Shown here: positions 1 through 64,000 of the stretch, one piece after another | Layout of the letters: each line of letters begins with the position of its first letter | How positions within the stretch are numbered: the first letter of the stretch is position 1 | DNA from: a virus | Taxonomy: Duplodnaviria; Caudoviricetes | Virus record (IMG/VR): IMGVR_UViG_3300018430_000021 | Location: 227,103-291,102 of that record | Length of the DNA stretch: 64,000 nt | Direction: 5' to 3' (one strand) | The notes under the pieces: model-generated | What the model saw: the letters and a program-made list of their open reading frames with translations, nothing else | Databases searched by the model: none | Told to the model about the DNA's origin: nothing | Made by a program: the position numbers and the translations under genes

Positions 1-153
1 TTTATCGCGAGTCGTTACCCATGCGGTCGTGTGGTCATAATTGGACCAGTGTTCAAGCGTAAAAGTATAGTCATCGAACTCACACCAACGGGAACACTTC
101 TCCATGCGAGCTTTCATCTTCTTGTTGACTGACGCGTAGTGTGTATTATTCAT
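1..153 (-). CDS. hypothetical protein, 5' part only (runs off window)
   Basis: Open frame from ATG at 153 (MNNTHYASVNKKMKARMEKCSRW...) to the window edge. Confidence 0.6.
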   Translation of the reverse strand, partial: MNNTHYASVNKKMKARMEKCSRWCEFDDYTFTLEHWSNYDHTTAWVTTRDK

Positions 154-236
154 GTCCGGAAATCTATAATACAATAAATATAATAAAAATAAGGACCGTT
201 GTCAGCCCTTATTTTTAAATGTTTCTTTAAGATAAC

Positions 237-626
237 TTACTTAACGCCGAAAACCTGGTCCAAATCCGCCTTAAAGTCTTCTATGTTGTCACCGTCATAG
301 CTTGTATTGTTTGCGACAATCGTATAGACCGAACCGTCCGAACTGATACCGGAGAAAAGAATATTGACCATGATTTCATCGTCATATTCTCCCTTTTCGG
401 AAATTTCAAACATTGTAACATTCATATCGTAAGTATATAGATATGTCATTGGTTCCGGGTCAGTATTCTTTTCCCTTTTATGGAAACCATAATTATCAAG
501 TAACTTTTTAAGATAATTAATAAAATGTTCAGATTTTAACGGATGCCTGTTAACCTGCTCTTCAAGATAGTAGCCCGCATTATTCAAAACCTGCTTCGCC
601 TCAATTAAATCCATTTGAAACCTCAT
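237..626 (-). CDS. late-expressed hypothetical protein with N-terminal MDLxEAKxxLxxxGY/FxLxE motif
   Basis: TATAAATA upstream (633-640); N-terminus shared with 37499..38221; real start probably MDL at 614. Confidence 0.7.
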   Translation of the reverse strand: MRFQMDLIEAKQVLNNAGYYLEEQVNRHPLKSEHFINYLKKLLDNYGFHKREKNTDPEPMTYLYTYDMNVTMFEISEKGEYDDEIMVNILFSGISSDGSVYTIVANNTSYDGDNIEDFKADLDQVFGVK

Positions 627-632
627 TTTTAT

Positions 633-644
633 TATTTATAAATA
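633..644. promoter_or_regulatory. overlapping divergent T4-type late promoters (TATAAATA on both strands)
   Basis: tatttataaata between divergent genes; the same motif occurs at 3536-3543, 6117-6124, 38243-38250 and 63871-63878. Confidence 0.7.
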
Positions 645-658
645 AGTAAAGGTTAAAT

Positions 659-1345
659 ATGAGTGAAGTGAGAGAAGAATACACTGCAGAAAATTATCCA
701 AGTTTTGGCAAGAAGTATAATAACGAGAAGGCAATCATCTCGCTGACTTCTTGGCGTGCAAGAATCAACACGGTATCAAAGACGCTGTTCAGTCTATTGA
801 AGCAGTGTCCTGGTTTTCATATCGTCTTGGTATTGAGCGAAGAAGAATTTCCGAAAATGATGGATGAATTGCCTGAGAACTTGAAAGTATTTGCTGACAA
901 TGAACTTATTGAAATCTTGTGGGTGTATAAGAACTATAAGTCATTTAAGAAGGTACTTTTTACGATGGATAAGTACCGTGATGTTCCTATCATTTCAGCG
1001 GATGATGATTGTAATTATGTATGTAATTATGCTGAAGAATTATATCAAACTTATTTACATTATCCTAATAAATGTATTGCTTATAGAAAATCAAAATTTT
1101 CATTTTGTTTATGTGGCCCAGCTTCACTATATACGCCGTTTTTATTTGAAAAATTTATTTTAGAATTCAAAAAATTAAAATTAACAAATTATCAAGATGA
1201 CGGTTTTTTTGCAAATATATTAAAAGAATTAAATGAAAAACCTATTGCATTACACAATAAGTTTCCTTGTAATTTTCATGATGAAATTAAACCTTTAAAT
1301 GGGTCTTTATATAATAAAGAGTGGAAAAATTCACAAATGTATTAA
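659..1345 (+). CDS. putative glycosyltransferase (GT-A-like)
   Basis: ISLTSWxxRI...SFKK...IISADDD motifs; paralogue of 3556..4230. Confidence 0.7.
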   Translation: MSEVREEYTAENYPSFGKKYNNEKAIISLTSWRARINTVSKTLFSLLKQCPGFHIVLVLSEEEFPKMMDELPENLKVFADNELIEILWVYKNYKSFKKVLFTMDKYRDVPIISADDDCNYVCNYAEELYQTYLHYPNKCIAYRKSKFSFCLCGPASLYTPFLFEKFILEFKKLKLTNYQDDGFFANILKELNEKPIALHNKFPCNFHDEIKPLNGSLYNKEWKNSQMY

Positions 1346-2076
1346 ATACCAAATAATTCAGTAATTTGTGATTTATTTAATTTACTTTTTAAATTACTCC
1401 ACTGTGTTTTATTAGAATATGTTAAATGGTCATTTGTTCCTGTTTGATTATATATAAACATTCTATTAAATGAATTAATTATTATATTTTCATTTTGTAA
1501 ATTAAATTCTTCTTTTAATAATTGTACTATTTTTGTATGATTGTATTTATATGGATTTATTTGTAATTTATTCCAATTTATAAATAAACTAATCATAATT
1601 GATGTAGAACCTATCTTTCCGTAGGATGCATTAAATTCATATAGTTCATATTTTTTATTTATATCTTGTGTAAAACCTTTTTCAAAACCAATATAAAATA
1701 AATCTGTATTATAATTAATATTTTGTTTAATAATAGATACACAATCATTTCTTATACAATCATCATGGTCTATTCGACTTAATATTATTTTTTCTTTATT
1801 TAATTTTGATATATATTTTTCTAAATCTATAAAATTTATTATTTCTACATCAAATTTACATAATTTTTTTAACTCTAATATTTTATTTAATAAAAAATTA
1901 GAATTTTCATGTTTTAATAAAACTAACGTAAAATTTTTATCTGTTTGATTATTTAATGAAGGTATTAAAAAATTAATCATATTTTTATAACCGTCATTTA
2001 ATAAATTTTCATCAAAAATGTTTTTACTCAATTTTATACAATAAAACCTAACTAAAATTAAATGTTTTATTTCCAT
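1342..2076 (-). CDS. putative rhamnosyl/glycosyltransferase
   Basis: FLIPSLxNQTDKNF and RIDHDD motifs typical of putative rhamnosyltransferases. Confidence 0.6.
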   Translation of the reverse strand: MEIKHLILVRFYCIKLSKNIFDENLLNDGYKNMINFLIPSLNNQTDKNFTLVLLKHENSNFLLNKILELKKLCKFDVEIINFIDLEKYISKLNKEKIILSRIDHDDCIRNDCVSIIKQNINYNTDLFYIGFEKGFTQDINKKYELYEFNASYGKIGSTSIMISLFINWNKLQINPYKYNHTKIVQLLKEEFNLQNENIIINSFNRMFIYNQTGTNDHLTYSNKTQWSNLKSKLNKSQITELFGI

Positions 2077-2915
2077 AATTTTAATAATCCCTCAAATGTT
2101 TTAAAAAATCTACTATATTTGTAAATTGTTTTATATATTTTTGGTTTATTTTTATTAAATGTTTTATTTGCGGCAGATTTTCTTTCACGACATTTCATAA
2201 TCCATTCAATATTTGATTTATATTGAAAATGTGCAATAAATAAATCATCACATGCACATGGTGGATTTATCCAATCATCATATATTTTTTTACCATTTAT
2301 TAAATAACTTCCCACATTATTATTTGTACAATTATATGTTGGATTATGCCCGCCATTATGCGGCATTCCCCAATACCACGTTGCCGTTGTTTTTACAAAT
2401 GTTTTTACCCAACTATTATCTTGCCGCCATATAGGATATAATTGCTTACATACATAATCTGACCATCCTGTAGCATTTTCAATAAGTGATTTTGTTCGTT
2501 TCTCTGTATATTCTAATGGAAACATGTTTCGCCAGCCAATACTAAATTTTTTAATATCTGGCCATTTATCTTGTAATGTCAAAATCATTTCATTAACATT
2601 ATTATGAAATTTATCACCAATATATAAAAACTCGTCATCATCAATAGGTAAAACCCACCATGCGGAACTTTTATTGTTGATATACTTATTATATAATGTA
2701 TATTGGTTCGGCCAACCAGTTATAAGTTCATATGTAACTCTATCACCATAAGAGTCACAAACACTTTTAATATCTACCCAACTTTCATTATCAAAAATAT
2801 GACAACAATCAAAACCAATAATGTCTAAATGCCAATGTAACCAATCTTTAAAATCTTGAAGATTATAAGATTTAGTTAATAAAACTACTTCTGATAATTT
2901 ATTTTTGTTCACCAT
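2067..2915 (-). CDS. glycosyltransferase family 2/92-like
   Basis: WLxWH..GFD..IFDNES, PIDDDEF, HFQYKS motifs. Confidence 0.7.
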   Translation of the reverse strand: MVNKNKLSEVVLLTKSYNLQDFKDWLHWHLDIIGFDCCHIFDNESWVDIKSVCDSYGDRVTYELITGWPNQYTLYNKYINNKSSAWWVLPIDDDEFLYIGDKFHNNVNEMILTLQDKWPDIKKFSIGWRNMFPLEYTEKRTKSLIENATGWSDYVCKQLYPIWRQDNSWVKTFVKTTATWYWGMPHNGGHNPTYNCTNNNVGSYLINGKKIYDDWINPPCACDDLFIAHFQYKSNIEWIMKCRERKSAANKTFNKNKPKIYKTIYKYSRFFKTFEGLLKLWK

Positions 2916-3531
2916 TTTTAATAAATCCCATTATCTGTGTAAAATATTTATCTGCATACCATTCCGGAAATCGATTTCCTGCGCCCCTATAGCCTCCACC
3001 ACGACCATGTGGATCATAAATTACAAATATATTTTTATTATTTGTTTTTAAATTTTTATTATAAGTAATTACAACAAGTTTATATTTTAAATCTTCTTTT
3101 TCAATTTTCCAAAACGCCGCTTCATCATAATCCATATGTTCCCATTCAGTAATAAAAACCGGAGATTCTTTTTGGTCAAGCATACGTTTTAATCGTTCTT
3201 CATATTTTTGAACTATATATTCCCAAATTTTACAATATCTAACATCATGTCCAACAATATTTGGGATTTTATAGTTTTTATCAAATAAAAAATGAACATA
3301 TTCAAGCTTAATATTATTATCAATAGTTATAATAAATTGTTCTTGTCCTTTATTATATCTATGCGGTTCTTTTGAAAGTTCATAATTATTCCAATTAATA
3401 GTTTCCCAGTTTGTCATTAAATAATATAGGGAATTAAAATCTAAATTTATCCAGGTAAATGGATTTGCCCTACCTTGACCAGCTTTTTGTTCTATATAAT
3501 TAGATATGCAGCAATTACCGATTAAATTCAT
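2899..3531 (-). CDS. DUF1796/DUF1919-like polysaccharide-associated protein
   Basis: N-terminal IGNCC...NPFTW, internal HF, KYxxRLxR pattern. Confidence 0.4.
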   Translation of the reverse strand: MNLIGNCCISNYIEQKAGQGRANPFTWINLDFNSLYYLMTNWETINWNNYELSKEPHRYNKGQEQFIITIDNNIKLEYVHFLFDKNYKIPNIVGHDVRYCKIWEYIVQKYEERLKRMLDQKESPVFITEWEHMDYDEAAFWKIEKEDLKYKLVVITYNKNLKTNNKNIFVIYDPHGRGGGYRGAGNRFPEWYADKYFTQIMGFIKNGEQK

Positions 3532-3555
3532 ACTATATTTATATAAAAAGTGTTA

Positions 3556-4230
3556 CTAATAAGCAACTCTTTTCCAATATTCTTTATATATGCTGTCTTT
3601 AAATTTTCTATTCCTACAAAGACCGTTTCGTTCATCAACTTCTTTCATAGTTCCAGGCTGTGCATGAAGTCTAGTAAGAAAGATATATGGAATATTTCTT
3701 TTCTTAGCCAGTACACCGTAGAAAGCGTCGTCATGATTACATTCGATGATTTTAGGATCTTCCAAGTATTGTAATGCACCGTTGAAACAGTTTGGCGGAA
3801 ACAGAGTTCCGTGTCCTCCACCACCCCATGGAATTCCACCAACAACCTGATGATATTCGCTTATGATACAGTTCTTATTTTCAAGCCATTTATCGTAGAG
3901 TTCTTGTGCATAATTTCGGATATAGATACAACCGTCATCTGCAGAAATAATCGGAACATCTTTATACTTATGCATAGTGAAAAGAATTTTCTTGAATGCT
4001 CGATAATTCTTAGTGACCCAAAGAACTTCGATTATGTTTCTTTCAATCAAAATTTTAAGGTCATCAGGCAAACATGATTCATTTGGAAATTCTTCTGTAC
4101 TGAGAACAAGAACAATATGAAAACCAGGGCACTGTTGTAAAAGACTGAAAACGGTCCTTGCAACAGTTCCGATTCTATTTTTCCATGAAGTTAGACTTAT
4201 AATCGCTTTTTCGCCCTGATATTGTTTCAT
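3556..4230 (-). CDS. putative glycosyltransferase (paralogue of 659..1345)
   Basis: KAIISLTSWxxRI, CPGFHIVLVLS, DVPIISADD shared with 659..1345. Confidence 0.7.
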   Translation of the reverse strand: MKQYQGEKAIISLTSWKNRIGTVARTVFSLLQQCPGFHIVLVLSTEEFPNESCLPDDLKILIERNIIEVLWVTKNYRAFKKILFTMHKYKDVPIISADDGCIYIRNYAQELYDKWLENKNCIISEYHQVVGGIPWGGGGHGTLFPPNCFNGALQYLEDPKIIECNHDDAFYGVLAKKRNIPYIFLTRLHAQPGTMKEVDERNGLCRNRKFKDSIYKEYWKRVAY

Positions 4231-4231
4231 A

Positions 4232-5245
4232 TTAGTCCATTAAGCTCTTTGCGGCATTTTCCCAAGTAAATCTACGATGGTTAAACGTGGTGAAATAGTT
4301 ATCGTTCAATGCCTTTATACACATATTGGCCAGATAGTCGCTATACAGGTACATATCTTCAATCATTTCAGAATCATCGTAAAAATCAGAAGAAAGGAAG
4401 TTTACACCCTTACAGGTAGTACCCATACCGCCGAGACTGGTAGTAAGAATACAATTACCGGCTGCAGCATTTTCTACCGCACTGATACAGAATGTTTCCT
4501 TGAAAGCCAAACCATAAGCAGAAATACCGAGATTCGGATAACACCATATTTTAGCCTTCTTTTGTTCTTCGGCCAGTTCCGGCTTTGTAAGCCTACCAAG
4601 ATTTATGATACCTGGAGCGTCAATGTCATACTTATTATAACTGCAGATTTTCAATTCAAAATCAGTAACACTGTTTTTAATTTTAGGATAAACAAGCTTT
4701 ATGAAAAAATCAAGTCCACGTTCAAAGCGGCTACTCCAAACCATGGAATTCGTCTTCTTGGACATGTCAACATCCTTATAAAGATCCATATCGATTCCGT
4801 TAAGCGTTACCTTAACGAAATTACTAGCCTTGGGAATGTTATATTGCATTTCCATAAAGGTCTTATGCCAGTTGGACAATACGAAGATATGCTTTAACTT
4901 CCTAAAATCTACGGCTTCACCAGGATAATGGAACAAGCCCATATCATGCATCATTAAAGAAATATTCTTACTCTTTACCTTATTCATTCCCTTGATACCA
5001 CGGGAATAATAGAAGTAATCGAATTCCGTAGTCGCACAAATCTTATCGAAACTTTCTTTCTTCAAATAGTGAACATTTTTATAGTCATGTTCAGCAGGAG
5101 TATTCACAAACAGGAATACTTCATGACCTAAATCCGAGAATGCTTCTGAGATTTTATTAAGCCAAGTTTCAGAACCACCCAAGAATTTGGTATTTTCGTC
5201 TACACTAATATCGAGAACACAACCGTCAAAAATACCAATTTTCAT
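4232..5245 (-). CDS. glycosyltransferase family 4 (GT-B)
   Basis: GGSE, NGID, SSRFERGL, ETFCISAVE..AAG motifs. Confidence 0.8.
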   Translation of the reverse strand: MKIGIFDGCVLDISVDENTKFLGGSETWLNKISEAFSDLGHEVFLFVNTPAEHDYKNVHYLKKESFDKICATTEFDYFYYSRGIKGMNKVKSKNISLMMHDMGLFHYPGEAVDFRKLKHIFVLSNWHKTFMEMQYNIPKASNFVKVTLNGIDMDLYKDVDMSKKTNSMVWSSRFERGLDFFIKLVYPKIKNSVTDFELKICSYNKYDIDAPGIINLGRLTKPELAEEQKKAKIWCYPNLGISAYGLAFKETFCISAVENAAAGNCILTTSLGGMGTTCKGVNFLSSDFYDDSEMIEDMYLYSDYLANMCIKALNDNYFTTFNHRRFTWENAAKSLMD

Positions 5246-6091
5246 TTATACCTCTAAACCCAATCTTTCCTTTACGTAAGCGACTTTTTCTGGCGTCTTT
5301 TCATTAAGGTTGAAATACCATTCAATTCGTTTCAAAACCGGAGTTACATAATGAGCGGCGTCGGTTGGTTCCATACAGCGGCGGTCAATATATTCTTCGA
5401 GAGACTTTGTAATATAGTGACGAACATAGTTATTATCCGTACTTACCGGTTCTGCGGACCAACGACAGTCAGAAGGCATACCATTGCTTCTACGGCAGAT
5501 TCCGTTTTCGACATAGCATGTATGAACGTCAATCATAAGACGCTTGTCAGATACACGTAAAATGGACTTGACAAACATATTTTCAGAAATACCCTTTTCG
5601 ATTTCGTCACCGTTGTATTTGGCGAGCAATGGTGCTTGTTCCGGGAACCTTTCGAGTACGGGCTTGTCGTTGTAGAGCATGTTTTCGTTATCGCCATAGA
5701 CACGCCAATTAAGATGAATAACGTCGGTATCTGCGAATATATCCTGGGAAAGGTATTCGTCTACTTTCTTTCCGTCAAACCAGAGAAATTCGTCGAGATC
5801 GATAAAAGTAACCCAGTCAAAACCCACAGGCTTGATAACGTTATTATAAATGTTGTTATAGACACCTTTCTGCATTCCAGCGATCTTCAGTGCGTCATAA
5901 CCGCGAAGATTCCAGATTTTTACAGGATATTTTTTCATGAGCTCACCGGCCTTAGAGGCGAGCGAGTCATCATCCATATTGTCGTTATTTACCAAGAAAA
6001 TTTTTGTGAATCCGAGTTTGGTATGATAGTCAAGCCATTCCTCGACATATCTGGATTCCTTTTTAGCAAGAGCTACGATAGCTGTCTTCAT
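5246..6091 (-). CDS. glycosyltransferase family 2/92-like
   Basis: EWLDYH..LGF, FIDLDEF, HYITKSLEEY motifs. Confidence 0.8.
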   Translation of the reverse strand: MKTAIVALAKKESRYVEEWLDYHTKLGFTKIFLVNNDNMDDDSLASKAGELMKKYPVKIWNLRGYDALKIAGMQKGVYNNIYNNVIKPVGFDWVTFIDLDEFLWFDGKKVDEYLSQDIFADTDVIHLNWRVYGDNENMLYNDKPVLERFPEQAPLLAKYNGDEIEKGISENMFVKSILRVSDKRLMIDVHTCYVENGICRRSNGMPSDCRWSAEPVSTDNNYVRHYITKSLEEYIDRRCMEPTDAAHYVTPVLKRIEWYFNLNEKTPEKVAYVKERLGLEV

Positions 6092-9000
6092 TCAATCACC
6101 TTTTTAATTAACAATTTATTTATAAAATTATAAGTCAGGAAATCCAATAAAATAGATAGCTGTATTACGAAGTTCTTCAACATCCGACGTTTTTCTCATA
6201 TCATAGGTTTTCCCTTGATATGTTAACCTTGCGATACCGTCATGGAACCTGTCAGAAAAATTGTTCATGAGCTCACCGATTAGCTTAAAATTATGAATCA
6301 ACCTATTAAAGCTATTTGTTGATTGCATACTTACTCTATTATAATCGGCAGGCTTATAAGTTACCGGTTCTTTCATTCCTTCAATAAGAGTACACGAAAG
6401 TTCTATAGTAACTTCCTTATCGGGCTTATCGTCAAGCTCAGAATATATCGGACGTCTAAAAATGTTCGTTTCTTCAGACATAATTAGAAACCCCAAGCCG
6501 AACGTTCTTCTTCATCTCGTACTTTTTGACATTTTGGACACAAGTCACCGCCCCAGTCTTCCATAATCTTGTCGTAAACATAATTCACATGTTGTTTTTC
6601 TTCGTCTGTAAGATTATGATACCAATCATCACTTGTAATCGGTTCATGGATAACGGAAACGACTTGTTCTCCACAATATGTATTAAAATCACGGCAATCT
6701 CGTCTACCTGCAGCTTGAGTTGTCCAATGAATTTTACCGTCCGCCGTTCTGCATAACAATGGTTCTGTCATAATTAAACCTCCGTGATATTGAGTTCAAA
6801 ACCGCCTTCTTCACCGTCAGCATTGTCATCCCAAATACTATCATCACGAGAACTGTATTTAATATCCTTTTTATTCTGGATAGCGTCATTAATCCAATCC
6901 ATGAAGAACTTCTTGATGTCAAGTCCTGTAAATTTCTTATTTTCGTTTTCAATATAGCCTTCATCGTCAAAAGGATAATTATAATCCTTTCGAGTATCAG
7001 AAACTATATTCTGGAAATATTCATAGCATTTATTGAACGCCTTTTCAGGATCCGAACCATTATAGACGAGACGGTGTTCAATATCGAAATCATGCTGGTA
7101 GACATGATGAACTGAATATACAGTTCGTTTCTTATGTTTCTTTGCTTCCAGTTCTTCAATATAGTTCATGACTACGGTTGGAAGTTCAATCTTTGCTTTC
7201 TTTAAAATTTCTCTAAATTCTTCTGGTTTCATATTAAATCTCCGGATTATAGCTTTTTTCTATTTCATAATGTTCTGCGGCTTCTCTAAAAACACTCTTA
7301 AGAGCACATTTACAAAATAATAATATTGCATCAGTTTCAGCAGGTGATACTACCTTATAAACATTACCTCTTAACCAGCCAGATTGAACAATACCTTTTG
7401 TCTTATATTCTCCAGAATTGAGAACATGGTCCAATATCCATTTATCTGATTGAAAACCATGCTCGACATGAATTGCGTCTTTCATGGGTCTGCCATTTGG
7501 GTCAATGGTAGAAATCGTATAAAGCGACTTTTCTTTTGGATTTACCTCATACTTATTACCTTTTTCATTAACTACTGTCATGTTATGTTCAACTATAAAA
7601 TTGCATTCCATGACGTCATAATTATAGATAATCGTATGTCGAAATCCTGCACCCAAAGTTATCAATTTAGCATTATACTTATTTGCAGTTTTGACAATAA
7701 ATTCTGCCATTTCTTCTGGGCTATGTATCATTTCGTTCATATCATCATGCCTTATTATCCTTGTTTTTTATCGACTTTCATTATTTAGTCTTCCTCATCT
7801 TCAGTCTTATTTTTCTTGAAAATTCCGGCAATAGAATCAATAATCAGGTATACGAAAATCATACCGATAATTGTTAATCCCGGATTATTCTGACAGAAAT
7901 TTAAAAATACTTCCATTATTTAGTCTCCCGTGGGTCTTTCCACTTTTCGATTTCTTTAGTTTTCTTGTACTTTACCGTTTTTCCATACGACTTTCTTTGT
8001 TTTCTTTTCTGTCGGTGCCCATCTTATTTTAAGGCTTTCAATGGCGTCAGACATGTTAACATAGGAATCCGGCATTGCGAATTCCGATATATCATTCCAA
8101 CAGTAGTGCCACCACAAAAGCCATACCTGAGGGAAAAATTCTTTGTTGTCATAAGTTATGACTCGCTTAGTCATTTTTCTCATTAACCATTTCCACATAT
8201 TCATTTCCTTAAAAACCTGGTTCTTCAGCCGGGCAACGGAAAACCCTCAAGAAGCCGGCTACATGACCATTGGACCAATCTGGATAGTTAATAATAAGGT
8301 CATGATCTGTTGCCAGTTTATCAAGCAGGTCATTTACAAGTTCATCCCAATTTTCATAAAGAGCCTTAAAAGGACTATTCGTGTTATATAAATGTAAAAC
8401 AAACTTGCCTTCTGTATTTCTTACCTTGAATCGAGTAAGAATGCTTCTGACGTAATTTTCAACCTTATCGTAATTTATACCGGCATATTTCAAAACCGGT
8501 AAGTCAGTCGGTCTATAACCGTCGTTTTCTTCCCCAGTACCGATAATTGTATAAATATACTTTCCAGAATTTCTAACAGCTCTGCATTCGGGTTCAATCA
8601 TGTGCCATGCAACTTCTGTAAATAACTGTTCAACAGAACTGATACAAGGCATAGTACGTTGAACTTCTGCAATATTGCATACTACGTCACGGTCCTTAAT
8701 ATCCAAATTTTCAAGTGGCGGATTTTCAAGATTGACCGTAATTACTTCGACTTCATCCTTGATAAGCGGAGTTACAGGAATACAGTCTTCAGGAACTGCC
8801 TGACCCCAACAAGGTTTATAGGTTGTAATACCGAGGAACTGAATCATCGGTGCACCAGTTTCTAATGTAAATCTTTTAAAAGTTACGTATCTAGTAGCCA
8901 TAAAGTTTCCTTTATTTAATAAGTTCTATACTTTTATCATAACACCAAAGCCATTTCTTGCATCTCGAAACATAGCGAAACCATTTCATATCATGGGCAT

Positions 9001-12000
9001 ATATCATTTTCTTATCGTCAGTTATAAAAGCCCACTGAGCATCTTTTATAGTTTCTCTAGGAGAACGAACCAAAATACATTCATGTGATTTTGGCATTTC
9101 TTCGTCAAACGTTTTCCAAGTAAATTTGTATTCTTCTACTATCATTCTTCTAGCCTTTTACCACCCACTACCACAATATGTGCTTTTCAGAGCATTAATT
9201 CTATTATTATAATCTTCAGTGCTTTCACGCATATCATCGATTGCTTTTGTCACTTTATCCTTATCACCAGAATAAGTGTTGTGATACTCGTGACGTTTGC
9301 TGAACCAGCCAAGTGTGATAACTTCTCTGTCTATCTTGCAATCAATTTGATACTTATCAGCAACTTCGTACGCTGCTCGTGATAGACCATTAATTTCGTG
9401 TCCACTTGCTATTGTAAATGTTTCTCTGTAATCACTCATATTATACCTCTTAATCTAAAACGTTAAGACAGTTCTGAACATATCCATTTTCAAGAATAGC
9501 ATTAAAACGGTCTATATTCTTTTTCAGCATATCCCGGTCATATTCCTTATTGTTGATAACAAGAGTATACAACGGATATTTTTCTTCGCCTTTAAGCATA
9601 TCATGGGTAAGCTCTTTAAAGCTGGCAATTTCCATATTTCTTGACCAGGCTTCTGACGGTATTAACGAATGTTCTCCTCTTAACATAATACAGTCTGCAG
9701 TCCATGAAAAATGTTCTACGCATTCTTGATATTCATAAGATAGAAAATTTTTATTAAATGGATTAAAGAACCCGGGTTTTCTTCTGCGTAATCTTTTGCA
9801 CTTTTTATATCCACTATGAAGTGCATCTTTTTCAAAATGTAATTCACATTTACCCGGATAGAAATTCTTGGTATGACCATATTTCTTTTCATTTCTGAAA
9901 TAATAATATACCTTGACATAATAGGTCATATTATGTGTATTTTCCGGTAACATTAAATATTCAGAACAGCTCACCAGGATTCTCCATCTGTTGTTACTTG
10001 TGGGTAAAGTGTAACAATATTCGCTATATCATAATCTTTATATGACTTCTTAATTTTTTCGATGCCTTCTTCAATAGAATTACAGTCTACATGAACATGT
10101 ACTTCCTCATATACACCATTATCTACATCGAGGTTAACTATATAATTTTGAATCATTAGAAATTCCTTTCAAGGCATCTTTCCGCTGTTGCTTCTTCCGT
10201 TGTATAGAGATGAAGATCCTGAAGTAATGCTTCCGTAATTTCACTGAACTCATATTCATGTAAATGCTTAAGATTAGACCCAAGGCAATCAGGCTTATCA
10301 AGCTTTTCGAAAGTTACAAGACGTTTATTATAAGAATCCATGGTAGCGATATGTTCGCCATTCTTTTCAATATAATGCTGCTTGCATACAATACCACCGC
10401 GGCTGTTACAATAAGTCTGCGGGATTTCGTTAAATGTAAAACCATTGGCTTTCAATACTCTTTTAATCTTTGCAAACTGCATATTATACTCCTTTTAAAT
10501 CGTCTAATGCGTTATCCATATCATCCAAAGCTGCTTCAGCCGTAATAGCAGCCTCAAAAGTTTCTACTACTTTTTCAGCAATACAATCATAAGGAAACAC
10601 AGCACATAAGCTTTCCAGATGAATACCCCTATTTAACTTCTTACTGAAGACAATCGGTGAACGGTCGTTTTCGTCTTCACGAATTTCAATATCACCTTTG
10701 CCTTCCTTAACAATTGCTTCCATGAGTCTGGCTTCACAGTAAGGATCCAAAAAATTTGCTACATGTCGCATCATATAACCTCAATCTTAAAATTCAACAA
10801 GTTTGTAAATCTCTTACCGGTGGGCAAATTCAAGCATAATCCGTCGGCTTCAATATCAAGGTTATATAAGTCACAACCTTTTACGAGATTCCAAATAGTA
10901 TTACCGGATGGAGTATCTAACAGAGTAATTTCAACATCGTATGTATTATCGGCACATGGAACAATCTTAGTCACCTTACCGTAAATCTTATTAACGTCAA
11001 GTTCAAAATCGGGACCCAACGCAAATACAACAACAGACTGGCCACAATCCATCCGTTTTTCACGATATTCTTCAATAGCAAACAATACCGAGTCTTTTCT
11101 ATACTCTTGAAGGTTAGTAACATTACCGGATATGATGACTTTCTTGAATCCGCCGTTATCTTCGACATCCCAGATTTCGCGTTCACTCATTTGTGAACGA
11201 CCCATAGAATACTGGTCTTCTACTGTAGGTTCTTCTCTATATTCAATCATAATTACAACCCCGGAACTTCTATATCTTCAATTTCAAAATGAGTCGAAAT
11301 ACGTTCCATGATACACCAACTGCCTATTGTCGAATACGAATCTAACCAGTGACAACCATGTTCGTATCTTGTAAAATCATAATGATACATGGGTTCAGTT
11401 TCACACATCTTCGCGACTTCATCCAGCTTATCCTGAATACATTTTTCGGCTTCTTCTACTGTCTTAAAACCGCCTTGAATATGTGTACCTTTACGTTCGG
11501 CTTCATCTCGTGGACCATCACAACGTATATAGCTAACTTCTGCAGTTACGATGTATAGTTTCATGTACTAATTCCTTCAGTTCTTCTTTTTTCTTAGTTT
11601 CCATTTTTTCTCTATATCTGGGGCGTGTCATAAACGAATAAATCTTATCTATACCGGCCAGTTCGCCCCAGTAGCTACCTTTAAATCGTCGTTCGATAAT
11701 CTGGTAAAAAACACGCCCATCAAAACAGTTCAGTAAATCAATATGGTCTGTAAATTTTTGACGTTCTATACATTTTAAACCGTCATCCAGAAATTCCAGC
11801 TGGTAATATTTGCAATCGTTGTCAAATGTTATACGATACCGGTCAAATTCCAAGACTACGCCGAATATTGACCTGTAAACCTTATAGTCGATATAATATT
11901 CGACAAGGCGCTCGGCCATATGCATAATTAAACCGTTTATTTTATCACGATAATAGGCGTTCATATTATCCTTGTTTGTGTTTAAGCCAATTCTTCATAT

Positions 12001-14395
12001 AGTCTATATCTTTCGTAATCGTAATGTCTCGCCACTGGTCATAAACAGCATAACGACCATCTGGAAGTAAGGCTACAACGATAGAATGAATATCGTCGCC
12101 ATGGTTATAACAACAGATACCACAAGTACCGTTATCCTTGAAATGACATTCCGGTAAATAGCTCTTGCAAAGTTCTTTAAATTCATCAATCGACATATTC
12201 GATTTCCTCCAGTAAATATTGGTCAACAGCACTGCCACATCCGAATACATTATAACAAACAGTGGCTATTTTGCCGTTATTTAAAATTTCTTTCTTTGTT
12301 ACTTCATATCCGCCACATTCAAAATAACCAGCCTTTGGCCAAGAATCATACCAATCTTTAATTATTTTTTTAGCCTTGTCAATATCTTTAAATACTTTGA
12401 TATTTTCTGTATTTTTTATAGATACATCGCTTCCACCATTTGGGTTTCTCTTTGTGGCAGATGTATGATTCGTAACTAAATATAATTTTTTCATTATGCA
12501 ACCGTCGGCATGAAGGCCCAAAGTGCAATTTCTTTCATAGAATAATTGAAACTACCGCTATTAAAGAATACAGTACCGATATGGTTCTTAATCAAGGAAC
12601 CTATAAAGTATTCGCCATCGGTCGTCTTTACGAGAATCTTCTTATACAATCCGATAGTTTCTACATCTTCTGGAAGGAAATCACGGAATATCATTTCTTT
12701 CTTAATTTCTTTTCTCATAATTCAATTCCTTTAATTTTCTTGATGAGGTCTTCGCACTCGTCAATAATAGTTCTGTTCTTATTCTTAATGGCCAGGTTGT
12801 AAATACTCATAATATCATACGGATATTTTGGCGTCGGATAAATCTTGATAAAATTATCGTATTTATCCAGATAACAATAAAACGACGCACCTTTATGAGA
12901 TACTTCGATTTTATAAGTACCGTCTGCTTCTTCTGTTGAGTATAAGTATTTCATAGTTAATAATATAGTAAAAATAATAAAGGCTATTAGTCATTGAGAT
13001 GAATAATAGCCGATTTTTTAAGTATTTGTCAAATTATGATACACATTTAGGATTTCTTTCAAAAACTCTTCATCTGTATCATACGGACCGCAATCAGTCG
13101 CAAGATTAAGGCCTAATTCTGGAATAGTCAACTGTATCTTGTTGTCACGAATGAGGTCCAAGAACTGTTTGACAAACTCGTTCGTCGCGCTCAGCTTATC
13201 GTAAAGTTCTTGATTCTCGTAATACAATTTCCAATATTCTCGTTCAATCATAATCAGTAGTCCATGCTTGAAAATATTTCTTCGTTGACAAAACCCTGAA
13301 TCTGGTCTGTCAATGCATCGAGAGCATCTTTTTCGGTCTTGTTTGGATCATACGATATATAATGCTTCAAAATATCAGGAAGGTCATCAAGCTTATCCAC
13401 ATCATTGGAATTCAACATGAATATGGAAGCTACAACATTCGGTTTCTTATAAGCATCCAAATCTTTTGTAGCCAACATATGCACGAAATTCAAATTATTT
13501 TTAAAAGATACCCTACGTTTCATTTTTCAAGACCTTCATTGCTTCGTCATGATTATAGCCGGAATACATTTCCTTACCCATGTTGTCATAAATGAAAAGC
13601 TGACCAATCATGTTAATATCAACAGTATAATCGCCACACTGGAAACTATTGACATCAGTTTCACTGTCAATCGGTTCGCAAGTAATTTTTTTATGTTCTG
13701 CCTTTTGTAAAAAGAACTCCGTTGTCTTCTTCAGAATATAATCGTCAGCCAGAACTTCTGGATTAACAGTCTTTTGAGCAATCGACATGAGCTTATTCTT
13801 GGCCCAATCCAACGGTGCCGAACATTCAGGACAATAGTTGAGTTTAACGGCGCATTCTTCCCAGTCATTTCCAAAAAGCATTAACTGGTTATTTTCAATA
13901 ACGAGCTCACCACCCATGAAAATAGTATCAGGACCAATGTTCTTGCGATAATCAATACTATAACCAGAACAAAAGGCTCGATTATTCTTTCGTTCCGGAT
14001 CAAGAACCTTCAAATTTTCTCTATCTACAATACTGTGTAGCCATTCACAAAATTGACACATATAAATTTCTCCTTTAATAGTCTGTATCAAAAAGGACAT
14101 CACATCCGCAAATATCCTTCAATTTCTGTTTAATTAAATGATGTGCCTCAATTAGACCGCCTTCGGACGAAAATACATTCAATTCCTTGGCGGCAAGTTT
14201 CATATCGGCATTCACCTTATCGCAAATAGAAAAATCACAAGAAAATACACTGGCTACGGCACTGGTTTCACACCAGGGCTTAGTAGTGAACCGTGACCAT
14301 AGTTCCTTATCCTTGCAAATACTGATAATGACATGGAACACGGCATAGTTAGTCATTTGGATTCGATAATTTATTGTATCATTCTCCATCGCTTA

Positions 14396-14788
14396 TTATA
14401 CCTTAGTGAGTTTAACTGTACGGCGGAGCTTTACACTAGCTTCTTGGTCTAACTCGGCAATAGGTTGGATTTCAAGGTCGGCCGTAAATTCTTTAGTATG
14501 CTTACATTCTTGTAACTTATCATCAAAGAGGTCAATAAAAATCTTATACCTTAATGGCTCCTTTTGTCCGTCGAACAACTTGGAGACATAGAAATCTTCA
14601 AATTCATCAAAGGTAATATAAGATTCATTAAAAATTCGCTTTGCCCTTAACATCAATTCATGGTCGTACTTTTCATCCTTATATGACCAGAAACGAATTC
14701 TGAAAAGATAATTCTTCGCAATATTCGGCATATTAGCCAACTGACCAAAAACATTCATAGATTCATTCATATTTTTCCCTTTTAACAA
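14396..14788 (-). CDS. possible degenerate T4 gp19-like tail-tube paralogue
   Basis: Pattern NIAKNYLFRIRF...ITFDEFEDF...IxELD resembles tail-tube proteins; recognised by eye only. Confidence 0.3.
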   Translation of the reverse strand: MLKGKNMNESMNVFGQLANMPNIAKNYLFRIRFWSYKDEKYDHELMLRAKRIFNESYITFDEFEDFYVSKLFDGQKEPLRYKIFIDLFDDKLQECKHTKEFTADLEIQPIAELDQEASVKLRRTVKLTKV

Positions 14789-17341
14789 ATTTTAATATCA
14801 ACTTCCCAGTATGGACCTATATAGGACTTAAGAGCTTCCGTACTATCATAAGAAGTCCAGCTCATCGGACAAACAATTTTATCGCTAAAAATATTCGCCA
14901 AGAAACAATAGATAGCATCCATTTCATTCTTTACATGTCCGATATAATTAGCAGCCATAACAGCTGCAATTTCCAAAGCTATCTGATGTATAGTACCGAC
15001 TGTTACCAAATCGCCAGCATGTGCATTTACTACTTCAGTCATGAATTGCTTACGCAAATCCCAAACGCCCTTCATAATTTCAACTTCCATGTCACGCTCT
15101 ATCTGGGCCATCTGTACTGGCGTAAGATGCGACATGTCGTCCGGGCTTTCTAAAGTAAACTTAGCTTGTACCCTAGGTGTTAGAATCACAGGATAATTCT
15201 CCTTTTTGTACAGTAACTTTAAGGTCTACATGGTCGACCGAATTCGATAATATTACATGAATATACGGAGCAAACACAATGCCAGAATTACGATACATGT
15301 CATGGGTGGCAATAGCAACCATGTATAGCGGATTACTCATGTCATCCGTAATATCGGGTACCTTGATACGATACTTCTGACCTTTACCGATAAATGTTGA
15401 TACAAACAAAGTTGGCAAATTTTTAGTTTCTTCGTATGTGTAATACTGTCCAAACATAACTACAATATAAAAATTTTAACTCTTGCTATATGCACTTCCA
15501 GGAACTATTTTCCAGCTTTTTAATTCAAGATAAGCATAATCGCCGTTATAACCACAATTAGTTTCTAATCGGATTAAGTTATTTTGATTAACTTTATATT
15601 TTTTACAAAACTTGGATTCTAGCACATCGTAATCAATATACTCACCGTAAGAATCTTTACGTTTTAACGGACGGAAATAATGGAATGTTATTTTCGGATT
15701 ATCCGTTTTAATTGCTAGATGATAAGCAAAATCATCTTTTTCCATATTCAAAGATTCCTTTTTCTTAAGCAACAAAATATAACCAGTTTCCGGAGCATAA
15801 TCACGATAAGCCATTCCGTATATCCAAGATTCTGCATTATATTCTTTTGCTGCGATATTTACGAGTTCTTCAAAATCTCTGGAAAATAATTCATGTTTAC
15901 CGCAGCAATATCTTAACGGATCTCCATCTGTAGTAAAGAATATCAAAGTACCATTTACTGATGGACAATTAAATACAGAATGTACCATATTGAAACGTGG
16001 CAAGAATGTCTTGACGGTATCAGTAGTTTGCATTAACTTAACATCGTCTTTTATTGAACGATGGGTTACTTTAACCTTTGGCTGTTTTTTAACGACGACA
16101 TAAGTATCGCCTTCCAACATTAATTCTACAAAATTATCATGATATAATCGTTTTCTATCCATAATTACCTATCAATTACTAACATATCCTTTTTACCGCC
16201 AGCTATATCATAATGACAACCGTCTTCAGCCAGATAAAAAACTTTATCATTATAAAAATTTTCTTTATTGAGCGGACACTTTATAAAACCCTGATCATCA
16301 TCGATATAATTATAACACCAAACTTCGATGTCGCCGTGTTGGTCTTTTTGTTCATTCAAAAACTCAATAAGTTCGGAAATTTTCATATCAGGCCTTATTT
16401 AAACCTGTTCGTATGGAATACCATAAGGACTACGAATCGTTACGCCCTTAACTTCTTCCGTTTTATAGTTAATACAGTCTTTCGGATATTCATAGGCCGT
16501 TGCGGTTACAATATAAGAAGCCTTGCATTTCGGACATTCTCCAGTTCTACCGATAACATGTTCATATTCATTACCCATGGAACGCGTTTCGCATACCCAT
16601 GCGTCATGAATAAAACTGCCTGCCAATAATGTAAACGCATGATTACATTTATCGCATGTTACCTGAACATCTGCAATTACTTTAAATTTCATATTCACCT
16701 CTTATCAACCGAATGTTCTTTTATATAATCTTCCAATTCTTTCCAGCCAGATTCGTCAAGTTCTTCCAGTTTATTCTTAAAGCATTCTATGAATCTCATC
16801 GTGTACGACTCACTACACCAGGCATTATGCTTGAGTTTCCAATATCTTTCCTCTGACTTCTTTTTATAATCGTTCAAAAGAAACTTCAGACGTTTAATCC
16901 TGCGTTGATATACATCAATAAGAAGTCGAACATCCTCAATGTCGACTTCCTTTTTATCTCTATACTTAGTTGCAATATAATTCTTACTTATTTTCTTCAT
17001 CTATCTTATATGGACAATAAACCACACCAATATTGGACTGATTTATCTTAGCCTTGTATGAAAGTGTTACTGATGATAAAGATAGATTTTTATCGTCATA
17101 TAGTTTGACCGGACCAAGAGTTTCTGCTGGAATTTCTTCAGGTTTGACTTGATGTCCTTTATCACATTCAAGACATTCATATTGTGCCGGATATGAAAGT
17201 AATACGACTGGTGAAAACTCTTTTGCGGGTTTCCACTTATTACAGCGCCAGCAACGCTTATAAGGATTATCCATACTGTCTAATCCTTCATTTCCATACA
17301 GATTTTTCTTGTAAATACGTAAACCCTTATCTGCGAGTTCT

Positions 17342-17815
17342 TCATAGGGAAACGACGCCTTCATATCCTAGCTCCTTAAGTTTTTGAATGTCTTCATCTG
17401 TAAGTACAATCGGTTTTCCCGGATATTCTTCTACCTTGCCTATTATACAATAGGATAAAAACATAGAATATTCAGTTATCCAGTCTGCGACCAAATGCCT
17501 ATGACAAAAATCTTCTGGTTTTTCATAACACAGAAGTATAATCTTATCCGGCGATACCTTTGTCAATTCCAACAAATCACTTACAACAGTAGTAATACAA
17601 CGTTTGGCAAGAATCTGTTTCTGAAACTGCTCCTTGTAATATTCTACGTCGCCTTTGTGCTCGCCGTTCTTCCAATTGTTCAGAATATCCCAGTTAGGTG
17701 CAAGATCCTTATATTCAAGGCCCTTATACCAGTCTGGCGTCTTTAAAGCAATAGAAACCGGAACTAGTCCGGCTTTTTCATAGGTTTTTAACTTTGCAAA
17801 ATATCCAGTATACAT
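17342..17815 (-). CDS. DUF488 family protein
   Basis: MYTGYFA, LAP, LLCYEKPxDFCHRHLVA motif. Confidence 0.8.
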   Translation of the reverse strand: MYTGYFAKLKTYEKAGLVPVSIALKTPDWYKGLEYKDLAPNWDILNNWKNGEHKGDVEYYKEQFQKQILAKRCITTVVSDLLELTKVSPDKIILLCYEKPEDFCHRHLVADWITEYSMFLSYCIIGKVEEYPGKPIVLTDEDIQKLKELGYEGVVSL

Positions 17816-18501
17816 TAGACCTTCTTCATTAGGTCTTTTAACAAGACCGATTTTCCATTAAACGTATAATAAGAATCGTCAAAGCCTATCTTGTTCCATT
17901 CCATATATTCCTTCATGGGGAACTTCAGCCAGACGAAATCTTTATCTTCCTTATGAATATAACTTCGATATGCCTTACCGGAATTCAAAACATATTCCTG
18001 CGGAAACTTATAGGTGAAATACTGGTCTCTGAACTTTACGCCAGCCAGGAACTGGTTGACGCTTGACATGATAATATCCACGGCTGTCGGAACCTTCCAA
18101 TTCTTTATGTCTTCCTTGGTCTGCTGAATACGTCTCAGTTCGCGGGCTTCGTGTTCACGAATGTCAGAAATACGTTCCGGCCATCCAGATCTTTTATAGT
18201 CAATTTTACCATCTTTTGTTAGGTATACTTCTTCTCGTTTGAAGAATTTATTATGCCAGAAGTCATAGTCAAATGCTTCAAAGTCATAATCGTGTTCGTC
18301 TGGTCCTGTATAGACACAACCAGATAAAGGCCGAGAATACCTATGTCTCAACAGATAATCTTTGGCCTTATTGTAATCGCAATCATTATTGATAAATACC
18401 TGTTTACAGACCATCATTCCATGACCTGTATCTTGGTGCAACTGTCTGACAATTTCGTGTTTAATTTCCATTAGATTCTTCTGGTTTACGTTCTTCAACA
18501 A
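17815..18501 (-). CDS. protein with EF-Ts N-terminal (UBA-like) domain
   Basis: VRQLHQDTGHGMMVCKQVF..NDCDYNKAKDYL resembles EF-Ts VKELRxxTGAGMMDCKKAL..GDxxKAxxxL. Confidence 0.6.
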   Translation of the reverse strand: MLKNVNQKNLMEIKHEIVRQLHQDTGHGMMVCKQVFINNDCDYNKAKDYLLRHRYSRPLSGCVYTGPDEHDYDFEAFDYDFWHNKFFKREEVYLTKDGKIDYKRSGWPERISDIREHEARELRRIQQTKEDIKNWKVPTAVDIIMSSVNQFLAGVKFRDQYFTYKFPQEYVLNSGKAYRSYIHKEDKDFVWLKFPMKEYMEWNKIGFDDSYYTFNGKSVLLKDLMKKV

Positions 18502-21500
18502 ACAATTTCATGATGTCTTCGGAAATACCAAACAAAGGCTTGCCGTTTTCGTCAAAACGAACCAGGATAGAAATATTCTGGCCGTTAGGAAGCTTGAGCA
18601 TGGTCATAGCTGTAAACTTCATTTTAATAACTTCACTGCCATCAGAACCGGGTTTTTTATATTCACGGATTATCGGTTCTGGAAGCGCGAATATCGCCAT
18701 CTTATCTTCATTACCCTTGGCTTCTTCCGTGAGACGTTTCCAAGTTACGATGTTTTTACAAAAATTGTTTACTGCGAAATCGTTTTTACTGAAATCAATC
18801 ATAGTTTATTCCCAATCATTTAAATAGCGCCATTTTTTGACGCCTTTTGTATCACACGGCCATTTGTAATTCTCATCCTGTAAATCATAGGATTTCCACC
18901 AATCATCGTCGGTGTATTCTTCCCATGGAACCATATAAGCCTTACTTGTATGACCGTCTTCATGTTCAAATTCTATTTCAACGTCGCCCCAGTTACTACC
19001 TGGAACTTCATGATAGATTGTATCATAAATGTCATCCTGACTCCAATCCAGCCATTCTGACCATGTAGGTTCTTTATTGCCAGTCGAAGACATCTAAAAT
19101 CCAATCCTGTTCAGCCTTATCAAAGGCTTCTAAAGTTTCATCTGAATATTGGGCACGCGAACCGTTGCGTTCTGCGCGGTCGTAGGCCTTTTGTTTTTGC
19201 TCACCCTTATAGAACTGCGTATCATGCCAATAATGCCTGTCAGAGTGATGTCTGTGCAAAGAATAAGCACGCTGGCGGTCAGCCTCGGTCATACCGTACT
19301 GTTTTTCTAAATCATCCGAAAGTTGTCGCCATTTTTCCATATTGATAATACCATTAGAATCTTTAGATTTTTCCCAAAGGTTATCATGCTCTTTCATAAA
19401 ACGGAGGAGCTTCTTTTCATATCTGTCTTTTTGTCTGTTCTTCATAGTTCTTCCTCTACGAACCTCCACCAACCTGCATCATATACATGATGGTCACAAT
19501 CTACGTCGAAATCGTTGTCTTTTACTGGCTTCGCCCAATCCCAACAATTATGTTCCTTATCAAAGACAATTTTTGCGTTGACTATCTCATAAGGATCATC
19601 TTTATTCCAAGGATATAATTTAATATTGACCAGAATACACCAAGACTTATCCCATTGGTCTTGATTATCCCATGGGCTAGAATCTTTGAATGTATGCCAG
19701 TCAGTATCAAATTTCATGTTATTTATTTATAGCGTCGAGAAGCTTTTTATACTGCTTGTTCTTCTCTTCTAGTTCTTTCTTTTCTTTTGCACGTTCATCA
19801 CGAATAACAAGCCACTGTTCATAAGTAATTACCCAGCAGCCCGTGTCATGATTAACGGTAACGCCTTCATCCGTGAAGTTTTCCTTGAAAGTTTCGATAA
19901 TGAACTTCTTGTAATCGTCCTTTTCTGCATCTGCCGGAAGCATGCCGAGATACTTGTCGACTTCATTTACATACAAGTAAACCTCAGCATTACCGTCACG
20001 CTTAGGGTCAAGAATATCATTAAACATGAAGCCAGCATCCATATACTTAATGTACTTTTCAGCATTTGCTTCATACATCGAAATTCGTTCGTCAAAATTC
20101 TGCTTGGTCTTTACAACTGCATCGAAAAGTTCCTGAAGGGAATTATACATTGTACTCTGAAAATCCTTATCCAAGAAATAATCTTCGAAGTCACAATATG
20201 TAGAAAATCGCTGAATCTTGTATTCATCAACTTGTGAAATAAACTTAAACTTCTGCTTATTGTAGCAGATTTTAACCATAAATCCAAGCTTCTTATAATT
20301 CTCCGGCCAGATATTAGCAGTTTCAAAATGAAGATTATACTTTTCTTTCAGCTGTGCGTAGATTACTGGGTCAATAGCCTTGAATTCCTGTTCGAATCGT
20401 TCAAGCGAATGATTTATTGCAGACTTATGGTCCCAAAAAACCCACAAAAATTTTTCTTTTCCGGTAAGAAGATTTTTCATTACTTGTCTCCGTATTTTGC
20501 TTTTAATCTTTCGTATTCGGCACGTTCTTCCGCTTCTTTCTTTTCTTTCGCGAGTTGACGTTCTTTTTCCTTACGTTCACGTTGACGACGCGCTTGTTCT
20601 TTATATTTTTCGTCTTCTTCCTTAATATACTTGGTCAAGGCTTCGTCATCATAAAGGAATTCCTTTTTAAATTCAGTATAACCAATATAGTCACCATCTC
20701 TATCGGTATCGGAAGTACCAAAATCTACATAATCCGGCTTGCATTCGGTTTGACGAACATGCATATCATAGTTATCACGACCCCTGAAAAGCTGACCGCA
20801 AGACCAATCACAAAATCCCGGAACATTATGCTTTTTATAAAGTTCAGTATAAAGACGATTAAACACATGTTGTGCACGGTCTACGAGCTTATCGTAGTCT
20901 TCAAGTGTCTTATCAACATCATTTCTGTTTAGCATTTTTGGACTCCTTTTCCTGTTTTTCTTTAATTACATCATAAATGTCATGGGCTAATTCCATGAAA
21001 TCCCAATCAGCCATCGGAATCAATTCAAAATTAAACCCGTTTTCAGACGGAATACCAGACTTTTCAAAAAGTCCTTCCCAAAATTCTTCGCGTTCAGGAT
21101 AATCCGGAATATCCTCGCACCCGTCAGTACACTGGTTGGTGTACCAATATTCCGGCCAGTTAATCGGCTTAGTCCTTAAAAACTGGTTGGCATGCAATCC
21201 AGGAAAGAACTGAACGACAATAAAGTTTACGTCGTTTACCTGTCGGCAATAAATTATAGCATTAAAGCTCAAATCAAAACCAACTGCACGTTCTGCTGTT
21301 TCAGAACGTTTCTTTAACATCTTGCCGAATGAACGAATACGATTCCAGTCAGTCTTATAATCGCCTGTAGGACAAATATCCTTATTCATGTAATCATGTT
21401 CAGCAAATTCCTTAAGCAACCATTCATGGTATTTCTTCTTAAGGTCTACAAGTTCTGCAATACACTTGTTAAGGTCGTTAAAATCAGCATTCTTCTTAAA

Positions 21501-22709
21501 AAGATATGCATTAGGAATAACCATTGACATAATTACTCATCATCCTCTTCCAGAATTTCCTGTCTGGACTTTACCGGGTCAAAAATTGCCCAACGTTTCA
21601 CATTGAAGTACATGTAATCTTTCTTGACCTTAATCGGTGTTACAGCAAACGTAATTGAAATGGGATTTCCTTTTTCGTTTTTCATCTGCATGTTGAACAG
21701 TGTAATCCAGTTATCCGGCTTTATGTGATTGATAACGTCCGACCAATCGCTACGAAGCTTTACAGAAGTATCTTCGTATTTAATTCTGAACATATCACAC
21801 ATAAATATATTTTCAAACCAGGGTCCTTCGATACGGGGAACAAGACGAAGATTCTCGATTTCTACGTCATATTCCTGATCGGTCAAGTGATTCATTCGTA
21901 CAATCATTTAAACTTCTTTTCCTTTAAGAATATATCGATACACTTGTTGATACGCTTTCCGCCATCCTTATTCCAAATCATAGCGATTGTATTCTCCCAA
22001 TCGCCCTTCGGACGTTTACACTTTATGCGGAGCCATTCAACAAACTGGCCGTATTCATTTTCTTCAAGTCTATCAAACATTTTCTTTCTTCTTTGCGAGA
22101 ACTAAAACTGCCTTAGTAGCCAAAACGATTCCTGTCGGATTAGCGGAATAAACCTTTTCACCGTTTTTCATCAACGTACAACGCCACGGAGTAGTAGATT
22201 TATCGATTTCTATCCTATATTCCTTATCGATTTCGATAATATTATCTCCGTTACAGTTATGCGGAATCTTAGCTCTGTCCATGAGGTCACAGATATTGCT
22301 AAGGATTGTCTCATCAGAATATTTCATATAAGTACAATATAATAAAAAATAGGGGTTTTGTCAACCCCTTCATTTAATCTACTGATTTTACCTTTCCGGC
22401 CAGTAGCACACGATTTTCAGATTTGACAGCCAAGTCAACATAGCTTCGTAGAACTTCTCGGTAACGTCACCGTTTTCCATCAGAAATCCTTCACAGAATG
22501 ACGTAGCGGATTCGTAATAGTCATGTTCCGTATCATAGTATATGATATAGTCTTTAAGTCTCTTCGGACAGCCTTTCCAGTAATCCTTAAAAAGCGTGTC
22601 GTTATCAAAGCACATCATCTGCTGAAGCTTTGTTTCCTGAACTCGTTTTTCGACCGCCTGGTAACGTGGATCCACTACCAAATCGTCAATACCTTTCTTT
22701 GTACTCATA

Positions 22710-23162
22710 TTAATATCCTCTTGTATAAGATTGAATGATTCTATCGTGGCAGTCGACTACTGCCGCCTGGTCGATACTTGTGTCACTATCGATAAGCTTA
22801 TGCATTCCGGCTACTGCTGAAGCTTCGTCGTCGAAATACTTAACGGCATAGAACGGAGCACCGCCGTTATTTTTATTTTTCCCGCTATACTTCACATAGT
22901 ATTCGGAACGATTGATTTCCTTAGACTGAATCTTCTTCATTTCATCAAAAATCACCTGATAGATTGCCATCAGTGCGTTCTTATTCTGATATTCGTTAGA
23001 ATATTCAATCTTCTTCAGAATTTCTTCTTCACGGCGGGTATCTTCGACCATTGTCTTCAATGTTCTGACTTTTTCAGCTAATGAAAACCTGAAATCAAGC
23101 CAATGACAAAGATCCTTATCGATTGCGTTAATTAACTTTCGTGTTTCTTCAAGCTCTGTCAC
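22710..23162 (-). CDS. chorismate mutase (AroQ-type) domain protein
   Basis: LEETRKxINxIDxxL..L..RF.LA..V..LK....D..REEEIL motif. Confidence 0.7.
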   Translation of the reverse strand: MTELEETRKLINAIDKDLCHWLDFRFSLAEKVRTLKTMVEDTRREEEILKKIEYSNEYQNKNALMAIYQVIFDEMKKIQSKEINRSEYYVKYSGKNKNNGGAPFYAVKYFDDEASAVAGMHKLIDSDTSIDQAAVVDCHDRIIQSYTRGY

Positions 23163-23558
23163 GATTACACCTCATAATAAACATCTGCAAGTTCTTTACA
23201 TTCATCTTTATGTTCTAAATGATATTTTGACATTAAAGCCTTCATATACTTTACAGTTACATCCTTAGTCAAACCTTCACTGGCAAGTCTTTGTGTAGCC
23301 AGACAACGTTTAATCCGTTGTCTACTACAAGTATCAAGGTTATACATGGTCCGAACTTTACAAGCACGTTTATTTTGTTGACCGTTCGGATTAAAATATA
23401 CCGTATATTCCGGCAACCGTATCTTGACGCCTTCCAATGCAAGATTTACAAGTCGTTCTTTTGTTTCCTTGTAAAACTTTTCTGCCATATGCTTGGGCGT
23501 TTTACTTGTCCAATGCATTTCTTTCATACATTCGATAACGTCAGATATTGTAGCCATA

Positions 23559-24191
23559 TTACTTTCCCTTAAACATAGAAGTTAAATCAAGTTCAAAACA
23601 ATAACCGCCACGTTCATAGTTTCTATCATAGTTTTTAATTTCGCCAGTTTTAAAACCAGATTCAGTAAGAGCTTCCTTAGCTAATTCTGCCGTATGTCGA
23701 ATATCCCAGACCCCTTCTTTAGCTCTCCATCCGCCAGAATACAGATAGATTTTTATATCGCCACCTTCACGCCTAATTGTATTATGACAATCCTCTCTTC
23801 CGATCTGTTCAAATACGACGTCAAAATTCCTATTGCCGACACATGCATGAATCCAATCAGCCAATTCTTTACTATTGACAACCAAGTTTGCCGAAACAAG
23901 TTCTTCCGCTATAGCTTTAGCTTTACGCCGATCACCTTCTTCTTCATAAGCATGAGGATTTTTGGCTATTTCATCAACATGTTCCTGCCCTAAAGTCTTG
24001 AAATTATCAAAACTTAAATCAGACCAAGCATGAGTCTTTTTATATTCATCAATATTTTGTTCCATGTTAGAAAGGAAAACCTTTCGCCATGGATTTAACT
24101 TTTTCTTATTTTTCTCTTCAAGCTCAGGCGGTTTTTTTACAATATCTTTTTCTGGTGTAAGCCAGTTAATTGTGAATTCATCTTTCATCAT
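23559..24191 (-). CDS. hypothetical protein (paralogue of upstream frameshifted gene)
   Basis: Shares KDEFxINW, RRKAKAIAEE, LYSGGW and DLTSMFK with 24191..24852. Confidence 0.75.
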   Translation of the reverse strand: MMKDEFTINWLTPEKDIVKKPPELEEKNKKKLNPWRKVFLSNMEQNIDEYKKTHAWSDLSFDNFKTLGQEHVDEIAKNPHAYEEEGDRRKAKAIAEELVSANLVVNSKELADWIHACVGNRNFDVVFEQIGREDCHNTIRREGGDIKIYLYSGGWRAKEGVWDIRHTAELAKEALTESGFKTGEIKNYDRNYERGGYCFELDLTSMFKGK

Positions 24192-24852
24192 TACTTCGCC
24201 TTAAACATAGAAGTTAAATCGATTTTAAAAGAATACGAAGTTTTAGAATAGCAGTTGCCACTATGAGTTTCTACAGCAGATACCTTAAATCCGGCATTAA
24301 TCAAAGATTCCCTTGCATATTCTGCTACTCGCGGAATACTCCAAACACCATAATCAGAATTCCAACCACCAGAATACAAATGCATATCTACACCAAAAGT
24401 ATGTTGTTCGATATAATTATGATCACCTGTCCTGTCGGCTGCCATCAGTTTAACGTCGACATTGTATTTACCGATTTGTTCTTCAATAACGGCTTTAAGT
24501 TTTTCGCTATTGACTAACAGCCCAGCAGAAACAGATTCTTCTGCGATTGCCTTAGCCTTACGGCGTTCGCCTTCGTCATGTGCTTCACGGTCCTTACGTG
24601 CTTTTTCATCAACACGTTCCTGACCAATACTTTTAACATTGGCGAAGCTAAGACCAGAAACTGGCGTGTTCTTGGCGAGCCGTTCCTTTTCTTTCGCTTT
24701 GATTTCAGCATCACGCTTTTTCTGTTCTTCCTCTTCTTTTAATTTCTTCTTAATTTTTTCAGAAACCTTCTTTTCAACTGCTTCAGGTTCCTTGACGACA
24801 TCTTTTCTGGATTATTCATCCAATTGATTGCGAATTCGTCTTTTTTATTCAT
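24191..24852 (-). pseudogene. frameshifted tandem paralogue of 23559..24191
   Basis: MNKKDEFAINWMNNPEK is followed by a 1-nt frame change near 24803-24806; the other frame gives DVVKEPE...RRKAKAIAEE...DLTSMFKAK. Confidence 0.7.
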
Positions 24853-25757
24853 CGGTCACTTCTCGTAATGTAAAATTCCTTGGATTCCTTTTGAGCCTGA
24901 TTATATTCGTCAGCCCAAGCGTCAATATATTCATGCCATTTCTTTTCAGGAGAATTTGCCTTCTTCTGTTCGGCAATGAACTTTTCGTTTAGTTTCTTGT
25001 AATCCCTGTCGATATTCTTACACGGGAACGGACAATTATTACAACCACCGCAGTTAAAGAAACTATAACACCAAGCATTGTCATGGCAATAGGTCGGTGA
25101 TTCCTTCAGATAACGAATATACGTTGCAAGCTTTTCATTGTGGGTAATATCGAGATTCTGGAGGGCGGTGATAACTGAAGTATTCAACTCTTCCAAAGTT
25201 CCATTATTTTCCAAATGATAAACTCGATGTGTCGGAACATTGATTCCTGAAGTGGTAGAATTCAAATTTTCAAACGACTGACGGGCTTCAAGATTCTGCA
25301 TGTACATATCTGCATAGCCCGTTCTCTTGATAAGACGGTTATGACGAATATCAGCAGAAGCATGAATGATAACCATATCGAAGATATTGAGTCTTGCCCT
25401 TACTTTCTGAATATCCGTTGTAAGTGCGGCTTCGATGAAGATAACTTCCTTACTGTTCAAATACTTGTCGTCGACATTTTTTGTAAATTTGACAAGCAAA
25501 CGATTCATAAGTTCTTCGGAAAACAACGTAGGACTAGCAAAGACCATACGCATTTTCTTCAGGTCAATCTTATTGTATTCGTCAAGATAATCCTTGCCGA
25601 GACGAGAAACTATGAACTGATAGATTTCAGGATCTTCGTAAAGCTTCTTAACCTCGCTATCGCTGTCGATAACGATATAATGTTTCTTACGCAAAAGTTC
25701 AGAAACGGCAGACTTGCCTGAACCCATCATTCCTGTAATAAGAATAAATCTGGCCAT
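24849..25757 (-). CDS. coaE: dephospho-CoA kinase with C-terminal extension
   Basis: ITGMMGSGKS..S, IDSD, R..RL..R, NNGTLEEL motifs; adjacent to coaD. Confidence 0.8.
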   Translation of the reverse strand: MARFILITGMMGSGKSAVSELLRKKHYIVIDSDSEVKKLYEDPEIYQFIVSRLGKDYLDEYNKIDLKKMRMVFASPTLFSEELMNRLLVKFTKNVDDKYLNSKEVIFIEAALTTDIQKVRARLNIFDMVIIHASADIRHNRLIKRTGYADMYMQNLEARQSFENLNSTTSGINVPTHRVYHLENNGTLEELNTSVITALQNLDITHNEKLATYIRYLKESPTYCHDNAWCYSFFNCGGCNNCPFPCKNIDRDYKKLNEKFIAEQKKANSPEKKWHEYIDAWADEYNQAQKESKEFYITRSDR

Positions 25758-26291
25758 CTAAACTCCTTTGTATCTGTCGTAAATTTCCTTTACCGTATCA
25801 GGGAAAGTTCCCCAGCCGCTGAGAAAATAAAGATTAATGAGCTTTCCAGCAGTTCCGTACTTGACAAACTGTCTTACGCCACTAGAAGACATATGTTCAG
25901 AATGTGCCGGTGTCGTAAAGAATACGTACTGAAGCGATGCAGGACTTTCAGAAAGGCAATAGTTATATTCCATCTGAGTCTTTTCGAATTCAAGATCCGT
26001 TCCATTACGGAGTCCGCGAACAATATAACCAATATTGTTTTCAAAGCAAAAATCGACAAGAGCTTCTGGAGTATACTGAACAGAAACCTTGTCGGACCAA
26101 TCATAACCTGTAGTCATTTCCCTAATCCACTTCATACGGAGAATCGGATTAATAGGATATGACTTTTCAGGATTTTCTGCAATAAGAACAATAACTCTGT
26201 CAAATACCTGTGCGGCTTGACGAATTACATGAAGATGTCCCGGGTGAACGGGATTGAAAGAACCTGGATAAACAGCAATTTTTTCACTCAT
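25758..26291 (-). CDS. coaD: phosphopantetheine adenylyltransferase
   Basis: AVYPGSFNPVHPGH, IVRGLR...D.EFE, SSSGVR motifs. Confidence 0.9.
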   Translation of the reverse strand: MSEKIAVYPGSFNPVHPGHLHVIRQAAQVFDRVIVLIAENPEKSYPINPILRMKWIREMTTGYDWSDKVSVQYTPEALVDFCFENNIGYIVRGLRNGTDLEFEKTQMEYNYCLSESPASLQYVFFTTPAHSEHMSSSGVRQFVKYGTAGKLINLYFLSGWGTFPDTVKEIYDRYKGV

Positions 26292-27394
26292 GTTACATAA
26301 TATAACAAAAAATTTCTTTTTTGTAAATACTTATTGTAACACTTCACGGTCAATCTCTCCAAGGCCACTATATGTCGCATTTATCATATCAACTAATGCG
26401 CTGTTTCGAGAATAACCCAATAATGAATCTTCGTTTATATAATCTAGTTGAGGAGATACAACAGCTGTCGGAGATATATAACCGGTATGCGGATAATCCG
26501 GATAATTAGGTTGTGAACCACACCCACACCAGCCTTCGAACTTAGGAACATTTTTCCATGCTTCTTCGACTATGCTCGCCGAAGTACAATCGGAAAGATT
26601 ACTGAAGAACTCACATACTTCGTCACGTTTTTCTGGAACATAACTGGTTCCGAGTACATGATAACAGACCGGACAGACTTGAATTTTTGTAGTCTTAATC
26701 TTTTCACCGGTAAGGTCATTAACGAGCTGAAGATAATAATCTTCGCCTTCATTGACAATGAATAATTTAGTAGTTAAACCACGACCTTCGAAAAGATCGC
26801 GGTCACTATCTAATTCAAATTCTGAAGAATTTTCGCAATATTTACACATAATTTTTCCCTTATGCGTAAAATATAAAAAATTACAAATGATGTAAATTTT
26901 ATTTAGCGAAAAATATCCGACAATTATCGACGTTTCTTACCAATCAAGCTGTCATATTCGGCCATGATTTCATTCGGCGATTTTACACTTTGCAAGTCTT
27001 CCGGTTTCTTACGACCTTCATAATACACAACCTTATCGGAAGGTTTCTTGGTATCGTCGTTATAATGAATTTTCTTCTTGAATGCCGCAAGTAATTGCAT
27101 GGCTGTTTCATAACTAGGTAAAATCGTACCGAGATGTGGGTACAAATTTGGATATTTGTACGGTCTAAGCGCAATACCTACGTTATTACAAGTAGCGTAT
27201 TCTTCTGCATTGTACTTAATATCAGTCCAGTCAGTTGCTAAAAGCCAGCTTAAAAGCCAACAGCTAGTCTTTCTATATTGTGCGATATAAGACTTACGGC
27301 TTGCTTTATAATCCATCCGATGATATTTCATTTCACTCAAATAAGCTGGAGCCATGATTGTTTCGATAATTCTGAATTCGTATGCCATAATCAT

Positions 27395-27426
27395 AATATA
27401 GAAAAAGAGTTGACTTGTGTCAACCC
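27395..27426 (-). promoter_or_regulatory. repeated sigma70-type promoter overlapping a terminator-like hairpin (representative copy)
   Basis: Minus strand GGGTTGACACAAGTCAACTCTTTTTCTATATT: TTGACA-17-TATATT with a GTTGAC/GTCAAC hairpin and U-tract; many copies in the window. Confidence 0.75.
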
Positions 27427-28051
27427 TTTTTAGACATCATTAACCTAATACGTCAAAAACACTTTCTACGTTTCGTTTCTGTATTTCCAGATAGAGTTTT
27501 TTAAAGTCATCTTCGGTTTCGTATTTTGTGTTATTCCAAATAACATAACTACCCTTACATCCGATAGCGAGACAACCGTCAGTATTGTGCCCGCCATAAT
27601 TTACGGAAAACGATAACCAGAACTTATTACCGCCCTTTTTGTTTGGTTCATCGTCATCTCTAATAGGCCGCATCTTCAAAATGTCAATATAATGAATATG
27701 ACTGAACGGTTCATTACCGAGATAACTGTAATGTAAAGCGTTTTCCTTTTCGAACATTAGATATGTGGTTCTCCGCAGTTAAGTTCTTCATTGAACCAGT
27801 TATTTTGTTGATACCTTGTAGAACGAATACGCTGGATTTCCTTTTCGGTTTCATCCAGTTCTTTCCTCTGTTTACGAATCTTGTCAAGTTCCTGACATAG
27901 TTCAGTATCTGACATTTTTTCGTATTTAGACAGTTTATATTCGGCAAAGTATTTTTCTATGTCCATAACTTATAATATAGTAAAAAGCAATCTTTTTGTA
28001 AGCCCAAAAAGTATTGACAACATATAGGAAATTTTCTATATTAGTATTACT

Positions 28052-28414
28052 ATGATTAACAAGAATGTTCTAATTGATGGAATTCATATTCCAAATACAA
28101 ACAAGACCGCTACGGCGAATCTTGAATTTTTGGTAAATACCGTCAAGAAGTTGACGGATGTAAACAGTAAAAGCACTATCAGCGTCGGTCAATATAAGAG
28201 CGACAGATATTACGCCAAAGCTCTTGTAAATGAACGTTTCATGTTTACGTGCGGACTTGAACTCAAGGATTCTGATTATGGCTGTCAAATTACCAGAATC
28301 GGAAAAATCGGTTGGACTAAGGAAGACATCGTTCGAAAGCCTGTGTTCGGAATGCTTACGGACTATCTCGATACCTATATTTCCGTAGCTACACGAATCA
28401 AGTCGTACTTGTAG
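28052..28414 (+). CDS. hypothetical protein
   Basis: Preceded by TTGACA-17-TATATT; 120 aa ORF. Confidence 0.6.
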   Translation: MINKNVLIDGIHIPNTNKTATANLEFLVNTVKKLTDVNSKSTISVGQYKSDRYYAKALVNERFMFTCGLELKDSDYGCQITRIGKIGWTKEDIVRKPVFGMLTDYLDTYISVATRIKSYL

Positions 28415-28432
28415 CTTTAAAATTAATCATAG

Positions 28433-28517
28433 TGGCCAAGGTGGGATTCGAACCCACACGCCCTTTCGGACCGATGCTTCTAAGGCACCGTTGTCTCGCC
28501 AGTTCCATCACTCGGCC
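28433..28517 (-). tRNA. tRNA-Leu(TAG)
   Basis: Cloverleaf, loop CTTAGAA, long variable arm, A73. Confidence 0.9.
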
Positions 28518-28523
28518 ATTTAG

Positions 28524-28612
28524 TCTGCTGGGTGGGAATCGAACCCACAAGCCATTAAGGCGGAAGCATCTGAGTCTTCTGTGTCTACCATAAACTATTC
28601 CACCACCAGCGG
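28524..28612 (-). tRNA. tRNA-Leu(CAG), enlarged D-loop
   Basis: Loop CTCAGAT, long variable arm, TTCGA T-loop. Confidence 0.8.
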
Positions 28613-28622
28613 ATAATTGTAG

Positions 28623-28707
28623 CGGAAGCGGAAGGGCTCGAACCTTCAAGCAGATTTCTCCACGGCACTTTAGCAAAGTGCTGGCTTACCTATTAGCCTA
28701 CGCTTCC
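28623..28707 (-). tRNA. tRNA-Ser(GCT)
   Basis: Loop TTGCTAA, long variable arm, G73. Confidence 0.9.
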
Positions 28708-28716
28708 AAAATTTTA

Positions 28717-28798
28717 TCCTTAGGGTGGGACTCGAACCCACATGCCTTTCGGCCGCGGCTTTTGAGACCGCTGCGTATACCAATTCCGCCACCTAAGG
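28717..28798 (-). tRNA. tRNA-Leu(CAA)
   Basis: Loop CTCAAAA. Confidence 0.9.
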
Positions 28799-28801
28799 TT
28801 A

Positions 28802-28884
28802 TCGTCAGAGCGGGACTCGAACCCGTACGTCCTGAGGACACTGGCCTCTCATGCCAGCGCGTCTACCAATTCCGCCACCTGACG
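28802..28884 (-). tRNA. tRNA-Leu(GAG)
   Basis: Loop ATGAGAG. Confidence 0.9.
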
Positions 28885-28892
28885 TTAGTTTA

Positions 28893-28974
28893 TCGGTACG
28901 GGGAGACTCGCACTCCCAATCCCTTTCGGGCACGGACCTCTCAAGCCCGCATGTATACATTCCATCACATACCG
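28893..28974 (-). tRNA. tRNA-Leu(GAG), atypical T-loop
   Basis: Loop TTGAGAG; T-loop TGCGAGT. Confidence 0.8.
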
Positions 28975-28982
28975 TTATATTA

Positions 28983-29072
28983 TCGGTCTGAAGGGACTCG
29001 AACCCCCAATCCGTGCTTATCTCGGCCACCGGGTTTAAGCCGATGCTGTATTCCAATTCCAATCACAGACCG
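28983..29072 (-). tRNA. tRNA-Leu(TAA)
   Basis: Loop CTTAAAC. Confidence 0.9.
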
Positions 29073-29078
29073 CTATAG

Positions 29079-29151
29079 CAGGAGTACCAGGATTCGAACC
29101 CAGACCAGTGGACTTGGAAACCACTATGCTAGCCATTACAAACATACTCCT
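29079..29151 (-). tRNA. tRNA-Trp(CCA)
   Basis: Loop TTCCAAG, A1-U72, G73. Confidence 0.85.
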
Positions 29152-29188
29152 AAATAAAAAATTAAGGCTCCCATTGTGTGGGAACCTT
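29152..29188 (-). terminator. attenuator terminator of the Leu/Ser/Trp tRNA operon
   Basis: AAGGTTCCCA-CACAA-TGGGAGCCTT followed by AATTTTTTATTT, directly before tRNA-Trp. Confidence 0.8.
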
Positions 29189-29217
29189 ATAAACTTTCAT
29201 ACGATTAAAAAATCGAA

Positions 29218-29304
29218 CTACTTAGTTCCCACTAGACTACGACGCAATAACCAGCTGAGGAGCAGGCTACTGAGTAGGAGGAGTGTCAAACTAAGTGTCT
29301 TCAT
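29218..29304 (-). CDS. leader peptide MKTLSLTLLLLSSLLLSWLLRRSLVGTK
   Basis: RBS AAAGG; 12 Leu using all six codons, 5 Ser all AGY, 1 Trp; too short for the ORF track. Confidence 0.85.
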   Translation of the reverse strand: MKTLSLTLLLLSSLLLSWLLRRSLVGTK

Positions 29305-30281
29305 TTTTAAACCTTTTATATTATATATAAGAAATTTTTTGTTGTTTTTGTTTTTACGTTGTAAATATAGCAAATAATTTTTCTTTTGTAAACCCCTATG
29401 GGTAAATTTTTTTCTCGAGCGGAAGTTTCAGCTTATCGGAAATATCGTTATACATTAACGGCAATTCTTTTAATGTATGACTTTCAATCTCTCCGTCTAC
29501 AGCTTCAAGAAATTCATCAATAACGGGTTTAAGGTGATAAATTGTTACCGGCCAGTTACGGCCTTCACGATTCTGTCCCCATTCATGAAAAACTACATCT
29601 ATAGAAAACGTAGTAAAATACATCCAGTGATTAACCCCGAAACAAACCATTTGCGGGCACGGTTGGCCATAGCCATATTTCTTCTGGACATTTTTAATTG
29701 CATCGTAAAATTTTCGATTATCTGTAATACCTTTAATCTTATAGTTAATGGTATACTTATATTGCCAATCGAAAATATATTCAGGTTCATTATGCATCTG
29801 ATTCAACCTTTTTAGGTGTTCCCCATTTCTTATTCCATTCGGATTCAAGCATCTTGTCATCGTAATCGATATTTCCGTCTTCGTCGATACAATGTGTCGT
29901 ATAAGTAACCGTCACATCTCGACCTACATAGAATGTTCTTTCACAATGACTGCATTCAATCTTGTCTTCATCGGACAATTCCCAAGAATCCGTCTGGACC
30001 GCACCGCAATAAGGACAGACCGCCTCTTCGGTATTGGCATTAAAATAACTGATCGATTTATCTTCAAACTGCATCTGGTTTACCTTGACCTTCTGACATA
30101 AGTGCGGCATGATTTGCCGCATTATATTTTTTCAATGTTCTAAGATTAAAGATACACCCGTCTTCACCTTTTCGGTTAGTAGTGAATCTTTCATCATCGG
30201 TGTCCCATCCGAAAATGCCGCAAATCATGCATCCTTCTTCAGAGTCATAATCAGTAAACGGACATTTATTACAACGCATAA

Positions 30282-30824
30282 TTATTTCCTGGTAATAAAT
30301 TCGTTATATTCCTGTAAAGTTGACTTGCTGTCTGATTTTTCCGGCTCATCACCGATGAAATAATCAATAATATGTTTCGGAATCGTACAGACAAAAATAT
30401 TGCCGACCCATATAATAATTTTTAACGGCAATAAAATGAACATAGCACCTGAACAACAAATAATGCCATATGAATAAAACGTAAATAACAATAAATCTTT
30501 ACGGTCGTTAATTTTGATTTCGTTATAACTACAACCGTAGTTATAATAATTTGACATCTTAACAATCGACGATTCACCGTTTAACATAGCGATAAAGAAT
30601 GCAAAACCGAAACAGCATAATGCCGACCATGCATAAAGAGCCAGTTGTACAGTAAAATTATCCGACCACAGTTCTTTATATGCTACAAGATTACCGATAA
30701 CACTGCCTACCCAGCAAATCATGGAAAAAATAACTTTACCGAAGTAAGTGCTATTTTCATGGTTGTTTATGTATGAATATAGAACGTAAAGCTGCAGCTT
30801 CTTAATCATTGTTATCCTCGCCAA
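30282..30824 (-). CDS. multi-pass membrane protein (paralogue family with 33916, 34572, 40427, possibly 55210)
   Basis: Several hydrophobic helices, IPxxIxDYxxG, C-terminal LxEY/FNxFL. Confidence 0.65.
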   Translation of the reverse strand: MARITMIKKLQLYVLYSYINNHENSTYFGKVIFSMICWVGSVIGNLVAYKELWSDNFTVQLALYAWSALCCFGFAFFIAMLNGESSIVKMSNYYNYGCSYNEIKINDRKDLLLFTFYSYGIICCSGAMFILLPLKIIIWVGNIFVCTIPKHIIDYFIGDEPEKSDSKSTLQEYNEFITRK

Positions 30825-31357
30825 ATTTTACCCATGTCTTTTCATAAGCTTCGGGATGCTCAAGAATATAATCGAGATCCTCGTTTACAATATCCGGTAA
30901 TACCTTAAGATTCTTAAACTTATAGGTACCGCAATCACCGTCAAAGTTCGGTTCTTCTTCCAGAATCAAATCGAACATATTGTAATCGTCTACCGTGACG
31001 ATACTTCTACGGAACTGTTCATGAAGATGAGCATACAGTTTTGCAGCCGCAATCAGGTCTTCGCTTACGTACATTCCATAACGGGTCCACCACTGCGGTT
31101 CAATAGGATGTTGTCTTTTGTCGACGAATAAAATGATATAATGCATGTTAGAAATATAATAGTTTTTACAAGACTTGTCAACCCTTTTTAATAAATAAGA
31201 AAGGTTTACAAACGCGGTACGTAATGCCGCAGTACGGGTCAGAAAAATTCCGGAAAGGTTTTCCTCTTAAAAAACCCATAGCGACTGAACATGAAGTGCC
31301 ATATTGGTTGGCTATATTGGTCGAAATCTGACATCATTCTATTAAAAGGAAAACTAC

Positions 31358-32149
31358 ATGATTAAAAAAGACATAACAGCAAAAGAGGCCAATATTATCG
31401 GAGCCTGCTCAAAAAATATCCGACAATTCTGTAAGTACACAAAGATCCTCACCGAAGAGGGAACAAGTACATTCAAGCCCTACAAATTCCAAAAAGAATT
31501 ACTTGACAAGTGGATTTCGACCATGGAAGAAAAACAACACATGGGAAAACGAAACCATCTGGTAAAAACCGTAAGGCAATGCGGTATTACAACAGCTTTG
31601 GCTGTTTATGCCCTCTGGTATGCGATATTTAATCCGGATAAATGTATCGGTATTCTGGCACCAAAAGAAGCACAGTCATGTGAAATCTTGTACAGAATAA
31701 AAGACATCTATAATAATCTTCCGGATTTTTTAAAACCGAAAACATTAACAAATAACAAGCAAGTAATACGATTTGAAAACAAGACACAAATCTTCGCTTG
31801 TGCCGCACATTCAACAAGTATACGGGGAAAATCTGTCGATTTAATGATTATCGACGATTTCGCGCATATGAGTGACAATCTGGCAGAAGACTTTATGATG
31901 TGTGTATTTCCTACACAAGCATCTCGCGCATACGCCCAGATGATTATCGTATCTACACCAACAACTAAATCACACCCTTTTTATAAAATCTATGAAAAGG
32001 CATCCAATAAAATGAATTCATTTAATATTACCGATATTCCATGGAACTGCATCAAACGCAGAAACGCTGAATGGAAAAAGAGAATAATTCGCGAATGCGG
32101 TATAGACTTCTTCAATAGCGAATTTTCCGGTAAATTTAAAGAAGAATAA
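31358..32149 (+). CDS. T4 gp17-like terminase large subunit ATPase domain only (degenerate)
   Basis: PYKFQKE, RQCGITT (cf. RQxGKT), IRGKS, IIDDFAH (cf. DEFAF), IIVSTP; no nuclease domain. Confidence 0.75.
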   Translation: MIKKDITAKEANIIGACSKNIRQFCKYTKILTEEGTSTFKPYKFQKELLDKWISTMEEKQHMGKRNHLVKTVRQCGITTALAVYALWYAIFNPDKCIGILAPKEAQSCEILYRIKDIYNNLPDFLKPKTLTNNKQVIRFENKTQIFACAAHSTSIRGKSVDLMIIDDFAHMSDNLAEDFMMCVFPTQASRAYAQMIIVSTPTTKSHPFYKIYEKASNKMNSFNITDIPWNCIKRRNAEWKKRIIRECGIDFFNSEFSGKFKEE

Positions 32150-32175
32150 AAAGGCGGGCACAAAGCCCGCTATTT

Positions 32176-33912
32176 TTATAGCAACCGTTCTGTAGGCAAT
32201 CGGAGACGTTTGTAATAGTCCTTTGTTCTATCAATCTCTTTCTGTCGCTCACGGACAGCCTCTACGGCCATTGTACTGAATGTCTCGCCTAACTGGTTAG
32301 TCATGTCTTCGGTCAGCGTATCACTCACCGTATTGACGTTAACAGTACGTTTGGTAATACCGTCGTCGATAACTGCAATATATTCTATCTGGGCTTTCTT
32401 TTGTCGTTCAAGCTCGAGTCTGATACTGTCCAGACGGATAAGTTCCTTTCTGATACTATCCTTCTTATGGACATAGGCGAGAATACTGTCGCGAACGAAC
32501 TGCTTTCGTTTTTCAGCTTCCGCAGCCTTCAACGAATCGCGCTTTCCCTTTTCAGCCGCCCACATGGAATCAACCGCTGCCTTAATCTTCGGGTCGACTT
32601 CATAACGCTTATTGAAATCGGGACCGCTAAACGGATCCGAATGACGTGTTACGGTAACAGTTACATTGGCCTTGGTTGAAACCGGGTCATTCGCCTGACC
32701 GTATTCATAGAAAGCCTTACATGTTATAATCGTACACAGTAGAACAAAAATCCAAAGTGCAACACCGATTTTTTCATGATGCTTGTCGATGAATTTATAT
32801 CCGTAATTCGGTTTTCCATAGTTAGGAGGGTCTTCGAGAATGAACGGCTTAATCGGTTTTCCATAGTTAGGCAGGTTATTGTAGTTGGTTTTCATCATTT
32901 GTTTTCATCCTTTCAAATTTCGTATAATATTCTTTATTGTTATCAATTTCGTTCTGTCGGTCACGAACGGCATTCAACGACATTTCGGTAAACGACTCAC
33001 CCATAGCTTGCATTCCTTCAGGAGTAAGGGAATCTGCTACGGCATTAACCTTTACTTCTCGAGAAGTTACACCGTCATCAATAATCGCGATATATTCGGC
33101 TTTGACCTGCTGCTTCTTGACAAGCTCGGCATCCAGACTATCCTGCATTTTAATCGCAACGGCAATACTGTCGTGAATTTGGTTATACTTTACGATACTG
33201 TCCTGTACATACTTAATGCTATCGGCCTTTCGTTTTTCTTCTGCCGCACGTCGTTCGGCTTCTTTTGCGTCATTACAAGATACACTTTGAAGACAAAAGT
33301 TTGTAAAACTATTGTTTGGAGTTCCTACGAATTTTACAAAGAAAAGAGCAGTAGAAAGCATAGCAACGCACATGAAGAAAAGTCCTAGACACCCGCAGCC
33401 AAGATCTTCACTACAGTCGTCACAATTTCTAGCCTTATCGTTATAATAATCCTTCGAATAAGCACCGCCAACTTCGCTGGAATACGTTACATGCGGATGA
33501 TGTACTTGATTATCCATTAGTTTTCTTCCTCAAGAAAGTTAAGAGTGATAGGGGTCTGTTCTTTTCCTACGTCGATAAACTTTGCATTTCGCCAGTAATG
33601 GTCGTTATGATCGATTTCTCTCTGACGGGTCGCAATCATGTGATGTGTCGCTTCTTTAATCGCACGATTCACAAGTTCCGTGTCCTTATGGGTAATAGAA
33701 TCGGTAACAACCTTGGAAGCAACTACTCGGCGCGTAACACCGTCATTGATAACAGTATACATTTCGATAGTTACCGGCATTGAAAACTTCTTGTCTTCAA
33801 CGATTTCCTTCTGGAATGCAGGGCGATGCCAAATTTCACCGATGAAATAGAACGAACTGCAAGCACCCAAGAAAAGAATTACAACCAGATAATTTTTAAG
33901 CAGTCGTTCCAT
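32176..33912 (-). CDS. three tandem membrane-anchored paralogues (32176..32898, 32876..33517, 33517..33912)
   Basis: Single TM helix plus a shared C-terminal domain I(D/N)DG(I/V)TxR...DxxT...RQxEID...Y(Y/W). Confidence 0.75.
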
Positions 33913-33915
33913 ATA

Positions 33916-35150
33916 TTACCTTTCTACTCGTTTATAATGTGTTTTACCGTAAATTTTTTTAGTAGCATTTTCACCAAGAAGCTGATTGAATTCATTTGTT
34001 AAATCAGAATTTTGTTTTGCCTGCTTTGATTCTGCCTTTGGTTTCGGTTTTGTATTACCGAAAGCATAGTCAAGAATCTTATTCGGAATATCATAACTGA
34101 TGAACTTTAACAATATAATCGGCAAAATAACCCAACCCAACGGTGTACCGAAAATAAACATGATGTTATATAAAGTGTACAAGAATAACGATTTCTTCGC
34201 TACCGGAGGAAGATTTTCGTAATTATCGATTGAAGCATGAGCCATTACTTCGTCTTCTACACAGAAAATACCAATAAATCCAACCAAAGAAACAACAAGC
34301 GCACCAGTAAGGATCCTGGTCAAAAGAATACCGATACCAACATAATGGTCAGACGCATACAACCAAGCATTGACACCGGCGCTAATAAGCCACACGAAAA
34401 TATTAATTATCCAAAGAACAAACCAAAGGGTGTATTCATTTCCTGCACGGTATTCTTTGCTCAATGTCATTTGAAAGTTTTTAAGAATCATATTTCCTCT
34501 TGTGTATGGCTATAATATAATAAAAAATACCCATCTTGTCAATGGGTATTTTTATTTGCTTCCACGCGTAATTACTTATTCAAGAACGCATTATAATCAG
34601 AAAGAATGTTTGCCTTTACAGGTACTTCAGCTTCAGCCTTTACTTCTTTAACCATCTTTTTCTGTTCTTTTTCTTGCTTTCTTCCGAACAACAGATGAAC
34701 CAAATATTCAGGCAAAAAGATAAAGCTGAATTTACAGGTCAAACCGATTGCTACAAGCGTATACTTAAATACCAGATAAACATATGTTACCGGAGTAAGC
34801 ACAGATATGATAATCGTGTAAATAGAAGCCAAAGTAACTCTTTCATATTCTTTATCTGACAATTCACTATACTGTTTCTTGTGGTTACGACCTATATTAC
34901 TTAATGCATTTACATATAAACAGAAGAAAATAAGATGTACAATACAATATTTTACGACAAACGGCATGTGTTTTGCCAAAAATAATGTTTCACGACCATT
35001 GACATCACTGGCCCAATACGTAACGACACAAATAATGGTAGCAACAACAGTTAATGCTATACCAATCAACGCAAACCAATCAAATAATGACGGATCGCTT
35101 TTGCTTGCTTCTCGGTATACCTTCATTCTAAGAGAATCAAACCATGACAT
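33916..35150 (-). CDS. two multi-pass membrane paralogues (33916..34491, 34572..35150)
   Basis: Same family as 30282..30824. Confidence 0.65.
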
Positions 35151-35151
35151 T

Positions 35152-36729
35152 TTATTTTTGCTCCTTATTGTGGCTTATTACATTCTTATTCCAATAATTT
35201 GTATCAGCGTTAACTTCTCTCTGCCTTACATCAACCATTTTATAGGTTGCCTGTAACATGTTATCATTGACGGTCTTTATCATGTCGTGGGTAACAGAAT
35301 CAGCTGTCATTTTGGATTTCATAGTACGTTTTGTAACTCCATCTGAAACCGTTACATTCGCCTCGACTGTTACCTCGTGTTTGATTACCGGTTTTGTAGA
35401 CACAATCTGTTCAACCTTTATTTCTTCCTTCTTAGGCGGAACATAGTTATCCGGTTTTAAAAACCAAGAAGAAAGCCAAAGCATTAATGTGAAACCGCCA
35501 ATTACAGAACCAAGCCCCCAAACTACAGCTATAGCACCTTCAATAAAGCTATAATGTTCAAATTCATTATCCATAGCTTACTCCAGTGCGATAAAGTTAG
35601 TAGGCTTAATCTTGGAAACCTTATAGTAAGTCTTGGAAGTATCGATTTCAGTCTGACGGTCCTTAGCCATATTAGTAGCCATAGCAGTAATAGTCTTTGT
35701 CAGGTGCTTCATGTCGGATTCTCGGATAGTATCAAGCACGACATCTGTCTGAACCTTACGTGTTGTAACACCGTCTTCGATTACCGCAACAAGCTCAATC
35801 TGGACTCGTTTTTCTTTCGGCAATGTAGTTACAAGGCTATCTCGTCTGATGGCCGCCTGGGTCACAGAATCAGCCCTATGTTCCAAATCTACGGCATAGA
35901 TTGAGTCAGCCAGTGCCTTGACGTCAATGCTGTCCTTTGTACCGTCTTCGAAGACTGACATACTGTCAATAGCGGCCGCCAAAGCCTGTGCCCGAGAGTA
36001 AGGATTCTTGGTAACGGTAGTCTTTACAGCAGTGCTCTTAACCGGAGAATTTCGTTCATAAATCCATTCATGGAAACGACTTAATGCATTGGATCCGATA
36101 ACGGATGCAATAACGATACCGACGAACAGGATAAAGACCGCAGCTAGACGGAGAAGGTCCTTATGCTTACGATAGAAGGAAACCTTATTTTCCTTTTCAG
36201 CAGCCTTGATTTCAGGTTCAAATGCGATAGTCGGACGTTTTTCTTCAGGAATTTGACTAAAACGCTTCTTCCAGTCCTTATCACGCTTTTCTTCTTGCTT
36301 TCTGCGACGTTCGTCTTCGGTAATAGTCGGAGCGAGAAGGTTTTCATTTTCGATAGTAGAATAAACCGTAGTATGAATATACTGAATCGTATATCCTTCG
36401 AACGCGTTTGAAACCTTAAATCCGCTTTCGTCCACAGTAGTACTTGCACCGCCAACGGCGAACGTAATAGCGTCGCTTACGATAATAATGTGCTTATCGT
36501 CCTTGAACATATCCATATAATTGGAACACGTACCCGTACGAATACGAGCCGGAATAGCAGTCCAATCATATTCATAGATATTCTTATTACTCATAAGAAT
36601 AACAGGAGCGGTCTGCTTTTCATCATAGAAACCAAGAACATTGATACCTTCGAAAGTATCAATACCGGTTACAGTGTATGTCCATTTATACATTGCGTCA
36701 GTGGAATTAAGTTCCGCCTTGACCTTCAA
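35152..36729 (-). CDS. two more DGVT-domain paralogues (35152..35574, 35578..36729)
   Basis: SDGVTKR...RQREVN..YW and EDGVTTR...RQTEID..YY. Confidence 0.7.
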
Positions 36730-37498
36730 TGTCAGATATTTGTACTTTAAACAGCTCTTATTATCTACTATATTTTACCTTTATTCACAATATAGTAAAT
36801 TCCCTATTAGTTGTCAACCGTTTTTTCATCGCCATCAATGTAAAGTAAATGTAAGTCAAGGTCAAGTTCATGCTGAACCTTATATACATCTTCTGGAGTT
36901 TTTATATAATGACGTTTTCCATACCATTCCAGCCAGTTTTCACCAAACCATGGGTCACTATCCGGATGAGTATCGTCTTTAGTCAATCTCGGATAAACAA
37001 ATAAAGCGCTTGAACTATAACCGCAACTTAAATCTTTCTGAGGACCAAACGGTTTCTTCGTGGACCAGCACCAGTTATCACGATATGCTATACAGAAACC
37101 CGGAACATAGATTTCTTTATCTTTTAAGAACTTTTCTAAACTGTCTTTATCCGGGAATACCCAATCTTTAAATTTCGGATTTGCACTAGACAGTTCATAT
37201 TCTTTTAAACTGTATTCAATCGGGTGTACTGCATAAACTGGAAAATATGGCGCCATTACATGTAAATCATCCGGATCATCCAATGACAATTTCCAATTAA
37301 TCCCATACGTTTCTCTGCGTTCTTCATGCTTTGAATATATATCAAACGAATGGGCAAAATGTGCATGAACTACGATAGCCGGCATATCCGCAGTGTCTTT
37401 ACCGGTCTTTGACCATTTTTCAACTAAATCTAACATATCATAAAGATAGAAAAAAGACTGACTTGCGTCAGCCTTTTTAATGTAAATATTTGTTAATA

Positions 37499-38221
37499 TT
37501 AAAGATGTTCTGCCTTGGAATCCAACTTCTTCTGGGCGTCGTCACAATATTCCTTGTCTGTCTTATAACAGATAAGACCGCGAGGCATACCCTGCGGGAA
37601 ATTCTTGGACATAAACTTCGCATCATACCAGAAATACAAGTAAGCTGGAACAAATCCCTTATCCGGATTTGCGATAACGCAGTCATAACGCTGTTCCTTG
37701 GTCAAAGGAGTACCAGTCTTATTCAAGACCTTACAAATATCGAAACCGGCATCGTCTTCAGCCTGACCGTGAAGGTAGACCATATCACCGAGTGCCTTAT
37801 ACTTCTTGTAAGCATCATTAAACAATTCATCCGGAAGAACAACCAACTGACCCATATTGAGACGTTCGATAACGTTACCAAGCAAGTCAAGTTCAAAAGT
37901 TTCACGCTTCTGAATATTTCCGAGATTGGCCTGAATGTCATAAATCTTCTTAATCATGTCGTCAACATTTGTTGCGCGAGCGAGCGCGGTCCAAGTATTG
38001 GCGTTGCGAAGAAGGAAATCATCATCACCGAGCTTTTCAACAGTAACAATCAATCCGAGCGGATTGGCCTTGCTCTTAATCTTGAATTCCGCACCGGAAT
38101 CAATATACTGGGCAAGACGTTTCTTCATATCAGCCATCTGAGCCGGCGATGCATCGCCATAGGCTTCGACGAGCTTAAAACCATATTCTTCTAATAAATC
38201 TTTAGCTTCGTTTAAATCCAT
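37499..38221 (-). CDS. late-expressed hypothetical protein with MDLNEAKDLLEEYGFKLVE N-terminus
   Basis: TATAAATA at 38243-38250; N-terminal motif shared with 237..626. Confidence 0.7.
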   Translation of the reverse strand: MDLNEAKDLLEEYGFKLVEAYGDASPAQMADMKKRLAQYIDSGAEFKIKSKANPLGLIVTVEKLGDDDFLLRNANTWTALARATNVDDMIKKIYDIQANLGNIQKRETFELDLLGNVIERLNMGQLVVLPDELFNDAYKKYKALGDMVYLHGQAEDDAGFDICKVLNKTGTPLTKEQRYDCVIANPDKGFVPAYLYFWYDAKFMSKNFPQGMPRGLICYKTDKEYCDDAQKKLDSKAEHL

Positions 38222-38259
38222 AATAAAAATCTCCGTTTTTATTATTTATAACGGAGACT

Positions 38260-38976
38260 TTATTCTTTCCACCAATTCAAGGACATTTCGGCCTGTCTTT
38301 CGAGCATATCCATACCGTCAATGGCCCAGGAACAATGTTTATTTTTTTCGGCCTTTTCAACAAGTCTTCTGTCGGCATAGTTCAGGTCATAATAGATAAA
38401 CTTGCTCTTATTATTGAAATTAATGTCTATTCCGGCTTCAAACGGAATAGTATTGACAATAAGGTCAAAATCCTTGGCCTTGAATTCATCCAGACTCTTT
38501 TCGTCGATACCTTTTGGATTTCTTGCGAAAACAGTCATTTCATGGTGTGAAGTCGCAAAATCAGTAGCATCATGAAGCGCGGTAAGAATAGACGGAACTA
38601 CGCCGCCGTTTCCGAGAATAGCCATCTTATGAGGATAATCGAATTCCCAATCGTCATGGTTGTCTACATAATGCTGTAAAGAAATTCGGAATGCTTCACC
38701 ATCAAAGTTTTCACCGATAAAAGTATCATTCAGAATCTTTACGCAATTTACAGACTTAATCCTATCCGCATCCGGCATAAGACAATCTAAATATTTAACA
38801 ATATCCAATTTAAACGGTTTTGTGACATTAAAACCGTCGAGCTTGTCGGCTATTGCAAGTTCAAGACCCTGTTCCACATTGTTGACATCATAAATCTTGT
38901 ATTCGATGCCCCACTGGTCAAAAAGCTCTTTTGACTTGCTATATCCGATATTTTTTCCAATTAAACCAAATTTCAT
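38260..38976 (-). CDS. aroE: shikimate dehydrogenase
   Basis: FGLIGxxIxYSKS, GFNVTxPFK, SVNC, NxDG, ILGNGG, NTIP, YDLNY, DGxDMLxxQA. Confidence 0.9.
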   Translation of the reverse strand: MKFGLIGKNIGYSKSKELFDQWGIEYKIYDVNNVEQGLELAIADKLDGFNVTKPFKLDIVKYLDCLMPDADRIKSVNCVKILNDTFIGENFDGEAFRISLQHYVDNHDDWEFDYPHKMAILGNGGVVPSILTALHDATDFATSHHEMTVFARNPKGIDEKSLDEFKAKDFDLIVNTIPFEAGIDINFNNKSKFIYYDLNYADRRLVEKAEKNKHCSWAIDGMDMLERQAEMSLNWWKE

Positions 38977-38977
38977 A

Positions 38978-39508
38978 TTATGCCAAAAGTACGAGTGAAG
39001 CCAGTTCACGACATTTCTGTGGAATATCCTTTCGCTTTACGAGCATTTCACAGACATTCTGGTACATTCTCTTAAGTGCGTTTTCCTTAGGCATATCCCA
39101 GGAATTATAAACCATGTCAGCCAGCTTGATAAGAAGTGCATCCTTGCTGAGATTACAGAGCTTTTCGGTCATATACTCAGTCTTGCCGACTTCTTCGATA
39201 ATATGCTTGTTATTAGTCAATTCCAATACAAGTTCTGCTACGTCTTCGCTTCCGGAAATAACGGCGATTTCTTCATAAGACGTATCGGTATCTTCCAAAA
39301 GGTCATGACCGAATGCGGCATTAATCTGGTTAATCGTTCCACCATATTTCTTAACAAGCCAAGCTACACCACGAGGATGTACGAAATACGGCATTCCGCT
39401 GCCCTTACGTTCCTGATGGGCATGTCGACCCTTTGCGAAGTAATACATCGCACGGCATTCTACAGGAAAATCCTGAGATTTAGATTTCTTAAACATTGCG
39501 CTAAACAT
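38978..39508 (-). CDS. HD-domain small alarmone ((p)ppGpp) hydrolase, Mesh1/SpoT-like
   Basis: HxxQxRKxSGxPYxxHP, HDLLEDT, LIKLADxxxN. Confidence 0.85.
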   Translation of the reverse strand: MFSAMFKKSKSQDFPVECRAMYYFAKGRHAHQERKGSGMPYFVHPRGVAWLVKKYGGTINQINAAFGHDLLEDTDTSYEEIAVISGSEDVAELVLELTNNKHIIEEVGKTEYMTEKLCNLSKDALLIKLADMVYNSWDMPKENALKRMYQNVCEMLVKRKDIPQKCRELASLVLLA

Positions 39509-40260
39509 TATTCCTCCTCGGTTTCATGTTTCTTTACGGCAACACCAATATTAATAAATTTCTGTCCAATCGCATCTACAGCTTTTTCCCACTTTGCTTC
39601 TCGTTCAATACAGAAAAGTGCATAGTTACGTGTTTCTGCGTTTTCACGTAATTCTGTAGCAAGCTTAAGTGCACCTCTGGCCATCTGTAAACGAGTAGCC
39701 CACAAATCACGTTCAGCAAGAAGTTGACAATGATTTACAGACCAATAATCGGGAAGCACGCCTTCATCATATTGGGTTTCATATTCTCGAATCATAAAAT
39801 CTCCTTAAGCTATATAAAACAATATAAAAAAGAGTTGACGTTCTGTCAACCCCTTTTAATTAACCGGCAATCCAACCATACACTAGTATGATTACTACCG
39901 CGGCAATAAGCATAACCCACATTCCATGAGTAAACCCGCGGACATAGGCACTGATTTCTTTACTCTTCTCGTCTAACACTTTCACCTGCCGTAATCGGAG
40001 TAATTGTATACTTTTCGTTTTCGTCACGCCAGCGTTTCTTTAAACGCTTGAGATTGGTATCTTCTTCCTTTCGAATACCGGAAACCGTGTTTCCATTGGT
40101 AAACCAAACCAGATAATAATAAACCTTTTCGAATTTACGCTTAGGTTTCTTCTTAGGCTCGGAAAGACCCATAGATTCAGAAAGAGCGTTAGCCGCTTCT
40201 TCCAATACGCTCAACGGGCGTTTTACTTGATAACTTGCCATTTATTTTTCCTTTTATTTA

Positions 40261-40381
40261 AGACGGTACTGCGGTATCGAACCGCCAGGCAAACCACGCC
40301 AACGCCGGGTCGAACGGCTATCATTCCATGACTCAATCGGACTCGAACCGAATTTCAGCACCCTTTACTAAGCTACCGTCT
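40261..40381 (-). ncRNA. unknown ~120-nt RNA with three T-loop hairpins
   Basis: Terminal stem AGACGGTA/TACCGTCT encloses TCGG-TTCGAGT-CCGA, GCCG-TTCGACC-CGGC and GCGG-TTCGATA-CCGC; own promoter at 40389-40420. Confidence 0.75.
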
Positions 40382-43300
40382 AATACCTAATATAGAAAAA
40401 GAGTTGACTCTCGTCAACCCTTTTTATTACTTCAATATCGTATCGAACTGCGATGAAAGTTCCTTGCTTGACTTTTCCTTGACAGGATCCGGGAAAAGAC
40501 AATTAGAAATGCCGTCGATAATAATATTACATATACCAACAATAATCATAATTGGTAAAGCAACAACCATAATACCGCAAGACATCAAGTTAATAAACAA
40601 CAATATTGAAACCTTGAAAATATATCGTTTTTCTTCAGGAGACAGACTATCATATTTCGTTCTTTGAGAAAAGTTATACTTATTCTTGAATCCGAGACTG
40701 AGTAATGCCGTACTCCAGAATACAATATGTAAACTTGCCCATGGAATAGTAATATGATTAAAACCGTCAGACAATATCCAAATAAAACAAACAAGTACCC
40801 CTACAACTTCCGCAAGAACGAATAAAATATAAAGTCCTGCTGCAACTGTAAGATCAGATCCAGCATTACTCAAGCCGGAATCAAAGAAAAACTTCATTGT
40901 AAATTCTTGATACTTACGAAACATATTTACTCCTCGGGTTCAAGCGTACCACATGCATAACAACGTTCATGACAAACCGGACAGCTATAGGTATATTCAA
41001 ATTCATTCATACCTGTCTGAATATACTCACACTTATATTTCGGAACGTTAAATTCTGTTTCACATTTATTACATCGAAACTTAAGCTTTGTCGGCTGCTT
41101 GGTAATTTCAGCTTCGCCGACAACAGTTGTTGGTTTCTTTTCGACAGGTCCAAGACAGGTTATAGATTTGATGGCCACAAAATGCTTATACTTACTTTTT
41201 GCGAAATCAATAATTGCCTTGGTCAATGCATCGCCAAGCAGGCTTGATTCGAAAATTTCTTCAGCATAATTATCATCCCAGTCATCAAAACCCATATAAC
41301 CGTCATAGGTCTGATAATGAATGTTTATCTTATACCTTTGTTTCATATTACTTCTTCTTAGCCGCCTTCTTAGCTGCTTTCTTGGCTTCGCGTTCGGCCT
41401 GCTTTGCAGCCAACTTAGCTTCGCGTTCAGCTTCCTTCTTGGCCTTTTCGGCGAGCTTCGCTTCATACTTCTTGATAACCTGCAAACGGCCCTTGAGGGT
41501 AGAATGCTTACGCCTATCATCCATATCATACAGGTCACGCAATACGTCATGATAATCATCTGAATTATCCTGAGTATACTGTCTCAGTTCCAAGCCTGCA
41601 CGAAGAATATCAATAAACGCATTAAAATTCTTCGGGTCAAACTGCTCCATGATAAACTGCGTCTGCGGAGTAGTATAGAAATGCCTTGTATCTTCCTTGT
41701 TGGCACAGAAACGGTTAAAGCCGTAAGTGACTTCAAGCTTGTTCGCCTTCGCATGCTTCACGAAATGCCCAGGATTCGGACAGGACTTATACACATGCAA
41801 ATAAAACTGGTCTTCGCCTTTCTGGAGAATAATCGCATAGTCGTCACGAACCGGATTATAGTCGTTGCCGAGTCGCTTCATCGCTTCTTCACGAGATTCC
41901 TTCTTGCTTTCTTCAATAATTTCGAAACCGTATTCCTTAACGACATTTTTGATCGCATTGAATTCGTCTTCCGTAAAACGAATTTCGGTCGCATAGACCT
42001 TATTGTATGCACCGAAAACATCATAAATTTTCTGGTCACCGGTACCGTAAAGGTCCTGATAGAACGACTTTACCTTATCTTCGCGAAACATGGAAGGGTT
42101 AATCTTTACCGCTTCGTTAAGTTCGTTAAGACATTCCTTTGCGTAATCTTCTGTAATCAATGCGCCCATTATAAGCTCCTTTTTGTTTATAATATAGAAA
42201 ATGGATTGACTTTTGTCAACCCATAATGTTCCTATCTATTATAAGTGCTTTCCATTAAAAGATACATATTATAATTACCTATGTGCCATTTAATTTGTTT
42301 AATAATATTTTCTTCTGTGATTTTGACCTTATAACGACCTTTCGGATAATCATTAGTTAATTTCACGATTTCACCGGTTTTATCAAAATCGGCTGTCATA
42401 ATAGTTCCTAATAATATGGGTGTAAGGATAGAACACGAATCTTCATAATCCTCGAAATAACAACATGGATAAATACTACGACATATAGTTTTAAACGCTT
42501 CTCTATTCATTGATATAAAACCTATTAATTATGTGTAATCATTCATAACGCAGTTTGTATTATTATCCGGTGTATCAGTATCTAGCTTGTTACCGCCTTT
42601 AATACTACAACCACAACATCTTTGATAAACGGCGTTTTTAATAAGCGGCATATCTGCTTTCATCGGTACATAAAGACCATGTGCCTTATAGTTTTCTTTA
42701 CAGAATGTTTGTCTTTCCCACTTATGTAATATATCAAAATTATCGTAATTTTCAGAACTTTTGTCTCCCCAATGAGCACAAAATAGTTCAAGAGCGTCTC
42801 TTTCAGACGAGCAAATATAATGTTTAGGTGTAAAATCAAGACATTCGCTCACGCTAACGATATATTCTTTAGAATTAAATACATCAATAATATTTGTATG
42901 AATAAGCGGCGGTCCAATAAACGTATTAATAAGATACGGAAGATAAATCTCAAAATAAATTCGCGGACAATCGACAAACGGAACAGGATGTGACCTAAGA
43001 CCAATTCCTATATAGTCGTCACATACGTTTTCAAGATAAACACCGTCATTGTCATATCGGAATCCATTAAAATATCCAATATCCGGCGGATCGTTTACGA
43101 ATTTTCTACCAATACCTGCCCATCGGGTAGCGGTAGTTTCGATAACGTTCCTGACATATTTTTCGATAGCAATAGCCGACTGGCCTACCAGCTCTTCCGG
43201 AAATTTATTTTTACTCGGGTCTTTTAACCACAAGTAAGAATCAATAAAAAGCTTAAGAGCTTTAAACGGGTCGTTTTTATACTCAACCGTAAAATCTTCA

Positions 43301-43400
43301 AGCTTATCTATCTTCTTACACAAATGACGATTACGATTATATTTATTTTCCATTTGCATAATATAACAAAAGGGTAGACTTTCGTCAACCCTTTATTTAG

Positions 43401-43472
43401 TCCCAAGGCCGGAACTCGAATCCGAACAAACAGAATCACAATCTGCTGTGCTACCAATTACACCACCGCGGG
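43401..43472 (-). tRNA. tRNA-His(GTG) with A73
   Basis: Loop TTGTGAT; encoded -1/73 are T/A rather than G/C. Confidence 0.85.
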
Positions 43473-43487
43473 GATGAAAAATTTTAG

Positions 43488-43560
43488 AGCCCTATGCCGG
43501 GTTCGAACCGGCGCCACCTGCTTGGAAGGCAGAAATGCTAAGCCACTACACCAATAGGAC
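43488..43560 (-). tRNA. tRNA-Gly(TCC)
   Basis: Loop CTTCCAA, U73. Confidence 0.9.
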
Positions 43561-43569
43561 ATATTTTAG

Positions 43570-43643
43570 AGCCCTAGACGGAATTCGAATCCGTAAACCT
43601 TCTCCATGGCAAGGAGACATTCTACCAGTTGAACTACTAGGAC
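43570..43643 (-). tRNA. tRNA-Gly(GCC)
   Basis: Loop TTGCCAT, U73. Confidence 0.9.
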
Positions 43644-43650
43644 ATTTTAG

Positions 43651-43723
43651 AGCAATAGATGGGACTCGGACCCACAACCTATTCCATGGCAAGGAATCGC
43701 TCTACCAGTTGAGCTACTACTGC
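43651..43723 (-). tRNA. tRNA-Gly(GCC)
   Basis: Loop TTGCCAT, U73. Confidence 0.9.
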
Positions 43724-43867
43724 ATAAATGACAGCTTTACCAAAAAGGACTTTTCCGTTTTAACTGCCGAAGGTCTCTCAGTCATTTCTATGGCAGACTG
43801 ATTAGGGCCGCCGGTTTTCTTCTTCCCATCCCTCGTACGAAAGCCGGCAAACATCGGATGCATTTCG

Positions 43868-43940
43868 TGCCACTACCTGGACTCGAACCAGGACCCGCTG
43901 ATTAAGAGTCAGCTCGACTAGGCCATTATCATATAGAGGC
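43868..43940 (-). tRNA. tRNA-Lys(CTT)
   Basis: Loop CTCTTAA. Confidence 0.85.
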
Positions 43941-43952
43941 AAAAATTTTTAG

Positions 43953-44043
43953 TGGACTCGACGGGATTCGAACCCGTATGCGGTGGCTTCCTTGCGTACA
44001 GCCTCCTGGTAATCCGGTTATTCACTCTTTAGCCTACGTGCCC
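43953..44043 (-). ncRNA. tRNA-like RNA with Ala-type acceptor (G3:U70, A73) and no clear anticodon
   Basis: GGGCACG/CGAGTCC-A acceptor, normal T-arm, central arm capped by a GCAA tetraloop. Confidence 0.6.
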
Positions 44044-44053
44044 ATAATTTTCG

Positions 44054-44126
44054 TACCCCAGGAAGGACTCGAACCTTCAACCCACTGATTAAGAGTCAGC
44101 TGCGCTACCAATTGCGCCACTGAGGC
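44054..44126 (-). tRNA. tRNA-Lys(CTT)
   Basis: Loop CTCTTAA. Confidence 0.9.
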
Positions 44127-44253
44127 ATAAATGAAGGTTTTTGATTTTGTGCAGAAGCTACCTACAAACTCCAGGAACTCAATTATTTCAATTCGCCGAG
44201 CTGACGAATAACTACCCATGTTTTTGGTAGGTCAAAGTAGTCGCAGACCATAG

Positions 44254-44333
44254 TACATCAGACAGGGATCGAACCTGCATTTTCAGCTCCAGTTACGGTT
44301 ACAAGATTCGTAGTCTTGCTCGGCTACTGATGT
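44254..44333 (-). tRNA. D-armless tRNA-Arg(ACG)-like
   Basis: Perfect 7-bp acceptor, CAAGA-CTACGAA-TCTTG anticodon arm, T-arm; only 8 nt in place of the D-arm and a 23-nt variable region. Confidence 0.65.
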
Positions 44334-44341
44334 ATAATTCG

Positions 44342-44416
44342 CGGGATCGAAGGGACTTGAACCCTCAACTTTCAGATCGACAATCTGACGCTCTAACCAA
44401 ATTGAACTACGACCCC
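44342..44416 (-). tRNA. tRNA-Asp(GTC)
   Basis: Loop TTGTCGA, G73. Confidence 0.9.
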
Positions 44417-44419
44417 AAA

Positions 44420-45187
44420 TTATTCATATTTACCAATTAAATTTTTATTAGAACTAAAATGTCTTCTTTTTGTATTAGATTTAAAAATTGGTATATATTT
44501 TTTAAATCGCACATAAATTGCATTTTTTAAAACATGTAATTCATTTGCAAAATCTTCAAGTTTATAGTAATTTCCTGAATGATATTTGTCCCATAATTCC
44601 CTAGATAATTTCAAAGATTCATTATATCTTGTAATTGTAAATGTTGTTTTATGTTTTTTATGTTTTTTATGTTTTTTTACACCATATACAATTTTGTTTG
44701 ATTCACCATGAAAAAGGTTTCGACCTTCAATCCAGAAATCTTCTAATGGTTTTTCTTTAAACTTCTTAGATTCTCCAGTATTACGATTTGTATACCATTT
44801 AGTTCCAAACTGTGAATTTTTATTACCTTGTTGATTCTTACTTGTTATTTTACTTATCGTTTTTGCAAACTCCATGCGTAATGCTTCATATGCACGAGAA
44901 TTTATATAACGATGTTTTTCTTTAGTCGTTTGCCCTTGCATTCGCCAAAGTGCACATAACATTTTATTTCTTTCAATAGTTCCTTTATCATACATTTTAA
45001 CAAGTAACCAATGACAGATAAAATGTTCACGTGCAGTTAATCTAACAAGATTTTCATTATCGTTTGTACCTCCTAATGATTTTGGTTGAATATGATGTTT
45101 TTCATAATAACCTACATATCTGTTCCCATTTTCTGTTTCCCTTTTTGCTTTTTCAATTATCTTATAATATATAGCTTTATAATTCAT
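44420..45187 (-). CDS. free-standing HNH homing endonuclease inside the tRNA operon
   Basis: YEKHHIQPKSLGG..D..NLVRLTAREHFICHWLL; AT-rich. Confidence 0.85.
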   Translation of the reverse strand: MNYKAIYYKIIEKAKRETENGNRYVGYYEKHHIQPKSLGGTNDNENLVRLTAREHFICHWLLVKMYDKGTIERNKMLCALWRMQGQTTKEKHRYINSRAYEALRMEFAKTISKITSKNQQGNKNSQFGTKWYTNRNTGESKKFKEKPLEDFWIEGRNLFHGESNKIVYGVKKHKKHKKHKTTFTITRYNESLKLSRELWDKYHSGNYYKLEDFANELHVLKNAIYVRFKKYIPIFKSNTKRRHFSSNKNLIGKYE

Positions 45188-45245
45188 ATATTATATATAA
45201 TTTTTTCGTTTTCCGAACCTGTCAAATATAATTAGACAGACTTAG

Positions 45246-45316
45246 CGGTCTCAACGGGTCACGATCCCGTACCTCCAGCGTGACAAGCTGGTGTCCATCC
45301 ATTAAACGATGAGACC
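45246..45316 (-). tRNA. tRNA-Asp(GTC), atypical T-loop
   Basis: Loop TTGTCAC, G73; T-loop ATCGTGA. Confidence 0.8.
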
Positions 45317-45352
45317 AAAATAAAAAAGATTCCTGTGAGCGACACAGGAATC
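45317..45352 (-). terminator. attenuator terminator of the Asp/Arg/Lys/Gly/His tRNA operon
   Basis: GATTCCTGTG-TCGCT-CACAGGAATC followed by TTTTTTATTTT. Confidence 0.85.
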
Positions 45353-45378
45353 AATCTAAAACTTTTTACAGTTAAAAA

Positions 45379-45480
45379 CTAGATGACCCTGTGCTTGTGT
45401 CGATCCTTATCATGCTTACCGAAACCTCGTCCGTCGCGGCGAGTCTTGCAATCATGAGTGTCAACTACAAACTTAGTCAT
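45379..45480 (-). CDS. leader peptide MTKFVVDTHDCKTRRDGRGFGKHDKDRHKHRVI
   Basis: RBS AAAGGA; 5 Asp, 4 His, 5 Lys (all AAG), 5 Arg (4 CGN), 3 Gly. Confidence 0.85.
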   Translation of the reverse strand: MTKFVVDTHDCKTRRDGRGFGKHDKDRHKHRVI

Positions 45481-45530
45481 TTCGTTTTTCCTTTCTATTA
45501 TATATAAAAATTTTTTTCCTGTTTTCGCAA

Positions 45531-45657
45531 AATAAACAGCGAGCAGTAACTTGTGGAAATAAGAGTTGGACTCGAACCAACGATCTTTGCATTGCTGCAA
45601 CGCTCTAACCAACTGAGCTATCTCATTGATTATAGGAACCGCTTGTGCTGTTCTATT
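45531..45657 (-). ncRNA. anticodon-less tRNA-like RNA closed by the GCA-N6-GUUCCUAU module
   Basis: D- and T-arms intact; anticodon arm is TTGCA-GCAA-TGCAA; outer stem carries the module. Confidence 0.7.
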
Positions 45658-46906
45658 GTGTTTTAACGTTGTTAAATATAGTAAAGTTTTTTCCTTTTGT
45701 AAACCCTATTTTTAAAAAATTTTTTAAGTTCTGTATTTCCTAAAGTTTATTTAATGCTATTTCAGTATCAAGTCCCATTACACGAAGCCTAATCTTGGCC
45801 GGATCTTTCAACTTCAGGATGTCTTCGATTATATCCAAACTTTTTGCTATGAAAATTGGCATACACCAGATTTGAGACTTCGATTTATAATCTTCATACA
45901 GAATTAACTGCCAGATAACGTTATCAGATGCCAATCCCGTTGCATAAATCCCATCGTTAATGTTTTTCGGATATAAGTATAAATCTCCAGACTCATTAAT
46001 GATTCTCTGGAGAACTTCCATCTTGGCGAACGCACGTTTTACATTGTTTTTTGTCATAGCACCTTGTCCAGCATAATTTCCAGTTTCATATTTTCATATT
46101 TGGCCTTGAGACGGTCAAACGTTTTGCACTTGTGAATTTCTGGAATTAACTTTAACAATAAGTTCTTTTCTTCACTGTATTTAATTACCAAATCATTTCC
46201 AAGTTCATATTTATTGGTTACATCTTGAAACCGGATATAATCAGAGTAAACATGCATTTCAATATTATTAAACTTACGGAATGTAGCATAGTTATGACGA
46301 TAGTCAAGGGCAAAATTTTCCTTGGCCAATAACTTATCTACTTTTTCTTGAAAACGTGATAACATATTTTATAAAATAGAAAAAAGGTTGACTTTCGTCA
46401 ACCCTTTAATATTTCCAGGAATTAAATTTAGATTTTCTCATTTTCTTTTTTAAGTGCATTTCCGAGTTTTTCGATGTCATTGACAAATAGCTGAACAATT
46501 TCATCTACAGTTCCAAGTGGAACCATGCCATTATCAGATTTCAACTTGAATAGCTTATCTTTCAGCTCATCTGACACAAATTCGGTCCAGACGTGTTTTG
46601 GAAAATTTCCAATATTTTCTTCATTAGTTATATCTTCCAATACTTTGTTCATTATTTAATCTCTTTTACTTGAACCGTGGCATCTATTTCACCAAGAAAT
46701 AACTCATTCATTGATGCACTATAATATGACTTACTTTTTACACAGTAAGACATCTTACTCTTTGCTGAGCGTAAATCAGCAAAATGTGTAGCTTGGCTTA
46801 AATCAGTTACCCAACTAACATAACCCTTTTTAGAACCCCAATAATAGACTATACCATCAACAGTTCTACAAAGAATCCATGTTTTTAATTTCGCATTGAA
46901 CATTAC

Positions 46907-47365
46907 TTACCATCCATTGGAATGCTTTATTTGCTCATAACGGTCCACAACAGCACTCGTCACTGCTCTTTGTGTACGTTCATTTATACCGGATAGAGTC
47001 TTCGGTTCGACAATACTGTATTCTCTTGTAGTGTCATTATACCTAAGATTGAGACCCTTGAAAGTCAGGAACCAAGTATCGTTCGTAACCTCAACGTCGG
47101 CCATAGCAACAAGATCCGGGTCGTTAGAGGCCTCACAGAAGTCGAGACGTAAAACCTTGACCTTAATCTGGTCACTCATAGTTGCCTCCAACTTAGCCTT
47201 TGCTTTCTCGCCTTCCAGAGACGTACTGGTCCAGCCACCTTTGTCGTTCAAGTACATGACATTGACACCGGCTGTTGTACTGTTTGCAATACATGCTTCA
47301 AGGTCCTTGTCACCGATATATTCTTTTAACTCTGTGAGTTCATCAATTATTTTACTTATTTTCAT
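46907..47365 (-). CDS. protein with C-terminal SpoVG-like domain
   Basis: LVAMADV...LTFKGL.L......I..P...I.......V..AVV..Y pattern. Confidence 0.4.
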   Translation of the reverse strand: MKISKIIDELTELKEYIGDKDLEACIANSTTAGVNVMYLNDKGGWTSTSLEGEKAKAKLEATMSDQIKVKVLRLDFCEASNDPDLVAMADVEVTNDTWFLTFKGLNLRYNDTTREYSIVEPKTLSGINERTQRAVTSAVVDRYEQIKHSNGW

Positions 47366-49156
47366 AATGTATCTCCTTTAGAAGTTTCAACCATTTGTGC
47401 TCGCTTTATGCCAAGAAGCTCTCTATACATCTGAAGCTGGTTCAACTTAAGATTTCTGTTAATACAATCAGAAGAAAGGACATATTCTAGGTCCTTGATT
47501 TCATTCTCAAGCCAATGAATTTTCATTTCTTCTGTCTTCAATCTATTTGCATTCATGTCTAGGGTTTCTGTATCAGATTTCCCTTTTGTTAATTCATTCA
47601 AGTATATTTTTTTCATCATGTTATTTATCCTTATTATTGAAAATTCGTCATCATTAACCACCAAGCATCAAACATTCCAACGACTTTATGCTAGCCTTTT
47701 CAGCATCGGTAAGAGGTTCAAAGTCCTCGTTAAAGTACCGCACTGCGTCACGGATTTTATCCTTGATGTTATCCAGTGCTACTTTCCGTGGGTCAATCGG
47801 ACTTGCCGTCTTATAGCTGATGTCAAGTCGGTCTGACCTATCTACAAGAGACAGTTCTGTAATGTCCATGTCGCCGAAGTGAGACTCCATTGTGGTGAGT
47901 TCATCTATGATGTTTTTCTTGAGTTTACTGATTTGCATAATGTTTCTCCTTTGGAATTTTTACCCATTTACCTTTATGCTGGTCTTCCCAAGCATCCTCG
48001 CCAGCATCATAATCCTGCCATTTAAGACCTATATCTGCGGCTGCCTCTTTCATTTCTTGGATAAGGCTTTCCTGCTCTTCAAGTTTGTCGAGCACATCCT
48101 TACACATTTCACGAAGGTTAGTTTGAAATGTGAAATATTGCTCATTTTCGCGTTTCTTTATTTCAACACGAAGCCCGCGCTTGATGTCATATCTATATGC
48201 ATAAATTAATCCTTTAACGTAAAGTCAATAATTAAACACAAAGGAATAAATGAAAGTAATCCTGATATAATTGAAAGTATTATTAAGGTGACACTATTAA
48301 TTCCACTTCCATCTATTGGATTAATAACTCCGATAAAAGCCAGGAATGCAATTAGCCAATTAAATCCAGTCCATATTGAGCATAATATTATTGCAAATAC
48401 AGCCGTAAATGGATCAGTATGCTCTGGATTACCACCTGCTCTTCTGTGTATCATTCTTCCAGTAACATTCATCTGACCCGGAACCCATGAACCTATCATT
48501 CTACTTTACCTCCCTCAATAATGCTTCAACCCGTTCCTTTACATCAGTCCACTTATTAGATATAGCAAGATAGTCCTTATTTTTCTCAGTAGCCAAATCG
48601 TTATGGTGCTGTAATCTTGCCATAGCACCATAGTAATTTTCAGCATACGTAGCTATTTGTCTGGTTTTCCGTAGATTGTCCTGTTTCATATTCCGTAACT
48701 GTTCATCTTGATACCTTATTACTTGCTTGTACGCTTCAGTATCATGAAAAAGGGAATTAATTATATCATTCTGTTCATCTGTTTTCGATTTATCTAAATT
48801 ACTTTGTGCTTCTTTTGTATTCTCCATACAAAAAAGATAAGCAGTTTGTTCATGTATTTTAGCAAGTTTTTCAATACATATTTCACGAGGATATTCATGT
48901 TCTTGAATATCTAAAGCCACCGCCTGTATTTTTTCAAGCACTTCTCTAAACTCGTCAAATGATAAATTAAGCGATACGTTATCAAGCGGTTTCTTCATAT
49001 AACTCCTTTTATCTGATAGAGCTATCCTTATATACGGATAAACTCTTTTTAACATAATAATATAGCAAAAGGATTGACTTCTGTCAACCCTTTAATATTA
49101 TTTTCTGAAAATTAAACTGACTCAAATAAAAAATCAGTAACCAACTCATATTTTTC

Positions 49157-49765
49157 TTAATTTTTCTCAGAACGATCACGAATAGCGACAAAGAGGTCGT
49201 CACAGTCTTTTTGGAACTGGTCTAAATCAGTCGGAACGACTTTGCGGTTGAGCCATTCTTCCTTCGACTTAATGCCGTCGATATTGAAGAAAGTGTCTTC
49301 TTTTAGAGTCTTGGCGATGATTCGAGAGTGTGTGATGACGAGGAGGCCATAAGACTTTTTGAGTACTTCATCCTTAACAGAGTTGATGTAGTTAGCAACT
49401 GCGAGCTGGAGCTCTTCTCCCATGCCGAGCTCTACTTCATCGAGAACAATGAAGCGTTCTTCATGGTTAATAATCGACTTGAGCAAATGGACAGTGTTGT
49501 CTCCCGTAGAAGTCCATTCAGAGTCACGAAGGAAGTTGATTCCTATTGTGCTGCTGAGTCCAGCACGTGACATGAAGGACAGAGAGCTGACCAGACGTTC
49601 TGGGCTGTCTTTTCCGAGCTTCTTTTGAATTCGTGTCGGAAGAATCTTACGAATTACAGACTTTCCAGCGCCATTCGACCCAGTGAGAATGGTAAGTTTT
49701 CCAAGTTCGATTGAGTCAGCAATCTCAATCAGTCGGTCAATGTGCTTATTCCATTCTTTTTTCAT
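49157..49765 (-). CDS. ABC/AAA-type ATPase
   Basis: LTGSNGAGKS, STG, VLDEVE, ITHS; start at MKKEW because the longer ORF overlaps tRNAs. Confidence 0.75.
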   Translation of the reverse strand: MKKEWNKHIDRLIEIADSIELGKLTILTGSNGAGKSVIRKILPTRIQKKLGKDSPERLVSSLSFMSRAGLSSTIGINFLRDSEWTSTGDNTVHLLKSIINHEERFIVLDEVELGMGEELQLAVANYINSVKDEVLKKSYGLLVITHSRIIAKTLKEDTFFNIDGIKSKEEWLNRKVVPTDLDQFQKDCDDLFVAIRDRSEKN

Positions 49766-49829
49766 TGTTATTTTTCCTTTTTCTTTAAATATAAAAAAAG
49801 GATTGACTTTCGTCAACCCTTTAATATAG

Positions 49830-49904
49830 TGGAGGCGATTGGAATTGAACCAATCAAGAGAGGAACATTCTGTGCAAAAGTTGCGGAAAGTAACCTTTGC
49901 CCCC
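49830..49904 (-). ncRNA. mini tRNA-like RNA: Ala acceptor, T-arm and GCA-N6-GUUCCU module
   Basis: GGGGGCA/CGCCTCC-A (G3:U70); no D-arm or anticodon arm. Confidence 0.65.
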
Positions 49905-49909
49905 ATTAG

Positions 49910-49983
49910 TGGATCCAGTGGTATTCGAAACCACAACCTCCCGCTTGCAGGGCGGGTGCTCTGCCAAATTGAGCTATGAACCC
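49910..49983 (-). tRNA. tRNA-Ala(TGC), C33
   Basis: Loop CCTGCAA, G3:U70. Confidence 0.9.
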
Positions 49984-49990
49984 ATGTTAG

Positions 49991-50063
49991 TAGCGGCGTC
50001 GGGAATCGAACCCGAATGCCAGGATTGAAGGTCCCGTGAACTAAGCCGTTATTCTACGTCGCC
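49991..50063 (-). tRNA. tRNA-Glu(TTC), C33
   Basis: Loop CCTTCAA. Confidence 0.85.
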
Positions 50064-50073
50064 ATAATTTTAG

Positions 50074-50146
50074 TAGTCCTATACAGATTCGAACTGTAGT
50101 AACTTGGCTGAGAACCAAGTGGCCTTGACCGCTAGCCGATAGAACC
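50074..50146 (-). tRNA. tRNA-Glu(CTC)
   Basis: Loop TTCTCAG. Confidence 0.9.
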
Positions 50147-50153
50147 ATATTAG

Positions 50154-50228
50154 TGCCACCGACAGGGGTCGAACCTGTGACGCGAAGATCTTCGGTCTTC
50201 CGCTCTACCAAAACTGAGCTACAGTGGC
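50154..50228 (-). tRNA. tRNA-Phe(GAA), C33
   Basis: Loop CCGAAGA. Confidence 0.85.
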
Positions 50229-50240
50229 ATATATTTTTTA

Positions 50241-50315
50241 TGGACCGTAGGAGGCTCGAACTCCTGACCCCCAGAATGCAAATCTGGTGCTCTACCAAAA
50301 CTGAGCTAACAGCCC
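50241..50315 (-). tRNA. tRNA-Ala(TGC)
   Basis: Loop TTTGCAT, G3:U70. Confidence 0.9.
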
Positions 50316-50320
50316 GAAAA

Positions 50321-50448
50321 TAAAACTGACCTTACTCATCTCAACGCGTACTATTGACTTTCGGTAAGCGCATACGGGATTCGAACCCGTGACCAGCGGC
50401 CTTCACACCGCCTGTTCTACCGCCGAACAAAATGCGTTATCAGTTTTA
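50321..50448 (-). ncRNA. tRNA-like core (about 50366-50438, irregular anticodon loop) inside a longer closing stem
   Basis: D- and T-arms present; loop region TGTGAAGG; flanked by TAAAACTGA/TCAGTTTTA. Confidence 0.55.
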
Positions 50449-50449
50449 G

Positions 50450-50523
50450 TGGACACATATGGGATTCGAACCCATGACGTTTTCCCTGCCAGGGAAACAT
50501 TCTACCAACTGAATTAATGGCCC
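50450..50523 (-). tRNA. tRNA-Ala(GGC)
   Basis: Loop CTGGCAG; acceptor with a 1-nt bulge. Confidence 0.85.
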
Positions 50524-50534
50524 ATGATTTTTAG

Positions 50535-50608
50535 TAGCGCTGTCGGGACTCGAACCCGAATTTCCGACTTGAAAGGCCGGTGAACTGAACCAGTTATTCG
50601 ACAGCGCC
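50535..50608 (-). tRNA. tRNA-Glu(TTC)
   Basis: Loop CTTTCAA. Confidence 0.9.
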
Positions 50609-50617
50609 GAAATTTAG

Positions 50618-50691
50618 TGGACACATATGGGATTCGAACCCATGACGTTCTGCGTGCAAAGCAGACATTCTACCAACTGAATTAATGGCCC
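50618..50691 (-). tRNA. tRNA-Ala(TGC)
   Basis: Loop TTTGCAC; body identical to 50450..50523 apart from the anticodon arm. Confidence 0.85.
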
Positions 50692-50700
50692 AAATGTTAG

Positions 50701-50773
50701 TACTCCGTCCCGGATTCGAACCGGGGTTATCCGATAGAAAGTCGGATGGCTTAAACCGCTGGCCGAACGGAGC
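50701..50773 (-). tRNA. tRNA-Glu(TTC)
   Basis: Loop CTTTCTA. Confidence 0.9.
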
Positions 50774-50784
50774 ATATTTTGTAG

Positions 50785-50857
50785 TGCCAAGTTCCGGAGT
50801 CGAACCGGATTTCTGGGATTTTCAGTCCCGTCCATTCCCACGATTGGATGCCATGGC
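50785..50857 (-). tRNA. tRNA-Phe(GAA), divergent
   Basis: Loop CTGAAAA; imperfect acceptor and D arms. Confidence 0.65.
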
Positions 50858-50858
50858 A

Positions 50859-50893
50859 TAAAAGAAAAGTTCCTGTGCTTGTGCACAGGAACC
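50859..50893 (-). terminator. attenuator terminator of the Ala/Glu/Phe tRNA operon
   Basis: GTTCCTGTGC-ACAA-GCACAGGAAC followed by TTTTCTTTT. Confidence 0.85.
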
Positions 50894-50917
50894 GTTTTTA
50901 AAACTCTAATCGGTTAA

Positions 50918-51031
50918 CTACCTGATCCTATGCACTGTATTTGAATCAAATGCTTCAAACGCTGCAGCTGCAAATTCAGCTGCGGCACGTTCTGCTGCAA
51001 AAAATTCATGTTCAAATACGTTCATAGTCAT
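50918..51031 (-). CDS. leader peptide MTMNVFEHEFFAAERAAAEFAAAAFEAFDSNTVHRIR
   Basis: RBS AAAGGT; 10 Ala, 6 Phe and 5 Glu out of 37 residues. Confidence 0.88.
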   Translation of the reverse strand: MTMNVFEHEFFAAERAAAEFAAAAFEAFDSNTVHRIR

Positions 51032-51215
51032 TTTGTTACCTTTTGTTATTATATATAAAAATTTTTTTCCTGTTTTTGCAAAAGTTTGATTCGGCCAATG
51101 GACTCCATCCAAAGTTTTACGTCAGCTCTGCACCGAATCATCTGATGCATCAGTTATGTGTTAAATATAGTAAAAAGTTGTTGGTTTGTAAACCCCTTTT
51201 TAAAATATTTTTTCG

Positions 51216-51327
51216 TGGGGAAGGCAGGATTCGAACCTACGACACACGCCTTGGAATGGAAATAGGAACGTTATATGCATTTCTACGAAACGTAAATACC
51301 GTTGCTCTACCACTGAGCTACTTCCCC
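51216..51327 (-). ncRNA. tRNA scaffold with the module inserted in the anticodon arm
   Basis: Canonical acceptor, D- and T-arms; about 40 extra nt containing GCATATAACGTTCCTAT. Confidence 0.7.
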
Positions 51328-51332
51328 GAGTG

Positions 51333-51644
51333 GTTAACGCGAAATGTATGAACTCATCTAAAAAATAATGCTTTTGATAGGAACATTCTTTGCGTTAACG
51401 ATGTTAAATATAGTAAAAAGTTGTTGGTTTGTCAACCCCTTTTTTAAAATATTTTTAGCCGGCGAGACTGGATTCGAACCAATAACCCAAAGTACCCTTT
51501 AGATAGGAAGCATTGGTGCTGAAAGCGAATACTAAATCTTAAACTTTTGCTCTACCGATTGAGCTACTCGCCGAGATGTTAACGCGAAATGTATAAACTG
51601 ATCGAAAATAATGTTTTTTTGATAGGAACATTCTTTGCGTTAAC
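51333..51644 (-). repeat. two copies (51333-51399, 51578-51644) of a ~67-nt hairpin RNA carrying the module, each after its own promoter
   Basis: GTTAACGC...GCGTTAAC ends; GCAAAGAATGTTCCTAT in both. Confidence 0.8.
51459..51573 (-). ncRNA. tRNA-Pro-like scaffold with the module inserted in the anticodon loop
   Basis: CGGCGAG/CTCGCCG acceptor; AAAGT/ACTTT stem around an insert with GCACCAATGCTTCCTAT. Confidence 0.7.
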
Positions 51645-51684
51645 AGGGTTAAATATAGCAAATTGCTTTGTGTTTGTCAACCGC

Positions 51685-53022
51685 TTATTGTAACTTTTTT
51701 TCCTCCTTCAAGTTTTTTCTGGAACGTTCTTTTTGTTCTTCAAGTAACTTGTTGAAACCGTCAAGGTCAACGGTAAGGTTATGCTGTTCACAAAGCATTT
51801 GTGTCAAGTCGACAGGAAAACCATAAGTATCATAAAGCTTGAAAGAATCAAAACCAGACAATACATTTCCATCCATCTTGGAAACAATATTGTTAAACTG
51901 CTTGATTCCGCTATCAAGGTTCTTCAAGAATCTTGATTCTTCATTCTTGATAACTTCAGTTACGAATTCTTGTCTTTCCTTAATTTCCGGATATACGTCA
52001 CCCATTACGTCGATAACAACCGGAACGAGCTTATACATAAACGGTTCATTGATATTTAACATCTTGCAGAACAAAGAACCTCTGCGAAGAAGCCTTCTCA
52101 ATACATATCCGCTTCCCTTATTAGAAGGCTGAAGTCCGTCAGTAATAGAAAATACAAGAGAACGAATATGGTCACTGATAACCCTGTGAGGCGTGCCGGA
52201 TTCATCATTCTTATATTCTACACCGCTAAGTTCAACAATCTTATCAATAAGTGGTTTAAACAAGTCGGTTTCATAATTACCGTTTGTATTCTGAAGAATA
52301 GAACAAATACGTTCAAATCCCATACCGGTGTCGATATTCTTCGTAGTCAACGGAATAAGCGTTCCATCAGAAAGTCTTTCTTTCTCCATGAATACAATAT
52401 TCCAGATTTCTACGTAACGGTCATTTTCACCGTTTACACCAAGGATAGGATCCTTGAATGTTTCTTCTTGAGTATTCAAATCGCCACGGTCATAATGAAT
52501 TTCAGAACAGGGACCGCATGGACCAGTATCACCCATTTCCCAGAAGTTATCTTTTTCTCCGAATCTCATAATACGGTCATCAGGTAGATTGGAAACTTCC
52601 TTCCAGATTTTCCAACTTTCATCATCGGTCTTATAAACAGAAACAAACAATCTTTCCTTAGGTAACTTCCATACTTTCGTTAAAAGCTCCCAAGACCAAG
52701 AAATAGATTCCTTTTTATAATAGTCATTGAAAGACCAGTTTCCAAGCATTTCAAAGAACGTATGATGATAGTTATCACGACCGACAACATCGAGGTCATT
52801 ATGCTTTCCAGATACACGTAAGCATTTCTGGCTGTTACATACACGTTTTAATCCTTGCGGGTTTTGACCAAAAAAGATTGGTTTAAACTGGTTCATTCCG
52901 GAATTCGTGAATAACAACGTCGGATCGTTATTGGGAATAACGGAAGAAGACTTGATAAACTGATGATTTTTTGACATAAAGAAATCAATAAAACTTTTTC
53001 TAATTTCGCTCGAGGTAAGCAT
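51685..53022 (-). CDS. alaS: alanyl-tRNA synthetase, aminoacylation and tRNA-recognition domains only; contains no Ala
   Basis: DPTLLFTNSGMNQFK, HHTFFEMLGNWSF, GPCGPCSEI, IDTGMGFER, GYVLRRLLRR, FKLYDTYGFP; ends before the editing domain. Confidence 0.95.
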   Translation of the reverse strand: MLTSSEIRKSFIDFFMSKNHQFIKSSSVIPNNDPTLLFTNSGMNQFKPIFFGQNPQGLKRVCNSQKCLRVSGKHNDLDVVGRDNYHHTFFEMLGNWSFNDYYKKESISWSWELLTKVWKLPKERLFVSVYKTDDESWKIWKEVSNLPDDRIMRFGEKDNFWEMGDTGPCGPCSEIHYDRGDLNTQEETFKDPILGVNGENDRYVEIWNIVFMEKERLSDGTLIPLTTKNIDTGMGFERICSILQNTNGNYETDLFKPLIDKIVELSGVEYKNDESGTPHRVISDHIRSLVFSITDGLQPSNKGSGYVLRRLLRRGSLFCKMLNINEPFMYKLVPVVIDVMGDVYPEIKERQEFVTEVIKNEESRFLKNLDSGIKQFNNIVSKMDGNVLSGFDSFKLYDTYGFPVDLTQMLCEQHNLTVDLDGFNKLLEEQKERSRKNLKEEKKLQ

Positions 53023-53035
53023 TTTTATTCTCCTA

Positions 53036-53070
53036 TAAAAATTAAAAGGTTCCTGTTGTGCACAGGAACC
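53036..53070 (-). terminator. terminator in the alaS leader
   Basis: GGTTCCTGT-GCACA-ACAGGAACC followed by TTTTAATTTTT, just before the alaS RBS. Confidence 0.8.
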
Positions 53071-53105
53071 AAAGTTTAGTTAATGAATATACCCATACAC
53101 ATATA

Positions 53106-53165
53106 TTATGTCATAATATATGCGGCTGCTGCGAAAATGCGAGTATTTAATATATTCATCGTCAT
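53106..53165 (-). CDS. alaS leader peptide MTMNILNTRIFAAAAYIMT
   Basis: GCA GCA GCC GCA run; MTMN start shared with the Ala/Glu/Phe leader. Confidence 0.8.
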   Translation of the reverse strand: MTMNILNTRIFAAAAYIMT

Positions 53166-53628
53166 GTCTTAAATATATATAATTTTTCTATTTTTGTAAA
53201 TGCTTTTTATTCAGGATGTTTGATGTCTTCTATTTCTCGTACCATGTCTCTTTCCGGGCTTTCTGAATTTTCATCCAAATAACGACCAGTAAGAATCATA
53301 GTATCATGGTCGGTAAATTCAAGATTCGGTTTACCTTCGGCCATATTCTCATAGTCCTCAGTAACAAGGTCTCTCCAAGAAGTATAACCGATTTGGTCCC
53401 AATTCCTATCGAAGAATTGGACTGCATTAGTTCCAACTTCCTTGGCGACAACTGCACCGAACATTCCATCCTTTCGCATTATAGATAAACCAGAAATGAA
53501 TTTACCCTTTTTGGTGGCACAAGAATGCATAATCTTCAACGGCTTATTCTCAAAAACAATTCTAAGCATACCGAAAATATCAAGTGCCTTTACCGGATGT
53601 TCAACAGTTTTAATTTCTGGAAGTTCCA

Positions 53629-54162
53629 TTAGTATTCAAGCTCCTCTTTATATCCGGCTAAAAGTTTTGCACGGACTTCATCAAGAACCTTACCAAGGCG
53701 GTTTTCGCCTTTCCAGTTTGCCTCGTCATTAATCAACGGGTCAAATTCACCGAGACCGACACCCCAGATTTTGTCAACCGGACTAGCTTCGACGAATTTC
53801 TTACCTTCAAGGGCAGGATCCGTAATCTTGTCGAACAGAATCTTATTCTGACTATACTTACTCAAACATGCGTTGAGCATGATATTGTAAGAAATCTTAT
53901 TCCATTCGTCCTGATTAAAACCTTCGACCATACGGCCAAGCTTCTTGGCCTTATAGGAATCAGCTTCCTTGAAATTAAGAGCTTCAATTTCATTCAGCGT
54001 AGCCATATCGTTAAAACAATATGCCTTATGCCACATATAGCATTGTTCAGAACTGAAAAATTCATGAATCTGCCCGTCAAGACACTTGGTCTTCATCGGT
54101 GCCCAAGCGAAATTTGACGGCCAGTCGCCCCAAAATAAAATGTGCTTATCTGTAATTGTCAT
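53629..54162 (-). CDS. NADAR (YbiA-like) family protein
   Basis: SNF, SSEQCYMWHKA..F.D, KKLGR.V, EASP.DKIWG.G, GENRLG..L..VR. Confidence 0.9.
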   Translation of the reverse strand: MTITDKHILFWGDWPSNFAWAPMKTKCLDGQIHEFFSSEQCYMWHKAYCFNDMATLNEIEALNFKEADSYKAKKLGRMVEGFNQDEWNKISYNIMLNACLSKYSQNKILFDKITDPALEGKKFVEASPVDKIWGVGLGEFDPLINDEANWKGENRLGKVLDEVRAKLLAGYKEELEY

Positions 54163-56962
54163 ATTAAATAAACCAAATAATTGAAGATTTACCGGATTCT
54201 TTAAGTTCAATTTTGTCGTAAACTTTACGTATTCTTGTAATCTGCCAAAGGAATGCATCACATGTTTTGGCGTAATCATTTTCGTCAATTACATTAGTAA
54301 ATGGAATAGGCGTTTCCTCAGACAGCTTTACATCTGTAAATTTAGTTTCATCAAGCTTATAGTACCAGGCTGGCATTTTCTTCAGAAACTTATTAAATGT
54401 AAATTCAGAATCCTTATTATAAAGTTTACTATGCAAATACAAATGCAATTCGACCAAATCTTCAATAGAAAGAATGAAACCGGTATTATACTGTTTTTCG
54501 TTTGAAGCTTTTTCGATTATCTTGCATCCACGTTTCTTAAGGAACTTAACAGCTTCCTTTCTTAACATAATGCGGGTAAGCTTTACAATATAATGCTCGT
54601 TGGCCTTGTTTCCAATGACAGGAGAATCTTCCTTGAATAAAGCCATATCGTTGAGCTTTTCAAGTGAATTACAATATACTGTCATCGAAAGCTCGTCGTT
54701 ATACAACTTATCAATCAATGCAAGATAACGTTTAAGCTTTTTGTTTTCGACAATACTATAGAAATCACTACAGTAAATGCCAGAACCTTCTTCACGAACA
54801 TTATACATTCTTTGATAGACATAAAACGCCAAAGATTCACGTTGACATTCATAGGTGCTTACTATTCTTGATAGTTCATATTTTGACATTTGTCATCACC
54901 CTTTAAGACAATTTAATTCGAGAATATCTTTTAATGCAAATAAATGATTATTGAAAGTATCAATATTTTTTATTTTTAAAAGTTCTCGTATAGTTTTTTC
55001 GTTGCGTTTCATATTAATAACAGCGTACCAAATTGGTTCCTGTGTATCAGCAGTCTTAAGAACCCAAGTACGGGAATTTGGTACTTCTGTTACCGAAGGA
55101 TAGTGTAAATCTGGAGTATTATATGACAATGGATATAAAACATACTTTCCACCGTTTTCTACACGGCAGATAAGCTTATATGACAATTTACTCCAAATGT
55201 TCCAGGCCATTACTTAACTTCTGACTTTAAGAGTTCATCATAGCGCTCACGAATATCGGCGCTGAGTTCCTTGCGTCCTTCGACAGCAGAAGAATGAGAA
55301 GCCCAGAACGAAATGAGGATAAGCAGGGTAACGAACGGACCCATGCAGATACCCATAGCGGCGAGCAAAACATTAATAGCATTATCGAGCTTGACACGCT
55401 TAAAGATTACACATGCGTTAAAGATACCGCACAGAATCCAAAGAATTGTACTGATTTCCATATTAGTTTTCCTTTTCTGTATTGTTTAACTGTTCAGTTT
55501 CTTGAGTATCAACATATTGACACGTAATTCGATTAATCTTGACCTTAGACATAAAATATTCAGCCATGTCAAGAGTAAATTCTTCATAAACTTTCGGATT
55601 GTTATGACAGATAGATTCAAACAGTTCCTTATAGAGCTTCTGAATATCCTTTTCATAAACATATTCTACATTTGTAAGATACTTGATTGTCAGACCAACA
55701 GCGTCCTGCAATCTCATATCCGGAAAAGCATCATTAATGGATGAATAAATCTTAAACAACTTCTGGTGAACGTTGTCCAGTTCCTTATAGACCTTTTTGA
55801 GGTAATGCTTGAGAGTAAACTTATAATTTACTGGAATGCTCATTTTCTTTGTAAATACATAGCATTCATAAGTAAGTTCATAATAATTAATACTGAACTT
55901 TGCAACTAGCTGTTGGTCTACATAGCAATTAATGTACTGATATGGTGAATTGACACGTTCCTCAAAGGTAACGCGATCCTTACCGAAAACATCAGTACAA
56001 ATCTTTTTAAAGTATGTTGCATTAATTACGAACATTTTATCCCCTAGTCGTCAGCATCAAGCCAGCCTTTATGTTTCGCCACATCGTATGTAGCAGTAAT
56101 AATGGATTCAATAGTTTCATCATACTTGTCCTGAAGTAAAAACTTGATATGACTCAAAAACATCTTTTTCGCCTTATCGTCATTGTTCTTTGACTGTCTC
56201 AAGTTTTCTTCGAGAACTTCTTTAAAATATTGATACATCAATTACCACCTGATAATAAAATCGTCTGCAGGTTGCTTAAGATATTCATCTTTCTTAAATA
56301 GCTCATGACAAGCACCGCCGAGTTCTTCACCCAGCCACGATAACGCATTACAAAGATTTCGCCTTTCAACATCATTAAATTCAAGAGGCTCGCCAAGCTT
56401 AAGCTTCAAGTAAAGCTTATTCATATTCTTGCGATGCCAGCTTTCTTGTAAACTGTTCCATGCTTCGTCTGTCATAATACTACCTTAAACATAATATAGC
56501 AAACTATACTAAGTTCGTCAACCCTCTAATATGTCCAACGTCTGTTCAATCTTTTTATTCTGCTGTTCGATATAATACTTCTTAAGAAGCGCCATCATCT
56601 TTTCATATTCTGCGGTAAACATTTCCGGCCAGTTTTTAACATTGGTAGAAACATAAGTACATTCTTTCGATATGTTAGATAATATAAGTTTGTTTCTCAT
56701 ATCCAATCCGCCGATATGTGTAAACTTATATCCATGACGCGGAATATAACGAATCATTATATTCATGCCAGGAAGTCTAGTATTACGAAAGAATAACCCG
56801 CAAAAAATAGGATGTTCGATTACCCCGCTTACAACCGGACCGCCATAAATCTGGTCATTATAAAATCCATCTGTCTGATGCGGTATTCCACGTAAATCGA
56901 AAAAATCTTCAGCCATTTTCAGCTCAGAATTAAACGCATCTAACGCAGCCATACTATCGATT

Positions 56963-57700
56963 TTATCTCTCAAAAAGTCCATAGTTCTTCAACTCGTTCC
57001 AACGTGTAACAAGAAGCTCGCCATAGGTCTGGCTGCTCATATTATAGCTTCCGCAACTGAATGCGTCATTTACCTCGATAAGAGCGGTCTCACCGTTATC
57101 GAGAACACCTACGTCAAGGCAGTAAGCTTTAGGAGAATCCGTCCAGGCTTTCACCATGTCGTTCACTACTGACTTATCTACCATGACATTAGGATCGCCG
57201 AAATAATTGCAATAGTCCCTGGCCTCGCCGTTAATAACCGGAATACGATACTCAGTAACCCATTTTACCGGATCCGAGCAAATAATCCTGGTACTGTCAG
57301 AAGCACCGTCCGTAAGAAACCAATCATCCAATGAATTCAATACGAAACCGGTAAACTTCTTGAGCTTATCTTTCGGCTTGATAAATACAGATTTTGAAAG
57401 CTCGCCATTAAATGCCTTATCCTTCATATATCCAAGACTTCCTTCCCAGATACGGCGTTTCAGGTATTTCTGTAACGGCTCAGGATAATCGTCATGCTTA
57501 TAAAGAATCTTGCATTTCTTCATAGCATTGAACATGACAGGAATTTCACCGGCGATGAAATCAACGGCATAGAGATGAAACCGGTTCTGAAGAAAATGCT
57601 TCTTATAGAACGTGGTATATCTTCCCTCACCGAAATAATCGGCGAGTTTCTGCTCATCATGCCCGAGCTTTCCCTTATCATTTAATTGTAAGTAGTTCAT
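56963..57700 (-). CDS. ATP-grasp domain protein (DUF4343/R2K-like)
   Basis: DYPE.L..YL.R.I, FIKP...KKFTG, EYR, LDVG, LIEVND motifs. Confidence 0.75.
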   Translation of the reverse strand: MNYLQLNDKGKLGHDEQKLADYFGEGRYTTFYKKHFLQNRFHLYAVDFIAGEIPVMFNAMKKCKILYKHDDYPEPLQKYLKRRIWEGSLGYMKDKAFNGELSKSVFIKPKDKLKKFTGFVLNSLDDWFLTDGASDSTRIICSDPVKWVTEYRIPVINGEARDYCNYFGDPNVMVDKSVVNDMVKAWTDSPKAYCLDVGVLDNGETALIEVNDAFSCGSYNMSSQTYGELLVTRWNELKNYGLFER

Positions 57701-59413
57701 TCTGCTTTTACGTGTTTAAAACCTAAATTCATTGCTTCGGCGACAGTAATCTCGTCACCGTCCTTATAAGTCTTTCCAGTCTTTTCATTGGCTTCACCTG
57801 ATTTGAACGTAGAAGCCTGAACAGGATTTCCCGGATGGAAAGTATACATTACGTCACCGATACCTTCTTCAGGTCCGATAATCAGAATCGTGAAGTCAAC
57901 ATCCTGACGCTTATCCGTCTTGATACAAAGAGAAAGAAAACCTGTACTCTTCGGATCACGGAAATGGCAGACATCATCTGGGTTAAAATCGGAAAGGTTG
58001 AGCATTCCATGATGGCCATGAATATCTGTGGTAATCACTGCACTGCAACCAGGAGTAAGAACACCTGTAGAATCTATCCACGGTGACCAATTCGCGCTCA
58101 TCAGGGCCTTTTCTAAGTCTTCGACTGACGTGTAGTCGGTCGTGGAACCGAGGCCGTTAGAGAGCCTTTGCTTCAGACAAGAATTAAAGTAACCCGGAAG
58201 GGCATTCTTGGTCTTTTGGATTAAATCATAGATTTGCTTGTTAAAATAGTTCATACCTGAAATTTTTTCCATGCACTAGGGTTTTGTTCGATTCTCGCGA
58301 TAAGGTGACAAATAAATTCAGCCACTTCGTTATCGTGAGATGCCGGATAATTCAATATAACTGTTTTATCCGGATTCAACAGATGGATAAGCATATTGAT
58401 AGCTTCCTTATCGGATATTGTCGGCCAAAGATGCTTATCATTATCATGCAGACTTTTGAATTTTGCCATGTATTCCTTGGCGAGAGCTTTGTTCTTTTTT
58501 CGCATAGTCCACCAGTCAAGGAACCAAAAACCCAAACCAAGTCCGAGACAGAAACAAATTCCGATTACCACGACTCTGAGTAAAAACTCTACAGAAAGTA
58601 ACAACATTATTGGTTATCCTTATCTGCGTTCTTTTGCATTTCAACTTGGCTCTGGAACTGCGGGGACTTAGAAAGCATTTCTGCTTGCTTTGCAAGTTCG
58701 AGAAGATTTCCCATAAGAATATTCGAAATAATCTTTTCTTCAGCAGAGTCTGTATTATTATGAAGCAATTCAAGGCGTCGAGCCGTAGCTTTCAATTCAT
58801 CGATAGCAATCATTTTTATCCTAACAAGTTAAGTTTTTCAATCAGTGCAAGGCGAGCTTTTTCACGGATTTCCTGAAGTTGTATTTCGTCAAGAATTTTC
58901 GGATTTTCATTCTTTTCGCTGATAGTCATACGTTCCATAGAACAGATATGCTTTCCGTTTTCAGAAACGTCGATAGCCGTATAGCCGGACTGTTTCGGCA
59001 TATTCAAACGGATATTACAGTCAATAGATACTTCAATTTCGTACTTTACTGCGTCATCCTGATGATAGACATTCTTTACTTCCCTGATTTTTACAAGTCT
59101 GTAACCAGTATCACCTTCATAAGAATAACGGTCAGAGCCGTGGAGCTTTACCCACTTTCCTTCGTACTTATCCTTATACTTCTGGATAACCTTTTCGTAA
59201 TATTCTTTGTTTTCGAGTTCTTTGAGCTTGGCGTTGCACTGGTCAAGCAAGGCACGAATCTGCTTAGCGTTCATACCGCTGACGTCGATGACTTTGAGAT
59301 CAGTATTAATCTTATGCTTCATAGCGAGGACTTTGGTGTCCGTTGTTTTAATCTTATTCTTCATGCGCTAAATATAATAAAAAATACCCGTTTTGTAAAC
59401 GGGTATTTTTTCG

Positions 59414-59526
59414 TCGGAGAGGCACGGCTCGAACGTGCGACCTGCGGGTTATAAGCCATTAATAGGAACAACCTGTGCCATGAGCGGGTAGTAAAGTACG
59501 CTGCTCTACCACTGAGCTACTCTCCA
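59414..59526 (-). ncRNA. tRNA scaffold with the module inserted in the anticodon arm
   Basis: Canonical acceptor, D and T arms; insert with GCACAGGTTGTTCCTAT. Confidence 0.7.
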
Positions 59527-59736
59527 AAAGTAAACTTAAAAGTGTCCGATACGATTCACATATCTTTATCACGAACTACGACACGAAGCCCGGAGCGAAC
59601 ACGTTACAACTATTACGCTCATAGCCGGCCGCATTAACGCATCGGCGACGCCACACGCTCATATATAGTCATTTGCGCAAAACTATATACTTTTACGGTT
59701 GAAGACTCCGTATCGGCATGGATTCTTTTAAAAGTT

Positions 59737-59792
59737 GGCGGGAAGTAAAACCAATAAGAACAATGCATGTTAAAATAGGAACTTCCTGTGCC
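59737..59792 (-). ncRNA. free-standing GCA-N6-GUUCCUAU module hairpin
   Basis: GGC-ACA-GGAAGT-TCCTAT ... ACTTCC-C-GCC. Confidence 0.65.
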
Positions 59793-59897
59793 TAAAATCA
59801 AAGGGGCGCGACTCTAATGGCTCCAGCCCGAAATGAAACCCGTTTAGCTAATCCAGATTTCAAATGATGTTCGCCAAACATCTTCTCGCCAATTTTA

Positions 59898-59973
59898 TAG
59901 CGGGAGTTGGATTCGAACCAACGACCTTTGGATTATGAGCCCAACGAGCTAAACCGGACTGCTCTATCCCGCG
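59898..59973 (-). tRNA. initiator-type tRNA-Met(CAT)
   Basis: CGCGGGA start, 1:72 mismatch, loop CTCATAA. Confidence 0.9.
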
Positions 59974-60131
59974 TCAAAACTAAAAATATGGTAAGTGGCC
60001 GACACTGTTCAAGACACGCATTCAATTCCTCGTGCACTAGGCAGAACTCTGGAATTTACTTAATGTCAGCCTTAAGGCACACTTACCGTACCTACAGTCT
60101 TTTCTTTTAAGTAGAAAGAAAATATATGTAA

Positions 60132-60250
60132 AAATAAACTCAGTTGCTTTAAAGTAGAAGAACATGAAATAACTCGGCTGCTTTGAAGTAGAAGAGCTTT
60201 GAAATAACTCAGTTCTTTGAAGTAGAAGAACCTGAAATAACTCAGTTTTT
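60132..60250. repeat. about 3.5 tandem copies of a 33-35 nt unit (AAATAACTCAGTTGCTTTGAAGTAGAAGAACNTG)
   Basis: Head-to-tail repeats without spacers in a non-coding region. Confidence 0.85.
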
Positions 60251-60613
60251 TATGGAAACTTTGAAAAACCGTTTTCAAACACACTGCCGGAATCCCGATT
60301 CTCCACCGGCCATGACGTCTATCAACTGCACATTCTATCGGTCGACTTCTTATAGGGTACAAACTCCGTCATCTAGCATTTTATTGATCGTCTAGCTATA
60401 TCAAACTCACAAAATACTCTTCATGCCACGCTGCTACATGAATTCAGCGCTCACTAAACGTAGTATACATCGATTTCTCTATACAAGAGGTTTAGCTCAA
60501 CGCGTTGTCAGGCCAGGGCACTTACGCATTCCCGAGTGTTATCCCAGCTCTTCAGTCTTAATGATGGTGCGTCCGTCAAAAAGCACACGCGCTTAAGTAT
60601 ATTATATATAAAA

Positions 60614-60886
60614 AATTTCGTATGCTTACAGGCGTCCTAATTGCAAGGACCGATTAAGGAGCACAACAGGTGGTTAACCCAGAGTTTCTCTCCGCTCACT
60701 CTTATTTCAAGTGGCCTCACGTGGCATATTTTAGTAGAGCCAATACTACACCTCTGCGACCATCATTCTGGTATTCATCTAGTTCGCAGAGACAGATTCC
60801 TCATCCCAGAGTTTTCCCCATCTGGGTTAGCCCGTTAGCATGAAATCAAGAATGATGCAACACGGGTTCTACTCACATACGAAATT
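60614..60886 (-). ncRNA. unassigned ~270-nt structured RNA
   Basis: 11-bp terminal stem AATTTCGTATG/CATACGAAATT, nested stems, upstream promoter at about 60954-60985. Confidence 0.5.
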
Positions 60887-61912
60887 CATCTCTCTCCAAA
60901 AATTTCAATCTTCCGAGACACTCGGTGGTAGTCTCAATCATTTACGTTATATAATATAGTAAATGTTTTTGCGTTTGTCAACCCCTTTTTATAAAAAATT
61001 TTTATTTATCCGGGCTTATTTTTCAATATCAATAATTTGTTGTGCAGCAATTTCAGGTTCTATACCAGCATTATAGCAAGAATCAATTTCTTTTTCATAA
61101 CTTTCTGCATAAACATCATAATCAATCGATGTGCAATAGCCAAATCCTATACAGATTAAACCTTTAACTTTTTCAAAGTATACATCTCTATCCATTATTA
61201 TATTCCGGGGGGTTTTATTTTTACCAATGTTTATACGGTTCTTCGTCAAATCTTGGTCGTCCATTAGATACTTCAATCCCATGTTCATCCAAGAGCTTCA
61301 AAAGATGCTTGGCAAAGCGTAACTGCGAATTCATAAAGGCATAATCTGCATTTGCCCTATGCTCACGAGTATACTTTTCCATCTGGGAAATAAACGTAGG
61401 ATCCAATTCTTCGTAATAATCAATTTTCTTCGTAGCCATAATTTATTCCTTCGGCAAAGAATTTACCCACTGGTTAAAAGCGGCATAAGCCTGAGAATCT
61501 GCAAATACCTGCAAACTGTGCTTGAATTCATCACTATGCTTAACCGGAATATCTTCATTGAGCGTAGCGAGCGGCTTAACACGTTTACAATCAAGATTCT
61601 TGTTCAAACCGATTTCAATAGTCTTCTGACCCAAAAGCTTCGCAATTTCCATATTGGCACTATTATCAAAATCAAAAATAATACGAGTACCGGAATAGTG
61701 ACCGCTGTCGATTCGCATTCCGTCAAACAAACCGTTTAAACCGAGACCACAATTACGACGTGTTCCGAAATTGGGTACTTGCTGACGGTAATATTCCATA
61801 ACATCTTCAGATGTGATATGTTCTACTTGTTCGATTCGTACCATATTGTTATTCCTTTTTGTTTATATGCATAATATAGAAAAAGGGCTGACTTTCGTCA
61901 ACCCTTTTTATC

Positions 61913-61988
61913 TCTCCCCTCCTGGATTCGAACCAGGGTTATTTCTGCTTGTAGGGCAGACGCCATTAACCTGCTAGGCGAAGGAGAG
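61913..61988 (-). tRNA. tRNA-Val(TAC), C33
   Basis: Loop CCTACAA. Confidence 0.8.
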
Positions 61989-61992
61989 TTAA

Positions 61993-62051
61993 GGCGGGCA
62001 GTAGTTTTGCGATAATCCTAATTCATCTGTTAAATAGGAACTGCCGTTGCC
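61993..62051 (-). ncRNA. free-standing GCA-N6-GUUCCUAU module hairpin
   Basis: GGC-AAC-GGCAGT-TCCTAT ... ACTGCC-C-GCC. Confidence 0.65.
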
Positions 62052-62264
62052 TAAAATCTTTTTGACTATATCTTCATAGTCTCTTAATTGGCAGCCACTC
62101 TCGGACATTCAGGTGACCCATCAAGATCTTCAATTATCAGTCCTGATTTCTTACGCTTAGAGTAAGAACTCTACTATTTGGTGCCTTCCGACATATAGCG
62201 TAAATCAACATAACGTATATAGCTATATGAAACTCGTTTCCTAGCGATCTTGCTAAACTTTTAG

Positions 62265-62337
62265 TAGCGGGGGTCGGACTCGAACCGACGACTTCAAGGT
62301 TATGAGCCTTGCTTGCTAGCCACTGCATCACCCCGCG
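62265..62337 (-). tRNA. initiator-like tRNA-Met(CAT)
   Basis: CGCGGGG start, 1:72 mismatch, loop CTCATAA. Confidence 0.85.
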
Positions 62338-62480
62338 TCAATAAAACTCGAATGTACTGTTACTGGAGGTCTCTGATTATACCAGCTCTTCCCGCAGCTG
62401 ACATCCCGTTGCTGCACCCGGCTTAGCATTATAAAGAGTCTGCAGCTTCTAAATAACGCCTAACAGTATATTATTTATAG

Positions 62481-62553
62481 CGCTGGAAGAGAGAATCGAA
62501 CTCCCAACTGCCTGATTACAAATCAGGTCTTCTACCTATTGAAGTATTCCAGC
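62481..62553 (-). tRNA. tRNA-Thr(TGT)
   Basis: Loop TTTGTAA. Confidence 0.9.
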
Positions 62554-62857
62554 AAAAGGTGTAATTGTGCTTGTCAAGCTTGGTTCGATCTAGTTATCTG
62601 CAAGTAATCCCAATCGGGTGCTTTACATTAACCTGCAACCATCATGTCCCTTCGCTCCAATTACAAGAGCGTTACGTTATTAAAGCTTACGCCACGGGTA
62701 ACGAACCCCCTGCACTCATATTTATGGATTGCTCCACGCGTTGTGTTGGAACCCACGCTTCCGTTTTGACACCAGTGGAATATTCCTGGGGTTTTACTTT
62801 CGGTTAAAGCAAGTAAGTAACTTTGAGGATCACAATGCAATCGACCCACAGGTTGTA

Positions 62858-62933
62858 TCGGCGTACCTGGATTCGAACCAGGGAAACCTCTTGATCCCAA
62901 ATCAAGCGCTCTACCAGACTGAGCTACACACCG
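62858..62933 (-). tRNA. tRNA-Pro(TGG)
   Basis: Loop TTTGGGA, C1-G72, A73. Confidence 0.9.
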
Positions 62934-62985
62934 CAAGTTTTTAAGGTGGTTCCACCACCAGCTGACTACAGCTATAACGTTTTAG

Positions 62986-63058
62986 CTGTCCTTCCTGGAC
63001 TCAAACCAGGGACCAAGTGATTAACAGTCACCGACTCTACCTACTGAGCTAAAGGACA
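62986..63058 (-). tRNA. tRNA-Asn(GTT)
   Basis: Loop CTGTTAA, U1-A72, G73. Confidence 0.9.
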
Positions 63059-63140
63059 ATGTTTTAATCATTCATTTACGTCGTATAATATAGTAAATTA
63101 TGCTCCGTTTGTAAACCCCTTTAATTAAAAAAATTTTTAA

Positions 63141-63866
63141 TCAACTGAGTTTTTCTTTAATACTTTCCCAAGTTAAATTGTTTTTATCCAATATGATTAT
63201 TCGTATTCCATTCTGTTGTTGTACAATCGCAATCTTTTCAACATCAGTAATACCAAATTTTTTAGTTTTATTATTTATTAAATAATCATTTTTTGGATCT
63301 AGATATACATCATATTCAGGAAGGTAAAAATCAGGATAATAACGATGTTTTATACCTTTAGTATCTTCCCAAATAAAATATGTAGGTCTTTCCCATTTTA
63401 CTTGGTTTTCATCAAGCGTTTTTGCTACCTCAAATTCATATGTAGAATCAAGACTTGTTCCTTTATATTCTATAGTTTTTGAAGTATGCCAACCACCTAA
63501 ATGACGTTCAAATGCAATTTCTCTCAGTTTTTGTTTATGCTCTTCAGATTGCGGATGACTAAAAATTCGTTTTCCTTCATCAGTTCCTTTATAACGCTCT
63601 GAAAATGTTTCACCTTGTTTCCTTACGCGTTCATCACTATCTTTAGTTAATCCTTTATTCCAAGCATAACTACCCGGAGCTAATTTTCTTTTACCATTTT
63701 CATCTATAATATATTTTTGACTAGTTTTAATAGTATTTAAATCACATTCCTTTTTATGTTCATTTAAAAGACGTCTAGTCCTAAATATATTTTGACAAAA
63801 TGGGCAAATCCAATTATTATATGCATTTGCTTGTTCTCTAACAACTTTATATCTACAATTTTTCAT
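63141..63866 (-). CDS. putative homing endonuclease (Zn finger, NUMOD-like, PD-(D/E)xK/TnsA-like)
   Basis: CPFC..F...L..H, AWNKGLTK, DSTYE...LD...W.RP, YYPDFYLP...YLDPK; AT-rich and located between tRNAs. Confidence 0.7.
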   Translation of the reverse strand: MKNCRYKVVREQANAYNNWICPFCQNIFRTRRLLNEHKKECDLNTIKTSQKYIIDENGKRKLAPGSYAWNKGLTKDSDERVRKQGETFSERYKGTDEGKRIFSHPQSEEHKQKLREIAFERHLGGWHTSKTIEYKGTSLDSTYEFEVAKTLDENQVKWERPTYFIWEDTKGIKHRYYPDFYLPEYDVYLDPKNDYLINNKTKKFGITDVEKIAIVQQQNGIRIIILDKNNLTWESIKEKLS

Positions 63867-63908
63867 ATTGTATTTATATGAGTTGGTAGAGCAGTTGTTT
63901 ATTTTTTA

Positions 63909-63979
63909 CGCTTCCACCTGGACTCGAACCAAGAAATCCGGACTACTAAACCGGCATTTTACCATTGAATTATAGAAGC
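63909..63979 (-). tRNA. tRNA-Thr(AGT)
   Basis: CCGGT-TTAGTAG-TCCGG anticodon arm; full cloverleaf. Confidence 0.7.
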
Positions 63980-64000
63980 TAAAAATTTGGCGGGCCGTAA

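What the first reader, a model, noticed from the sequence alone, without database searches (positions are those of the whole stretch)
28433..53165. Phage tRNA operons controlled by codon-matched leader-peptide attenuators (apparent tRNA-depletion sensors)
Seen in sequence: three separate tRNA operons and alaS share one layout: promoter, a 19-37 codon ORF, a hairpin with U-tract, then the genes. Each leader is built from the amino acids, and often the exact codons, that its own operon supplies. In the three tRNA operons the last leader codons are complementary to the 5' arm of the terminator. Established: ribosome-mediated attenuation (trp, his, leu, pheST) works this way, but for biosynthesis and synthetase genes. 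Inference: when specific charged tRNAs are lost (starvation or host anticodon nucleases), the ribosome stalls, the antiterminator forms and the phage transcribes the missing tRNAs. I do not know of this being described for tRNA arrays.
Basis: partly seen in the sequence, partly recalled or inferred. Interest (0 to 1): 0.97.

Follow-up and report, generated by a model that had tools for sequence, protein, structure and literature searches.

The report
Leader-peptide attenuators gating phage tRNA arrays
In this giant animal-gut phage (probably of Fibrobacter), three blocks of tRNA genes and an alanyl-tRNA synthetase gene each sit behind a tiny translated test gene, written in the codons those tRNAs read and wired to a switchable transcription stop. 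The phage therefore probably makes them only when those codons are decoded slowly, a control I could not find described for tRNA genes.

Summary
On the minus strand, three tRNA arrays and alaS each have the same order of parts: a sigma-70-like promoter, a 19-37-codon ORF, then a hairpin with a U-tract. Each leader matches its own array and no other (18/27, 17/32 and 21/36 codons; p 1e-11 to 1e-5). The match holds at codon level: Ser is AGY or UCN according to the Ser tRNA present, Lys is AAG only, and 22 of 23 anticodons are represented. The last leader codons pair with the terminator's 5' arm (p 0.0007-0.008). A fifth unit lies outside the window. About 30 homologous units occur in related giant phages (IMG/VR), in eight leader classes. 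In all of them the leader composition tracks the array content, for example Cys and Gln codons appear where tRNA-Cys and tRNA-Gln were gained. One three-way compensatory change links antiterminator, 5' arm and 3' arm. The alaS leader is a shortened copy of the Ala/Glu/Phe leader, and the AlaRS it controls has no Ala codon at all. The best reading is ribosome-mediated attenuation that senses decoding speed, giving negative feedback on tRNA supply. Nothing has been tested experimentally, and the trigger (starvation, host shut-off or anticodon nucleases) is open. Nine full-text searches found no published account. This scan has noted the same design on other phage DNA.

The parts
29364..29392 (-). 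Unit 1: sigma-70-like promoter (TTTACA, 17 nt, TATATT, with TG before the -10)
   Evidence: sequence read
29319..29338 (-). Unit 1: AT-rich 20-nt motif just before the SD. It may be a second, -35-less promoter or a translation enhancer. The same motif precedes units 2 and 3 and the unit outside the window.
   Evidence: 4 copies against 0.37 expected; genome-wide
29218..29304 (-). Unit 1: leader ORF of 28 codons. It has 12 Leu codons using all six Leu codons, 5 Ser (all AGY) and 1 Trp. 18/27 codons are readable by the array's tRNAs.
29224..29232 (-). Unit 1: antiterminator arm (codons 25-27), which pairs over 9 bp with the terminator's 5' arm
29163..29189 (-). Unit 1: intrinsic terminator (11-bp stem plus U-tract)
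28432..29151 (-). Unit 1: tRNA array Trp-CCA, Leu-TAA, Leu-GAG x2, Leu-CAA, Ser-GCT, Leu-TAG
45675..45703 (-). Unit 2: sigma-70-like promoter
45554..45627 (-). Unit 2: tRNA-shaped element between promoter and leader, with a 4-nt loop in place of an anticodon loop (no anticodon). It may be a processing signal.
   Evidence: the same element is seen before the homologous leader in L114
45496..45515 (-). Unit 2: AT-rich motif before the SD
45379..45480 (-). Unit 2: leader ORF of 33 codons. It has Asp 5, Lys 5 (all AAG), His 4, Gly 3 and Arg 5 (four of them CGC/CGA). 17/32 codons match the ARAGORN-called tRNAs, or 21/32 if the Arg-ACG-like gene is counted.
45384..45394 (-). Unit 2: antiterminator arm (codons 29-32)
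45328..45352 (-). Unit 2: intrinsic terminator (10-bp stem plus U-tract)
43400..45316 (-). Unit 2: array Asp-GTC, [HNH endonuclease ORF 44420-45187], Asp-GTC, Arg-ACG-like gene without a D-arm (44254-44333), Lys-CTT x2, Gly-GCC x2, Gly-TCC, His-GTG
51164..51192 (-). Unit 3: sigma-70-like promoter
51047..51066 (-). Unit 3: AT-rich motif before the SD
50918..51031 (-). Unit 3: leader ORF of 37 codons, with Ala 10, Phe 6 and Glu 5. 21/36 codons match the array.
50926..50935 (-). Unit 3: antiterminator arm (codons 33-36), 10 bp including one G-U with the terminator's 5' arm
50868..50893 (-). Unit 3: intrinsic terminator (11-bp stem plus U-tract)
49909..50857 (-). Unit 3: array. It begins with a weak Phe-GAA-like gene (50785-50857), followed by Glu-TTC x4, Ala-TGC x4, Ala-GGC, Phe-GAA, Glu-CTC and one odd tRNA.
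53172..53200 (-). Unit 4: sigma-70-like promoter. Its -10 ends 6 nt before the leader ATG, so the leader mRNA is probably leaderless.
   Evidence: sequence read
53106..53165 (-). Unit 4: leader ORF of 19 codons with four consecutive Ala codons. It is a shortened relative of the unit 3 leader.
53092..53100 (-). Unit 4: candidate antiterminator arm, 6-14 nt after the stop. It is weak, with three G-U pairs.
   Evidence: p 0.07
53048..53070 (-). Unit 4: intrinsic terminator. Its stem is identical to that of Ala/Glu/Phe-class terminators in relatives.
51685..53022 (-). Unit 4: alaS, a 445-aa catalytic-core AlaRS containing no Ala codon

Best explanation
These are ribosome-mediated (leader-peptide) transcription attenuators placed in front of tRNA gene arrays and of alaS.

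Proposed mechanism:
- Host RNA polymerase starts at the promoter, and a ribosome translates the short leader.
- If every codon type in the leader is decoded quickly, the ribosome reaches the stop codon and covers the last 3-5 codons. The terminator's 5' arm is then free to pair with its 3' arm, and transcription ends before the tRNAs.
- If any charged tRNA on the leader's roster is scarce, the ribosome stalls upstream. The last codons stay exposed and pair with the 5' arm as an antiterminator, and polymerase reads into the array.

The array supplies exactly the tRNAs that the leader tests. Each unit is therefore a multi-input (OR-gate) negative feedback loop that matches phage tRNA output to decoding demand. 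The alaS unit applies the same logic to charging. A run of Ala codons gates an AlaRS that has been purged of Ala, so it can still be made when Ala-tRNA is lacking.

Shown: the anatomy, the statistics, the conservation and the covariation. Inferred: translation of the leaders, the direction of the switch and its physiological trigger.
For: (1) Layout and coordinates are confirmed.

(2) Each leader matches its own array only. In five genomes or contigs, all 21 leaders score best on their own array, and the observed pairing is the unique best permutation.

(3) The match holds at codon level:
- Ser is 5/5 AGY before Ser-GCT and 5/5 UCN before Ser-GGA/TGA/CGA.
- Lys is 5/5 AAG before Lys-CTT.
- 22 of 23 distinct anticodons have a cognate codon in their leader, against 12.1 expected (p 1e-6).
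- The Arg CGC/CGA codons are explained by a cryptic Arg-ACG gene.

(4) The ORF end pairs with the terminator's 5' arm in units 1-3 and in the fifth unit (p 0.0007-0.008). The same is true in most of about 40 homologues from six classes with unrelated stem sequences. The stop-to-terminator distance is 25-38 nt throughout.

(5) There is a three-way compensatory change in class 1. One column changes in the antiterminator, the 5' arm and the 3' arm together. The antiterminator is 92.6% paired, against 18-53% when the partner is slid.

(6) Leader composition follows array content within classes. Cys codons go from 0 to 2 where tRNA-Cys is present, and Gln from 0 to 2 or 3 where tRNA-Gln is present. 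New classes exist for Asn/Pro/Thr, Arg/Gln/Lys/Met/Ile and Tyr/Met/Ser arrays.

(7) Signs of translation: an SD-like AAAGG lies 6-10 nt before the ATG, as before 52% of phage ORFs. Variable sites number 29/14/12 at codon positions 3/1/2.

(8) The alaS leader is a trimmed copy of the unit 3 leader. Fibrobacter alaS genes have no such leader. The phage AlaRS has 0 Ala, against 28-35 in its nearest homologues.

(9) No phage RNA polymerase beta gene was found, and two sigma-family genes are present. Host polymerase, which obeys intrinsic terminators, is therefore the likely enzyme.
Against: - No experiment exists, and no usable expression data. The RNA-library contigs that bridge leader, terminator and first tRNA cannot show starts, ends or levels, and may be DNA.
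- At equilibrium the full-length transcripts fold into the terminator whatever the ribosome position, except in unit 1. The switch must therefore be kinetic.
- In truncated transcripts the antiterminator also forms without any ribosome. Untranslated leaders may therefore read through, unlike trp.
- A conserved region 1:2 helix is not established.
- The alaS antiterminator is weak (p 0.07), and that leader has no SD.
- The fifth leader of this genome carries an in-frame TAA where relatives have TCA.
- One array in the window (59898-63979) has a promoter but no leader.
- Leaders also hold conserved non-cognate codons, such as two CGT in unit 1.
- Transcription-translation coupling in the presumed host is unknown.
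Confidence: 0.8

Rival explanations
1. The sensor is the same but the output differs. The leaders are translated and do sense decoding speed, but they act mainly through transcript stability, processing or Rho-type polarity (for example by exposing or protecting the 5' end or the tRNA-like processing element) rather than through the intrinsic terminator switch.
For: Equilibrium folds favour the terminator regardless of ribosome position in units 2-4. A tRNA-shaped, anticodon-less element sits between promoter and leader in unit 2. The AT-rich motif before each SD has no established role.
Against: The terminators are canonical. The antiterminator complementarity is significant and covaries with the terminator. 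The conserved stop-to-terminator spacing is what a terminator switch needs.
Confidence: 0.07
2. The short ORFs encode small functional peptides, or are not functional at all, and the hairpins are ordinary leaky terminators or processing stems. On this reading the match to the arrays reflects shared ancestry of cassettes, not regulation.
For: Leader peptides are conserved at the amino-acid level among relatives. Leader 1 looks like a hydrophobic signal or membrane peptide.
Against: Eight leader classes with unrelated sequences all mirror their own arrays. The synonymous codon choice follows the anticodons. Composition changes when tRNAs are gained or lost. The ORF ends are tied by pairing and covariation to the terminators. 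The alaS copy kept the Ala run and lost the Glu and Phe codons.
Confidence: 0.05
3. The switch is RNA-only. Uncharged or charged tRNAs, or another factor, bind the leader RNA directly (T-box-like), and the open reading frame is incidental.
For: Codons are by definition complementary to anticodons. T-boxes control aaRS genes in other bacteria (established knowledge).
Against: There is no T-box or other Rfam family match, even at permissive thresholds. Start codon, SD and frame are conserved, and variation is in excess at the third codon position. Up to 21 scattered cognate codons of several isotypes do not fit a single-specifier design.
Confidence: 0.03

Closest known systems
Multivalent leader-peptide attenuators of enterobacterial amino-acid operons (ilvGMEDA leader with Ile/Leu/Val codons; thr leader with Thr/Ile codons; also trp, his, leu, pheA). 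Cited from established knowledge.
   Same: A promoter-proximal short ORF is enriched in regulatory codons of several kinds. An intrinsic terminator follows, and an antiterminator is masked by a ribosome that reaches the stop codon. Both sense charged-tRNA availability through decoding speed.
   Different: The regulated genes are tRNAs themselves (the sensed molecules), not biosynthetic enzymes, so the loop closes directly on the tRNA pool. Up to six or seven tRNA species are polled by one leader, with codon-level rostering. The system is in a phage, is repeated in parallel cassettes, and is rewritten as arrays change. There is no sequence or Rfam relationship to these attenuators.
The pheST attenuator (pheM leader) of E. 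coli, a leader-peptide attenuator of an aminoacyl-tRNA synthetase operon. Cited from established knowledge.
   Same: A run of cognate codons in a short leader gates an aaRS gene through a terminator. This is the direct analogue of the alaS unit.
   Different: Here the unit controls alaS. The leader is probably leaderless mRNA, is derived by trimming a tRNA-array leader, and controls an AlaRS with no Ala codon. The Fibrobacter homologues lack any such leader.
T-box riboswitches. Cited from established knowledge.
   Same: They sense tRNA charging and switch a terminator/antiterminator pair upstream of translation-related genes.
   Different: A T-box binds one tRNA directly, without translation. 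No T-box match is found here, and the ORF features point to ribosome sensing.
Leaderless poly-Cys short ORFs acting as Cys-responsive attenuators in mycobacteria (bioRxiv 10.1101/834739, listed; abstract only read)
   Same: A short ORF that starts at, or next to, the transcript's 5' end carries a run of one codon type and controls downstream genes. This resembles the alaS leader.
   Different: The organism, the target genes and the codons differ. That the alaS leader mRNA is leaderless is inferred only from promoter spacing.
Phage tRNA arrays as supply or counter-defence devices (literature on phage tRNAs compensating for host tRNA loss or anticodon nucleases). Recalled from memory, not checked here.
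   Same: Large phage genomes carry many tRNAs thought to sustain translation late in infection.
   Different: I know of no description of a cis-acting demand sensor for such arrays, and nine searches found none.

Membership tests
Ribosome-mediated (leader-peptide) transcription attenuator | Short ORF close to the promoter with a plausible translation start | tested here: met
   ATG starts with an AAAGG-type SD 6-10 nt upstream in units 1-3. The same motif type precedes 52% of phage ORFs, against 9% of random sites. Unit 4 has no SD but starts 6 nt after the -10, so it is probably leaderless.
Ribosome-mediated (leader-peptide) transcription attenuator | Leader enriched in codons cognate to the regulated function | tested here: met
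   own-array match p 1e-11 to 1e-5; 21/21 leaders score best on their own array; 22/23 anticodons are represented.
Ribosome-mediated (leader-peptide) transcription attenuator | Intrinsic terminator between the leader and the regulated genes | tested here: met
   9-11-bp GC-containing stems plus U-tracts, 25-38 nt after the stop codon.
Ribosome-mediated (leader-peptide) transcription attenuator | Alternative antiterminator that shares the terminator's 5' arm and is masked by a ribosome at the stop codon | tested here: met
   Searches give significant complementarity and one three-way compensatory change. For the alaS unit the result is inconclusive.
Ribosome-mediated (leader-peptide) transcription attenuator | Upstream region 1 that pairs with region 2 when the leader is not translated (trp-type superattenuation) | tested here: inconclusive
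   MFE folds pair the 5' and 3' halves of each ORF, and the consensus fold shows a weak helix of this kind. There is no clean covariation, and truncated transcripts still form the antiterminator without a ribosome.
Ribosome-mediated (leader-peptide) transcription attenuator | Read-through that rises when the cognate charged tRNA is limiting | not testable with these tools
   Needs reporter assays, in vitro assays or Term-seq. The RNA-library contigs cannot show it.
T-box riboswitch | Conserved T-box fold with specifier loop and T-box sequence | tested here: not met
   No Rfam match at gathering or permissive thresholds.
Curated Rfam leader families (Leu, His, Thr, Trp and Phe leaders and others) | Match to the family covariance model | tested here: not met
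   no hit in any leader region.

The most novel reading that the evidence does not exclude
The leaders are programmable multi-input sensors of decoding capacity, which the phage lineage rewrites whenever an array gains or loses a tRNA. Together with an AlaRS purged of alanine, they form a counter-defence or take-over circuit. That circuit switches on replacement tRNAs, and their charging, specifically when the host's tRNAs are cleaved, depleted or shut off during infection.
Probability: 0.3. Interest if true: 0.92.

Novelty: new variant of a known kind. Interest (0 to 1): 0.85.

Why it matters
Leader-peptide attenuation is a textbook mechanism, but it is known for amino-acid biosynthesis operons and a few synthetase operons. 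Here the regulated products are the tRNAs themselves, so the sensor and the product are the same molecules.

- It would be the first cis-acting demand control described for tRNA genes.
- It would explain how giant phages avoid over-producing, or producing at the wrong time, dozens of tRNAs.
- It would give a direct handle on an open question: why phages carry tRNA arrays, and when they use them.
- The leaders are short and modular, and they read out the decoding speed of chosen codon sets. That makes them attractive natural biosensor parts.
- The co-evolution of leader text and array content is an unusually clean natural experiment in regulatory evolution.
- The Ala-free AlaRS shows the same selective logic acting on a protein sequence.

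Tried and rejected
- **Close relatives.** Relatives of the alaS region were not found in GenBank phages (only 10% cover, alaS itself), nor by peptide patterns in IMG/VR. alaS is absent from three related giant phage records. The alaS unit therefore has no comparative support beyond its homology to unit 3.
- **Equilibrium ribosome-masking folds.** Folds of full-length leaders did not show a switch except in unit 1. I rejected this as a test because attenuation is kinetic, and used truncated transcripts instead.
- **RNA evidence.** Four animal-gut metatranscriptome runs hold contigs covering 45242-45688, 45266-45666, 50696-51118, 50715-51035 and 52819-53230. These are contigs of relatives, cannot show ends, strand or level, and may be DNA. 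They count neither for nor against.
- **Literature.** Nine full-text searches found no account of leader-peptide control of tRNA genes. One paper on 'cognate bias' in biosynthetic enzymes (PMC4209129) is the nearest precedent for the Ala-free AlaRS.
- **Chance.** Rejected on the statistics above.
- **Recoded stop codons.** Not pursued as an explanation for the in-frame TAA of the fifth leader: long ORFs are open under table 11, and relatives have TCA at that codon.

Full report
**Setting.** The window is the last 64 kb of a 291-kb linear virus record with 38.7% G+C and 42-44 tRNA genes, rated about 70% complete. All features discussed lie on the minus strand. No RNA polymerase beta gene was found, but two sigma-70-family genes are present. 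The promoters are of the -35/-10 type. DNA runs that hold the stretch come from animal faeces and bovine gut. The closest AlaRS sequences by a wide margin are from Fibrobacter genomes, at 65-75% identity against 60% or less for others. Fibrobacter genes also use the same AAAGGA-type ribosome-binding site. I therefore infer a Fibrobacter-like host. This is an inference, not a demonstration.

**The observation.** ARAGORN and Rfam place the three arrays as follows:

| Array | Coordinates | tRNAs |
|---|---|---|
| 1 | 28432-29151 | Trp, five Leu, Ser-GCT |
| 2 | 43400-45316 | two Asp, two Lys, three Gly, His |
| 3 | 49909-50773 | Glu, Ala, Phe |

A 445-aa class II AlaRS core lies at 51685-53022. 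Upstream of each I read the same order of parts:
- a sigma-70-like promoter;
- in the three tRNA units, a shared 20-nt AT-rich motif (four copies against 0.37 expected);
- an SD;
- an ATG ORF of 28, 33, 37 or 19 codons;
- 27-38 nt later, a 9-11-bp hairpin with a U-tract;
- the first tRNA, or alaS.

So the layout is real and at the stated coordinates.

**More than chance.** The background was the codon usage of 159 long phage ORFs. The table gives the share of leader codons readable by the unit's own array.

| Unit | Codons matched | p |
|---|---|---|
| 1 | 18/27 | 1e-11 |
| 2 | 17/32 | 1e-5 |
| 3 | 21/36 | 3e-8 |

Every cross-comparison of a leader with another array is non-significant. The match reaches synonymous choice:
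- All five Ser codons of leader 1 are AGY, and its array holds only Ser-GCT.
- All five Lys codons of leader 2 are AAG, and its array holds only Lys-CTT.
- The four CGC/CGA codons of leader 2 looked unmatched at first. Infernal then showed that 44254-44333 is a tRNA-like gene without a D-arm and with anticodon ACG.

In all, 22 of 23 distinct anticodons have at least one cognate codon in their own leader, against 12.1 expected (p about 1e-6). The leaders therefore act as rosters of their arrays. For alaS the leader holds four Ala codons in a row (p 1.3e-4 for such a run).

**An independent test inside the same genome.** It has the same promoter, AT-rich motif, SD, ORF and terminator. Its frame is rich in Cys, Tyr, Met and Ser, with 13/29 codons matched (p 2e-5). 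All five Ser codons are UCN, the opposite choice from leader 1. This copy carries an in-frame TAA where relatives have TCA, so it may be damaged or a variant.

**The RNA switch.** The terminators fold as predicted. I folded transcripts that end before the 3' arm. The last codons of the ORF then pair with the 5' arm in units 1-3 and in the fifth unit, and that pairing drops when a ribosome is placed at or near the stop codon. Against 3000 random genome windows, the duplex energies of -13 to -15 kcal/mol have p 0.0007-0.008 (combined 7e-7).

With the whole terminator present, equilibrium favours the terminator whatever the ribosome position, except in unit 1. The switch must therefore be kinetic, as in classical attenuators. 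Without a ribosome the antiterminator also forms in truncated transcripts, while full-length MFE structures pair the two halves of each ORF. Whether untranslated leaders terminate or read through is open. For alaS the candidate antiterminator lies 6-14 nt after the stop and is weak (p 0.07).

**Relatives.** A search of IMG/VR with the AT-rich motif plus SD was unspecific, but it caught about 30 homologous units. Two complete 416-424-kb phages with terminal repeats and a 165-kb fragment were then read across all their tRNA regions. Eight leader classes emerged:
- the four classes seen here;
- the Tyr/Cys/Met/Ser class;
- a class before Asn/Pro/Thr arrays;
- a class before Arg/Gln/Lys(/Met/Ile) arrays;
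- a class before Tyr/Met/Ser arrays.

Each leader is composed of its array's amino acids. In every genome or contig, every leader scores best on its own array (21 of 21), and the observed assignment is the single best permutation.

Composition also follows content within a class:
- Class 1 leaders have two Cys codons exactly where the array holds tRNA-Cys, and none elsewhere.
- One class 1 leader has two Gln codons where the array gained tRNA-Gln.
- Class 5 leaders have three Gln codons where Gln-CTG is in the array, and one in this genome, which lacks it.

There are exceptions. Ile codons occur in this genome's fifth leader without an Ile tRNA, and the Val correlation is only weak.

**Structure conservation.** Six classes have unrelated stem sequences. 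The ORF end is still complementary to its own terminator arm in most members, and the stop-to-terminator distance stays at 25-38 nt. In class 1, one position changes together in the antiterminator (GTGGG to GTAGG), the 5' arm and the 3' arm. On that alignment the antiterminator helix is 92.6% paired, against 18-53% when the partner is slid, and has one compensatory pair in three sequences. That is few independent events. The agreement across classes carries more weight.

**Signs of translation.** Variable sites in the ungapped class 1-3 ORF alignments number 29, 14 and 12 at codon positions 3, 1 and 2. Length differences among homologues are whole codons. SD-like motifs precede 52% of long phage ORFs, against 9% of random sites.

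**The alaS unit.** alaS is absent from the three related phages, and Fibrobacter alaS genes have no leader. The alaS leader aligns with the unit 3 leader. They share the first four codons, the Phe-Ala-Ala core and the terminator stem, and the Glu/Phe-rich middle has been deleted. So a multivalent leader was cut down to an Ala run when it was joined to a captured synthetase gene.

It has no Ala codon in 445, whereas its nearest homologues have 28-35 over the same span. It is the only long ORF in the genome without Ala. An enzyme that can be translated without Ala-tRNA, behind a leader that opens when Ala-tRNA is short, is coherent with the attenuation reading. It raises my confidence in unit 4 despite the weak antiterminator.

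**Mechanism and rivals.** The best-supported mechanism is classical ribosome-mediated attenuation, acting as negative feedback on the tRNA pool. Any scarce roster tRNA stalls the ribosome, frees the antiterminator and opens the array. My confidence is 0.8. The rivals are:
- the same sensor acting through stability or processing;
- functional or meaningless peptides;
- an RNA-only, T-box-like switch.

The last is contradicted by the absence of Rfam matches and by the reading-frame signals.

**Known or new.** Nine full-text searches found no description of leader-peptide attenuation of tRNA genes, in phages or in cells. The closest known systems are the multivalent ilv and thr attenuators and the pheST attenuator. 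The mechanism class is known, while the target and the roster design are new, so I rate it a new variant of a known kind. This scan has already noted the same design in other phage genomes and in this genome's neighbouring window. I did not test those other genomes. My conclusions rest on this genome and the loci fetched here.

**Limits.**
- Not every array is gated: 59898-63979 runs straight from a promoter.
- Array contents rest on ARAGORN and Infernal calls and on standard wobble rules.
- The metatranscriptome contigs say nothing on regulation.

Noticed in passing
window 51685-53022 (-): The phage AlaRS (445 aa, catalytic core only) has no alanine codon at all. Its nearest homologues, from Fibrobacter at 65-68% identity, have 28-35 Ala over the same span. 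It is the only long ORF in the genome without Ala.
   Followed up: yes
genome C1:215215-215310 (-), 11.8 kb before the window start: A fifth leader-terminator unit lies before the Tyr/Cys/Met/Ser(UCN) array. Its ORF is interrupted by an in-frame TAA where relatives have TCA. This may be a nonsense variant that alters or disables the switch.
   Followed up: partly
window 45554-45627 (-): A cloverleaf-shaped tRNA-like element has a four-base loop in place of the anticodon loop, so it has no anticodon. It lies between the promoter and leader 2, and the same thing is seen before the homologous leader in a relative. It may be an RNase P/Z processing signal.
   Followed up: partly
window 44254-44333 (-): An 80-nt tRNA-like gene has anticodon ACG (Arg), a very short D region and a long variable arm. 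ARAGORN missed it, and it is conserved in relatives at equivalent places.
   Followed up: partly
window 43950-44043 (-): A small element with a tRNA-like acceptor and T arm around a 50-nt insert gives a weak tmRNA-model match (20 bits, below the family threshold).
   Followed up: no
window 51459-51573, 51216-51327, 59414-59526 (-): Three tRNA genes of 112-115 nt carry 33-41-nt insertions in or next to the anticodon arm. The first two have their own promoter and a long inverted repeat upstream. The 8-mer GTTCCTAT recurs in the insertion of two of them and a near-copy in the third, and upstream of the first two; it occurs 9 times in the window against 2.2 expected. Introns or a nuclease or processing site are possible.
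   Followed up: partly
window 44420-45187 (-) and 63140-63865 (-): ORFs sit inside or beside tRNA arrays. The first has a weak HNH endonuclease match. The second is unexamined. Both look like homing-endonuclease insertions.
   Followed up: no
window 59530-60980 (-): An ORF-poor stretch of about 1.4 kb follows a strong promoter (60953-60981). It contains a fourth copy of the AT-rich motif (60600-60619) with no leader ORF, and a 34-nt unit repeated 3.4 times (60132-60246). There is no Rfam match. It is probably non-coding RNA.
   Followed up: no
window 27402-27431, 39827-39857, 42201-42224, 46382-46407, 49797-49822, 61880-61909 (-): Recurrent cassettes in which a terminator hairpin contains the -35 hexamer (TTGACA/TTGACG) of the next promoter, with the -10 lying in or just after the U-tract.
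   Followed up: no
window 59898-63979 (-): The Thr/Asn/Pro/Thr/Met/Val/Met array has a promoter (63087-63115) directly before tRNA-Asn and no leader, whereas a related phage has an Asn/Thr/Pro-rich leader before its equivalent array.
   Followed up: partly
window 50785-50857 (-): The first gene after terminator 3 is a weak tRNA-like sequence (23.7 bits, below threshold) with a GAA (Phe) anticodon loop. A relative has a normal tRNA-Phe at this place.
   Followed up: no

Follow-up and report, generated by a model that had tools for sequence, protein, structure and literature searches.

A probable leader-peptide attenuator upstream of a Trp/Leu/Ser tRNA array in a T4-like phage, with related units at other tRNA arrays of the same genome

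The Trp/Leu/Ser tRNA array of a T4-like phage lies directly behind what we read, with considerable confidence, as a ribosome-mediated transcription attenuator of the trp-operon type that gates tRNA genes. This would be a known mechanism, leader-peptide attenuation, in a new variant in which the regulated genes are tRNAs. The leader-peptide attenuator put forward in the original prediction held at every point on which the sequence bears, namely the anatomy of the unit, the antiterminator, the sister units, the relatives and the split of the Ser codons by box. The DNA itself shows how the unit is built, that its codons match the array, that alternative pairings are available, that the design recurs within the genome and that leaders and arrays co-vary among relatives; translation of the leader, the direction of the switch and its physiological trigger are what we infer from them.

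The window, the 64,000-nucleotide stretch analysed here, is the last 64 kb of a 291,102-bp phage contig and has a G+C content of 38.7%. The contig carries 42 tRNA genes (default ARAGORN) and a T4-type terminase with ~35% identity to the terminases of T4-like phages, and is itself a T4-like phage. A DNA search of the GenBank phages with positions 28400-31400 returned tRNA-sized matches only and no related genome. Relatives were gathered from IMG/VR and metagenome contigs by means of the promoter element described below; looser scans of viral and metagenome contigs with the promoter pattern gave mostly chance matches and were then filtered. Among the matches listed, the relatives comprised a complete 415,750-bp genome (G002), contigs of 230, 165, 136 and 424 kb, and many fragments. 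The parts of the unit, all on the minus strand and given from the promoter to the array, are the following:

29364-29392: sigma-70-like promoter, TTTACA, 17 nt, TG-TATATT, with 10/12 matches and the TG extension
29319-29330: conserved TTATATATAATA element in the interval between promoter and Shine-Dalgarno sequence, kept in relatives
29312-29316: Shine-Dalgarno sequence AAAGG, 7 nt 5' of the ATG
29218-29304: leader ORF of 28 codons plus TAG, from ORF and codon analysis
29288-29299: segment 1, predicted to pair with the 3' end of the leader (1:2 hairpin)
29245-29295: sensor block, codons 4-20, with 11 Leu, 4 Ser(AGY), 1 Trp and 1 Thr
29224-29232: segment 2, GTGGGAACT, codons 25-27, predicted partner of segment 1 or segment 3
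29179-29189: segment 3, 5' arm of the terminator
29163-29173: segment 4, 3' arm of the terminator
29153-29162: T-run of the terminator, ending 1 nt before tRNA-Trp
28432-29151: array of Trp(cca), Leu(taa), two Leu(gag), Leu(caa), Ser(gct), a weak Leu(cag) and Leu(tag)

At the 5' end of the unit, the interval 29392-29304 holds the promoter and, directly 3' of it, the start of a short ORF with its ribosome-binding site. Shine-Dalgarno-like 4-mers precede 117 of the 231 long ORFs of the genome, while random positions carry them in 8.8% of cases. The promoter element GGTTTACAAA...TATATTTA has three copies in the window against none expected, each upstream of a tRNA unit. The TTATATATAATA element is matched 13 times against 1.9 expected. 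Its exact copies precede leaders (29330, 45507 and 51058), one non-coding unit and an HNH-like ORF; a conserved 5'-UTR and a second promoter, of T4-late-like type, are both candidate readings of it. At 59975-60611 on the minus strand, TTATATATAATA is followed by ~600 nt without a leader ORF, then by imperfect tandem repeats of ~35 nt (at about 60140-60270) and a tRNA-Met. Rfam returned no match for this region, which may represent an unknown structured RNA.

The original prediction had counted in the leader 12 Leu residues spelled with all six Leu codons, five Ser that are all AGT or AGC, and one TGG, and these counts are exact (the Leu codons are CTC five times, CTA and TTG twice each, and CTT, CTG and TTA once each). 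It had further claimed that the match to the downstream array is made at the level of codons. Congruently, the leader's own array reads 18 of the 27 codons that follow the ATG, and a leader that uses AGY is paired with an array that carries Ser(gct). When same-length sliding windows were taken from the long ORFs of the phage as background (80,714 windows), the mean was 3.2 cognate codons, with a standard deviation of 1.8 and a maximum of 13. Under the codon usage of the genome, five out of five Ser codons of the AGY type have a probability of P = 0.012, and at least five CTC among 12 Leu codons have a probability of P = 0.011; the sole duplicated gene of the array is Leu(gag), the reader of CTC and CTT. 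The non-cognate codons, which make up about one third to one half of the leaders, fall in the conserved N- and C-terminal parts that coincide with segments 1 and 2. An identical copy of the 28-codon leader is present in L001, and diverged homologues were found at L047:1377-1463:+, L116:2854-2940:+, L042:15171-15260:- and L124:7515-7607:-.

The array opens with tRNA-Trp(cca) at 29151-29078 in the default ARAGORN output. Most of the gene list of the original prediction was recovered by the same run, that is, Trp, Leu(taa), two Leu(gag), Leu(caa), Ser(gct) and Leu(tag); the exception is the weak Leu(CAG) at 28525-28605, which appeared with relaxed ARAGORN settings only and is absent from the default ARAGORN and Rfam calls. 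CTG can also be read by Leu(tag). The ARAGORN list bears out the statement that the array has no tRNA reading TCN. Since the terminator lies 11 nt before tRNA-Trp and leaves no space for a further promoter, the array would be expressed only through read-through. Short ORFs are common and this one has no database support, so that it could have been a chance ORF beside an ordinary terminator or insulator. We give this explanation almost no credence, because 0 of the 80,714 background windows reach the observed match of 18 cognate codons, the design is repeated five times in the genome and conserved with co-variation in many contigs, and a fixed terminator at that distance from the array would silence it.

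Next to the attenuator reading of the leader stands the structure of its RNA. The intrinsic terminator at 29189-29163 has 11 pairs, a loop of 5 and a T-run, and it was detected independently; a small hairpin lies between the leader ORF and the 11-bp terminator hairpin. The original prediction had the leader end pair over 9 bp with the terminator arm, and this pairing is indeed available between GTGGGAACT (29232-29224) and GGTTCCCAC in the 5' arm, with eight Watson-Crick pairs and one G-U pair. For the whole leader the minimum free energy is -50.6 kcal/mol (z = -4.9), in a predicted fold that combines a long 1:2 hairpin with the terminator. Without segments 1 and 4, the 2:3 pairing is the predicted fold (-18.3 kcal/mol). 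In a transcript that ends before segment 4, 2:3 is preferred even without a ribosome, whereas the full-length minimum is 1:2 plus terminator.

A ribosome footprint of 30 nt was then scanned along the transcript ending before segment 4. All nine pairs of 2:3 are formed with the A site on codons 2-20; segment 2 is covered from codon 21, and no 2:3 pairs are left from codon 22. The comparison of folds with and without a footprint, which the original prediction had suggested, thus places the 2:3 boundary at the end of the Leu/Ser/Trp block (codons 4-20), and the Ala and Tyr leaders have similar boundaries. As judged in silico only, a ribosome that has reached the leader's end hides the upstream strand of the antiterminator. 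When the sequence 5' of each terminator was searched for the best partner of its 5' arm, this partner lay between -19 and +7 relative to the last position of the stop codon in ~22 of 28 distinct leaders, which belong to six tRNA-leader classes whose arm sequences differ from class to class. The antiterminator is weak or displaced in the Thr class of G004 and L141 and in the Tyr class of G002. Where classes differ in sequence, the best fit of each segment 2 is to the segment 3 of its own class.

At equilibrium the antiterminator is in every case less stable than the terminator, by 2-13 kcal/mol, so the switch must be kinetic, as it is in classical attenuators. The same observation, together with the fact that the direction of the switch is deduced from sequence, leaves room for a different sign or machinery, in which a stalled ribosome uncouples from RNA polymerase and read-through falls, for example through Rho or RNA cleavage, or the hairpin acts as a processing or stability element. 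We consider this quite improbable: the hairpins are canonical intrinsic terminators with T-runs, the complement of the 5' arm is placed exactly under the terminating ribosome in six classes, and the cognate block extends just as far as the last codon at which 2:3 pairing is still allowed.

Comparison with relatives adds to the picture of the pairings. In G002, segment 2 reads GTAGGGACT, with two synonymous substitutions that preserve pairing with an altered segment 3, and segment 4 is altered at the matching column, which gives one fully compensatory pair per helix. In L124 the GTAGGGAC motif is retained though the reading frame and the peptide differ. With five sequences and one compensatory column, the covariation counts of the Leu class have little power, being equalled by 41-54 of 500 shuffles. 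On this sequence comparison, the synonymous changes of segment 2 in G002 and the frame-shifted motif in L124 are evidence of selection at the RNA level.

The proposed attenuator would work as follows. Transcription would start at the 29392-29364 promoter, and possibly also at the TTATATATAATA element; a ribosome would load at the Shine-Dalgarno sequence and translate the 28-codon leader. With Leu-, Ser(AGY)- and Trp-tRNAs plentiful, it would reach the stop codon and cover segment 2 (29232-29224), the 3:4 terminator would fold, and RNA polymerase would halt 1-10 nt before tRNA-Trp. If any one of the Leu, Ser(AGY) or Trp tRNAs were scarce, the ribosome would stall within codons 4-20, the free segment 2 would pair with the newly made segment 3, and the array would be transcribed in the absence of a terminator. 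The new tRNAs would relieve the stall and so close a negative feedback loop. The trigger could be that host tRNAs are lost or cleaved during infection, or that they suit the codon use of the phage poorly.

The same layout was found at three other tRNA arrays of the genome and at alaS, each with its own amino acids. Those within the window, on the minus strand, are:

45328-45480: sister attenuator, with leader 45480-45379 and terminator 45352-45328, T-run at 45318-45327
45316-43400: array of two Asp, an Arg(ACG)-like gene, two Lys(ctt), three Gly and His
50868-51031: sister attenuator, with leader 51031-50918 and terminator 50893-50868, T-run at 50858-50867
50857-49909: Phe/Glu/Ala array
53038-53165: alaS attenuator, with a 19-codon leader at 53165-53106 and terminator 53070-53048

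The 45480-45379 leader (33 codons) is rich in Asp, Lys, Gly, His and Arg(CGN), and all five of its Lys codons are AAG. The 51031-50918 leader (37 codons), rich in Ala, Glu and Phe, has 21 of 36 codons cognate to its array, a value that none of 77,978 background windows attained. The fourth leader lies outside the window, 5' of two Tyr genes, Cys, Met and three Ser genes (gga, tga, cga), and its Ser codons are all TCN. Ser is therefore split by codon box, AGY in the leader of the Ser(gct) array and TCN in the Tyr/Cys leader, which mirrors the split of the tRNA genes. With a separate sensor at each array, supply would be tuned for every block and down to single isoacceptors (Ser AGY against TCN, Lys AAG, Gln CAG). 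The alaS gene (53022-51685, minus strand) encodes a 445-aa alanyl-tRNA synthetase core (PF01411, E = 1e-183), and its leader contains four consecutive Ala codons. Because the ATG of this leader is only 6 nt past the -10 box, the leader mRNA may be leaderless.

The same hardware could serve a general gate that reports amino-acid supply or general translation capacity, with charged tRNA, ribosome availability or time after infection as the signal in place of the abundance of particular tRNAs; all tRNA units would then be gated by time or nutrition. To a stalled ribosome a missing and an uncharged tRNA are indistinguishable, the alaS attenuator of the same build is a classical sensor of charged tRNA, and the promoter elements are common to all units. 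It also follows from the sensing of charged tRNA that amino-acid starvation would open the gate too, without benefit to the phage. We nevertheless hold a general gate to be unlikely, since sensors specific to isoacceptors and arrays that track tRNA gene content in evolution would be needless for it, and only tRNA abundance closes the feedback loop through the regulated genes.

Several features of the sister units and arrays were observed in passing. The Tyr/Cys/Ser(TCN) leader outside the window (genome C1, about 215310-215215, minus strand) has an in-frame TAA at codon 9, where the relative L019:660-749:+ has TCA. We looked for an ochre suppressor tRNA that would read this TAA and found none; the G001 candidate looks like Lys(TTT). 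TAA is the main stop codon of the genome (121 of 154 long ORFs), and since no suppressor was found, the TAA looks like a recent nonsense change or an assembly variant.

The Arg(ACG)-like gene of the Asp/Lys array (44254-44333, minus strand) scores 33.6 bits with the Rfam tRNA model, is D-armless with an unusual long insert and does not appear in the ARAGORN output. Four CGC/CGA codons are present in the leader of its array, and a normal Arg(acg) gene stands in the corresponding array of G004, L200 and L253. Another tRNA-like gene, at 45554-45627 on the minus strand (56.6 bits with Rfam), has an anticodon loop of abnormal form, in which ARAGORN reads an anticodon of two bases. A sigma-70-like promoter stands on one side of it and the Asp/Lys leader on the other, and this position is kept in G002, G003 and L009; its role may be that of a signal for processing and not of a decoder. 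Three tRNA genes of 112-115 nt (51216-51327, 51459-51573 and 59414-59526, minus strand; Rfam) have inserts of ~33-41 nt in or near the anticodon loop, which are possibly introns. Between the two Lys(ctt) genes, 43950-44043 on the minus strand gave a weak match to the tmRNA clan (20.4 bits, below the gathering score), and several other spacers between the tRNA genes of the arrays look structured.

Two ORFs on the minus strand, 44420-45187 and 63141-63866, interrupt runs of tRNA genes. A weak HNH match (E = 1e-3) was obtained for the first, which also has a TTATATATAATA element upstream, and homologues of the inserted ORFs occur inside arrays of G001, G004, L009 and L011; the ORFs look like homing endonucleases active in remodelling the arrays. 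At 62858-63120 (minus strand), Asn, Pro, Thr, Met and Val tRNAs lie directly 3' of a sigma-70-like promoter without a leader, while G001, G002, G004 and L141 have a Thr/Asn/Pro(/Met/Val) leader at the corresponding position. A wrap-around or terminal repeat that would hide a Thr/Asn/Pro leader was sought in the 291,102-bp contig and not found. The leader at this position may have been removed by the adjacent inserted ORF.

In the relatives, the content of leaders and arrays changes together. For the leaders of G000, G002 and G004 the cognate fraction against their own array was 0.43-0.71, compared with 0.00-0.32 against the other arrays of the same genome, and the own array was the best match in 14 of 14. 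The leaders of the matches listed fall into six tRNA-leader classes, the sixth of which (L149:7176-7262:+) is rich in Arg, Ser(TCN), His and Gly codons and stands 5' of Arg, Ser, Gly and His tRNAs. The clearest exchange concerns Gln(ctg) and Cys(gca). In G002 and G003 these genes are in the Trp/Leu array; two CAG and two Cys codons are present in the Leu-class leader (L042:15171-15260:-), and none of either in the Tyr leaders of G002 and G003. In G004 and L019 they are in the Tyr array; there the Tyr leaders have three CAG and 3-5 Cys codons and the Leu leader has none. In L124, Cys is present and Gln absent in array and leader alike. Where an Ala/Glu/Phe array includes Val and Ile genes as well, its leader has 3-4 Val and 5-6 Ile codons, against two Val and one Ile in the G000 Ala/Glu/Phe leader, all of them outside the sensor block. 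Leaders of Thr/Asn/Pro arrays with Met and Val genes contain Met and Val codons, and L141 has two tandem sub-arrays, each with a fitting leader. When the 63 tRNA arrays in the loci gathered were screened blind, this phage family alone had arrays preceded by a short ORF in which 45% or more of the codons are cognate.

These comparisons also bear on the alternative named in the original prediction, that the leader encodes a membrane toxin or, more broadly, a small hydrophobic membrane peptide (toxin, holin-like or similar) whose proximity to tRNA genes is incidental. The Leu-rich peptide does have a mean Kyte-Doolittle value of 0.98 and basic residues after its hydrophobic run. However, the leaders at the other arrays are polar or charged (-1.47 to 0.26), and composition tracks tRNA content and not peptide fold. 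Moreover, the 3' end of the leader is conserved as RNA across a frame change, and the partition of Ser codons by box is inexplicable by a function of the peptide. A membrane peptide is therefore very improbable.

The leader attenuators of trpL, hisL, leuL and pheL consist of a short ORF with regulatory codons, alternative 1:2, 2:3 and 3:4 pairings and an intrinsic terminator, and the position of the ribosome sets the fold. The phage unit resembles them in its promoter-proximal short ORF, four predicted segments and terminator. It differs in that it would regulate tRNA genes instead of biosynthetic enzymes, so that the sensed molecule would be the product itself, and in that its sensor lists several amino acids and particular codon boxes, with one copy per array. 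At gathering scores and at E <= 5, Rfam returned tRNAs only and no Leu, His, Thr, Trp or Phe leader, T-box or other cis-regulator. Multivalent attenuators are known from the ilvGMEDA leader (Ile/Leu/Val) and the thr leader (Thr/Ile), where the mix of codons reflects a shared pathway. As in these, the phage leader holds the codons of several amino acids and a shortage of any would open the gate; unlike them, its codon mix mirrors the list of downstream tRNA genes and is re-edited as the list changes.

In E. coli pheST, the pheM leader attenuates an aminoacyl-tRNA synthetase through the codons of its own amino acid. The alaS unit of the phage (53165-53038) would be a direct analogue, whereas the units at the arrays would control tRNAs. 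The phage unit would share with T-box riboswitches the sensing of tRNA status and the choice between terminator and antiterminator upstream of translation-related genes; T-boxes bind uncharged tRNA directly and need no translation, whereas the phage unit has a Shine-Dalgarno sequence and an ORF. The tRNA genes of T4, T5 and other large phages are clustered as polycistronic precursors, as they are here, and we know of no leader-peptide control for the tRNA clusters of these phages or for the tRNA genes of E. coli. Full-text literature searches found no published account of leader-peptide attenuation of tRNA genes. A possible Phe leader at E. coli pheV and pheU was also considered and was rejected, as the promoter lies immediately 5' of the tRNA and there is no leader ORF.

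The known control of tRNA genes acts at promoters, which respond to growth rate and the stringent response, and through processing. Feedback on tRNA transcription codon by codon would add a new level to this control and would account for the sorting of phage tRNA genes into amino-acid-specific blocks. We lean slightly towards a broader view for giant phages, in which tRNA supply is modular and codon-resolved, each block being an inducible cassette whose leader lists its tRNAs and serves as an arms-race sensor. If this is true, stalling after the action of host anticodon nucleases or tRNA decay would induce exactly the replacement tRNAs, which offers a testable link between phage tRNAs and host tRNA depletion or cleavage. 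Leader content would then annotate atypical tRNA genes, and whether odd tRNA-like genes such as the D-armless Arg(ACG) function could be predicted from it. The leaders would be compact natural codon-specific sensors, reusable as reporters of tRNA availability, and their architecture is simple enough for the screening of all viral metagenomes. Such control would show a virus monitoring the speed of decoding at chosen codons.

What the first reader, a model, noticed from the sequence alone, without database searches (positions are those of the whole stretch)
40261..40420. Stand-alone RNA with three T-loop hairpins
An 8-bp terminal stem encloses three hairpins that each carry a TTCGANN T-loop. 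There is no anticodon arm, and the RNA has its own promoter cassette away from the tRNA arrays. It could be a multivalent tRNA-elbow mimic or decoy, or bind tRNA elbows through interdigitated T-loops as T-box RNAs and RNase P do (inference).
Basis: partly seen in the sequence, partly recalled or inferred. Interest (0 to 1): 0.75.

Follow-up and report, generated by a model that had tools for sequence, protein, structure and literature searches.

The report
Triple T-loop tRNA-like phage RNA
A giant phage from the ruminant gut carries a conserved 120-base RNA gene built on a tRNA frame, with extra copies of the tRNA "elbow" where the anticodon part should be, so it probably imitates tRNA bodies rather than reading codons; its job is untested.

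Summary
The RNA is on the minus strand at window 40380..40261 (120 nt). Positions 40381-40420 are its sigma-70-type promoter, set in a T4-style promoter/terminator (PeSL) hairpin. A terminal stem of 7 bp, a bulged G and 2 more bp stacks on a 4-bp T arm. It encloses two further hairpins with exact tRNA T-loops (G-UUCGANN-C) and three hairpins whose loops keep an invariant GG.

ARAGORN and Rfam 15 do not recognise it. Ten sequence variants exist in ruminant-gut megaphage contigs, one copy per genome in two complete 416-424 kb genomes. Across them 97.6% of cells pair, and 7 pairs show compensatory double changes (0 of 500 shuffles reach this). The downstream genes differ between relatives, so it is a selected, stand-alone RNA gene and not decayed tRNA debris.

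T-loops recur every 33 nt, or every 36 nt in a second clade. The number of T-loops equals the number of GG loops. This fits three tRNA-elbow-like modules. The first module is almost identical to part of a widespread, apparently undescribed ~93-nt two-T-loop RNA found in at least 46 distinct IMG/VR sequences.

My best reading is a non-decoding tRNA mimic or decoy made early in infection. Function and expression remain untested. First-stage notes of this scan saw the related two-T-loop family on other DNA.

The parts
40401..40420 (-). PeSL-type hairpin (8-bp stem, GAGA loop) followed by a T run at 40396-40400. It is a terminator-like element for the upstream ORF and contains the -35 box.
   Evidence: terminator-like hit 40403-40418. 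The same cassette type matches 17 times in the window against 0.23 expected. PeSLs are described in PMC2839356 and PMC4122927.
40389..40417 (-). Sigma-70-type promoter: TTGACG (40417-40412), 17-nt spacer, TATATT (40394-40389). The -10 box ends 8 nt before G1.
   Evidence: Seven of the 10 variants have an equivalent TTGAC/TTTAC-17-TATATT box. The other three have TGGTATAAT, and the -10 box ends 6-14 nt before G1.
40261..40380 (-). The RNA gene itself (120 nt; RNA position n = 40381 - n in window coordinates).
   Evidence: The CM R1 match covers 40259-40382 at 151 bits. Ten homologous variants exist.
40371..40380 (-). 5' strand of terminal stem P1: nt 1-7, bulged G8 (A in L133), nt 9-10.
   Evidence: Compensatory changes occur at 5:115 (G-C/A-U) and 9:112 (C-G to U-A in L121). 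G1-C changes to G.U in 3 variants.
40356..40370 (-). D-arm-like hairpin (nt 11-25): 4-bp stem (U.G, A-U, G-C, U.G) and a loop AAAGG(G)U with invariant GG.
   Evidence: The stem never varies. The loop flanks vary while GG is kept.
40337..40351 (-). Hairpin h1 (nt 30-44): UCGG / UUCGAGU / CCGA, first T-loop. The sequence is invariant in all 10 variants.
40320..40332 (-). Hairpin h2 (nt 49-61): GYCAU / GGA / AUGRU. The loop keeps GG.
   Evidence: pair 50:60 changes from U-A to C-G in 3 variants..
40304..40318 (-). Hairpin h3 (nt 63-77): GCYG / UUCGACY / CRGC, second T-loop.
   Evidence: pair 65:75 changes from C-G to U-A in 3 variants..
40288..40300 (-). Hairpin h4 (nt 81-93): 3-bp stem GGC/GCC (GAU/AUC in clade B, GGU/GCC in two variants). 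The loop contains an invariant GUGG.
   Evidence: In the CM alignment A4 only pair 83:91 registers as a double change (C-G/U-A, with U.G in two variants), and 81:93 scores as unpaired in the three clade-B rows. Reading the clade-B stem as GAU/AUC by eye gives a second compensatory pair (82:92, G-C to A-U).
40271..40285 (-). T arm h5 (nt 96-110): GCRG / UUCGAUW / CYGC, third T-loop, stacked directly on P1.
   Evidence: pair 98:108 changes from G-C to A-U in 2 variants..
40261..40270 (-). 3' strand of P1 (nt 111-119) plus nt 120, a discriminator-like base (U or A). No CCA is encoded.
39960..40241 (-). Downstream 93-aa ORF (no Pfam family; weak phrog_6321 hit). Its start codon lies 19 nt after the RNA, with no terminator between them. 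It is probably co-transcribed but is not conserved next to the RNA in other phages.
   Evidence: Metatranscriptome contigs run from about 40370 through the RNA into this ORF (weak).

Best explanation
This is a stand-alone gene for a non-decoding, tRNA-like RNA.

Transcription and processing. Host RNA polymerase starts at or next to G1 from a sigma-70-type promoter embedded in a PeSL cassette. That would make it an early transcript (inferred). The transcript runs on into the next small ORF. The 120-nt RNA would be released at its 3' side by the tRNA 3'-end machinery (inferred).

Fold. The RNA forms a tRNA-like acceptor/T-arm stack of 13 bp (7 + 2 + 4, with a bulged G8). In place of the D, anticodon and variable arms it carries five hairpins. 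Together with the T arm these give three tRNA-consensus T-loops and three GG loops. I propose that each T-loop is capped by one GG loop, as the D-loop caps the T-loop in tRNA, giving three elbow-like corners. The D-like loop would pair with the T arm, h1 with h2, and h3 with h4. The last two pairs are 33-nt 'T-hairpin + GG-hairpin' modules, and the second looks like a tandem duplicate of the first.

Function. The RNA cannot read codons. It most likely acts in trans as a tRNA-body mimic that occupies or diverts something that reads the acceptor/T-arm/elbow part of tRNA. Candidates are a host tRNA-targeting defence enzyme or a tRNA-processing or tRNA-modifying factor.

Shown: the gene, its boundaries, the helices, its conservation and its independence from neighbouring genes. 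Inferred: the loop-loop contacts, the processing, the timing and the target.
For: - All helices except the two invariant ones carry compensatory changes. 97.6% of cells pair, 7 pairs change on both sides, and 0 of 500 shuffles reach this. Slid controls collapse (RNAalifold).
- There is one copy per genome in four related records, two of them complete 416-424 kb genomes.
- There are ten variants with five different downstream contexts. One context (L072/L122) holds two different RNA alleles, so the RNA is an independent module and not a leader of one gene.
- A promoter is always present immediately upstream.
- There is no tRNA, tmRNA or other Rfam call.
- All three loops fit G53-UUCGA-NN-C61. 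Loop positions 59/60 vary, as in T-loops, which does not fit an anticodon loop.
- GG is invariant in three partner loops whose neighbouring bases vary.
- The number of T-loops equals the number of GG motifs here (3/3), in the ~93-nt relatives (2/2) and in L009-type RNAs (3/3).
- T-loop spacing is 33/33 nt in clade A and 36/36 nt in clade B.
- The terminase is T4-like at about 30% identity. T4-type phages are known to make small stable RNAs of unknown role from their tRNA region (PMC3014915; PMC9697503).
Against: - There is no direct evidence that the RNA accumulates. Metatranscriptome contigs cover it at the same low depth as its flanks, and DNA carry-over cannot be excluded.
- The single-sequence fold is not more stable than shuffles (z = -0.40).
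- The loop-loop pairing scheme rests on analogy. The invariant G and C bases cannot covary, so the other register (D-like with h1, h2 with h3, h4 with h5) is equally allowed.
- No partner protein or conserved neighbouring gene was found.
- All variants are at least about 88% identical and fall into few lineages, so the double changes represent only about 5-6 independent events.
Confidence: 0.5

Rival explanations
1. It is a cis-acting 5' element. The tRNA-shaped structure at the start of the transcript would serve as a processing or punctuation signal (cut by RNase Z, P or E) or as a 5' stabiliser for the downstream mRNA, and the excised RNA itself would have no job.
For: There is no terminator between the RNA and the next ORF. 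The start codon follows 19 nt later, and in every relative a small ORF follows within about 20-30 nt. RNA-library contigs from two studies run from about 40370 through the RNA into the ORF.
Against: The downstream ORFs are unrelated in the five contexts. A 120-nt, seven-helix structure with an invariant 40-nt block and three exact T-loops is far more than a processing signal needs. Relatives of the same architecture sit inside tRNA arrays or alone.
Confidence: 0.15
2. It is a chargeable special-purpose tRNA-like RNA. It would receive CCA and be aminoacylated through its acceptor stem, then serve a non-decoding role as an aminoacyl donor, a synthetase or EF-Tu regulator, or in a tmRNA-like rescue.
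For: The acceptor-like 7-bp stem is continuous with a T arm, which is the minihelix read by CCA-adding enzyme, RNase P/Z and several synthetases (established knowledge). The phage invests heavily in translation, with about 44 tRNA genes. A first-stage note also reports an alaS-like gene (e1-5905310, not checked here).
Against: The discriminator position is not conserved (U in 5 variants, A in 5) and often pairs with nt -1. There is no G3.U70 and no encoded CCA. The stack is 13 bp with a bulge, not 12 bp. There is no tag ORF, and ARAGORN finds no tmRNA.
Confidence: 0.12
3. It is an elbow binder. Two of its T-loops would interdigitate, as in T-box Stem I, the RNase P S-domain and the L1 stalk, to form a platform that stacks on the elbows of real tRNAs, so that it sequesters or senses them.
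For: Interdigitated T-loops are the recurrent elbow-docking device, and that review explicitly predicts such devices in viral transcriptomes (PMC4919913). Three T-loops lie within 75 nt.
Against: The known motif uses bare five-nucleotide T-loops with almost no Watson-Crick pairs, which as I recall sit in internal loops or bulges. Here each T-loop is a full tRNA-consensus 7-nt hairpin loop with the G53-C61 closing pair, and each has its own GG-loop partner. That predicts self-capping. There is no specifier-like or 3'-end-sensing element.
Confidence: 0.08
4. It is an aberrant decoding tRNA. Hairpin h1 would be an anticodon arm (loop UUCGAGU = U33, anticodon CGA for Ser, G37) and h2-h4 would be a giant variable region.
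For: The h1 loop can formally be read as anticodon CGA. Ser tRNAs are class II with long variable arms. The phage's own tRNA-Ser(CGA) has a similar anticodon loop, UUCGAAC.
Against: The genome already has a normal tRNA-Ser(CGA). ARAGORN and Rfam reject the RNA. In the related ~93-nt family the sixth loop base varies between G, C and U, which fits T-loop position 59 but not a purine 37. The stem has a U.U mismatch. There is no sequence similarity to any of the phage's tRNAs beyond the T-loops.
Confidence: 0.05
5. It is non-functional debris: fused, decaying tRNA fragments or a chance arrangement.
For: It lies in a genome full of tRNA genes and odd tRNA-like pieces.
Against: There is compensatory covariation in six helices, only rare disruptive changes (a 1-nt deletion in h2 of L087 and a lost top pair of h2 in L121/L122), a conserved promoter, a single copy retained in diverged complete genomes, and flanks that diverge completely while the RNA stays about 90% identical.
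Confidence: 0.02

Closest known systems
Unnamed ~93-nt two-T-loop phage RNA family (consensus: 7-8-bp terminal stem, UUGGAUACAAG, T-loop hairpin, GUCAUGGAUGAC, GGGUAGCUCCC, 6-bp T arm). I found at least 46 distinct sequences in IMG/VR. L009, L042, L068 and L190 are three-T-loop versions.
   Same: It shares the frame: a terminal stem stacked on a T arm (13 bp in all), a 5' GG segment, then a T-loop hairpin followed by a small hairpin with a (U)GG loop. The 16-nt block UCGGUUCGAGUCCGAU and the 8-nt block GUCAUGGA are identical to the focal RNA. L009 also has a 33-nt spacing between its first two T-loops. The neighbouring genes vary, and neither family is in Rfam.
   Different: The focal RNA lacks the GGGUAGCNCCC hairpin, has a real D-like hairpin, and has a second T-hairpin + GG-hairpin module. 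Cross-searches with covariance models give only 20-34 bits. Ordinary class II tRNAs score 18-24 bits, so homology is likely but not proven.
YrlA / bacterial and phage Y RNAs (Rfam RF02553; Chen et al. 2014, PMC4201824)
   Same: Both are non-decoding RNAs of about 100-130 nt that mimic the T arm, D arm and acceptor stem of tRNA. YrlA is modified by TruB and DusA, and some members are cut by RNase P and receive CCA. It also occurs in phages.
   Different: YrlA is circularly permuted, with its 5'/3' ends forming the Ro60-binding stem. It has one T arm and is encoded next to Ro60. Here there is no RF02553 hit, no TROVE or RtcB gene in the 291-kb record, the terminal stem is acceptor-like, and there are three T-loops.
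Phage T4 RNAC and RNAD (species 1 and 2 RNAs), small stable RNAs of the T4 tRNA region
   Same: They occur in a phage of the T4 superfamily (terminase about 30% identical; PeSL cassettes). They are 119-139-nt stable RNAs next to tRNA genes, RNAC ends in a T arm, and their role is still unknown.
   Different: There is no sequence or model similarity. R1 gives only a 6.7-bit local T-loop match in rnaC. The T4 RNAs are processed from the tRNA transcript and do not show three T-loops.
Class II tRNAs (Ser, Leu, Tyr), Rfam RF00005
   Same: They share a 7-bp acceptor stem, the T arm consensus, GG in a D-like loop, and a long region between the 'anticodon-position' arm and the T arm.
   Different: The focal RNA has no anticodon loop, a 4-bp T stem plus two pairs donated by nt 9-10, a bulged G8 instead of U8, and three extra hairpins. 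ARAGORN and Rfam reject it.
Interdigitated double T-loop modules of T-box Stem I, the RNase P S-domain and the L1 stalk (PMC4919913)
   Same: Both use several T-loop motifs within one small domain, and both are functionally tied to the tRNA elbow.
   Different: Those modules bind elbows. They use five-nucleotide T-loops that fill each other's gaps and are not tRNA-consensus hairpins. Here the GG loops are the likely gap-fillers, so this RNA would present elbows rather than dock them.

Membership tests
Canonical tRNA (RF00005) | Cloverleaf with an anticodon arm (7-nt loop, U33, purine 37) that tRNA finders detect | tested here: not met
   ARAGORN finds nothing, with or without introns. Rfam tRNA is not reported even at E<=10 on a 501-nt slice.
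Canonical tRNA (RF00005) | T arm with G53, U54, U55, C56, R57, A58 and C61 | tested here: met
   It is met three times, at nt 33-41, 66-74 and 99-107.
Canonical tRNA (RF00005) | Acceptor stem of 7 bp plus T stem of 5 bp (12-bp stack), with U8 and N9 unpaired | tested here: not met
   The stack is 7 bp, bulged G8, 2 bp formed by nt 9-10, then a 4-bp T stem. Pair 9:112 covaries in L121.
YrlA / Y RNA (RF02553) | Match to the Rfam covariance model | tested here: not met
   There is no hit at the gathering threshold or at E<=10, and none in the homologous loci.
YrlA / Y RNA (RF02553) | Encoded near a Ro60 (TROVE) gene, often with RtcB | tested here: not met
   PF05731 and PF01139 are absent from the 291-kb record. 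The record is estimated to be 70% complete.
tmRNA | tRNA-like domain plus tag reading frame and pseudoknots | tested here: not met
   ARAGORN tmRNA and Rfam tmRNA give no call. At 120 nt there is no tag ORF.
Interdigitated T-loop elbow-docking module | Two T-loops interlocked head to tail, forming a stacking platform | not testable with these tools
   This needs 3-D data. The sequence argues against it, because each T-loop has a GG partner (PMC4919913).
T4 RNAC/RNAD | Sequence or structure homology to T4 rnaC or rnaD | tested here: not met
   R1 searched on T4 68-76 kb with filters off gives only a 6.7-bit local T-loop match.
Unnamed ~93-nt two-T-loop phage RNA family | Terminal stem, T-loop hairpin, (U)GG hairpin and T arm in that order, forming a 13-bp stack | tested here: met
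   The shared blocks UCGGUUCGAGUCCGAU and GUCAUGGA are present.
Unnamed ~93-nt two-T-loop phage RNA family | GGGUAGCNCCC hairpin before the T arm; significant covariance-model match | tested here: inconclusive
   The hairpin is absent from the focal RNA and from the whole record. R2 scores the focal RNAs at 19.5-25.7 bits, which is the range of ordinary class II tRNAs.
PeSL promoter/terminator cassette (T4-type phages) | Stem-loop terminator overlapping a sigma-70 early promoter, repeated through the genome at module borders | tested here: met
   (17 copies against 0.23 expected). PMC2839356 and PMC4122927.
Type III antitoxin RNA repeats (ToxI-like) | Near-identical tandem repeats directly upstream of a conserved endoribonuclease toxin gene | tested here: not met
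   The 33-nt units are only loosely alike. The downstream ORFs differ between relatives and match no toxin family.

The most novel reading that the evidence does not exclude
A 'T-hairpin + GG-hairpin' unit of about 33 nt is a self-contained folding module that can be duplicated and that reproduces the tRNA elbow. Phages mount one, two or more such modules on a tRNA acceptor/T-arm frame. This would give a whole superfamily of 'poly-elbow' RNAs. They would titrate an elbow-reading host factor, such as a tRNA-directed defence nuclease or transferase, RNase P, a T-box leader or the ribosomal L1 stalk, early in infection. This would be a new class of RNA decoy and a natural example of modular growth of tRNA-like folds.
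Probability: 0.3. Interest if true: 0.85.

Novelty: new variant of a known kind. Interest (0 to 1): 0.62.

Why it matters
Non-decoding tRNA look-alikes in phages, such as T4 RNAC/RNAD, T5 stable RNAs and YrlA, have been known for decades without a function. This RNA is an unusually clear case. It is compact, supported by covariation and carries three exact tRNA T-loops. It has a simple modular logic and probable relatives in many uncultured phages. At 120 nt it is small enough for crystallography or cryo-EM, for modification mapping and for pull-downs. It could therefore show what the 'elbow' of tRNA is used for outside translation, and whether phages use RNA decoys against tRNA-directed host defences. 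It also adds at least one family, and probably a superfamily, that is missing from Rfam 15.

Tried and rejected
- Rfam 15 at gathering and at E<=10 on the window, the slice, 12 related loci and an L009-type relative. Only chance-level hits appeared (STnc370, cyano_het_sRNA, DUF2815, tRNA-Sec at 15.7 bits).
- ARAGORN, with and without introns, on the window and the whole record gave no call at the locus.
- blastn of the locus and of a ~93-nt family member against 50,697 phage records gave no match.
- PHROGs and Pfam on ten neighbouring ORFs gave nothing related to RNA.
- Public RNA runs. Thirteen ruminant-gut metatranscriptome runs hold part of the stretch. Contigs from four runs were laid on it. 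Cover is flat and low (3-8x) over the RNA and its flanks alike, and these are contigs rather than reads, so there is no verdict on expression. Two contigs from different studies end at 40369 and 40372, about 10 nt inside the predicted 5' end. That is only a weak hint of a start there.
- Neighbour-gene clustering around 46 members of the ~93-nt family found no gene shared by more than 5 loci.
- Reciprocal covariance-model searches between the focal and the ~93-nt families gave scores overlapping those of class II tRNAs, so there is no statistical proof of homology.
- T4 rnaC and rnaD are not related by R1.
- Comparison with all 42 tRNAs of the record found no parent tRNA.
- A possible D-like-loop GGGU pairing with ACCC of the h3 loop was considered. 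It is kept as wobble in clade B but is not general to the other loops, so I dropped it.
- Literature searches for a described multi-T-loop phage RNA found none.
- The host was not identified. One relative sits in a MAG labelled Methanobrevibacter, which is probably a binning error given the bacterial-type promoters and Shine-Dalgarno sites.
Full report
**Where and what.** The window is the last 64 kb of a 291-kb IMG/VR virus record, estimated 70% complete. The record carries about 44 tRNA genes, almost all on the minus strand. Its large terminase is about 30% identical to those of T4-like phages. The feature reads sensibly only on the minus strand.

A hairpin followed by a T run lies at 40420-40396. 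It contains TTGACG, followed by a 17-nt spacer and TATATT, ending at 40389. This composite terminator/promoter form occurs 17 times in the window against 0.23 expected. It corresponds to the PeSL cassettes of T4-type phages (PMC2839356, PMC4122927).

Eight nucleotides after the -10 box a 120-nt segment begins (40380..40261). Its ends pair, and it contains three hairpins with the loop UUCGANN closed by G-C. The loops start exactly 33 nt apart. Its description of the stem and of the three T-loops is correct.

**Not a known RNA.** ARAGORN, with or without introns, makes no call here. Rfam 15 makes none at gathering thresholds, and none but chance-level hits at E<=10. The region has no match among 50,697 phage records.

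**Homologues.** A pattern for three closely spaced T-loops, followed by more specific patterns, recovered relatives in IMG/VR, JGI/ENA metagenomes and one GTDB MAG. These give ten distinct sequence variants in two clades. All come from rumen, goat or sheep gut material. Ruminant-gut RNA libraries also hold parts of the stretch. A covariance model (R1) finds exactly one strong copy in each of four related records. Two of these are complete genomes of 416 and 424 kb with terminal repeats.

Every variant has a promoter directly upstream. The sequence downstream of the RNA falls into five unrelated contexts. One context (L072 and L122) carries two different RNA alleles between identical flanks. 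That is what PeSL-mediated module shuffling predicts. The RNA is thus an independent gene and not the leader of a particular protein gene.

**Structure.** RNAalifold and a pair count on the model-fitted alignment support the following elements.
- **P1:** nt 1-7 pair with 113-119. G8 is bulged. Then 9:112 and 10:111 pair.
- **T arm:** a 4-bp stem (96-99 with 107-110) abuts P1 directly, giving a 13-bp stack.
- **D-like hairpin:** nt 11-25.
- **h1:** nt 30-44, first T-loop.
- **h2:** nt 49-61, GGA loop.
- **h3:** nt 63-77, second T-loop.
- **h4:** nt 81-93, loop with GUGG.

Overall 97.6% of cells form standard pairs. Seven pairs show changes on both sides, in P1 (three pairs), h2, h3, h4 and the T arm. 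None of 500 shuffles reaches these values, and structures slid by 1-3 columns give 27-56% pairing with 0-1 such pairs.

Three caveats apply:
- The alignment was fitted to the model.
- The sequences are about 90% identical.
- The double changes trace to about five or six events.

Even so, there are almost no disruptive changes while the flanks diverge completely. The D-like hairpin and h1 never vary. This 40-nt invariant block suggests a sequence-specific contact. The fold of the single sequence is no more stable than shuffles (z = -0.40), so the case rests on comparison and not on energy.

**Modular logic.** All three T-loops carry the full tRNA consensus (G53, U54, U55, C56, G57, A58, C61). 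They vary only at positions 59/60. That fits T-loops and speaks against reading h1 (UUCGAGU) as an anticodon loop for CGA. The record also has a normal tRNA-Ser(CGA).

The three other hairpin loops each keep an invariant GG while neighbouring bases vary or suffer indels. T-loop spacing is 33/33 nt in clade A and 36/36 nt in clade B. The units h1+h2 and h3+h4 have the same layout: a 4-bp T hairpin, a 3-4-nt linker and a hairpin with the core C-R-U-G-G-W-W-U-G. This looks like a tandem duplication.

In tRNA, G18 and G19 of the D loop cap the T-loop to make the elbow (established knowledge). Three T-loops and three GG loops therefore suggest three elbow-like corners. I favour this pairing: D-like loop with T arm, h1 with h2, and h3 with h4. 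The reason is that in the simpler relatives described below, an unpaired 5' GG segment is left for the T arm and h2 is left for h1. This register is an inference. The invariant bases cannot covary.

**A wider family.** The three-T-loop scan also picked up RNAs with the same order of parts and a GGGUAGCNCCC hairpin. A dedicated scan found 65 IMG/VR stretches with 46 distinct sequences. Most are a ~93-nt RNA with a 7-bp terminal stem, a GG-containing single strand, a T-loop hairpin, a small (U)GG hairpin, the GGG/CCC hairpin and a 6-bp T arm. This again makes a 13-bp stack. Ten pairs covary in that family.

Its T-loop hairpin and the start of its small hairpin are identical to 16 and 8 consecutive bases of the focal RNA. 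L009, L042, L068 and L190 are three-T-loop versions, and L009 also shows the 33-nt spacing. No neighbouring gene is shared by more than 5 of 46 loci. Cultured phages lack the family at blastn sensitivity, and Rfam does not cover it.

Model cross-searches give 34 bits for L009 with R1, and 20-26 bits for the focal RNAs with R2. Ordinary class II tRNAs reach 18-24 bits. I therefore call the relationship probable, not proven. First-stage notes of this scan had seen 'double-T-arm' RNAs of this kind on other genomes.

**Comparison with known systems.**
- **YrlA (PMC4201824).** This is the best-studied tRNA mimic. It is circularly permuted, binds Ro60 and has one T arm. Here there is no RF02553 hit and no TROVE or RtcB gene.
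- **T4 RNAC/RNAD.** These are the nearest biological analogues. They are small stable RNAs of unknown role in the tRNA region of a T4-type phage. They are unrelated by sequence or model.
- **Interdigitated T-loops of T-box, RNase P and the L1 stalk.** These dock tRNA elbows (PMC4919913). The self-capping predicted here makes this RNA a presenter of elbows and not a binder of them.
- **tmRNA, type III antitoxin repeats and a decoding tRNA-Ser.** Each of these readings fails specific tests (see the membership table).

**Mechanism proposed.**
- *Shown:* a conserved, single-copy, independently promoted structured RNA gene without an anticodon.
- *Inferred:* transcription by unmodified host polymerase from the sigma-70 consensus promoter, starting at or next to G1 (the -10 box ends 6-9 nt before G1 in the seven cassette-promoter contexts and 14 nt before it in the other three). 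Release of the 3' end by tRNA 3'-processing enzymes, since no terminator precedes the next ORF. Modification of the three T-loops by TrmA and TruB, which recognise isolated T arms (established knowledge). A compact three-elbow fold. Action in trans as a mimic that occupies a factor reading the acceptor/T-arm/elbow of tRNA.

The factor is unknown. tRNA-directed defence enzymes and tRNA-processing factors are the obvious candidates. Expression data are inconclusive.

**Verdict.** This is a real and unusual RNA gene: a new, elaborated variant within the loosely known kind 'phage tRNA-like non-decoding RNAs'. It is probably one branch of a larger undescribed superfamily. Nothing about function has been tested.

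Noticed in passing
window 51216-51327, 51459-51573, 59414-59526 (minus strand): Three Rfam tRNA matches of 112-115 nt carry inserts of about 40 nt in or near the anticodon region. ARAGORN proposes introns of 24-41 nt. The inserts and the leaders upstream of these genes share a GUUCCUAU motif. A first-stage note (e1-5905312) describes a nine-copy module.
   Followed up: partly
IMG/VR loci L140-L199, e.g. L143:1392-1491 (+): A widespread ~93-nt two-T-loop RNA family (at least 46 distinct sequences) with a GGGUAGCNCCC hairpin. It has 10 covarying pairs, no Rfam family, no conserved neighbouring gene and no match in cultured phages.
   Followed up: partly
L009:405-541, L042:8297-8435, L068:2754-2887, L190:7474-7613; also L047:3788-3945: Longer relatives (134-158 nt) with three T-loops or large inserts between the small hairpin and the T arm. 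In L009 the RNA abuts tRNA genes on both sides with gaps of 1-3 nt, so it is probably processed like a tRNA.
   Followed up: partly
window, 17 sites listed (e.g. 39849-39821, 42219-42191, 43388-43360, minus strand): T4-style PeSL promoter/terminator cassettes (TTGAC-N18-TATAWT, often inside a hairpin) punctuate this megaphage genome. L072 and L122 have identical flanks around different alleles of the RNA, which fits cassette-mediated module exchange.
   Followed up: partly
L053:4491-4570 (+), directly after the homologous RNA: In place of an ORF there is a GC-richer stretch (starting ACTTGGCGGCTCCGGAACGC) that looks structured. It may be another RNA.
   Followed up: no
L133 (JAFRFD010000099.1, 27.7 kb): A contig carrying the RNA together with phage-type promoters is binned in a goat-ileum MAG labelled Methanobrevibacter. 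This is probably a mis-binned phage contig.
   Followed up: no
window 38260-39009 and 38978-39508 (minus strand): These ORFs carry a shikimate-dehydrogenase N-terminal domain and a RelA/SpoT-type HD_4 hydrolase domain. They are possible auxiliary metabolic or alarmone genes about 1 kb downstream of the RNA.
   Followed up: no
G000:C1:94031-97486 (L200): The Terminase_6C match lies in a 350-aa ORF (L200 1345-2397, minus strand) that abuts a 302-aa ORF (437-1345). The large terminase may be split or interrupted.
   Followed up: no
window 40440-40448 (minus strand): A fourth GTTCGATAC lies at the end of the upstream 165-aa ORF. It has no flanking complementarity, so I take it as chance.
   Followed up: yes

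Follow-up and report, generated by a model that had tools for sequence, protein, structure and literature searches.

We consider, with good confidence, that the minus-strand interval 45703-45317 of an uncultured jumbo phage from the ruminant gut (Duplodnaviria; Caudoviricetes) is a ribosome-mediated leader-peptide transcription attenuator gating an array of tRNA genes for Asp, Arg, Lys, Gly, and His. The tRNAs of this array would probably be made only when the codons of a short leader open reading frame (ORF) are decoded slowly, in the style of the trp operon. We infer leader translation, termination, regulated read-through, and the physiological trigger alike from the DNA sequence and from modeled RNA folds. 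More tentatively, and with somewhat less than even confidence, we propose that a clade of roughly 400-kb ruminant-gut phages possesses a genome-wide, isoacceptor-resolved, self-tuning network of tRNA supply, in which about seven operons with codon-matched attenuators, together with an attenuated alaS gene whose product is free of Ala, would detect and replace, codon by codon, host tRNAs lost to anticodon nucleases or host shutoff.

Organization of the locus

The window, by which we mean the whole stretch of DNA that was analyzed, comprises 64,000 nt (positions 227,103 to 291,102 of IMG/VR record IMGVR_UViG_3300018430_000021) and constitutes the last 64 kb of this 291-kb record. Its G+C content is ~37%, the minus strand carries nearly all genes, and 33 of the 42 tRNA genes called in the record by ARAGORN lie within it. 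In the direction of transcription, the parts of the putative attenuator are as follows, in window coordinates.

45703-45675, minus strand: promoter P1, sigma-70-like (TTTACA, 17 nt, TATATT), a member of a repeated promoter family
45627-45554, minus strand: tRNA-like RNA between P1 and the leader (ARAGORN; Rfam tRNA model, 56.6 bits)
45515-45496, minus strand: conserved A-run/T-run element ending in a TATAAT-like hexamer (45502-45497)
45493-45489, minus strand: Shine-Dalgarno site AAGGA, 9 nt before the ATG
45480-45379, minus strand: leader ORF of 33 codons plus TAG (ATG at 45480, TAG at 45381-45379)
45393-45383, minus strand: region 2, the ORF tail, predicted to pair with region 1 (the 5' end of the ORF, from 45480) or with the 5' arm of the terminator
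45378-45353, minus strand: spacer of 26 nt with a small hairpin, which the antiterminator helix would enclose
45352-45317, minus strand: predicted intrinsic terminator and U-run (10 pairs, 5 of them GC)
45316-45245, minus strand: tRNA-Asp(GTC), first copy, beginning 1 nt past the U-run

Promoters of the P1 type head all four leader/array units of the 291-kb record, and the leader ORF is promoter proximal, with a Shine-Dalgarno site and a start codon of its own. The acceptor, D, and T arms are unremarkable in the tRNA-like RNA that separates P1 from the leader, and CCA is encoded, but the anticodon loop, capped by GCAA, has only 4 to 6 nt; this RNA is not a normal decoder, may be a processing handle or a mimic, and keeps its position ahead of the equivalent leader in 10 related loci. 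Two roles are conceivable for the A-run/T-run element, that of a second promoter and that of an AU-rich enhancer of translation. The 13-nt core of this element is found at four places in the 291 kb, namely, at three leaders and at window position 60612, and a one-base variant heads the fourth leader; were the hexamer at 45502-45497 part of a promoter, transcription would start ~7 nt downstream and the 5' untranslated region would measure only ~10 nt. The terminator consists of a 5' arm (region 3, 45352-45343), a 5-nt loop (45342-45338), a 3' arm (region 4, 45337-45328), and the U-run (45327-45317), and since tRNA-Asp begins at 45316, immediately beyond, it has no space for a promoter of its own.

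The tRNA array behind the leader

After the first tRNA-Asp, the array extends on the minus strand to 43400, in the order HNH-like ORF, Asp, Arg(ACG)-like RNA, Lys, Gly, and His.

45187-44420, minus strand: HNH-like homing-endonuclease ORF (Pfam HNH, E = 1e-3, just below the cutoff)
44416-44341, minus strand: tRNA-Asp(GTC), second copy (ARAGORN; Rfam tRNA model)
44333-44254, minus strand: Arg(ACG)-like RNA (Rfam tRNA model, 33.6 bits; threshold, 29)
44126-44053, minus strand: tRNA-Lys(CTT) (ARAGORN)
44043 to ~43950, minus strand: tRNA-like RNA with a T arm and acceptor stem and no anticodon loop (weak match to the tmRNA model)
43940-43867, minus strand: tRNA-Lys(CTT) (ARAGORN)
43723-43650, minus strand: tRNA-Gly(GCC) (ARAGORN)
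43643-43569, minus strand: tRNA-Gly(GCC) (ARAGORN)
43560-43487, minus strand: tRNA-Gly(TCC) (ARAGORN)
43472-43400, minus strand: tRNA-His(GTG) (ARAGORN)

The HNH-like gene has promoter-like sites directly upstream and splits the array, so that the attenuator may directly gate only part of it. This insert is missing from the related loci and from contigs of RNA libraries, which diverge from the window at 45242. The Arg(ACG)-like RNA was missed by ARAGORN in its default mode and, with introns allowed, was called as an odd intron-bearing tRNA. Its acceptor stem and 5-bp anticodon stem are perfect and its loop is of the Arg type, but the variable region measures 23 nt and the D arm is nearly absent; a canonical tRNA-Arg(ACG) is present in these arrays in six related loci, of which five have it immediately behind the second tRNA-Asp. 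We therefore regard the RNA at 44333-44254 as aberrant: it may not decode, and it may be either decaying or an unusual functional form. Farther into the array, between Lys and Gly, lies a structured spacer of ~140 nt (43866-43724, minus strand).

Codon match between the leader and its own array

The original prediction, made from the sequence alone, held that the leader matches its array down to the choice of synonymous codon, and its counts were accurate. Asp (5), His (4), Lys (5), Arg (5), and Gly (3) make up 22 of the 33 residues and most of codons 3 to 30; Gly is encoded once by GGA and twice by GGT ahead of one Gly(TCC) and two Gly(GCC) genes, and Arg by CGC (twice), CGA (twice), and AGG (once) ahead of an Arg(ACG)-like RNA that, as judged by its score of 33.6 bits, is real. 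All five Lys codons are AAG, and ARAGORN called two Lys(CTT) genes and no Lys(TTT) gene in the array. The further argument that exclusive use of AAG is striking in an AT-rich genome did not survive, because AAG accounts for 59% of the Lys codons in long ORFs and the genome is not AAA biased. Five AAG codons out of five give, by themselves, a P value of only ~0.07; the Lys match draws its strength instead from the related loci described below, where Lys is encoded by AAG in leaders of Lys(CTT) arrays and mainly by AAA in leaders of Lys(TTT) arrays.

The leader codons are cognate to tRNAs encoded downstream. Of the 32 sense codons following the start, 17 have a matching tRNA among those that ARAGORN called in the leader's own array, compared with a background of 0.186, the mean over the genome's long ORFs (P = 1.2e-5), and counting the Arg(ACG)-like RNA raises coverage to 21 of 32. 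The other three arrays of the genome read no more than 2 of these 32 codons each. The ORF is kept in 12 distinct relatives, in which the position of the stop is fixed and the stop codon itself is TAG, TGA, or TAA.

Paralogous units and the alaS gene

When the record was searched against itself, the promoter and ribosome-binding region proved to be repeated, revealing three further units with their parts in the same order.

29304-29163, minus strand: unit B, a 28-codon leader rich in Leu, Ser(AGY), and Trp and a terminator, ahead of a Trp/Leu/Ser(GCT) array (29151-28432)
51031-50859, minus strand: unit D, a 37-codon leader rich in Ala, Glu, and Phe and a terminator, ahead of a Glu/Ala/Phe array (50773-49909)
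Record positions 215310-215215, minus strand, 11.8 kb before the window: unit A, a Tyr/Cys/Ser/Met leader ahead of a Tyr/Cys/Met/Ser(NGA) array

In each unit the leader mirrors its own array, which reads 18 of 27 codons in unit B (P = 2e-11), 21 of 36 in unit D (P = 3e-8), and 13 of 29 in unit A. When all four leaders were scored against all four arrays, the diagonal of the matrix (13/29, 18/27, 17/32, and 21/36) gave P values of 1.6e-5 to 1.6e-11, and every off-diagonal cell was at or below background. The correspondence extends to the two Ser codon families: all Ser codons are AGY ahead of Ser(GCT) in unit B, and all are TCN ahead of Ser(GGA/TGA/CGA) in unit A.

The unit A leader has an in-frame TAA at codon 9. 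Recoding by a suppressor tRNA was considered and rejected, since ARAGORN found no such tRNA and two orthologous leaders are without an in-frame stop; on inspection by eye, the orthologous leaders have a Ser codon at this site. The TAA is more probably a nonsense change that alters or disables the sensor, or else a sequencing error.

A further candidate for leader-mediated control precedes a synthetase gene, within 53200-53036.

53165-53106, minus strand: alaS leader of 19 codons with four consecutive Ala codons, followed by a predicted terminator (53070-53048) and a U-run
53022-51685, minus strand: alaS, encoding an alanyl-tRNA synthetase catalytic core of 445 residues

The enzyme contains no Ala among its 445 residues, compared with an Ala content of 5.4% in long ORFs of the genome. 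Promoter spacing suggests that the mRNA of the alaS leader is nearly leaderless, and in the predicted fold the Ala codons themselves pair weakly with the terminator arm (z = -0.9). An Ala-free synthetase behind a leader of Ala codons would fit a phage built for conditions in which aminoacyl-tRNA is scarce.

Related loci in IMG/VR

A promoter pattern built from P1 recovered 75 related loci from IMG/VR, whose contigs reach lengths of 415,750 and 424,163 bp. Within them, units were selected by structure only, as a U-run hairpin shortly before a tRNA combined with an ORF of 12 to 70 codons ending no more than 75 nt ahead. This yielded 64 units, representing 45 distinct sequences that fall into about seven classes, named here for the tRNAs of their arrays.

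Trp/Leu/Ser(GCT), with or without Cys and Gln(CTG)
Asp/Arg(ACG)/Lys(CTT)/Gly/His, the class of the leader at 45480, with a conserved leader
Glu/Ala/Phe, with or without Val
Tyr/Cys/Met/Ser(NGA), with or without Ile(GAT) and Gln(CTG)
Arg(TCT)/Gln(TTG)/Lys(TTT), with or without Ile(TAT)
Asn/Pro/Thr
Ala/Asp/Arg(ACG)/Lys(CTT), a hybrid found at locus L041, with a leader rich in exactly Ala, Asp, Arg, and Lys

When 15 leader types were compared with 15 arrays, the mean share of codons read by a leader's own array was 0.54, compared with 0.16 after permutation, and none of 100,000 permutations reached the observed value. An array that gains tRNAs for Cys, Gln, Val, or Ala is matched by a leader that gains the corresponding codons; in Trp/Leu leaders, for example, Cys and Gln codons occur only where Cys and Gln(CTG) tRNAs are present in the array. 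The claim of a match at the level of the synonymous codon was borne out here on a broader basis, for in split codon families 90 codons were those read by the leader's own isoacceptor and 14 were others, a contrast whose significance is indicative only, as the leaders are related and not independent. Besides Lys, the pattern is apparent for Arg (CGN with Arg(ACG) and AGA with Arg(TCT)), Gln (CAG with Gln(CTG) and CAA with Gln(TTG)), and Ile (ATA with Ile(TAT) and ATT with Ile(GAT)).

Contigs from ruminant-gut metatranscriptomes, at 95 to 99% identity, span the leader, the terminator, and tRNA-Asp in one piece; such contigs show neither ends, strand, nor regulation and could stem from DNA carry-over, and we have not counted them as expression. 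They do place close relatives of the phage in bovine and sheep gut samples. A blastn search of positions 45200-45700 against deposited phage genomes gave no match, and a search for relatives by way of the alanyl-tRNA synthetase protein found none.

Predicted terminator and antiterminator folds

Folds were computed with ViennaRNA for the four units of the genome and then for the 45 distinct units among the related loci. Taken by itself, the terminator hairpin of the Asp/His/Lys/Arg/Gly unit has a predicted energy of -14.5 kcal/mol. The competing antiterminator, in which 45393-45383 pairs with 45355-45343, is predicted at -18.2 kcal/mol, and in these folds the leader segment CACAGGG (45393-45387) pairs with the 5' arm of the terminator, as originally proposed. 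Three states were modeled for each of the four genomic units. In the complete RNA without a ribosome, the ORF tail pairs with the start of the ORF and the terminator forms, in all four; when the RNA is free from ~30 nt before the stop codon and the 3' arm has yet to be made, the tail pairs with the terminator 5' arm at -18.1 to -19.0 kcal/mol, again in all four; and when a ribosome occupying the stop codon hides the tail, the terminator is the sole remaining fold, at -10.3 to -16.6 kcal/mol. In energy models, therefore, the locus has an intrinsic terminator ahead of the tRNAs, an antiterminator that excludes it, and a 1:2 pairing.

The same three states recur throughout the related loci. With the tail free, the terminator 5' arm pairs with it in 41 of the 45 distinct units; with a ribosome at the stop, the terminator forms in all 45; and with no ribosome, the complete terminator stem forms in 41 and most of the stem in two more, the ORF tail pairing with the 5' part of the ORF in 43. 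Native tails fold better than shuffled ones across the 45 (median z = -3.2), and the spacer between stop codon and terminator measures 22 to 33 nt in every one of them. A gap of 5 to 14 nt separates the terminator from the first tRNA throughout the Asp/His/Lys/Arg/Gly class and in most units elsewhere, so that the array should be reachable only by read-through.

Within the Asp/His/Lys/Arg/Gly class, nine of the 11 bases of region 2 (CAGGGTCAT) are invariant in alignment A1, and its partner in the terminator arm has two variable positions, both confined to the hybrid locus L041; third-codon positions, the spacer, and the loop do vary. There is almost no compensatory variation within this class, a single double change having been seen by eye in the terminator of L041. 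Because alignment A1 is too conserved for compensatory changes to be counted, own and cross pairings were compared between classes. Terminator sequences vary from class to class, and the ORF tails vary along with them: a tail pairs with its own terminator arm at a mean of -12.5 kcal/mol and with those of other units at -7.8 kcal/mol, and none of 20,000 permutations was as good. Structural support for the attenuator is thus a matter of this between-class comparison together with the energy models.

Proposed mechanism

In the mechanism that we propose, RNA polymerase would start at the upstream promoter or promoters and transcribe the 33-codon ORF. Were the Asp, His, Lys-AAG, Arg-CGC/CGA, and Gly codons decoded rapidly, the leading ribosome would reach the stop codon and cover region 2, the hairpin at 45352-45328 would form, and transcription would cease in the U-run, 1 nt before tRNA-Asp. 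Were the aminoacyl-tRNAs scarce, the ribosome would lag, the free tail would pair with the terminator 5' arm, and polymerase would enter the tRNA genes; with no ribosome at all, the tail would pair with the start of the ORF and the terminator would form. Stalls at codons 26 to 30 would themselves cover region 2 and hence favor termination rather than read-through, and the effective sensing window would comprise roughly codons 7 to 25. As the products would be the tRNAs that read the test codons, newly made tRNAs would speed decoding and close a self-limiting loop in which the array is made according to need. Candidate triggers are host shutoff, heavy codon demand late in infection, and the depletion of host tRNAs by anticodon nucleases or other tRNA-directed defenses.

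Candidate signals and alternative explanations

A ribosome in a leader senses aminoacyl-tRNA, for which low charging and low tRNA are indistinguishable, and the attenuator could therefore be correctly identified and yet respond to amino acid starvation, as in biosynthetic operons, rather than to isoacceptor abundance; the Ala-codon leader of alaS and its Ala-free product would fit a scarcity of Ala-tRNA of either kind. We consider starvation an unlikely signal. A shortage of amino acid is not relieved by extra tRNA, and the codons for Lys, Arg, Gln, Ser, and Ile are divided among the leaders as the isoacceptors are divided among the arrays (the 90-to-14 contrast given above, with its proviso on relatedness), a division that amino acid sensing does not need. 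This distribution of synonymous codons argues that isoacceptor supply, rather than amino acid supply, is what the leaders sense.

The codon match might alternatively have no regulatory meaning, the ORFs being small functional peptides or untranslated and the hairpin being the terminator of a small gene or a leaky constitutive terminator. The peptide is indeed well conserved within the Asp/His/Lys/Arg/Gly class, but such a reading would have to account for seven unrelated compositions, every one of which reflects the array behind it even in the choice among synonymous codons, for ORF tails complementary to their own terminator arm in nearly all units, and for tRNAs that begin 5 to 14 nt beyond a terminator without a promoter, and we find it very improbable. 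Equally hard to credit is the idea that leader translation acts not on termination but on how the tRNA precursor is processed or how stable it is, for instance by making nuclease sites accessible: tRNA precursors do undergo heavy processing and the leader is flanked by tRNA-like RNAs and structured spacers, but a GC-rich U-run hairpin and a mutually exclusive antiterminator, kept in all classes, are marks of termination control.

Relation to known regulatory systems

The thr leader (Thr and Ile) and the ilvGMEDA and ilvBN leaders (Ile, Leu, and Val) are multivalent leader-peptide attenuators of enterobacteria. In common with them, the phage unit has a ribosome-binding site ahead of a short ORF, regulatory codons of more than one amino acid, predicted 1:2, 2:3, and 3:4 alternative hairpins, and an intrinsic terminator directly before the genes. 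In contrast to these leaders, its targets are tRNA genes and not biosynthetic enzymes, it reads five amino acids with synonymous codons chosen by isoacceptor, and it is phage borne, as one of about seven parallel units that jointly cover the phage tRNA set. In E. coli, the pheST attenuator with its pheM leader regulates an aminoacyl-tRNA synthetase through codons for the cognate amino acid, and the phage unit would resemble it in placing a component of the translation machinery under an attenuator whose leader peptide has cognate codons; since the target of pheST is a synthetase, its closer analogue in the window is the Ala-codon leader and terminator of alaS (53165-53036, minus strand). T-box riboswitches (RF00230) likewise sense tRNA status with codon-anticodon specificity and act through a terminator/antiterminator switch, but they bind uncharged tRNA directly, without translation, and have a conserved fold, whereas the sensor of the phage unit would be the ribosome.

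A cmscan search of positions 42500-47000 at E values of up to 1 returned tRNA and three weak, unrelated matches only, with no match to the T-box or to the Rfam leader families for His, Leu, Thr, Trp, and Phe. The phage unit, as we interpret it, is like the curated leader families in function and a member of none of them in sequence.

Knowledge of phage tRNA genes goes back more than 50 years, and clusters of them are familiar from T4- and T5-like phages. As in those clusters, the arrays described here are interspersed with homing endonucleases and small stable RNAs, and in both cases the phage tRNAs are thought to substitute for host tRNAs that are lost or cleaved. We know of no leader-peptide attenuator for the T4/T5-like clusters and, more generally, of no mechanism that matches the expression of phage tRNAs to need. 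Phage tRNAs have been tied to escape from tRNA-cleaving defenses (PMC10264068, PMC11464382, PMC11555353). Full-text literature searches revealed no published account of leader-peptide attenuation of tRNA genes, whether phage or cellular. A leader before the tRNA-Phe genes of E. coli, considered as a possible precedent, was rejected: upstream of K-12 pheV, only a promoter adjoins the tRNA and a leader ORF is absent, and the searches gave no relevant literature match for such a leader. Relative to the published record, the control principle, attenuation, is known, and its proposed targeting of tRNA genes would be new.

If our interpretation is correct, this would be the first case known to us in which tRNA genes are governed by how fast the codons that they serve are decoded. 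Textbook attenuation would gain a new class of target and act as a direct homeostat that adjusts tRNA supply isoacceptor by isoacceptor. It would also explain the sorting of tRNAs by isotype into separate operons in these phages, and the leader could be read as the phage's forecast of which host tRNAs will be lost. Because its parts are short and self-contained, the element might also be put to other use as a codon-specific sensor.

Other noncoding elements in the window

Three further stretches of the minus strand contain noncoding elements. The unit D terminator is followed directly, at 50856-50780, by a sequence resembling tRNA-Phe(GAA), whose acceptor stem is imperfect and which ARAGORN does not call. 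Two consecutive small units occupy 51665-51216, each made up of its own TTGACA/TATATT promoter, ~70 nt of conserved sequence, and a tRNA-like gene whose anticodon arm holds ~40 additional nt; ARAGORN calls neither gene. At 60612-59973, the leader-type AT-rich element is followed by no ORF and by ~640 nt of noncoding sequence, with four tandem repeats of ~32 nt at about 60250-60130, and then by tRNA-Met.

Follow-up and report, generated by a model that had tools for sequence, protein, structure and literature searches.

A giant T4-like phage carries, directly ahead of an array of tRNA genes for alanine, glutamate and phenylalanine, a cassette made up of a short leader open reading frame (ORF) rich in codons for the same three amino acids and a terminator hairpin whose 5′ arm is complementary to the end of that leader. 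This Ala/Glu/Phe cassette is a real feature that is not explained by chance. It is likely to be a ribosome-mediated (leader-peptide) transcription attenuator controlling a phage tRNA operon; no expression, ribosome-profiling or 3′-end data are available for it. The strongest evidence for attenuation, itself an inference from sequence alone, is that leader codons and array tRNAs co-vary across phages. The attenuator reading had been put forward in an initial annotation of the DNA and is supported here, since every sequence-level prediction was met and the comparative data add independent support.

The phage and its relatives

The window analyzed, a stretch of 64,000 nucleotides, makes up the final 64 kb of a 291-kb IMG/VR virus record that is rated 70% complete. 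The virus has a T4-type major capsid protein, and the G+C content is 38.7%. The minus strand carries all the genes of the window together with its 33–36 tRNA genes. All features described below lie on that strand, and positions are those of the window.

Relatives were recovered only by a capsid search of IMG/VR. Two of them, G001 and G002, are complete genomes of 416 and 424 kb with terminal repeats and have capsid proteins ∼94% identical to that of this phage; in a further group of relatives the capsid is ∼70% identical. Against cultured phages the best capsid identity was only 35%. Use of the alanyl-tRNA synthetase (AlaRS, described below) as the query retrieved no near relatives from IMG/VR and only distant cellular-type matches from phage records, and the tRNA region searched against phage records matched tRNAs only. 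The T4-type RNA ligase and CCA-adding enzyme families had no match in the record, an absence made uninformative by its 70% completeness.

The leader ORF and its upstream signals

The leader ORF (50918–51031) comprises 37 codons and a TAG stop codon. Its translation contains 10 Ala, 6 Phe and 5 Glu residues, which bears out the initial count of 21 Ala, Phe or Glu codons out of 37. Among the 36 non-start codons these amino acids account for a fraction of 0.58, against 0.17 expected from the proteome of the genome (binomial P 3.4e-8). All 21 codons fall between codons 6 and 28 (50948–51016), a stretch that codon positions and the nascent folds described below define as the sensing zone, and every one of them can be read by anticodons of the downstream array. 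The six Phe codons are without exception TTT, as against a genome-wide TTT share of only 43% of Phe codons. About 40% of the leader codons are non-cognate to the array.

A ribosome-binding site, AAAGG, is located 7 nt 5′ of the ATG (51039–51043). An AAAGG/AAGGA element occupies the equivalent position in the box-bearing cassettes C1, C2 and C3 and in the relatives, with C4 having an alignment gap there. Farther upstream is a sigma-70-like promoter, TTTACA-17-TATATT (51164–51192), and promoters of the same type precede the sister cassettes (29392–29362, 45703–45675 and 53200–53172). Just upstream of the leader, a motif count identified an AT-rich box ending in TATATAATA (51047–51066), which has four matches in the window against 0.4 expected and a fifth copy elsewhere in the genome, before a Tyr/Cys/Met/Ser cassette. 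The box may be a second promoter or a −10 element.

Comparison of orthologues points to translation of the leader. Indels between the two orthologue types measure 3, 3 and 6 nt within the ORF and 1 and 4 nt after the stop codon. Among seven orthologues the Ala and Phe codons drift synonymously and the spacer codons change amino acid. We read the indels in multiples of three and the synonymous drift as signs that the leader is translated; this remains an inference, with no ribosome-profiling data behind it.

The same observations bear on the possibility that tRNA is sensed without translation, by a switch made of RNA alone that is either T-box-like or bound by a protein. In favor of such a switch, tRNAs and a synthetase are the usual clients of T-boxes. 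Against it, the Rfam T-box model gave no match either at the gathering threshold or at E-values up to 10, and none of the Rfam leader families matched the leader region, which gave only chance-level matches to unrelated families. Neither a specifier nor a T-box motif was found, and the leader is a ∼110-nt reading frame with frame-preserving indels and synonymous drift. We consider an RNA-only switch very unlikely.

Arginine codons recur in the leaders, with 2, 5 and 3 copies in those at 29218–29304, 45379–45480 and 50918–51031, respectively, and a GAA-CGT pair is kept between both orthologue types of the Ala/Glu/Phe leader. Despite this recurrence no Arg tRNA was called in this genome fragment.

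Terminator, antiterminator and tRNA array

A spacer of 25 nt separates the leader from a terminator hairpin (50868–50893) with an 11-bp stem, a 4-nt loop and a folding energy of −16.6 kcal/mol. The hairpin is followed by a U-tract with the tail TTTCTTTTAT (50858–50867), and the first tRNA gene begins at the next base. The array (49909–50857) was defined with ARAGORN and consists of 11 tRNA genes in the order Phe, Glu, Ala, Glu, Ala, odd, Ala, Phe, Glu, Glu, Ala. Ten of these were called directly (50773–49909), and the leading tRNA-Phe(GAA) (50857–50784) was called only at a lower threshold. With this gene included the totals are four Ala, four Glu, two Phe and one odd tRNA, and the initial assignment of four Ala, four Glu and two Phe tRNAs therefore held.

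The U-tract abuts the mature 5′ end of the first tRNA, and thus there is no room for a promoter between terminator and array. It follows that the hairpin is a gate rather than the end of an unrelated gene, and that expression of the array needs read-through. The same zero spacing is found in sister cassette 1, where the first gene is tRNA-Trp (29151), and in sister cassette 2, where it is tRNA-Asp (45316).

An alternative is that the ORF encodes a functional micro-protein, as a mini-gene ending at the hairpin, with the tRNAs being transcribed independently. The good ribosome-binding site and the conserved frame would agree with this. However, independent transcription is hard to accommodate without promoter space between the U-tract and the first tRNA. 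The peptide is, moreover, poorly conserved among orthologues except in composition, that composition tracks tRNA content, and a search of leader peptides against NCBIfam gave no family match. The micro-protein explanation is accordingly rated very unlikely.

The putative antiterminator arm, GTGCATAGGA (50926–50935), lies in codons 33–36 of the leader and would be covered by a ribosome with its A site on the stop codon. It pairs with TCCTGTGCAC in the terminator 5′ arm (50890–50881) over 10 bp, one of them G-U, as the initial annotation had claimed. The energy of the arm duplex is −12.5 kcal/mol, or −18.3 kcal/mol with loop bases included, and pairing as good is found in only ∼0.45% of random 27-nt windows of the genome. 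The terminator had also been described as related to those of other leaders through a shared core, and this held as well. The core, TTCCTGTG, occurs in seven copies in the window against 1.4 expected and builds the stems of the terminators at 45352–45328, 50893–50868 and 53070–53048.

Sister cassettes

Three sister cassettes are present in the window. Cassette 1 (29163–29304) consists of a 28-codon Leu/Ser/Trp leader (29304–29218), in which these three amino acids take up 18 of the 27 non-start codons, and a terminator (29189–29163), and precedes an array of Trp, five to six Leu and Ser(GCU) tRNAs (29151–28432). In cassette 2 (45328–45480) a 33-codon Asp/Lys/Gly/His leader (45480–45379) and a terminator (45352–45328) precede an array of two Asp, two Lys, three Gly and one His tRNA (45316–43400). 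Cassette 4 (53048–53165) has a 19-codon leader (53165–53106), in which four Ala codons are consecutive, and a terminator (53070–53048), and stands before the AlaRS gene. A fifth cassette, 11.8 kb outside the window, lies ahead of Tyr, Cys, Met and Ser(GGA/UGA/CGA) tRNAs.

The layout of TTTACA-17-TATATT promoter, AT-rich box, ribosome-binding site, short ORF and terminator recurs. The four cassettes of the window align over the AT-rich box, an ATGAC start, a spacer motif and the terminator core, and we therefore regard them as paralogues with rewritten coding parts. This supports the initial suggestion that an attenuator cassette was duplicated and retuned; evidently, copies of the cassette have been rewritten to suit at least six different tRNA sets.

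In the fifth cassette (G000:C1:215145–215350, minus strand), codon 9 is an in-frame TAA, and the G002 orthologue encodes Ser at this position. Beyond the TAA, codons for Cys, Ser, Tyr and Met remain frequent in the frame. The TAA may have arisen by nonsense mutation or sequencing error, or it may be a stop that is read through. A suppressor tRNA is one conceivable explanation; no anticodon could be assigned to the insertion-bearing tRNA-like genes described below.

Codon-tRNA match and co-variation across phages

Every leader was scored against every array and all possible assignments were permuted. The true assignment of leaders to arrays was the single best one in this genome (1 of 24), in G001 (1 of 120) and in G002 (1 of 120). 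The match extends to the level of individual codons. Specifically, the Ser codons are all AGY in the leader before tRNA-Ser(GCU) and all TCN in the leader before Ser(GGA/UGA/CGA), and Gln codons are CAG in leaders whose arrays have tRNA-Gln(CUG).

Leaders also follow the gain and loss of single tRNA genes. In G001, tRNA-Gln(CUG) and tRNA-Cys have been added to the Trp/Leu array, and two CAG and two Cys codons have been added to the leader before it. From the Tyr array of G001 tRNA-Cys has been lost, and Cys codons are absent from the leader, as against three in each of the corresponding leaders of this genome and G002, where tRNA-Cys is kept. The Tyr array of G002 ends with tRNA-Gln(CUG), and three CAG codons are present in the leader. 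In both G001 and G002, Thr/Asn/Pro(/Val) leaders precede Asn, Pro and Thr arrays. A relative with 71% capsid identity has a single mixed array of 17 tRNAs for 14 amino acids; the 37-codon leader before it (L108:17331–17444, minus strand) contains all 14 of the array amino acids (Trp, Cys and His among them), has no Asn, Thr, Val or Tyr, and is adjoined by a terminator that abuts the first tRNA. Leader codons thus mirror, and co-vary with, the tRNAs of their arrays in at least four phage lineages. Three unrelated phages that are also rich in tRNA genes (Sinorhizobium phage Phosso, Vibrio phage Pontus and an uncultured 635-kb phage) were scanned in the same way as controls, and no codon-matched ORFs stood ahead of their tRNA arrays.

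The correspondence has exceptions. The G001 orthologue of the Ala/Glu/Phe leader contains Ile and Asn codons with no matching tRNA in its array, and in this genome the Asn, Pro, Thr, Met and Val array (62858–63115; from 63058) has a promoter directly ahead and no leader ORF. A leader farther upstream of this last array cannot be excluded, as both window and contig end at 64000. Co-variation of Val was set aside as weak: the leader of the G001 orthologue goes from two to four Val codons and its array has two additional Val tRNAs, and an orthologue without Val tRNAs has three Val codons.

Switch geometry and folding

The arrangement of the pairing segments is shared by most of the cassettes. In 12 of 14 cassettes from three genomes, a leader segment located 14 to 2 nt ahead of the stop codon shows complementarity with the terminator 5′ arm of the same cassette; in the Tyr-type cassettes the complementary segment straddles the stop codon. 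The terminator sequences differ between cassettes, each arm matching its own, and the true pairing of leader tails with terminators was the best of 5040 permutations. Between the Trp/Leu cassettes of this genome and G001 one position has changed jointly in the antiterminator arm, the 5′ arm and the 3′ arm of the terminator, with both structures being kept. In a variant of the AlaRS cassette, a T-A pair of the terminator is replaced by C-G, a compensatory change.

An equilibrium fold of the whole leader and terminator was dropped as a model of the switch because the terminator always wins: with the full-length RNA of this cassette the terminator was preferred at every ribosome position, and no switch was obtained. 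Nascent-RNA folds were used instead, in which the RNA extended up to the terminator loop and 28 nt around each A-site codon were blocked. In these folds the antiterminator arm holds the terminator 5′ arm for all ribosome positions through codon 28, and the 5′ arm is freed only with the ribosome on the last codons or the stop codon. Since the terminator wins at equilibrium, the switch must be kinetic, as in the classical (trp) attenuators; that the two structures do compete in this manner is inferred. With an untranslated leader the nascent model gives read-through, in which case termination would require transcription and translation to be tightly coupled in the unknown host. A pairing of the 1:2 type, between the arm and leader codons 2–8, occurs in the full-length minimum-energy fold and is absent from the nascent fold.

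The stability of the terminator at equilibrium could instead be taken to mean that a leaky constitutive terminator sets a fixed low level of array transcription and that the short ORF has no regulatory effect. There is, indeed, no experimental evidence of switching. However, this explanation does not account for the co-variation of leaders and arrays in at least four phage lineages, for the complementarity of each leader's last codons to its own terminator, or for the frame-keeping indels of the ORF, and we judge its probability to be very low.

An alanine-free alanyl-tRNA synthetase

The gene behind cassette 4 (51685–53022) encodes the catalytic domain of an AlaRS, without an editing domain, that contains no alanine in 445 residues. 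The mean Ala content of the proteome is 5.4% (P 5.5e-11), and this is one of the two most extreme amino acid depletions of the genome. Alanine is likewise missing from a variant of 94% identity that comes from another sample, as against 3.6–10% Ala in 119 other homologues. In the leader of the variant the four-Ala run is kept through synonymous changes, and five other codons have changed.

The leaders of the Ala/Glu/Phe and AlaRS cassettes share their first four residues, and their terminators are of the same type. The AlaRS gene is missing from G001, G002 and G006, and for this reason it is probable that the AlaRS cassette was copied from the Ala/Glu/Phe cassette. The nearest cellular homologues of the enzyme (59–61% identity) are from Fibrobacter and Chitinispirillia, which may be a hint of the host. 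A synthetase that can be built without Ala-tRNA raises the possibility that the phage meets severe loss of Ala-tRNA. An Ala-free AlaRS under an Ala leader would be a rare case of a protein composition shaped by the very shortage that the protein should relieve.

Other features of the tRNA region

Three tRNA-like genes (51216–51327, 51459–51573 and 59414–59526) match the Rfam tRNA model from end to end. All three carry an insertion, which in the first two was measured as 45–51 nt and located in the anticodon arm; these two also have a promoter each. ARAGORN intron calls for the insertion-bearing genes were inconsistent, and no anticodon could be assigned. The motif GTTCCTAT is present in nine copies in the window against 2.2 expected, seven of them on the minus strand in the tRNA region (45632, 51262, 51377, 51622, 59462, 59775 and 62034). 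It is found within two of the tRNA insertions and immediately 5′ of tRNA-like genes, and is possibly a processing or protein-binding site; the third insertion has the shorter TTCCTAT.

Two genes with a 6-nt anticodon loop were noted. One, the odd tRNA inside the Ala/Glu/Phe array (50366–50438), is conserved in at least three related contigs; the other, a tRNA-like gene between the promoter and the leader of cassette 2 (45554–45627), is conserved in G001. Between the two tRNA-Asp genes of array 2 is a 255-amino acid ORF with a weak match to HNH endonucleases (44420–45187), probably a mobile endonuclease inserted in the operon. Upstream of tRNA-Met a non-coding region of ∼640 nt (59980–60620) contains a copy of the AT-rich box seen before the leaders (60600–60619) and a 34-nt tandem repeat of 3.4 copies (60132–60246); no Rfam match and no leader ORF were found in this region.

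Proposed mechanism and biological role

The mechanism proposed for the Ala/Glu/Phe cassette is as follows. Transcription would start from the upstream promoter or the AT-rich box, and the 37-codon leader would be translated while RNA polymerase proceeds. With Ala-, Glu- and Phe-tRNAs plentiful, the ribosome would reach the stop codon and cover the last leader codons, the terminator would form, and transcription would stop at the U-tract just before the first tRNA gene. If any charged Ala, Glu or Phe tRNA is scarce, the ribosome would stall within codons 6–28 and leave GTGCATAGGA free to pair with the terminator 5′ arm before the 3′ arm is made; the polymerase would then read on and eleven tRNAs would be produced, presumably being cut from the leader by RNase P. 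The net effect would be a negative feedback that ties the supply of a tRNA set to the decoding speed of its own codons. Regulated read-through and its physiological trigger, whether tRNA loss or starvation, are inferred.

There is a limit to the feedback view. A stalled ribosome cannot distinguish a shortage of tRNA from amino acid starvation, and extra tRNA is no help against the latter. The same attenuator might therefore report the amino acid or charging state of the host, with the phage timing or scaling its tRNA synthesis to host physiology rather than responding to tRNA abundance. Several points favor this alternative: the stalled ribosome senses only aminoacyl-tRNA, the classical trp, his and ilv leaders respond to starvation, and one sister cassette controls an aminoacyl-tRNA synthetase, which affects charging and not tRNA number. 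On the other hand, more tRNA does not relieve amino acid starvation, and the isoacceptor-level match (Ser AGY versus TCN, Gln CAG) and the tracking of single tRNA gains and losses by the leaders fit the sensing of the tRNAs produced. We consider the host-state explanation unlikely and prefer tRNA-abundance feedback.

It has long been asked why large phages carry tRNA genes by the dozen. Matching of codon usage, replacement of degraded host tRNA and escape from tRNA-cleaving defenses have all been proposed as answers. In the feedback reading the sensor codons are the codons read by the controlled tRNAs and would show what the phage monitors, namely the speed of decoding there. A bolder version, which we consider less likely than not, is that the cassettes form a counter-measure circuit in which each leader monitors a given set of host tRNAs for loss as it happens. 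Such loss might be caused by host anticodon nucleases, by other tRNA-targeting immunity or by the phage's own host shut-off, and the stall would switch on replacement tRNAs on demand. The Ala-free AlaRS behind an Ala leader would then be an emergency enzyme that could be built with no Ala-tRNA left. If this were true, phage tRNA islands would be an inducible repair or escape system and not a supplement to codon usage.

Relation to known attenuators

The cassette has the hallmarks of an attenuator: a leader ORF with a ribosome-binding site and start codon, codon enrichment, a terminator with no later promoter, and an antiterminator that can be masked by the ribosome. It departs from the pattern in what is regulated, which is 11 tRNA genes instead of genes for biosynthesis, transport or a synthetase; only sister cassette 4, before AlaRS, conforms in this respect. 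Phe-rich leaders before the E. coli tRNA-Phe genes pheV and pheU were considered as a precedent and not borne out, the ∼100-nt upstream regions having no annotated leader. In the full-text literature searched, leader peptides ahead of phage tRNA genes were not described.

T-box riboswitches resemble the phage system in that tRNA status controls genes of the decoding machinery through a choice between terminator and antiterminator. However, uncharged tRNA is the direct ligand of T-boxes, which work without translation, and the phage leader has no T-box features. In trpL, as is predicted for the phage, a ribosome at the stop codon masks a segment that pairs with the terminator 5′ arm, and the competition is kinetic and co-transcriptional. 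The two differ in that an untranslated trpL terminates through its 1:2 hairpin whereas the phage fold model gives read-through, and in that trpL senses one amino acid and the phage leader three.

Among enterobacterial multivalent attenuators, the ilvGMEDA leader senses Ile, Leu and Val, and the thr leader Thr and Ile. Like the phage cassette, these have a short multi-amino acid leader and an intrinsic terminator, the position of the ribosome chooses the antiterminator, and a stall at any sensed codon leads to read-through. The phage system differs in being phage-borne, in regulating tRNA genes rather than biosynthetic enzymes, and in having no sequence similarity that could be found (no Rfam match). 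Its layout, furthermore, has three segments, with the antiterminator arm contained in the final codons of the leader, and no 1:2 anti-antiterminator has been clearly established. The nearest analogue of cassette 4 is pheM-pheST, the E. coli phenylalanyl-tRNA synthetase operon, in which a leader-peptide attenuator likewise acts on a gene of the decoding machinery. The synthetase is a cellular one there; here, an alanine-free AlaRS without an editing domain is phage-borne, and paralogous cassettes act on tRNA arrays.

By analogy, then, the putative mechanism of the phage cassettes is closest to that of the multivalent ilv and thr leaders and, for the AlaRS cassette, to that of pheM-pheST. The cassettes would offer synthetic biology compact, modular and retunable sensors of tRNA availability. 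Leader-peptide attenuation itself is already known; what is distinctive here is the proposed target of trp-operon-style control, tRNA genes in a virus, which would extend such attenuation from amino acid operons and pheST to tRNA genes and to viruses.
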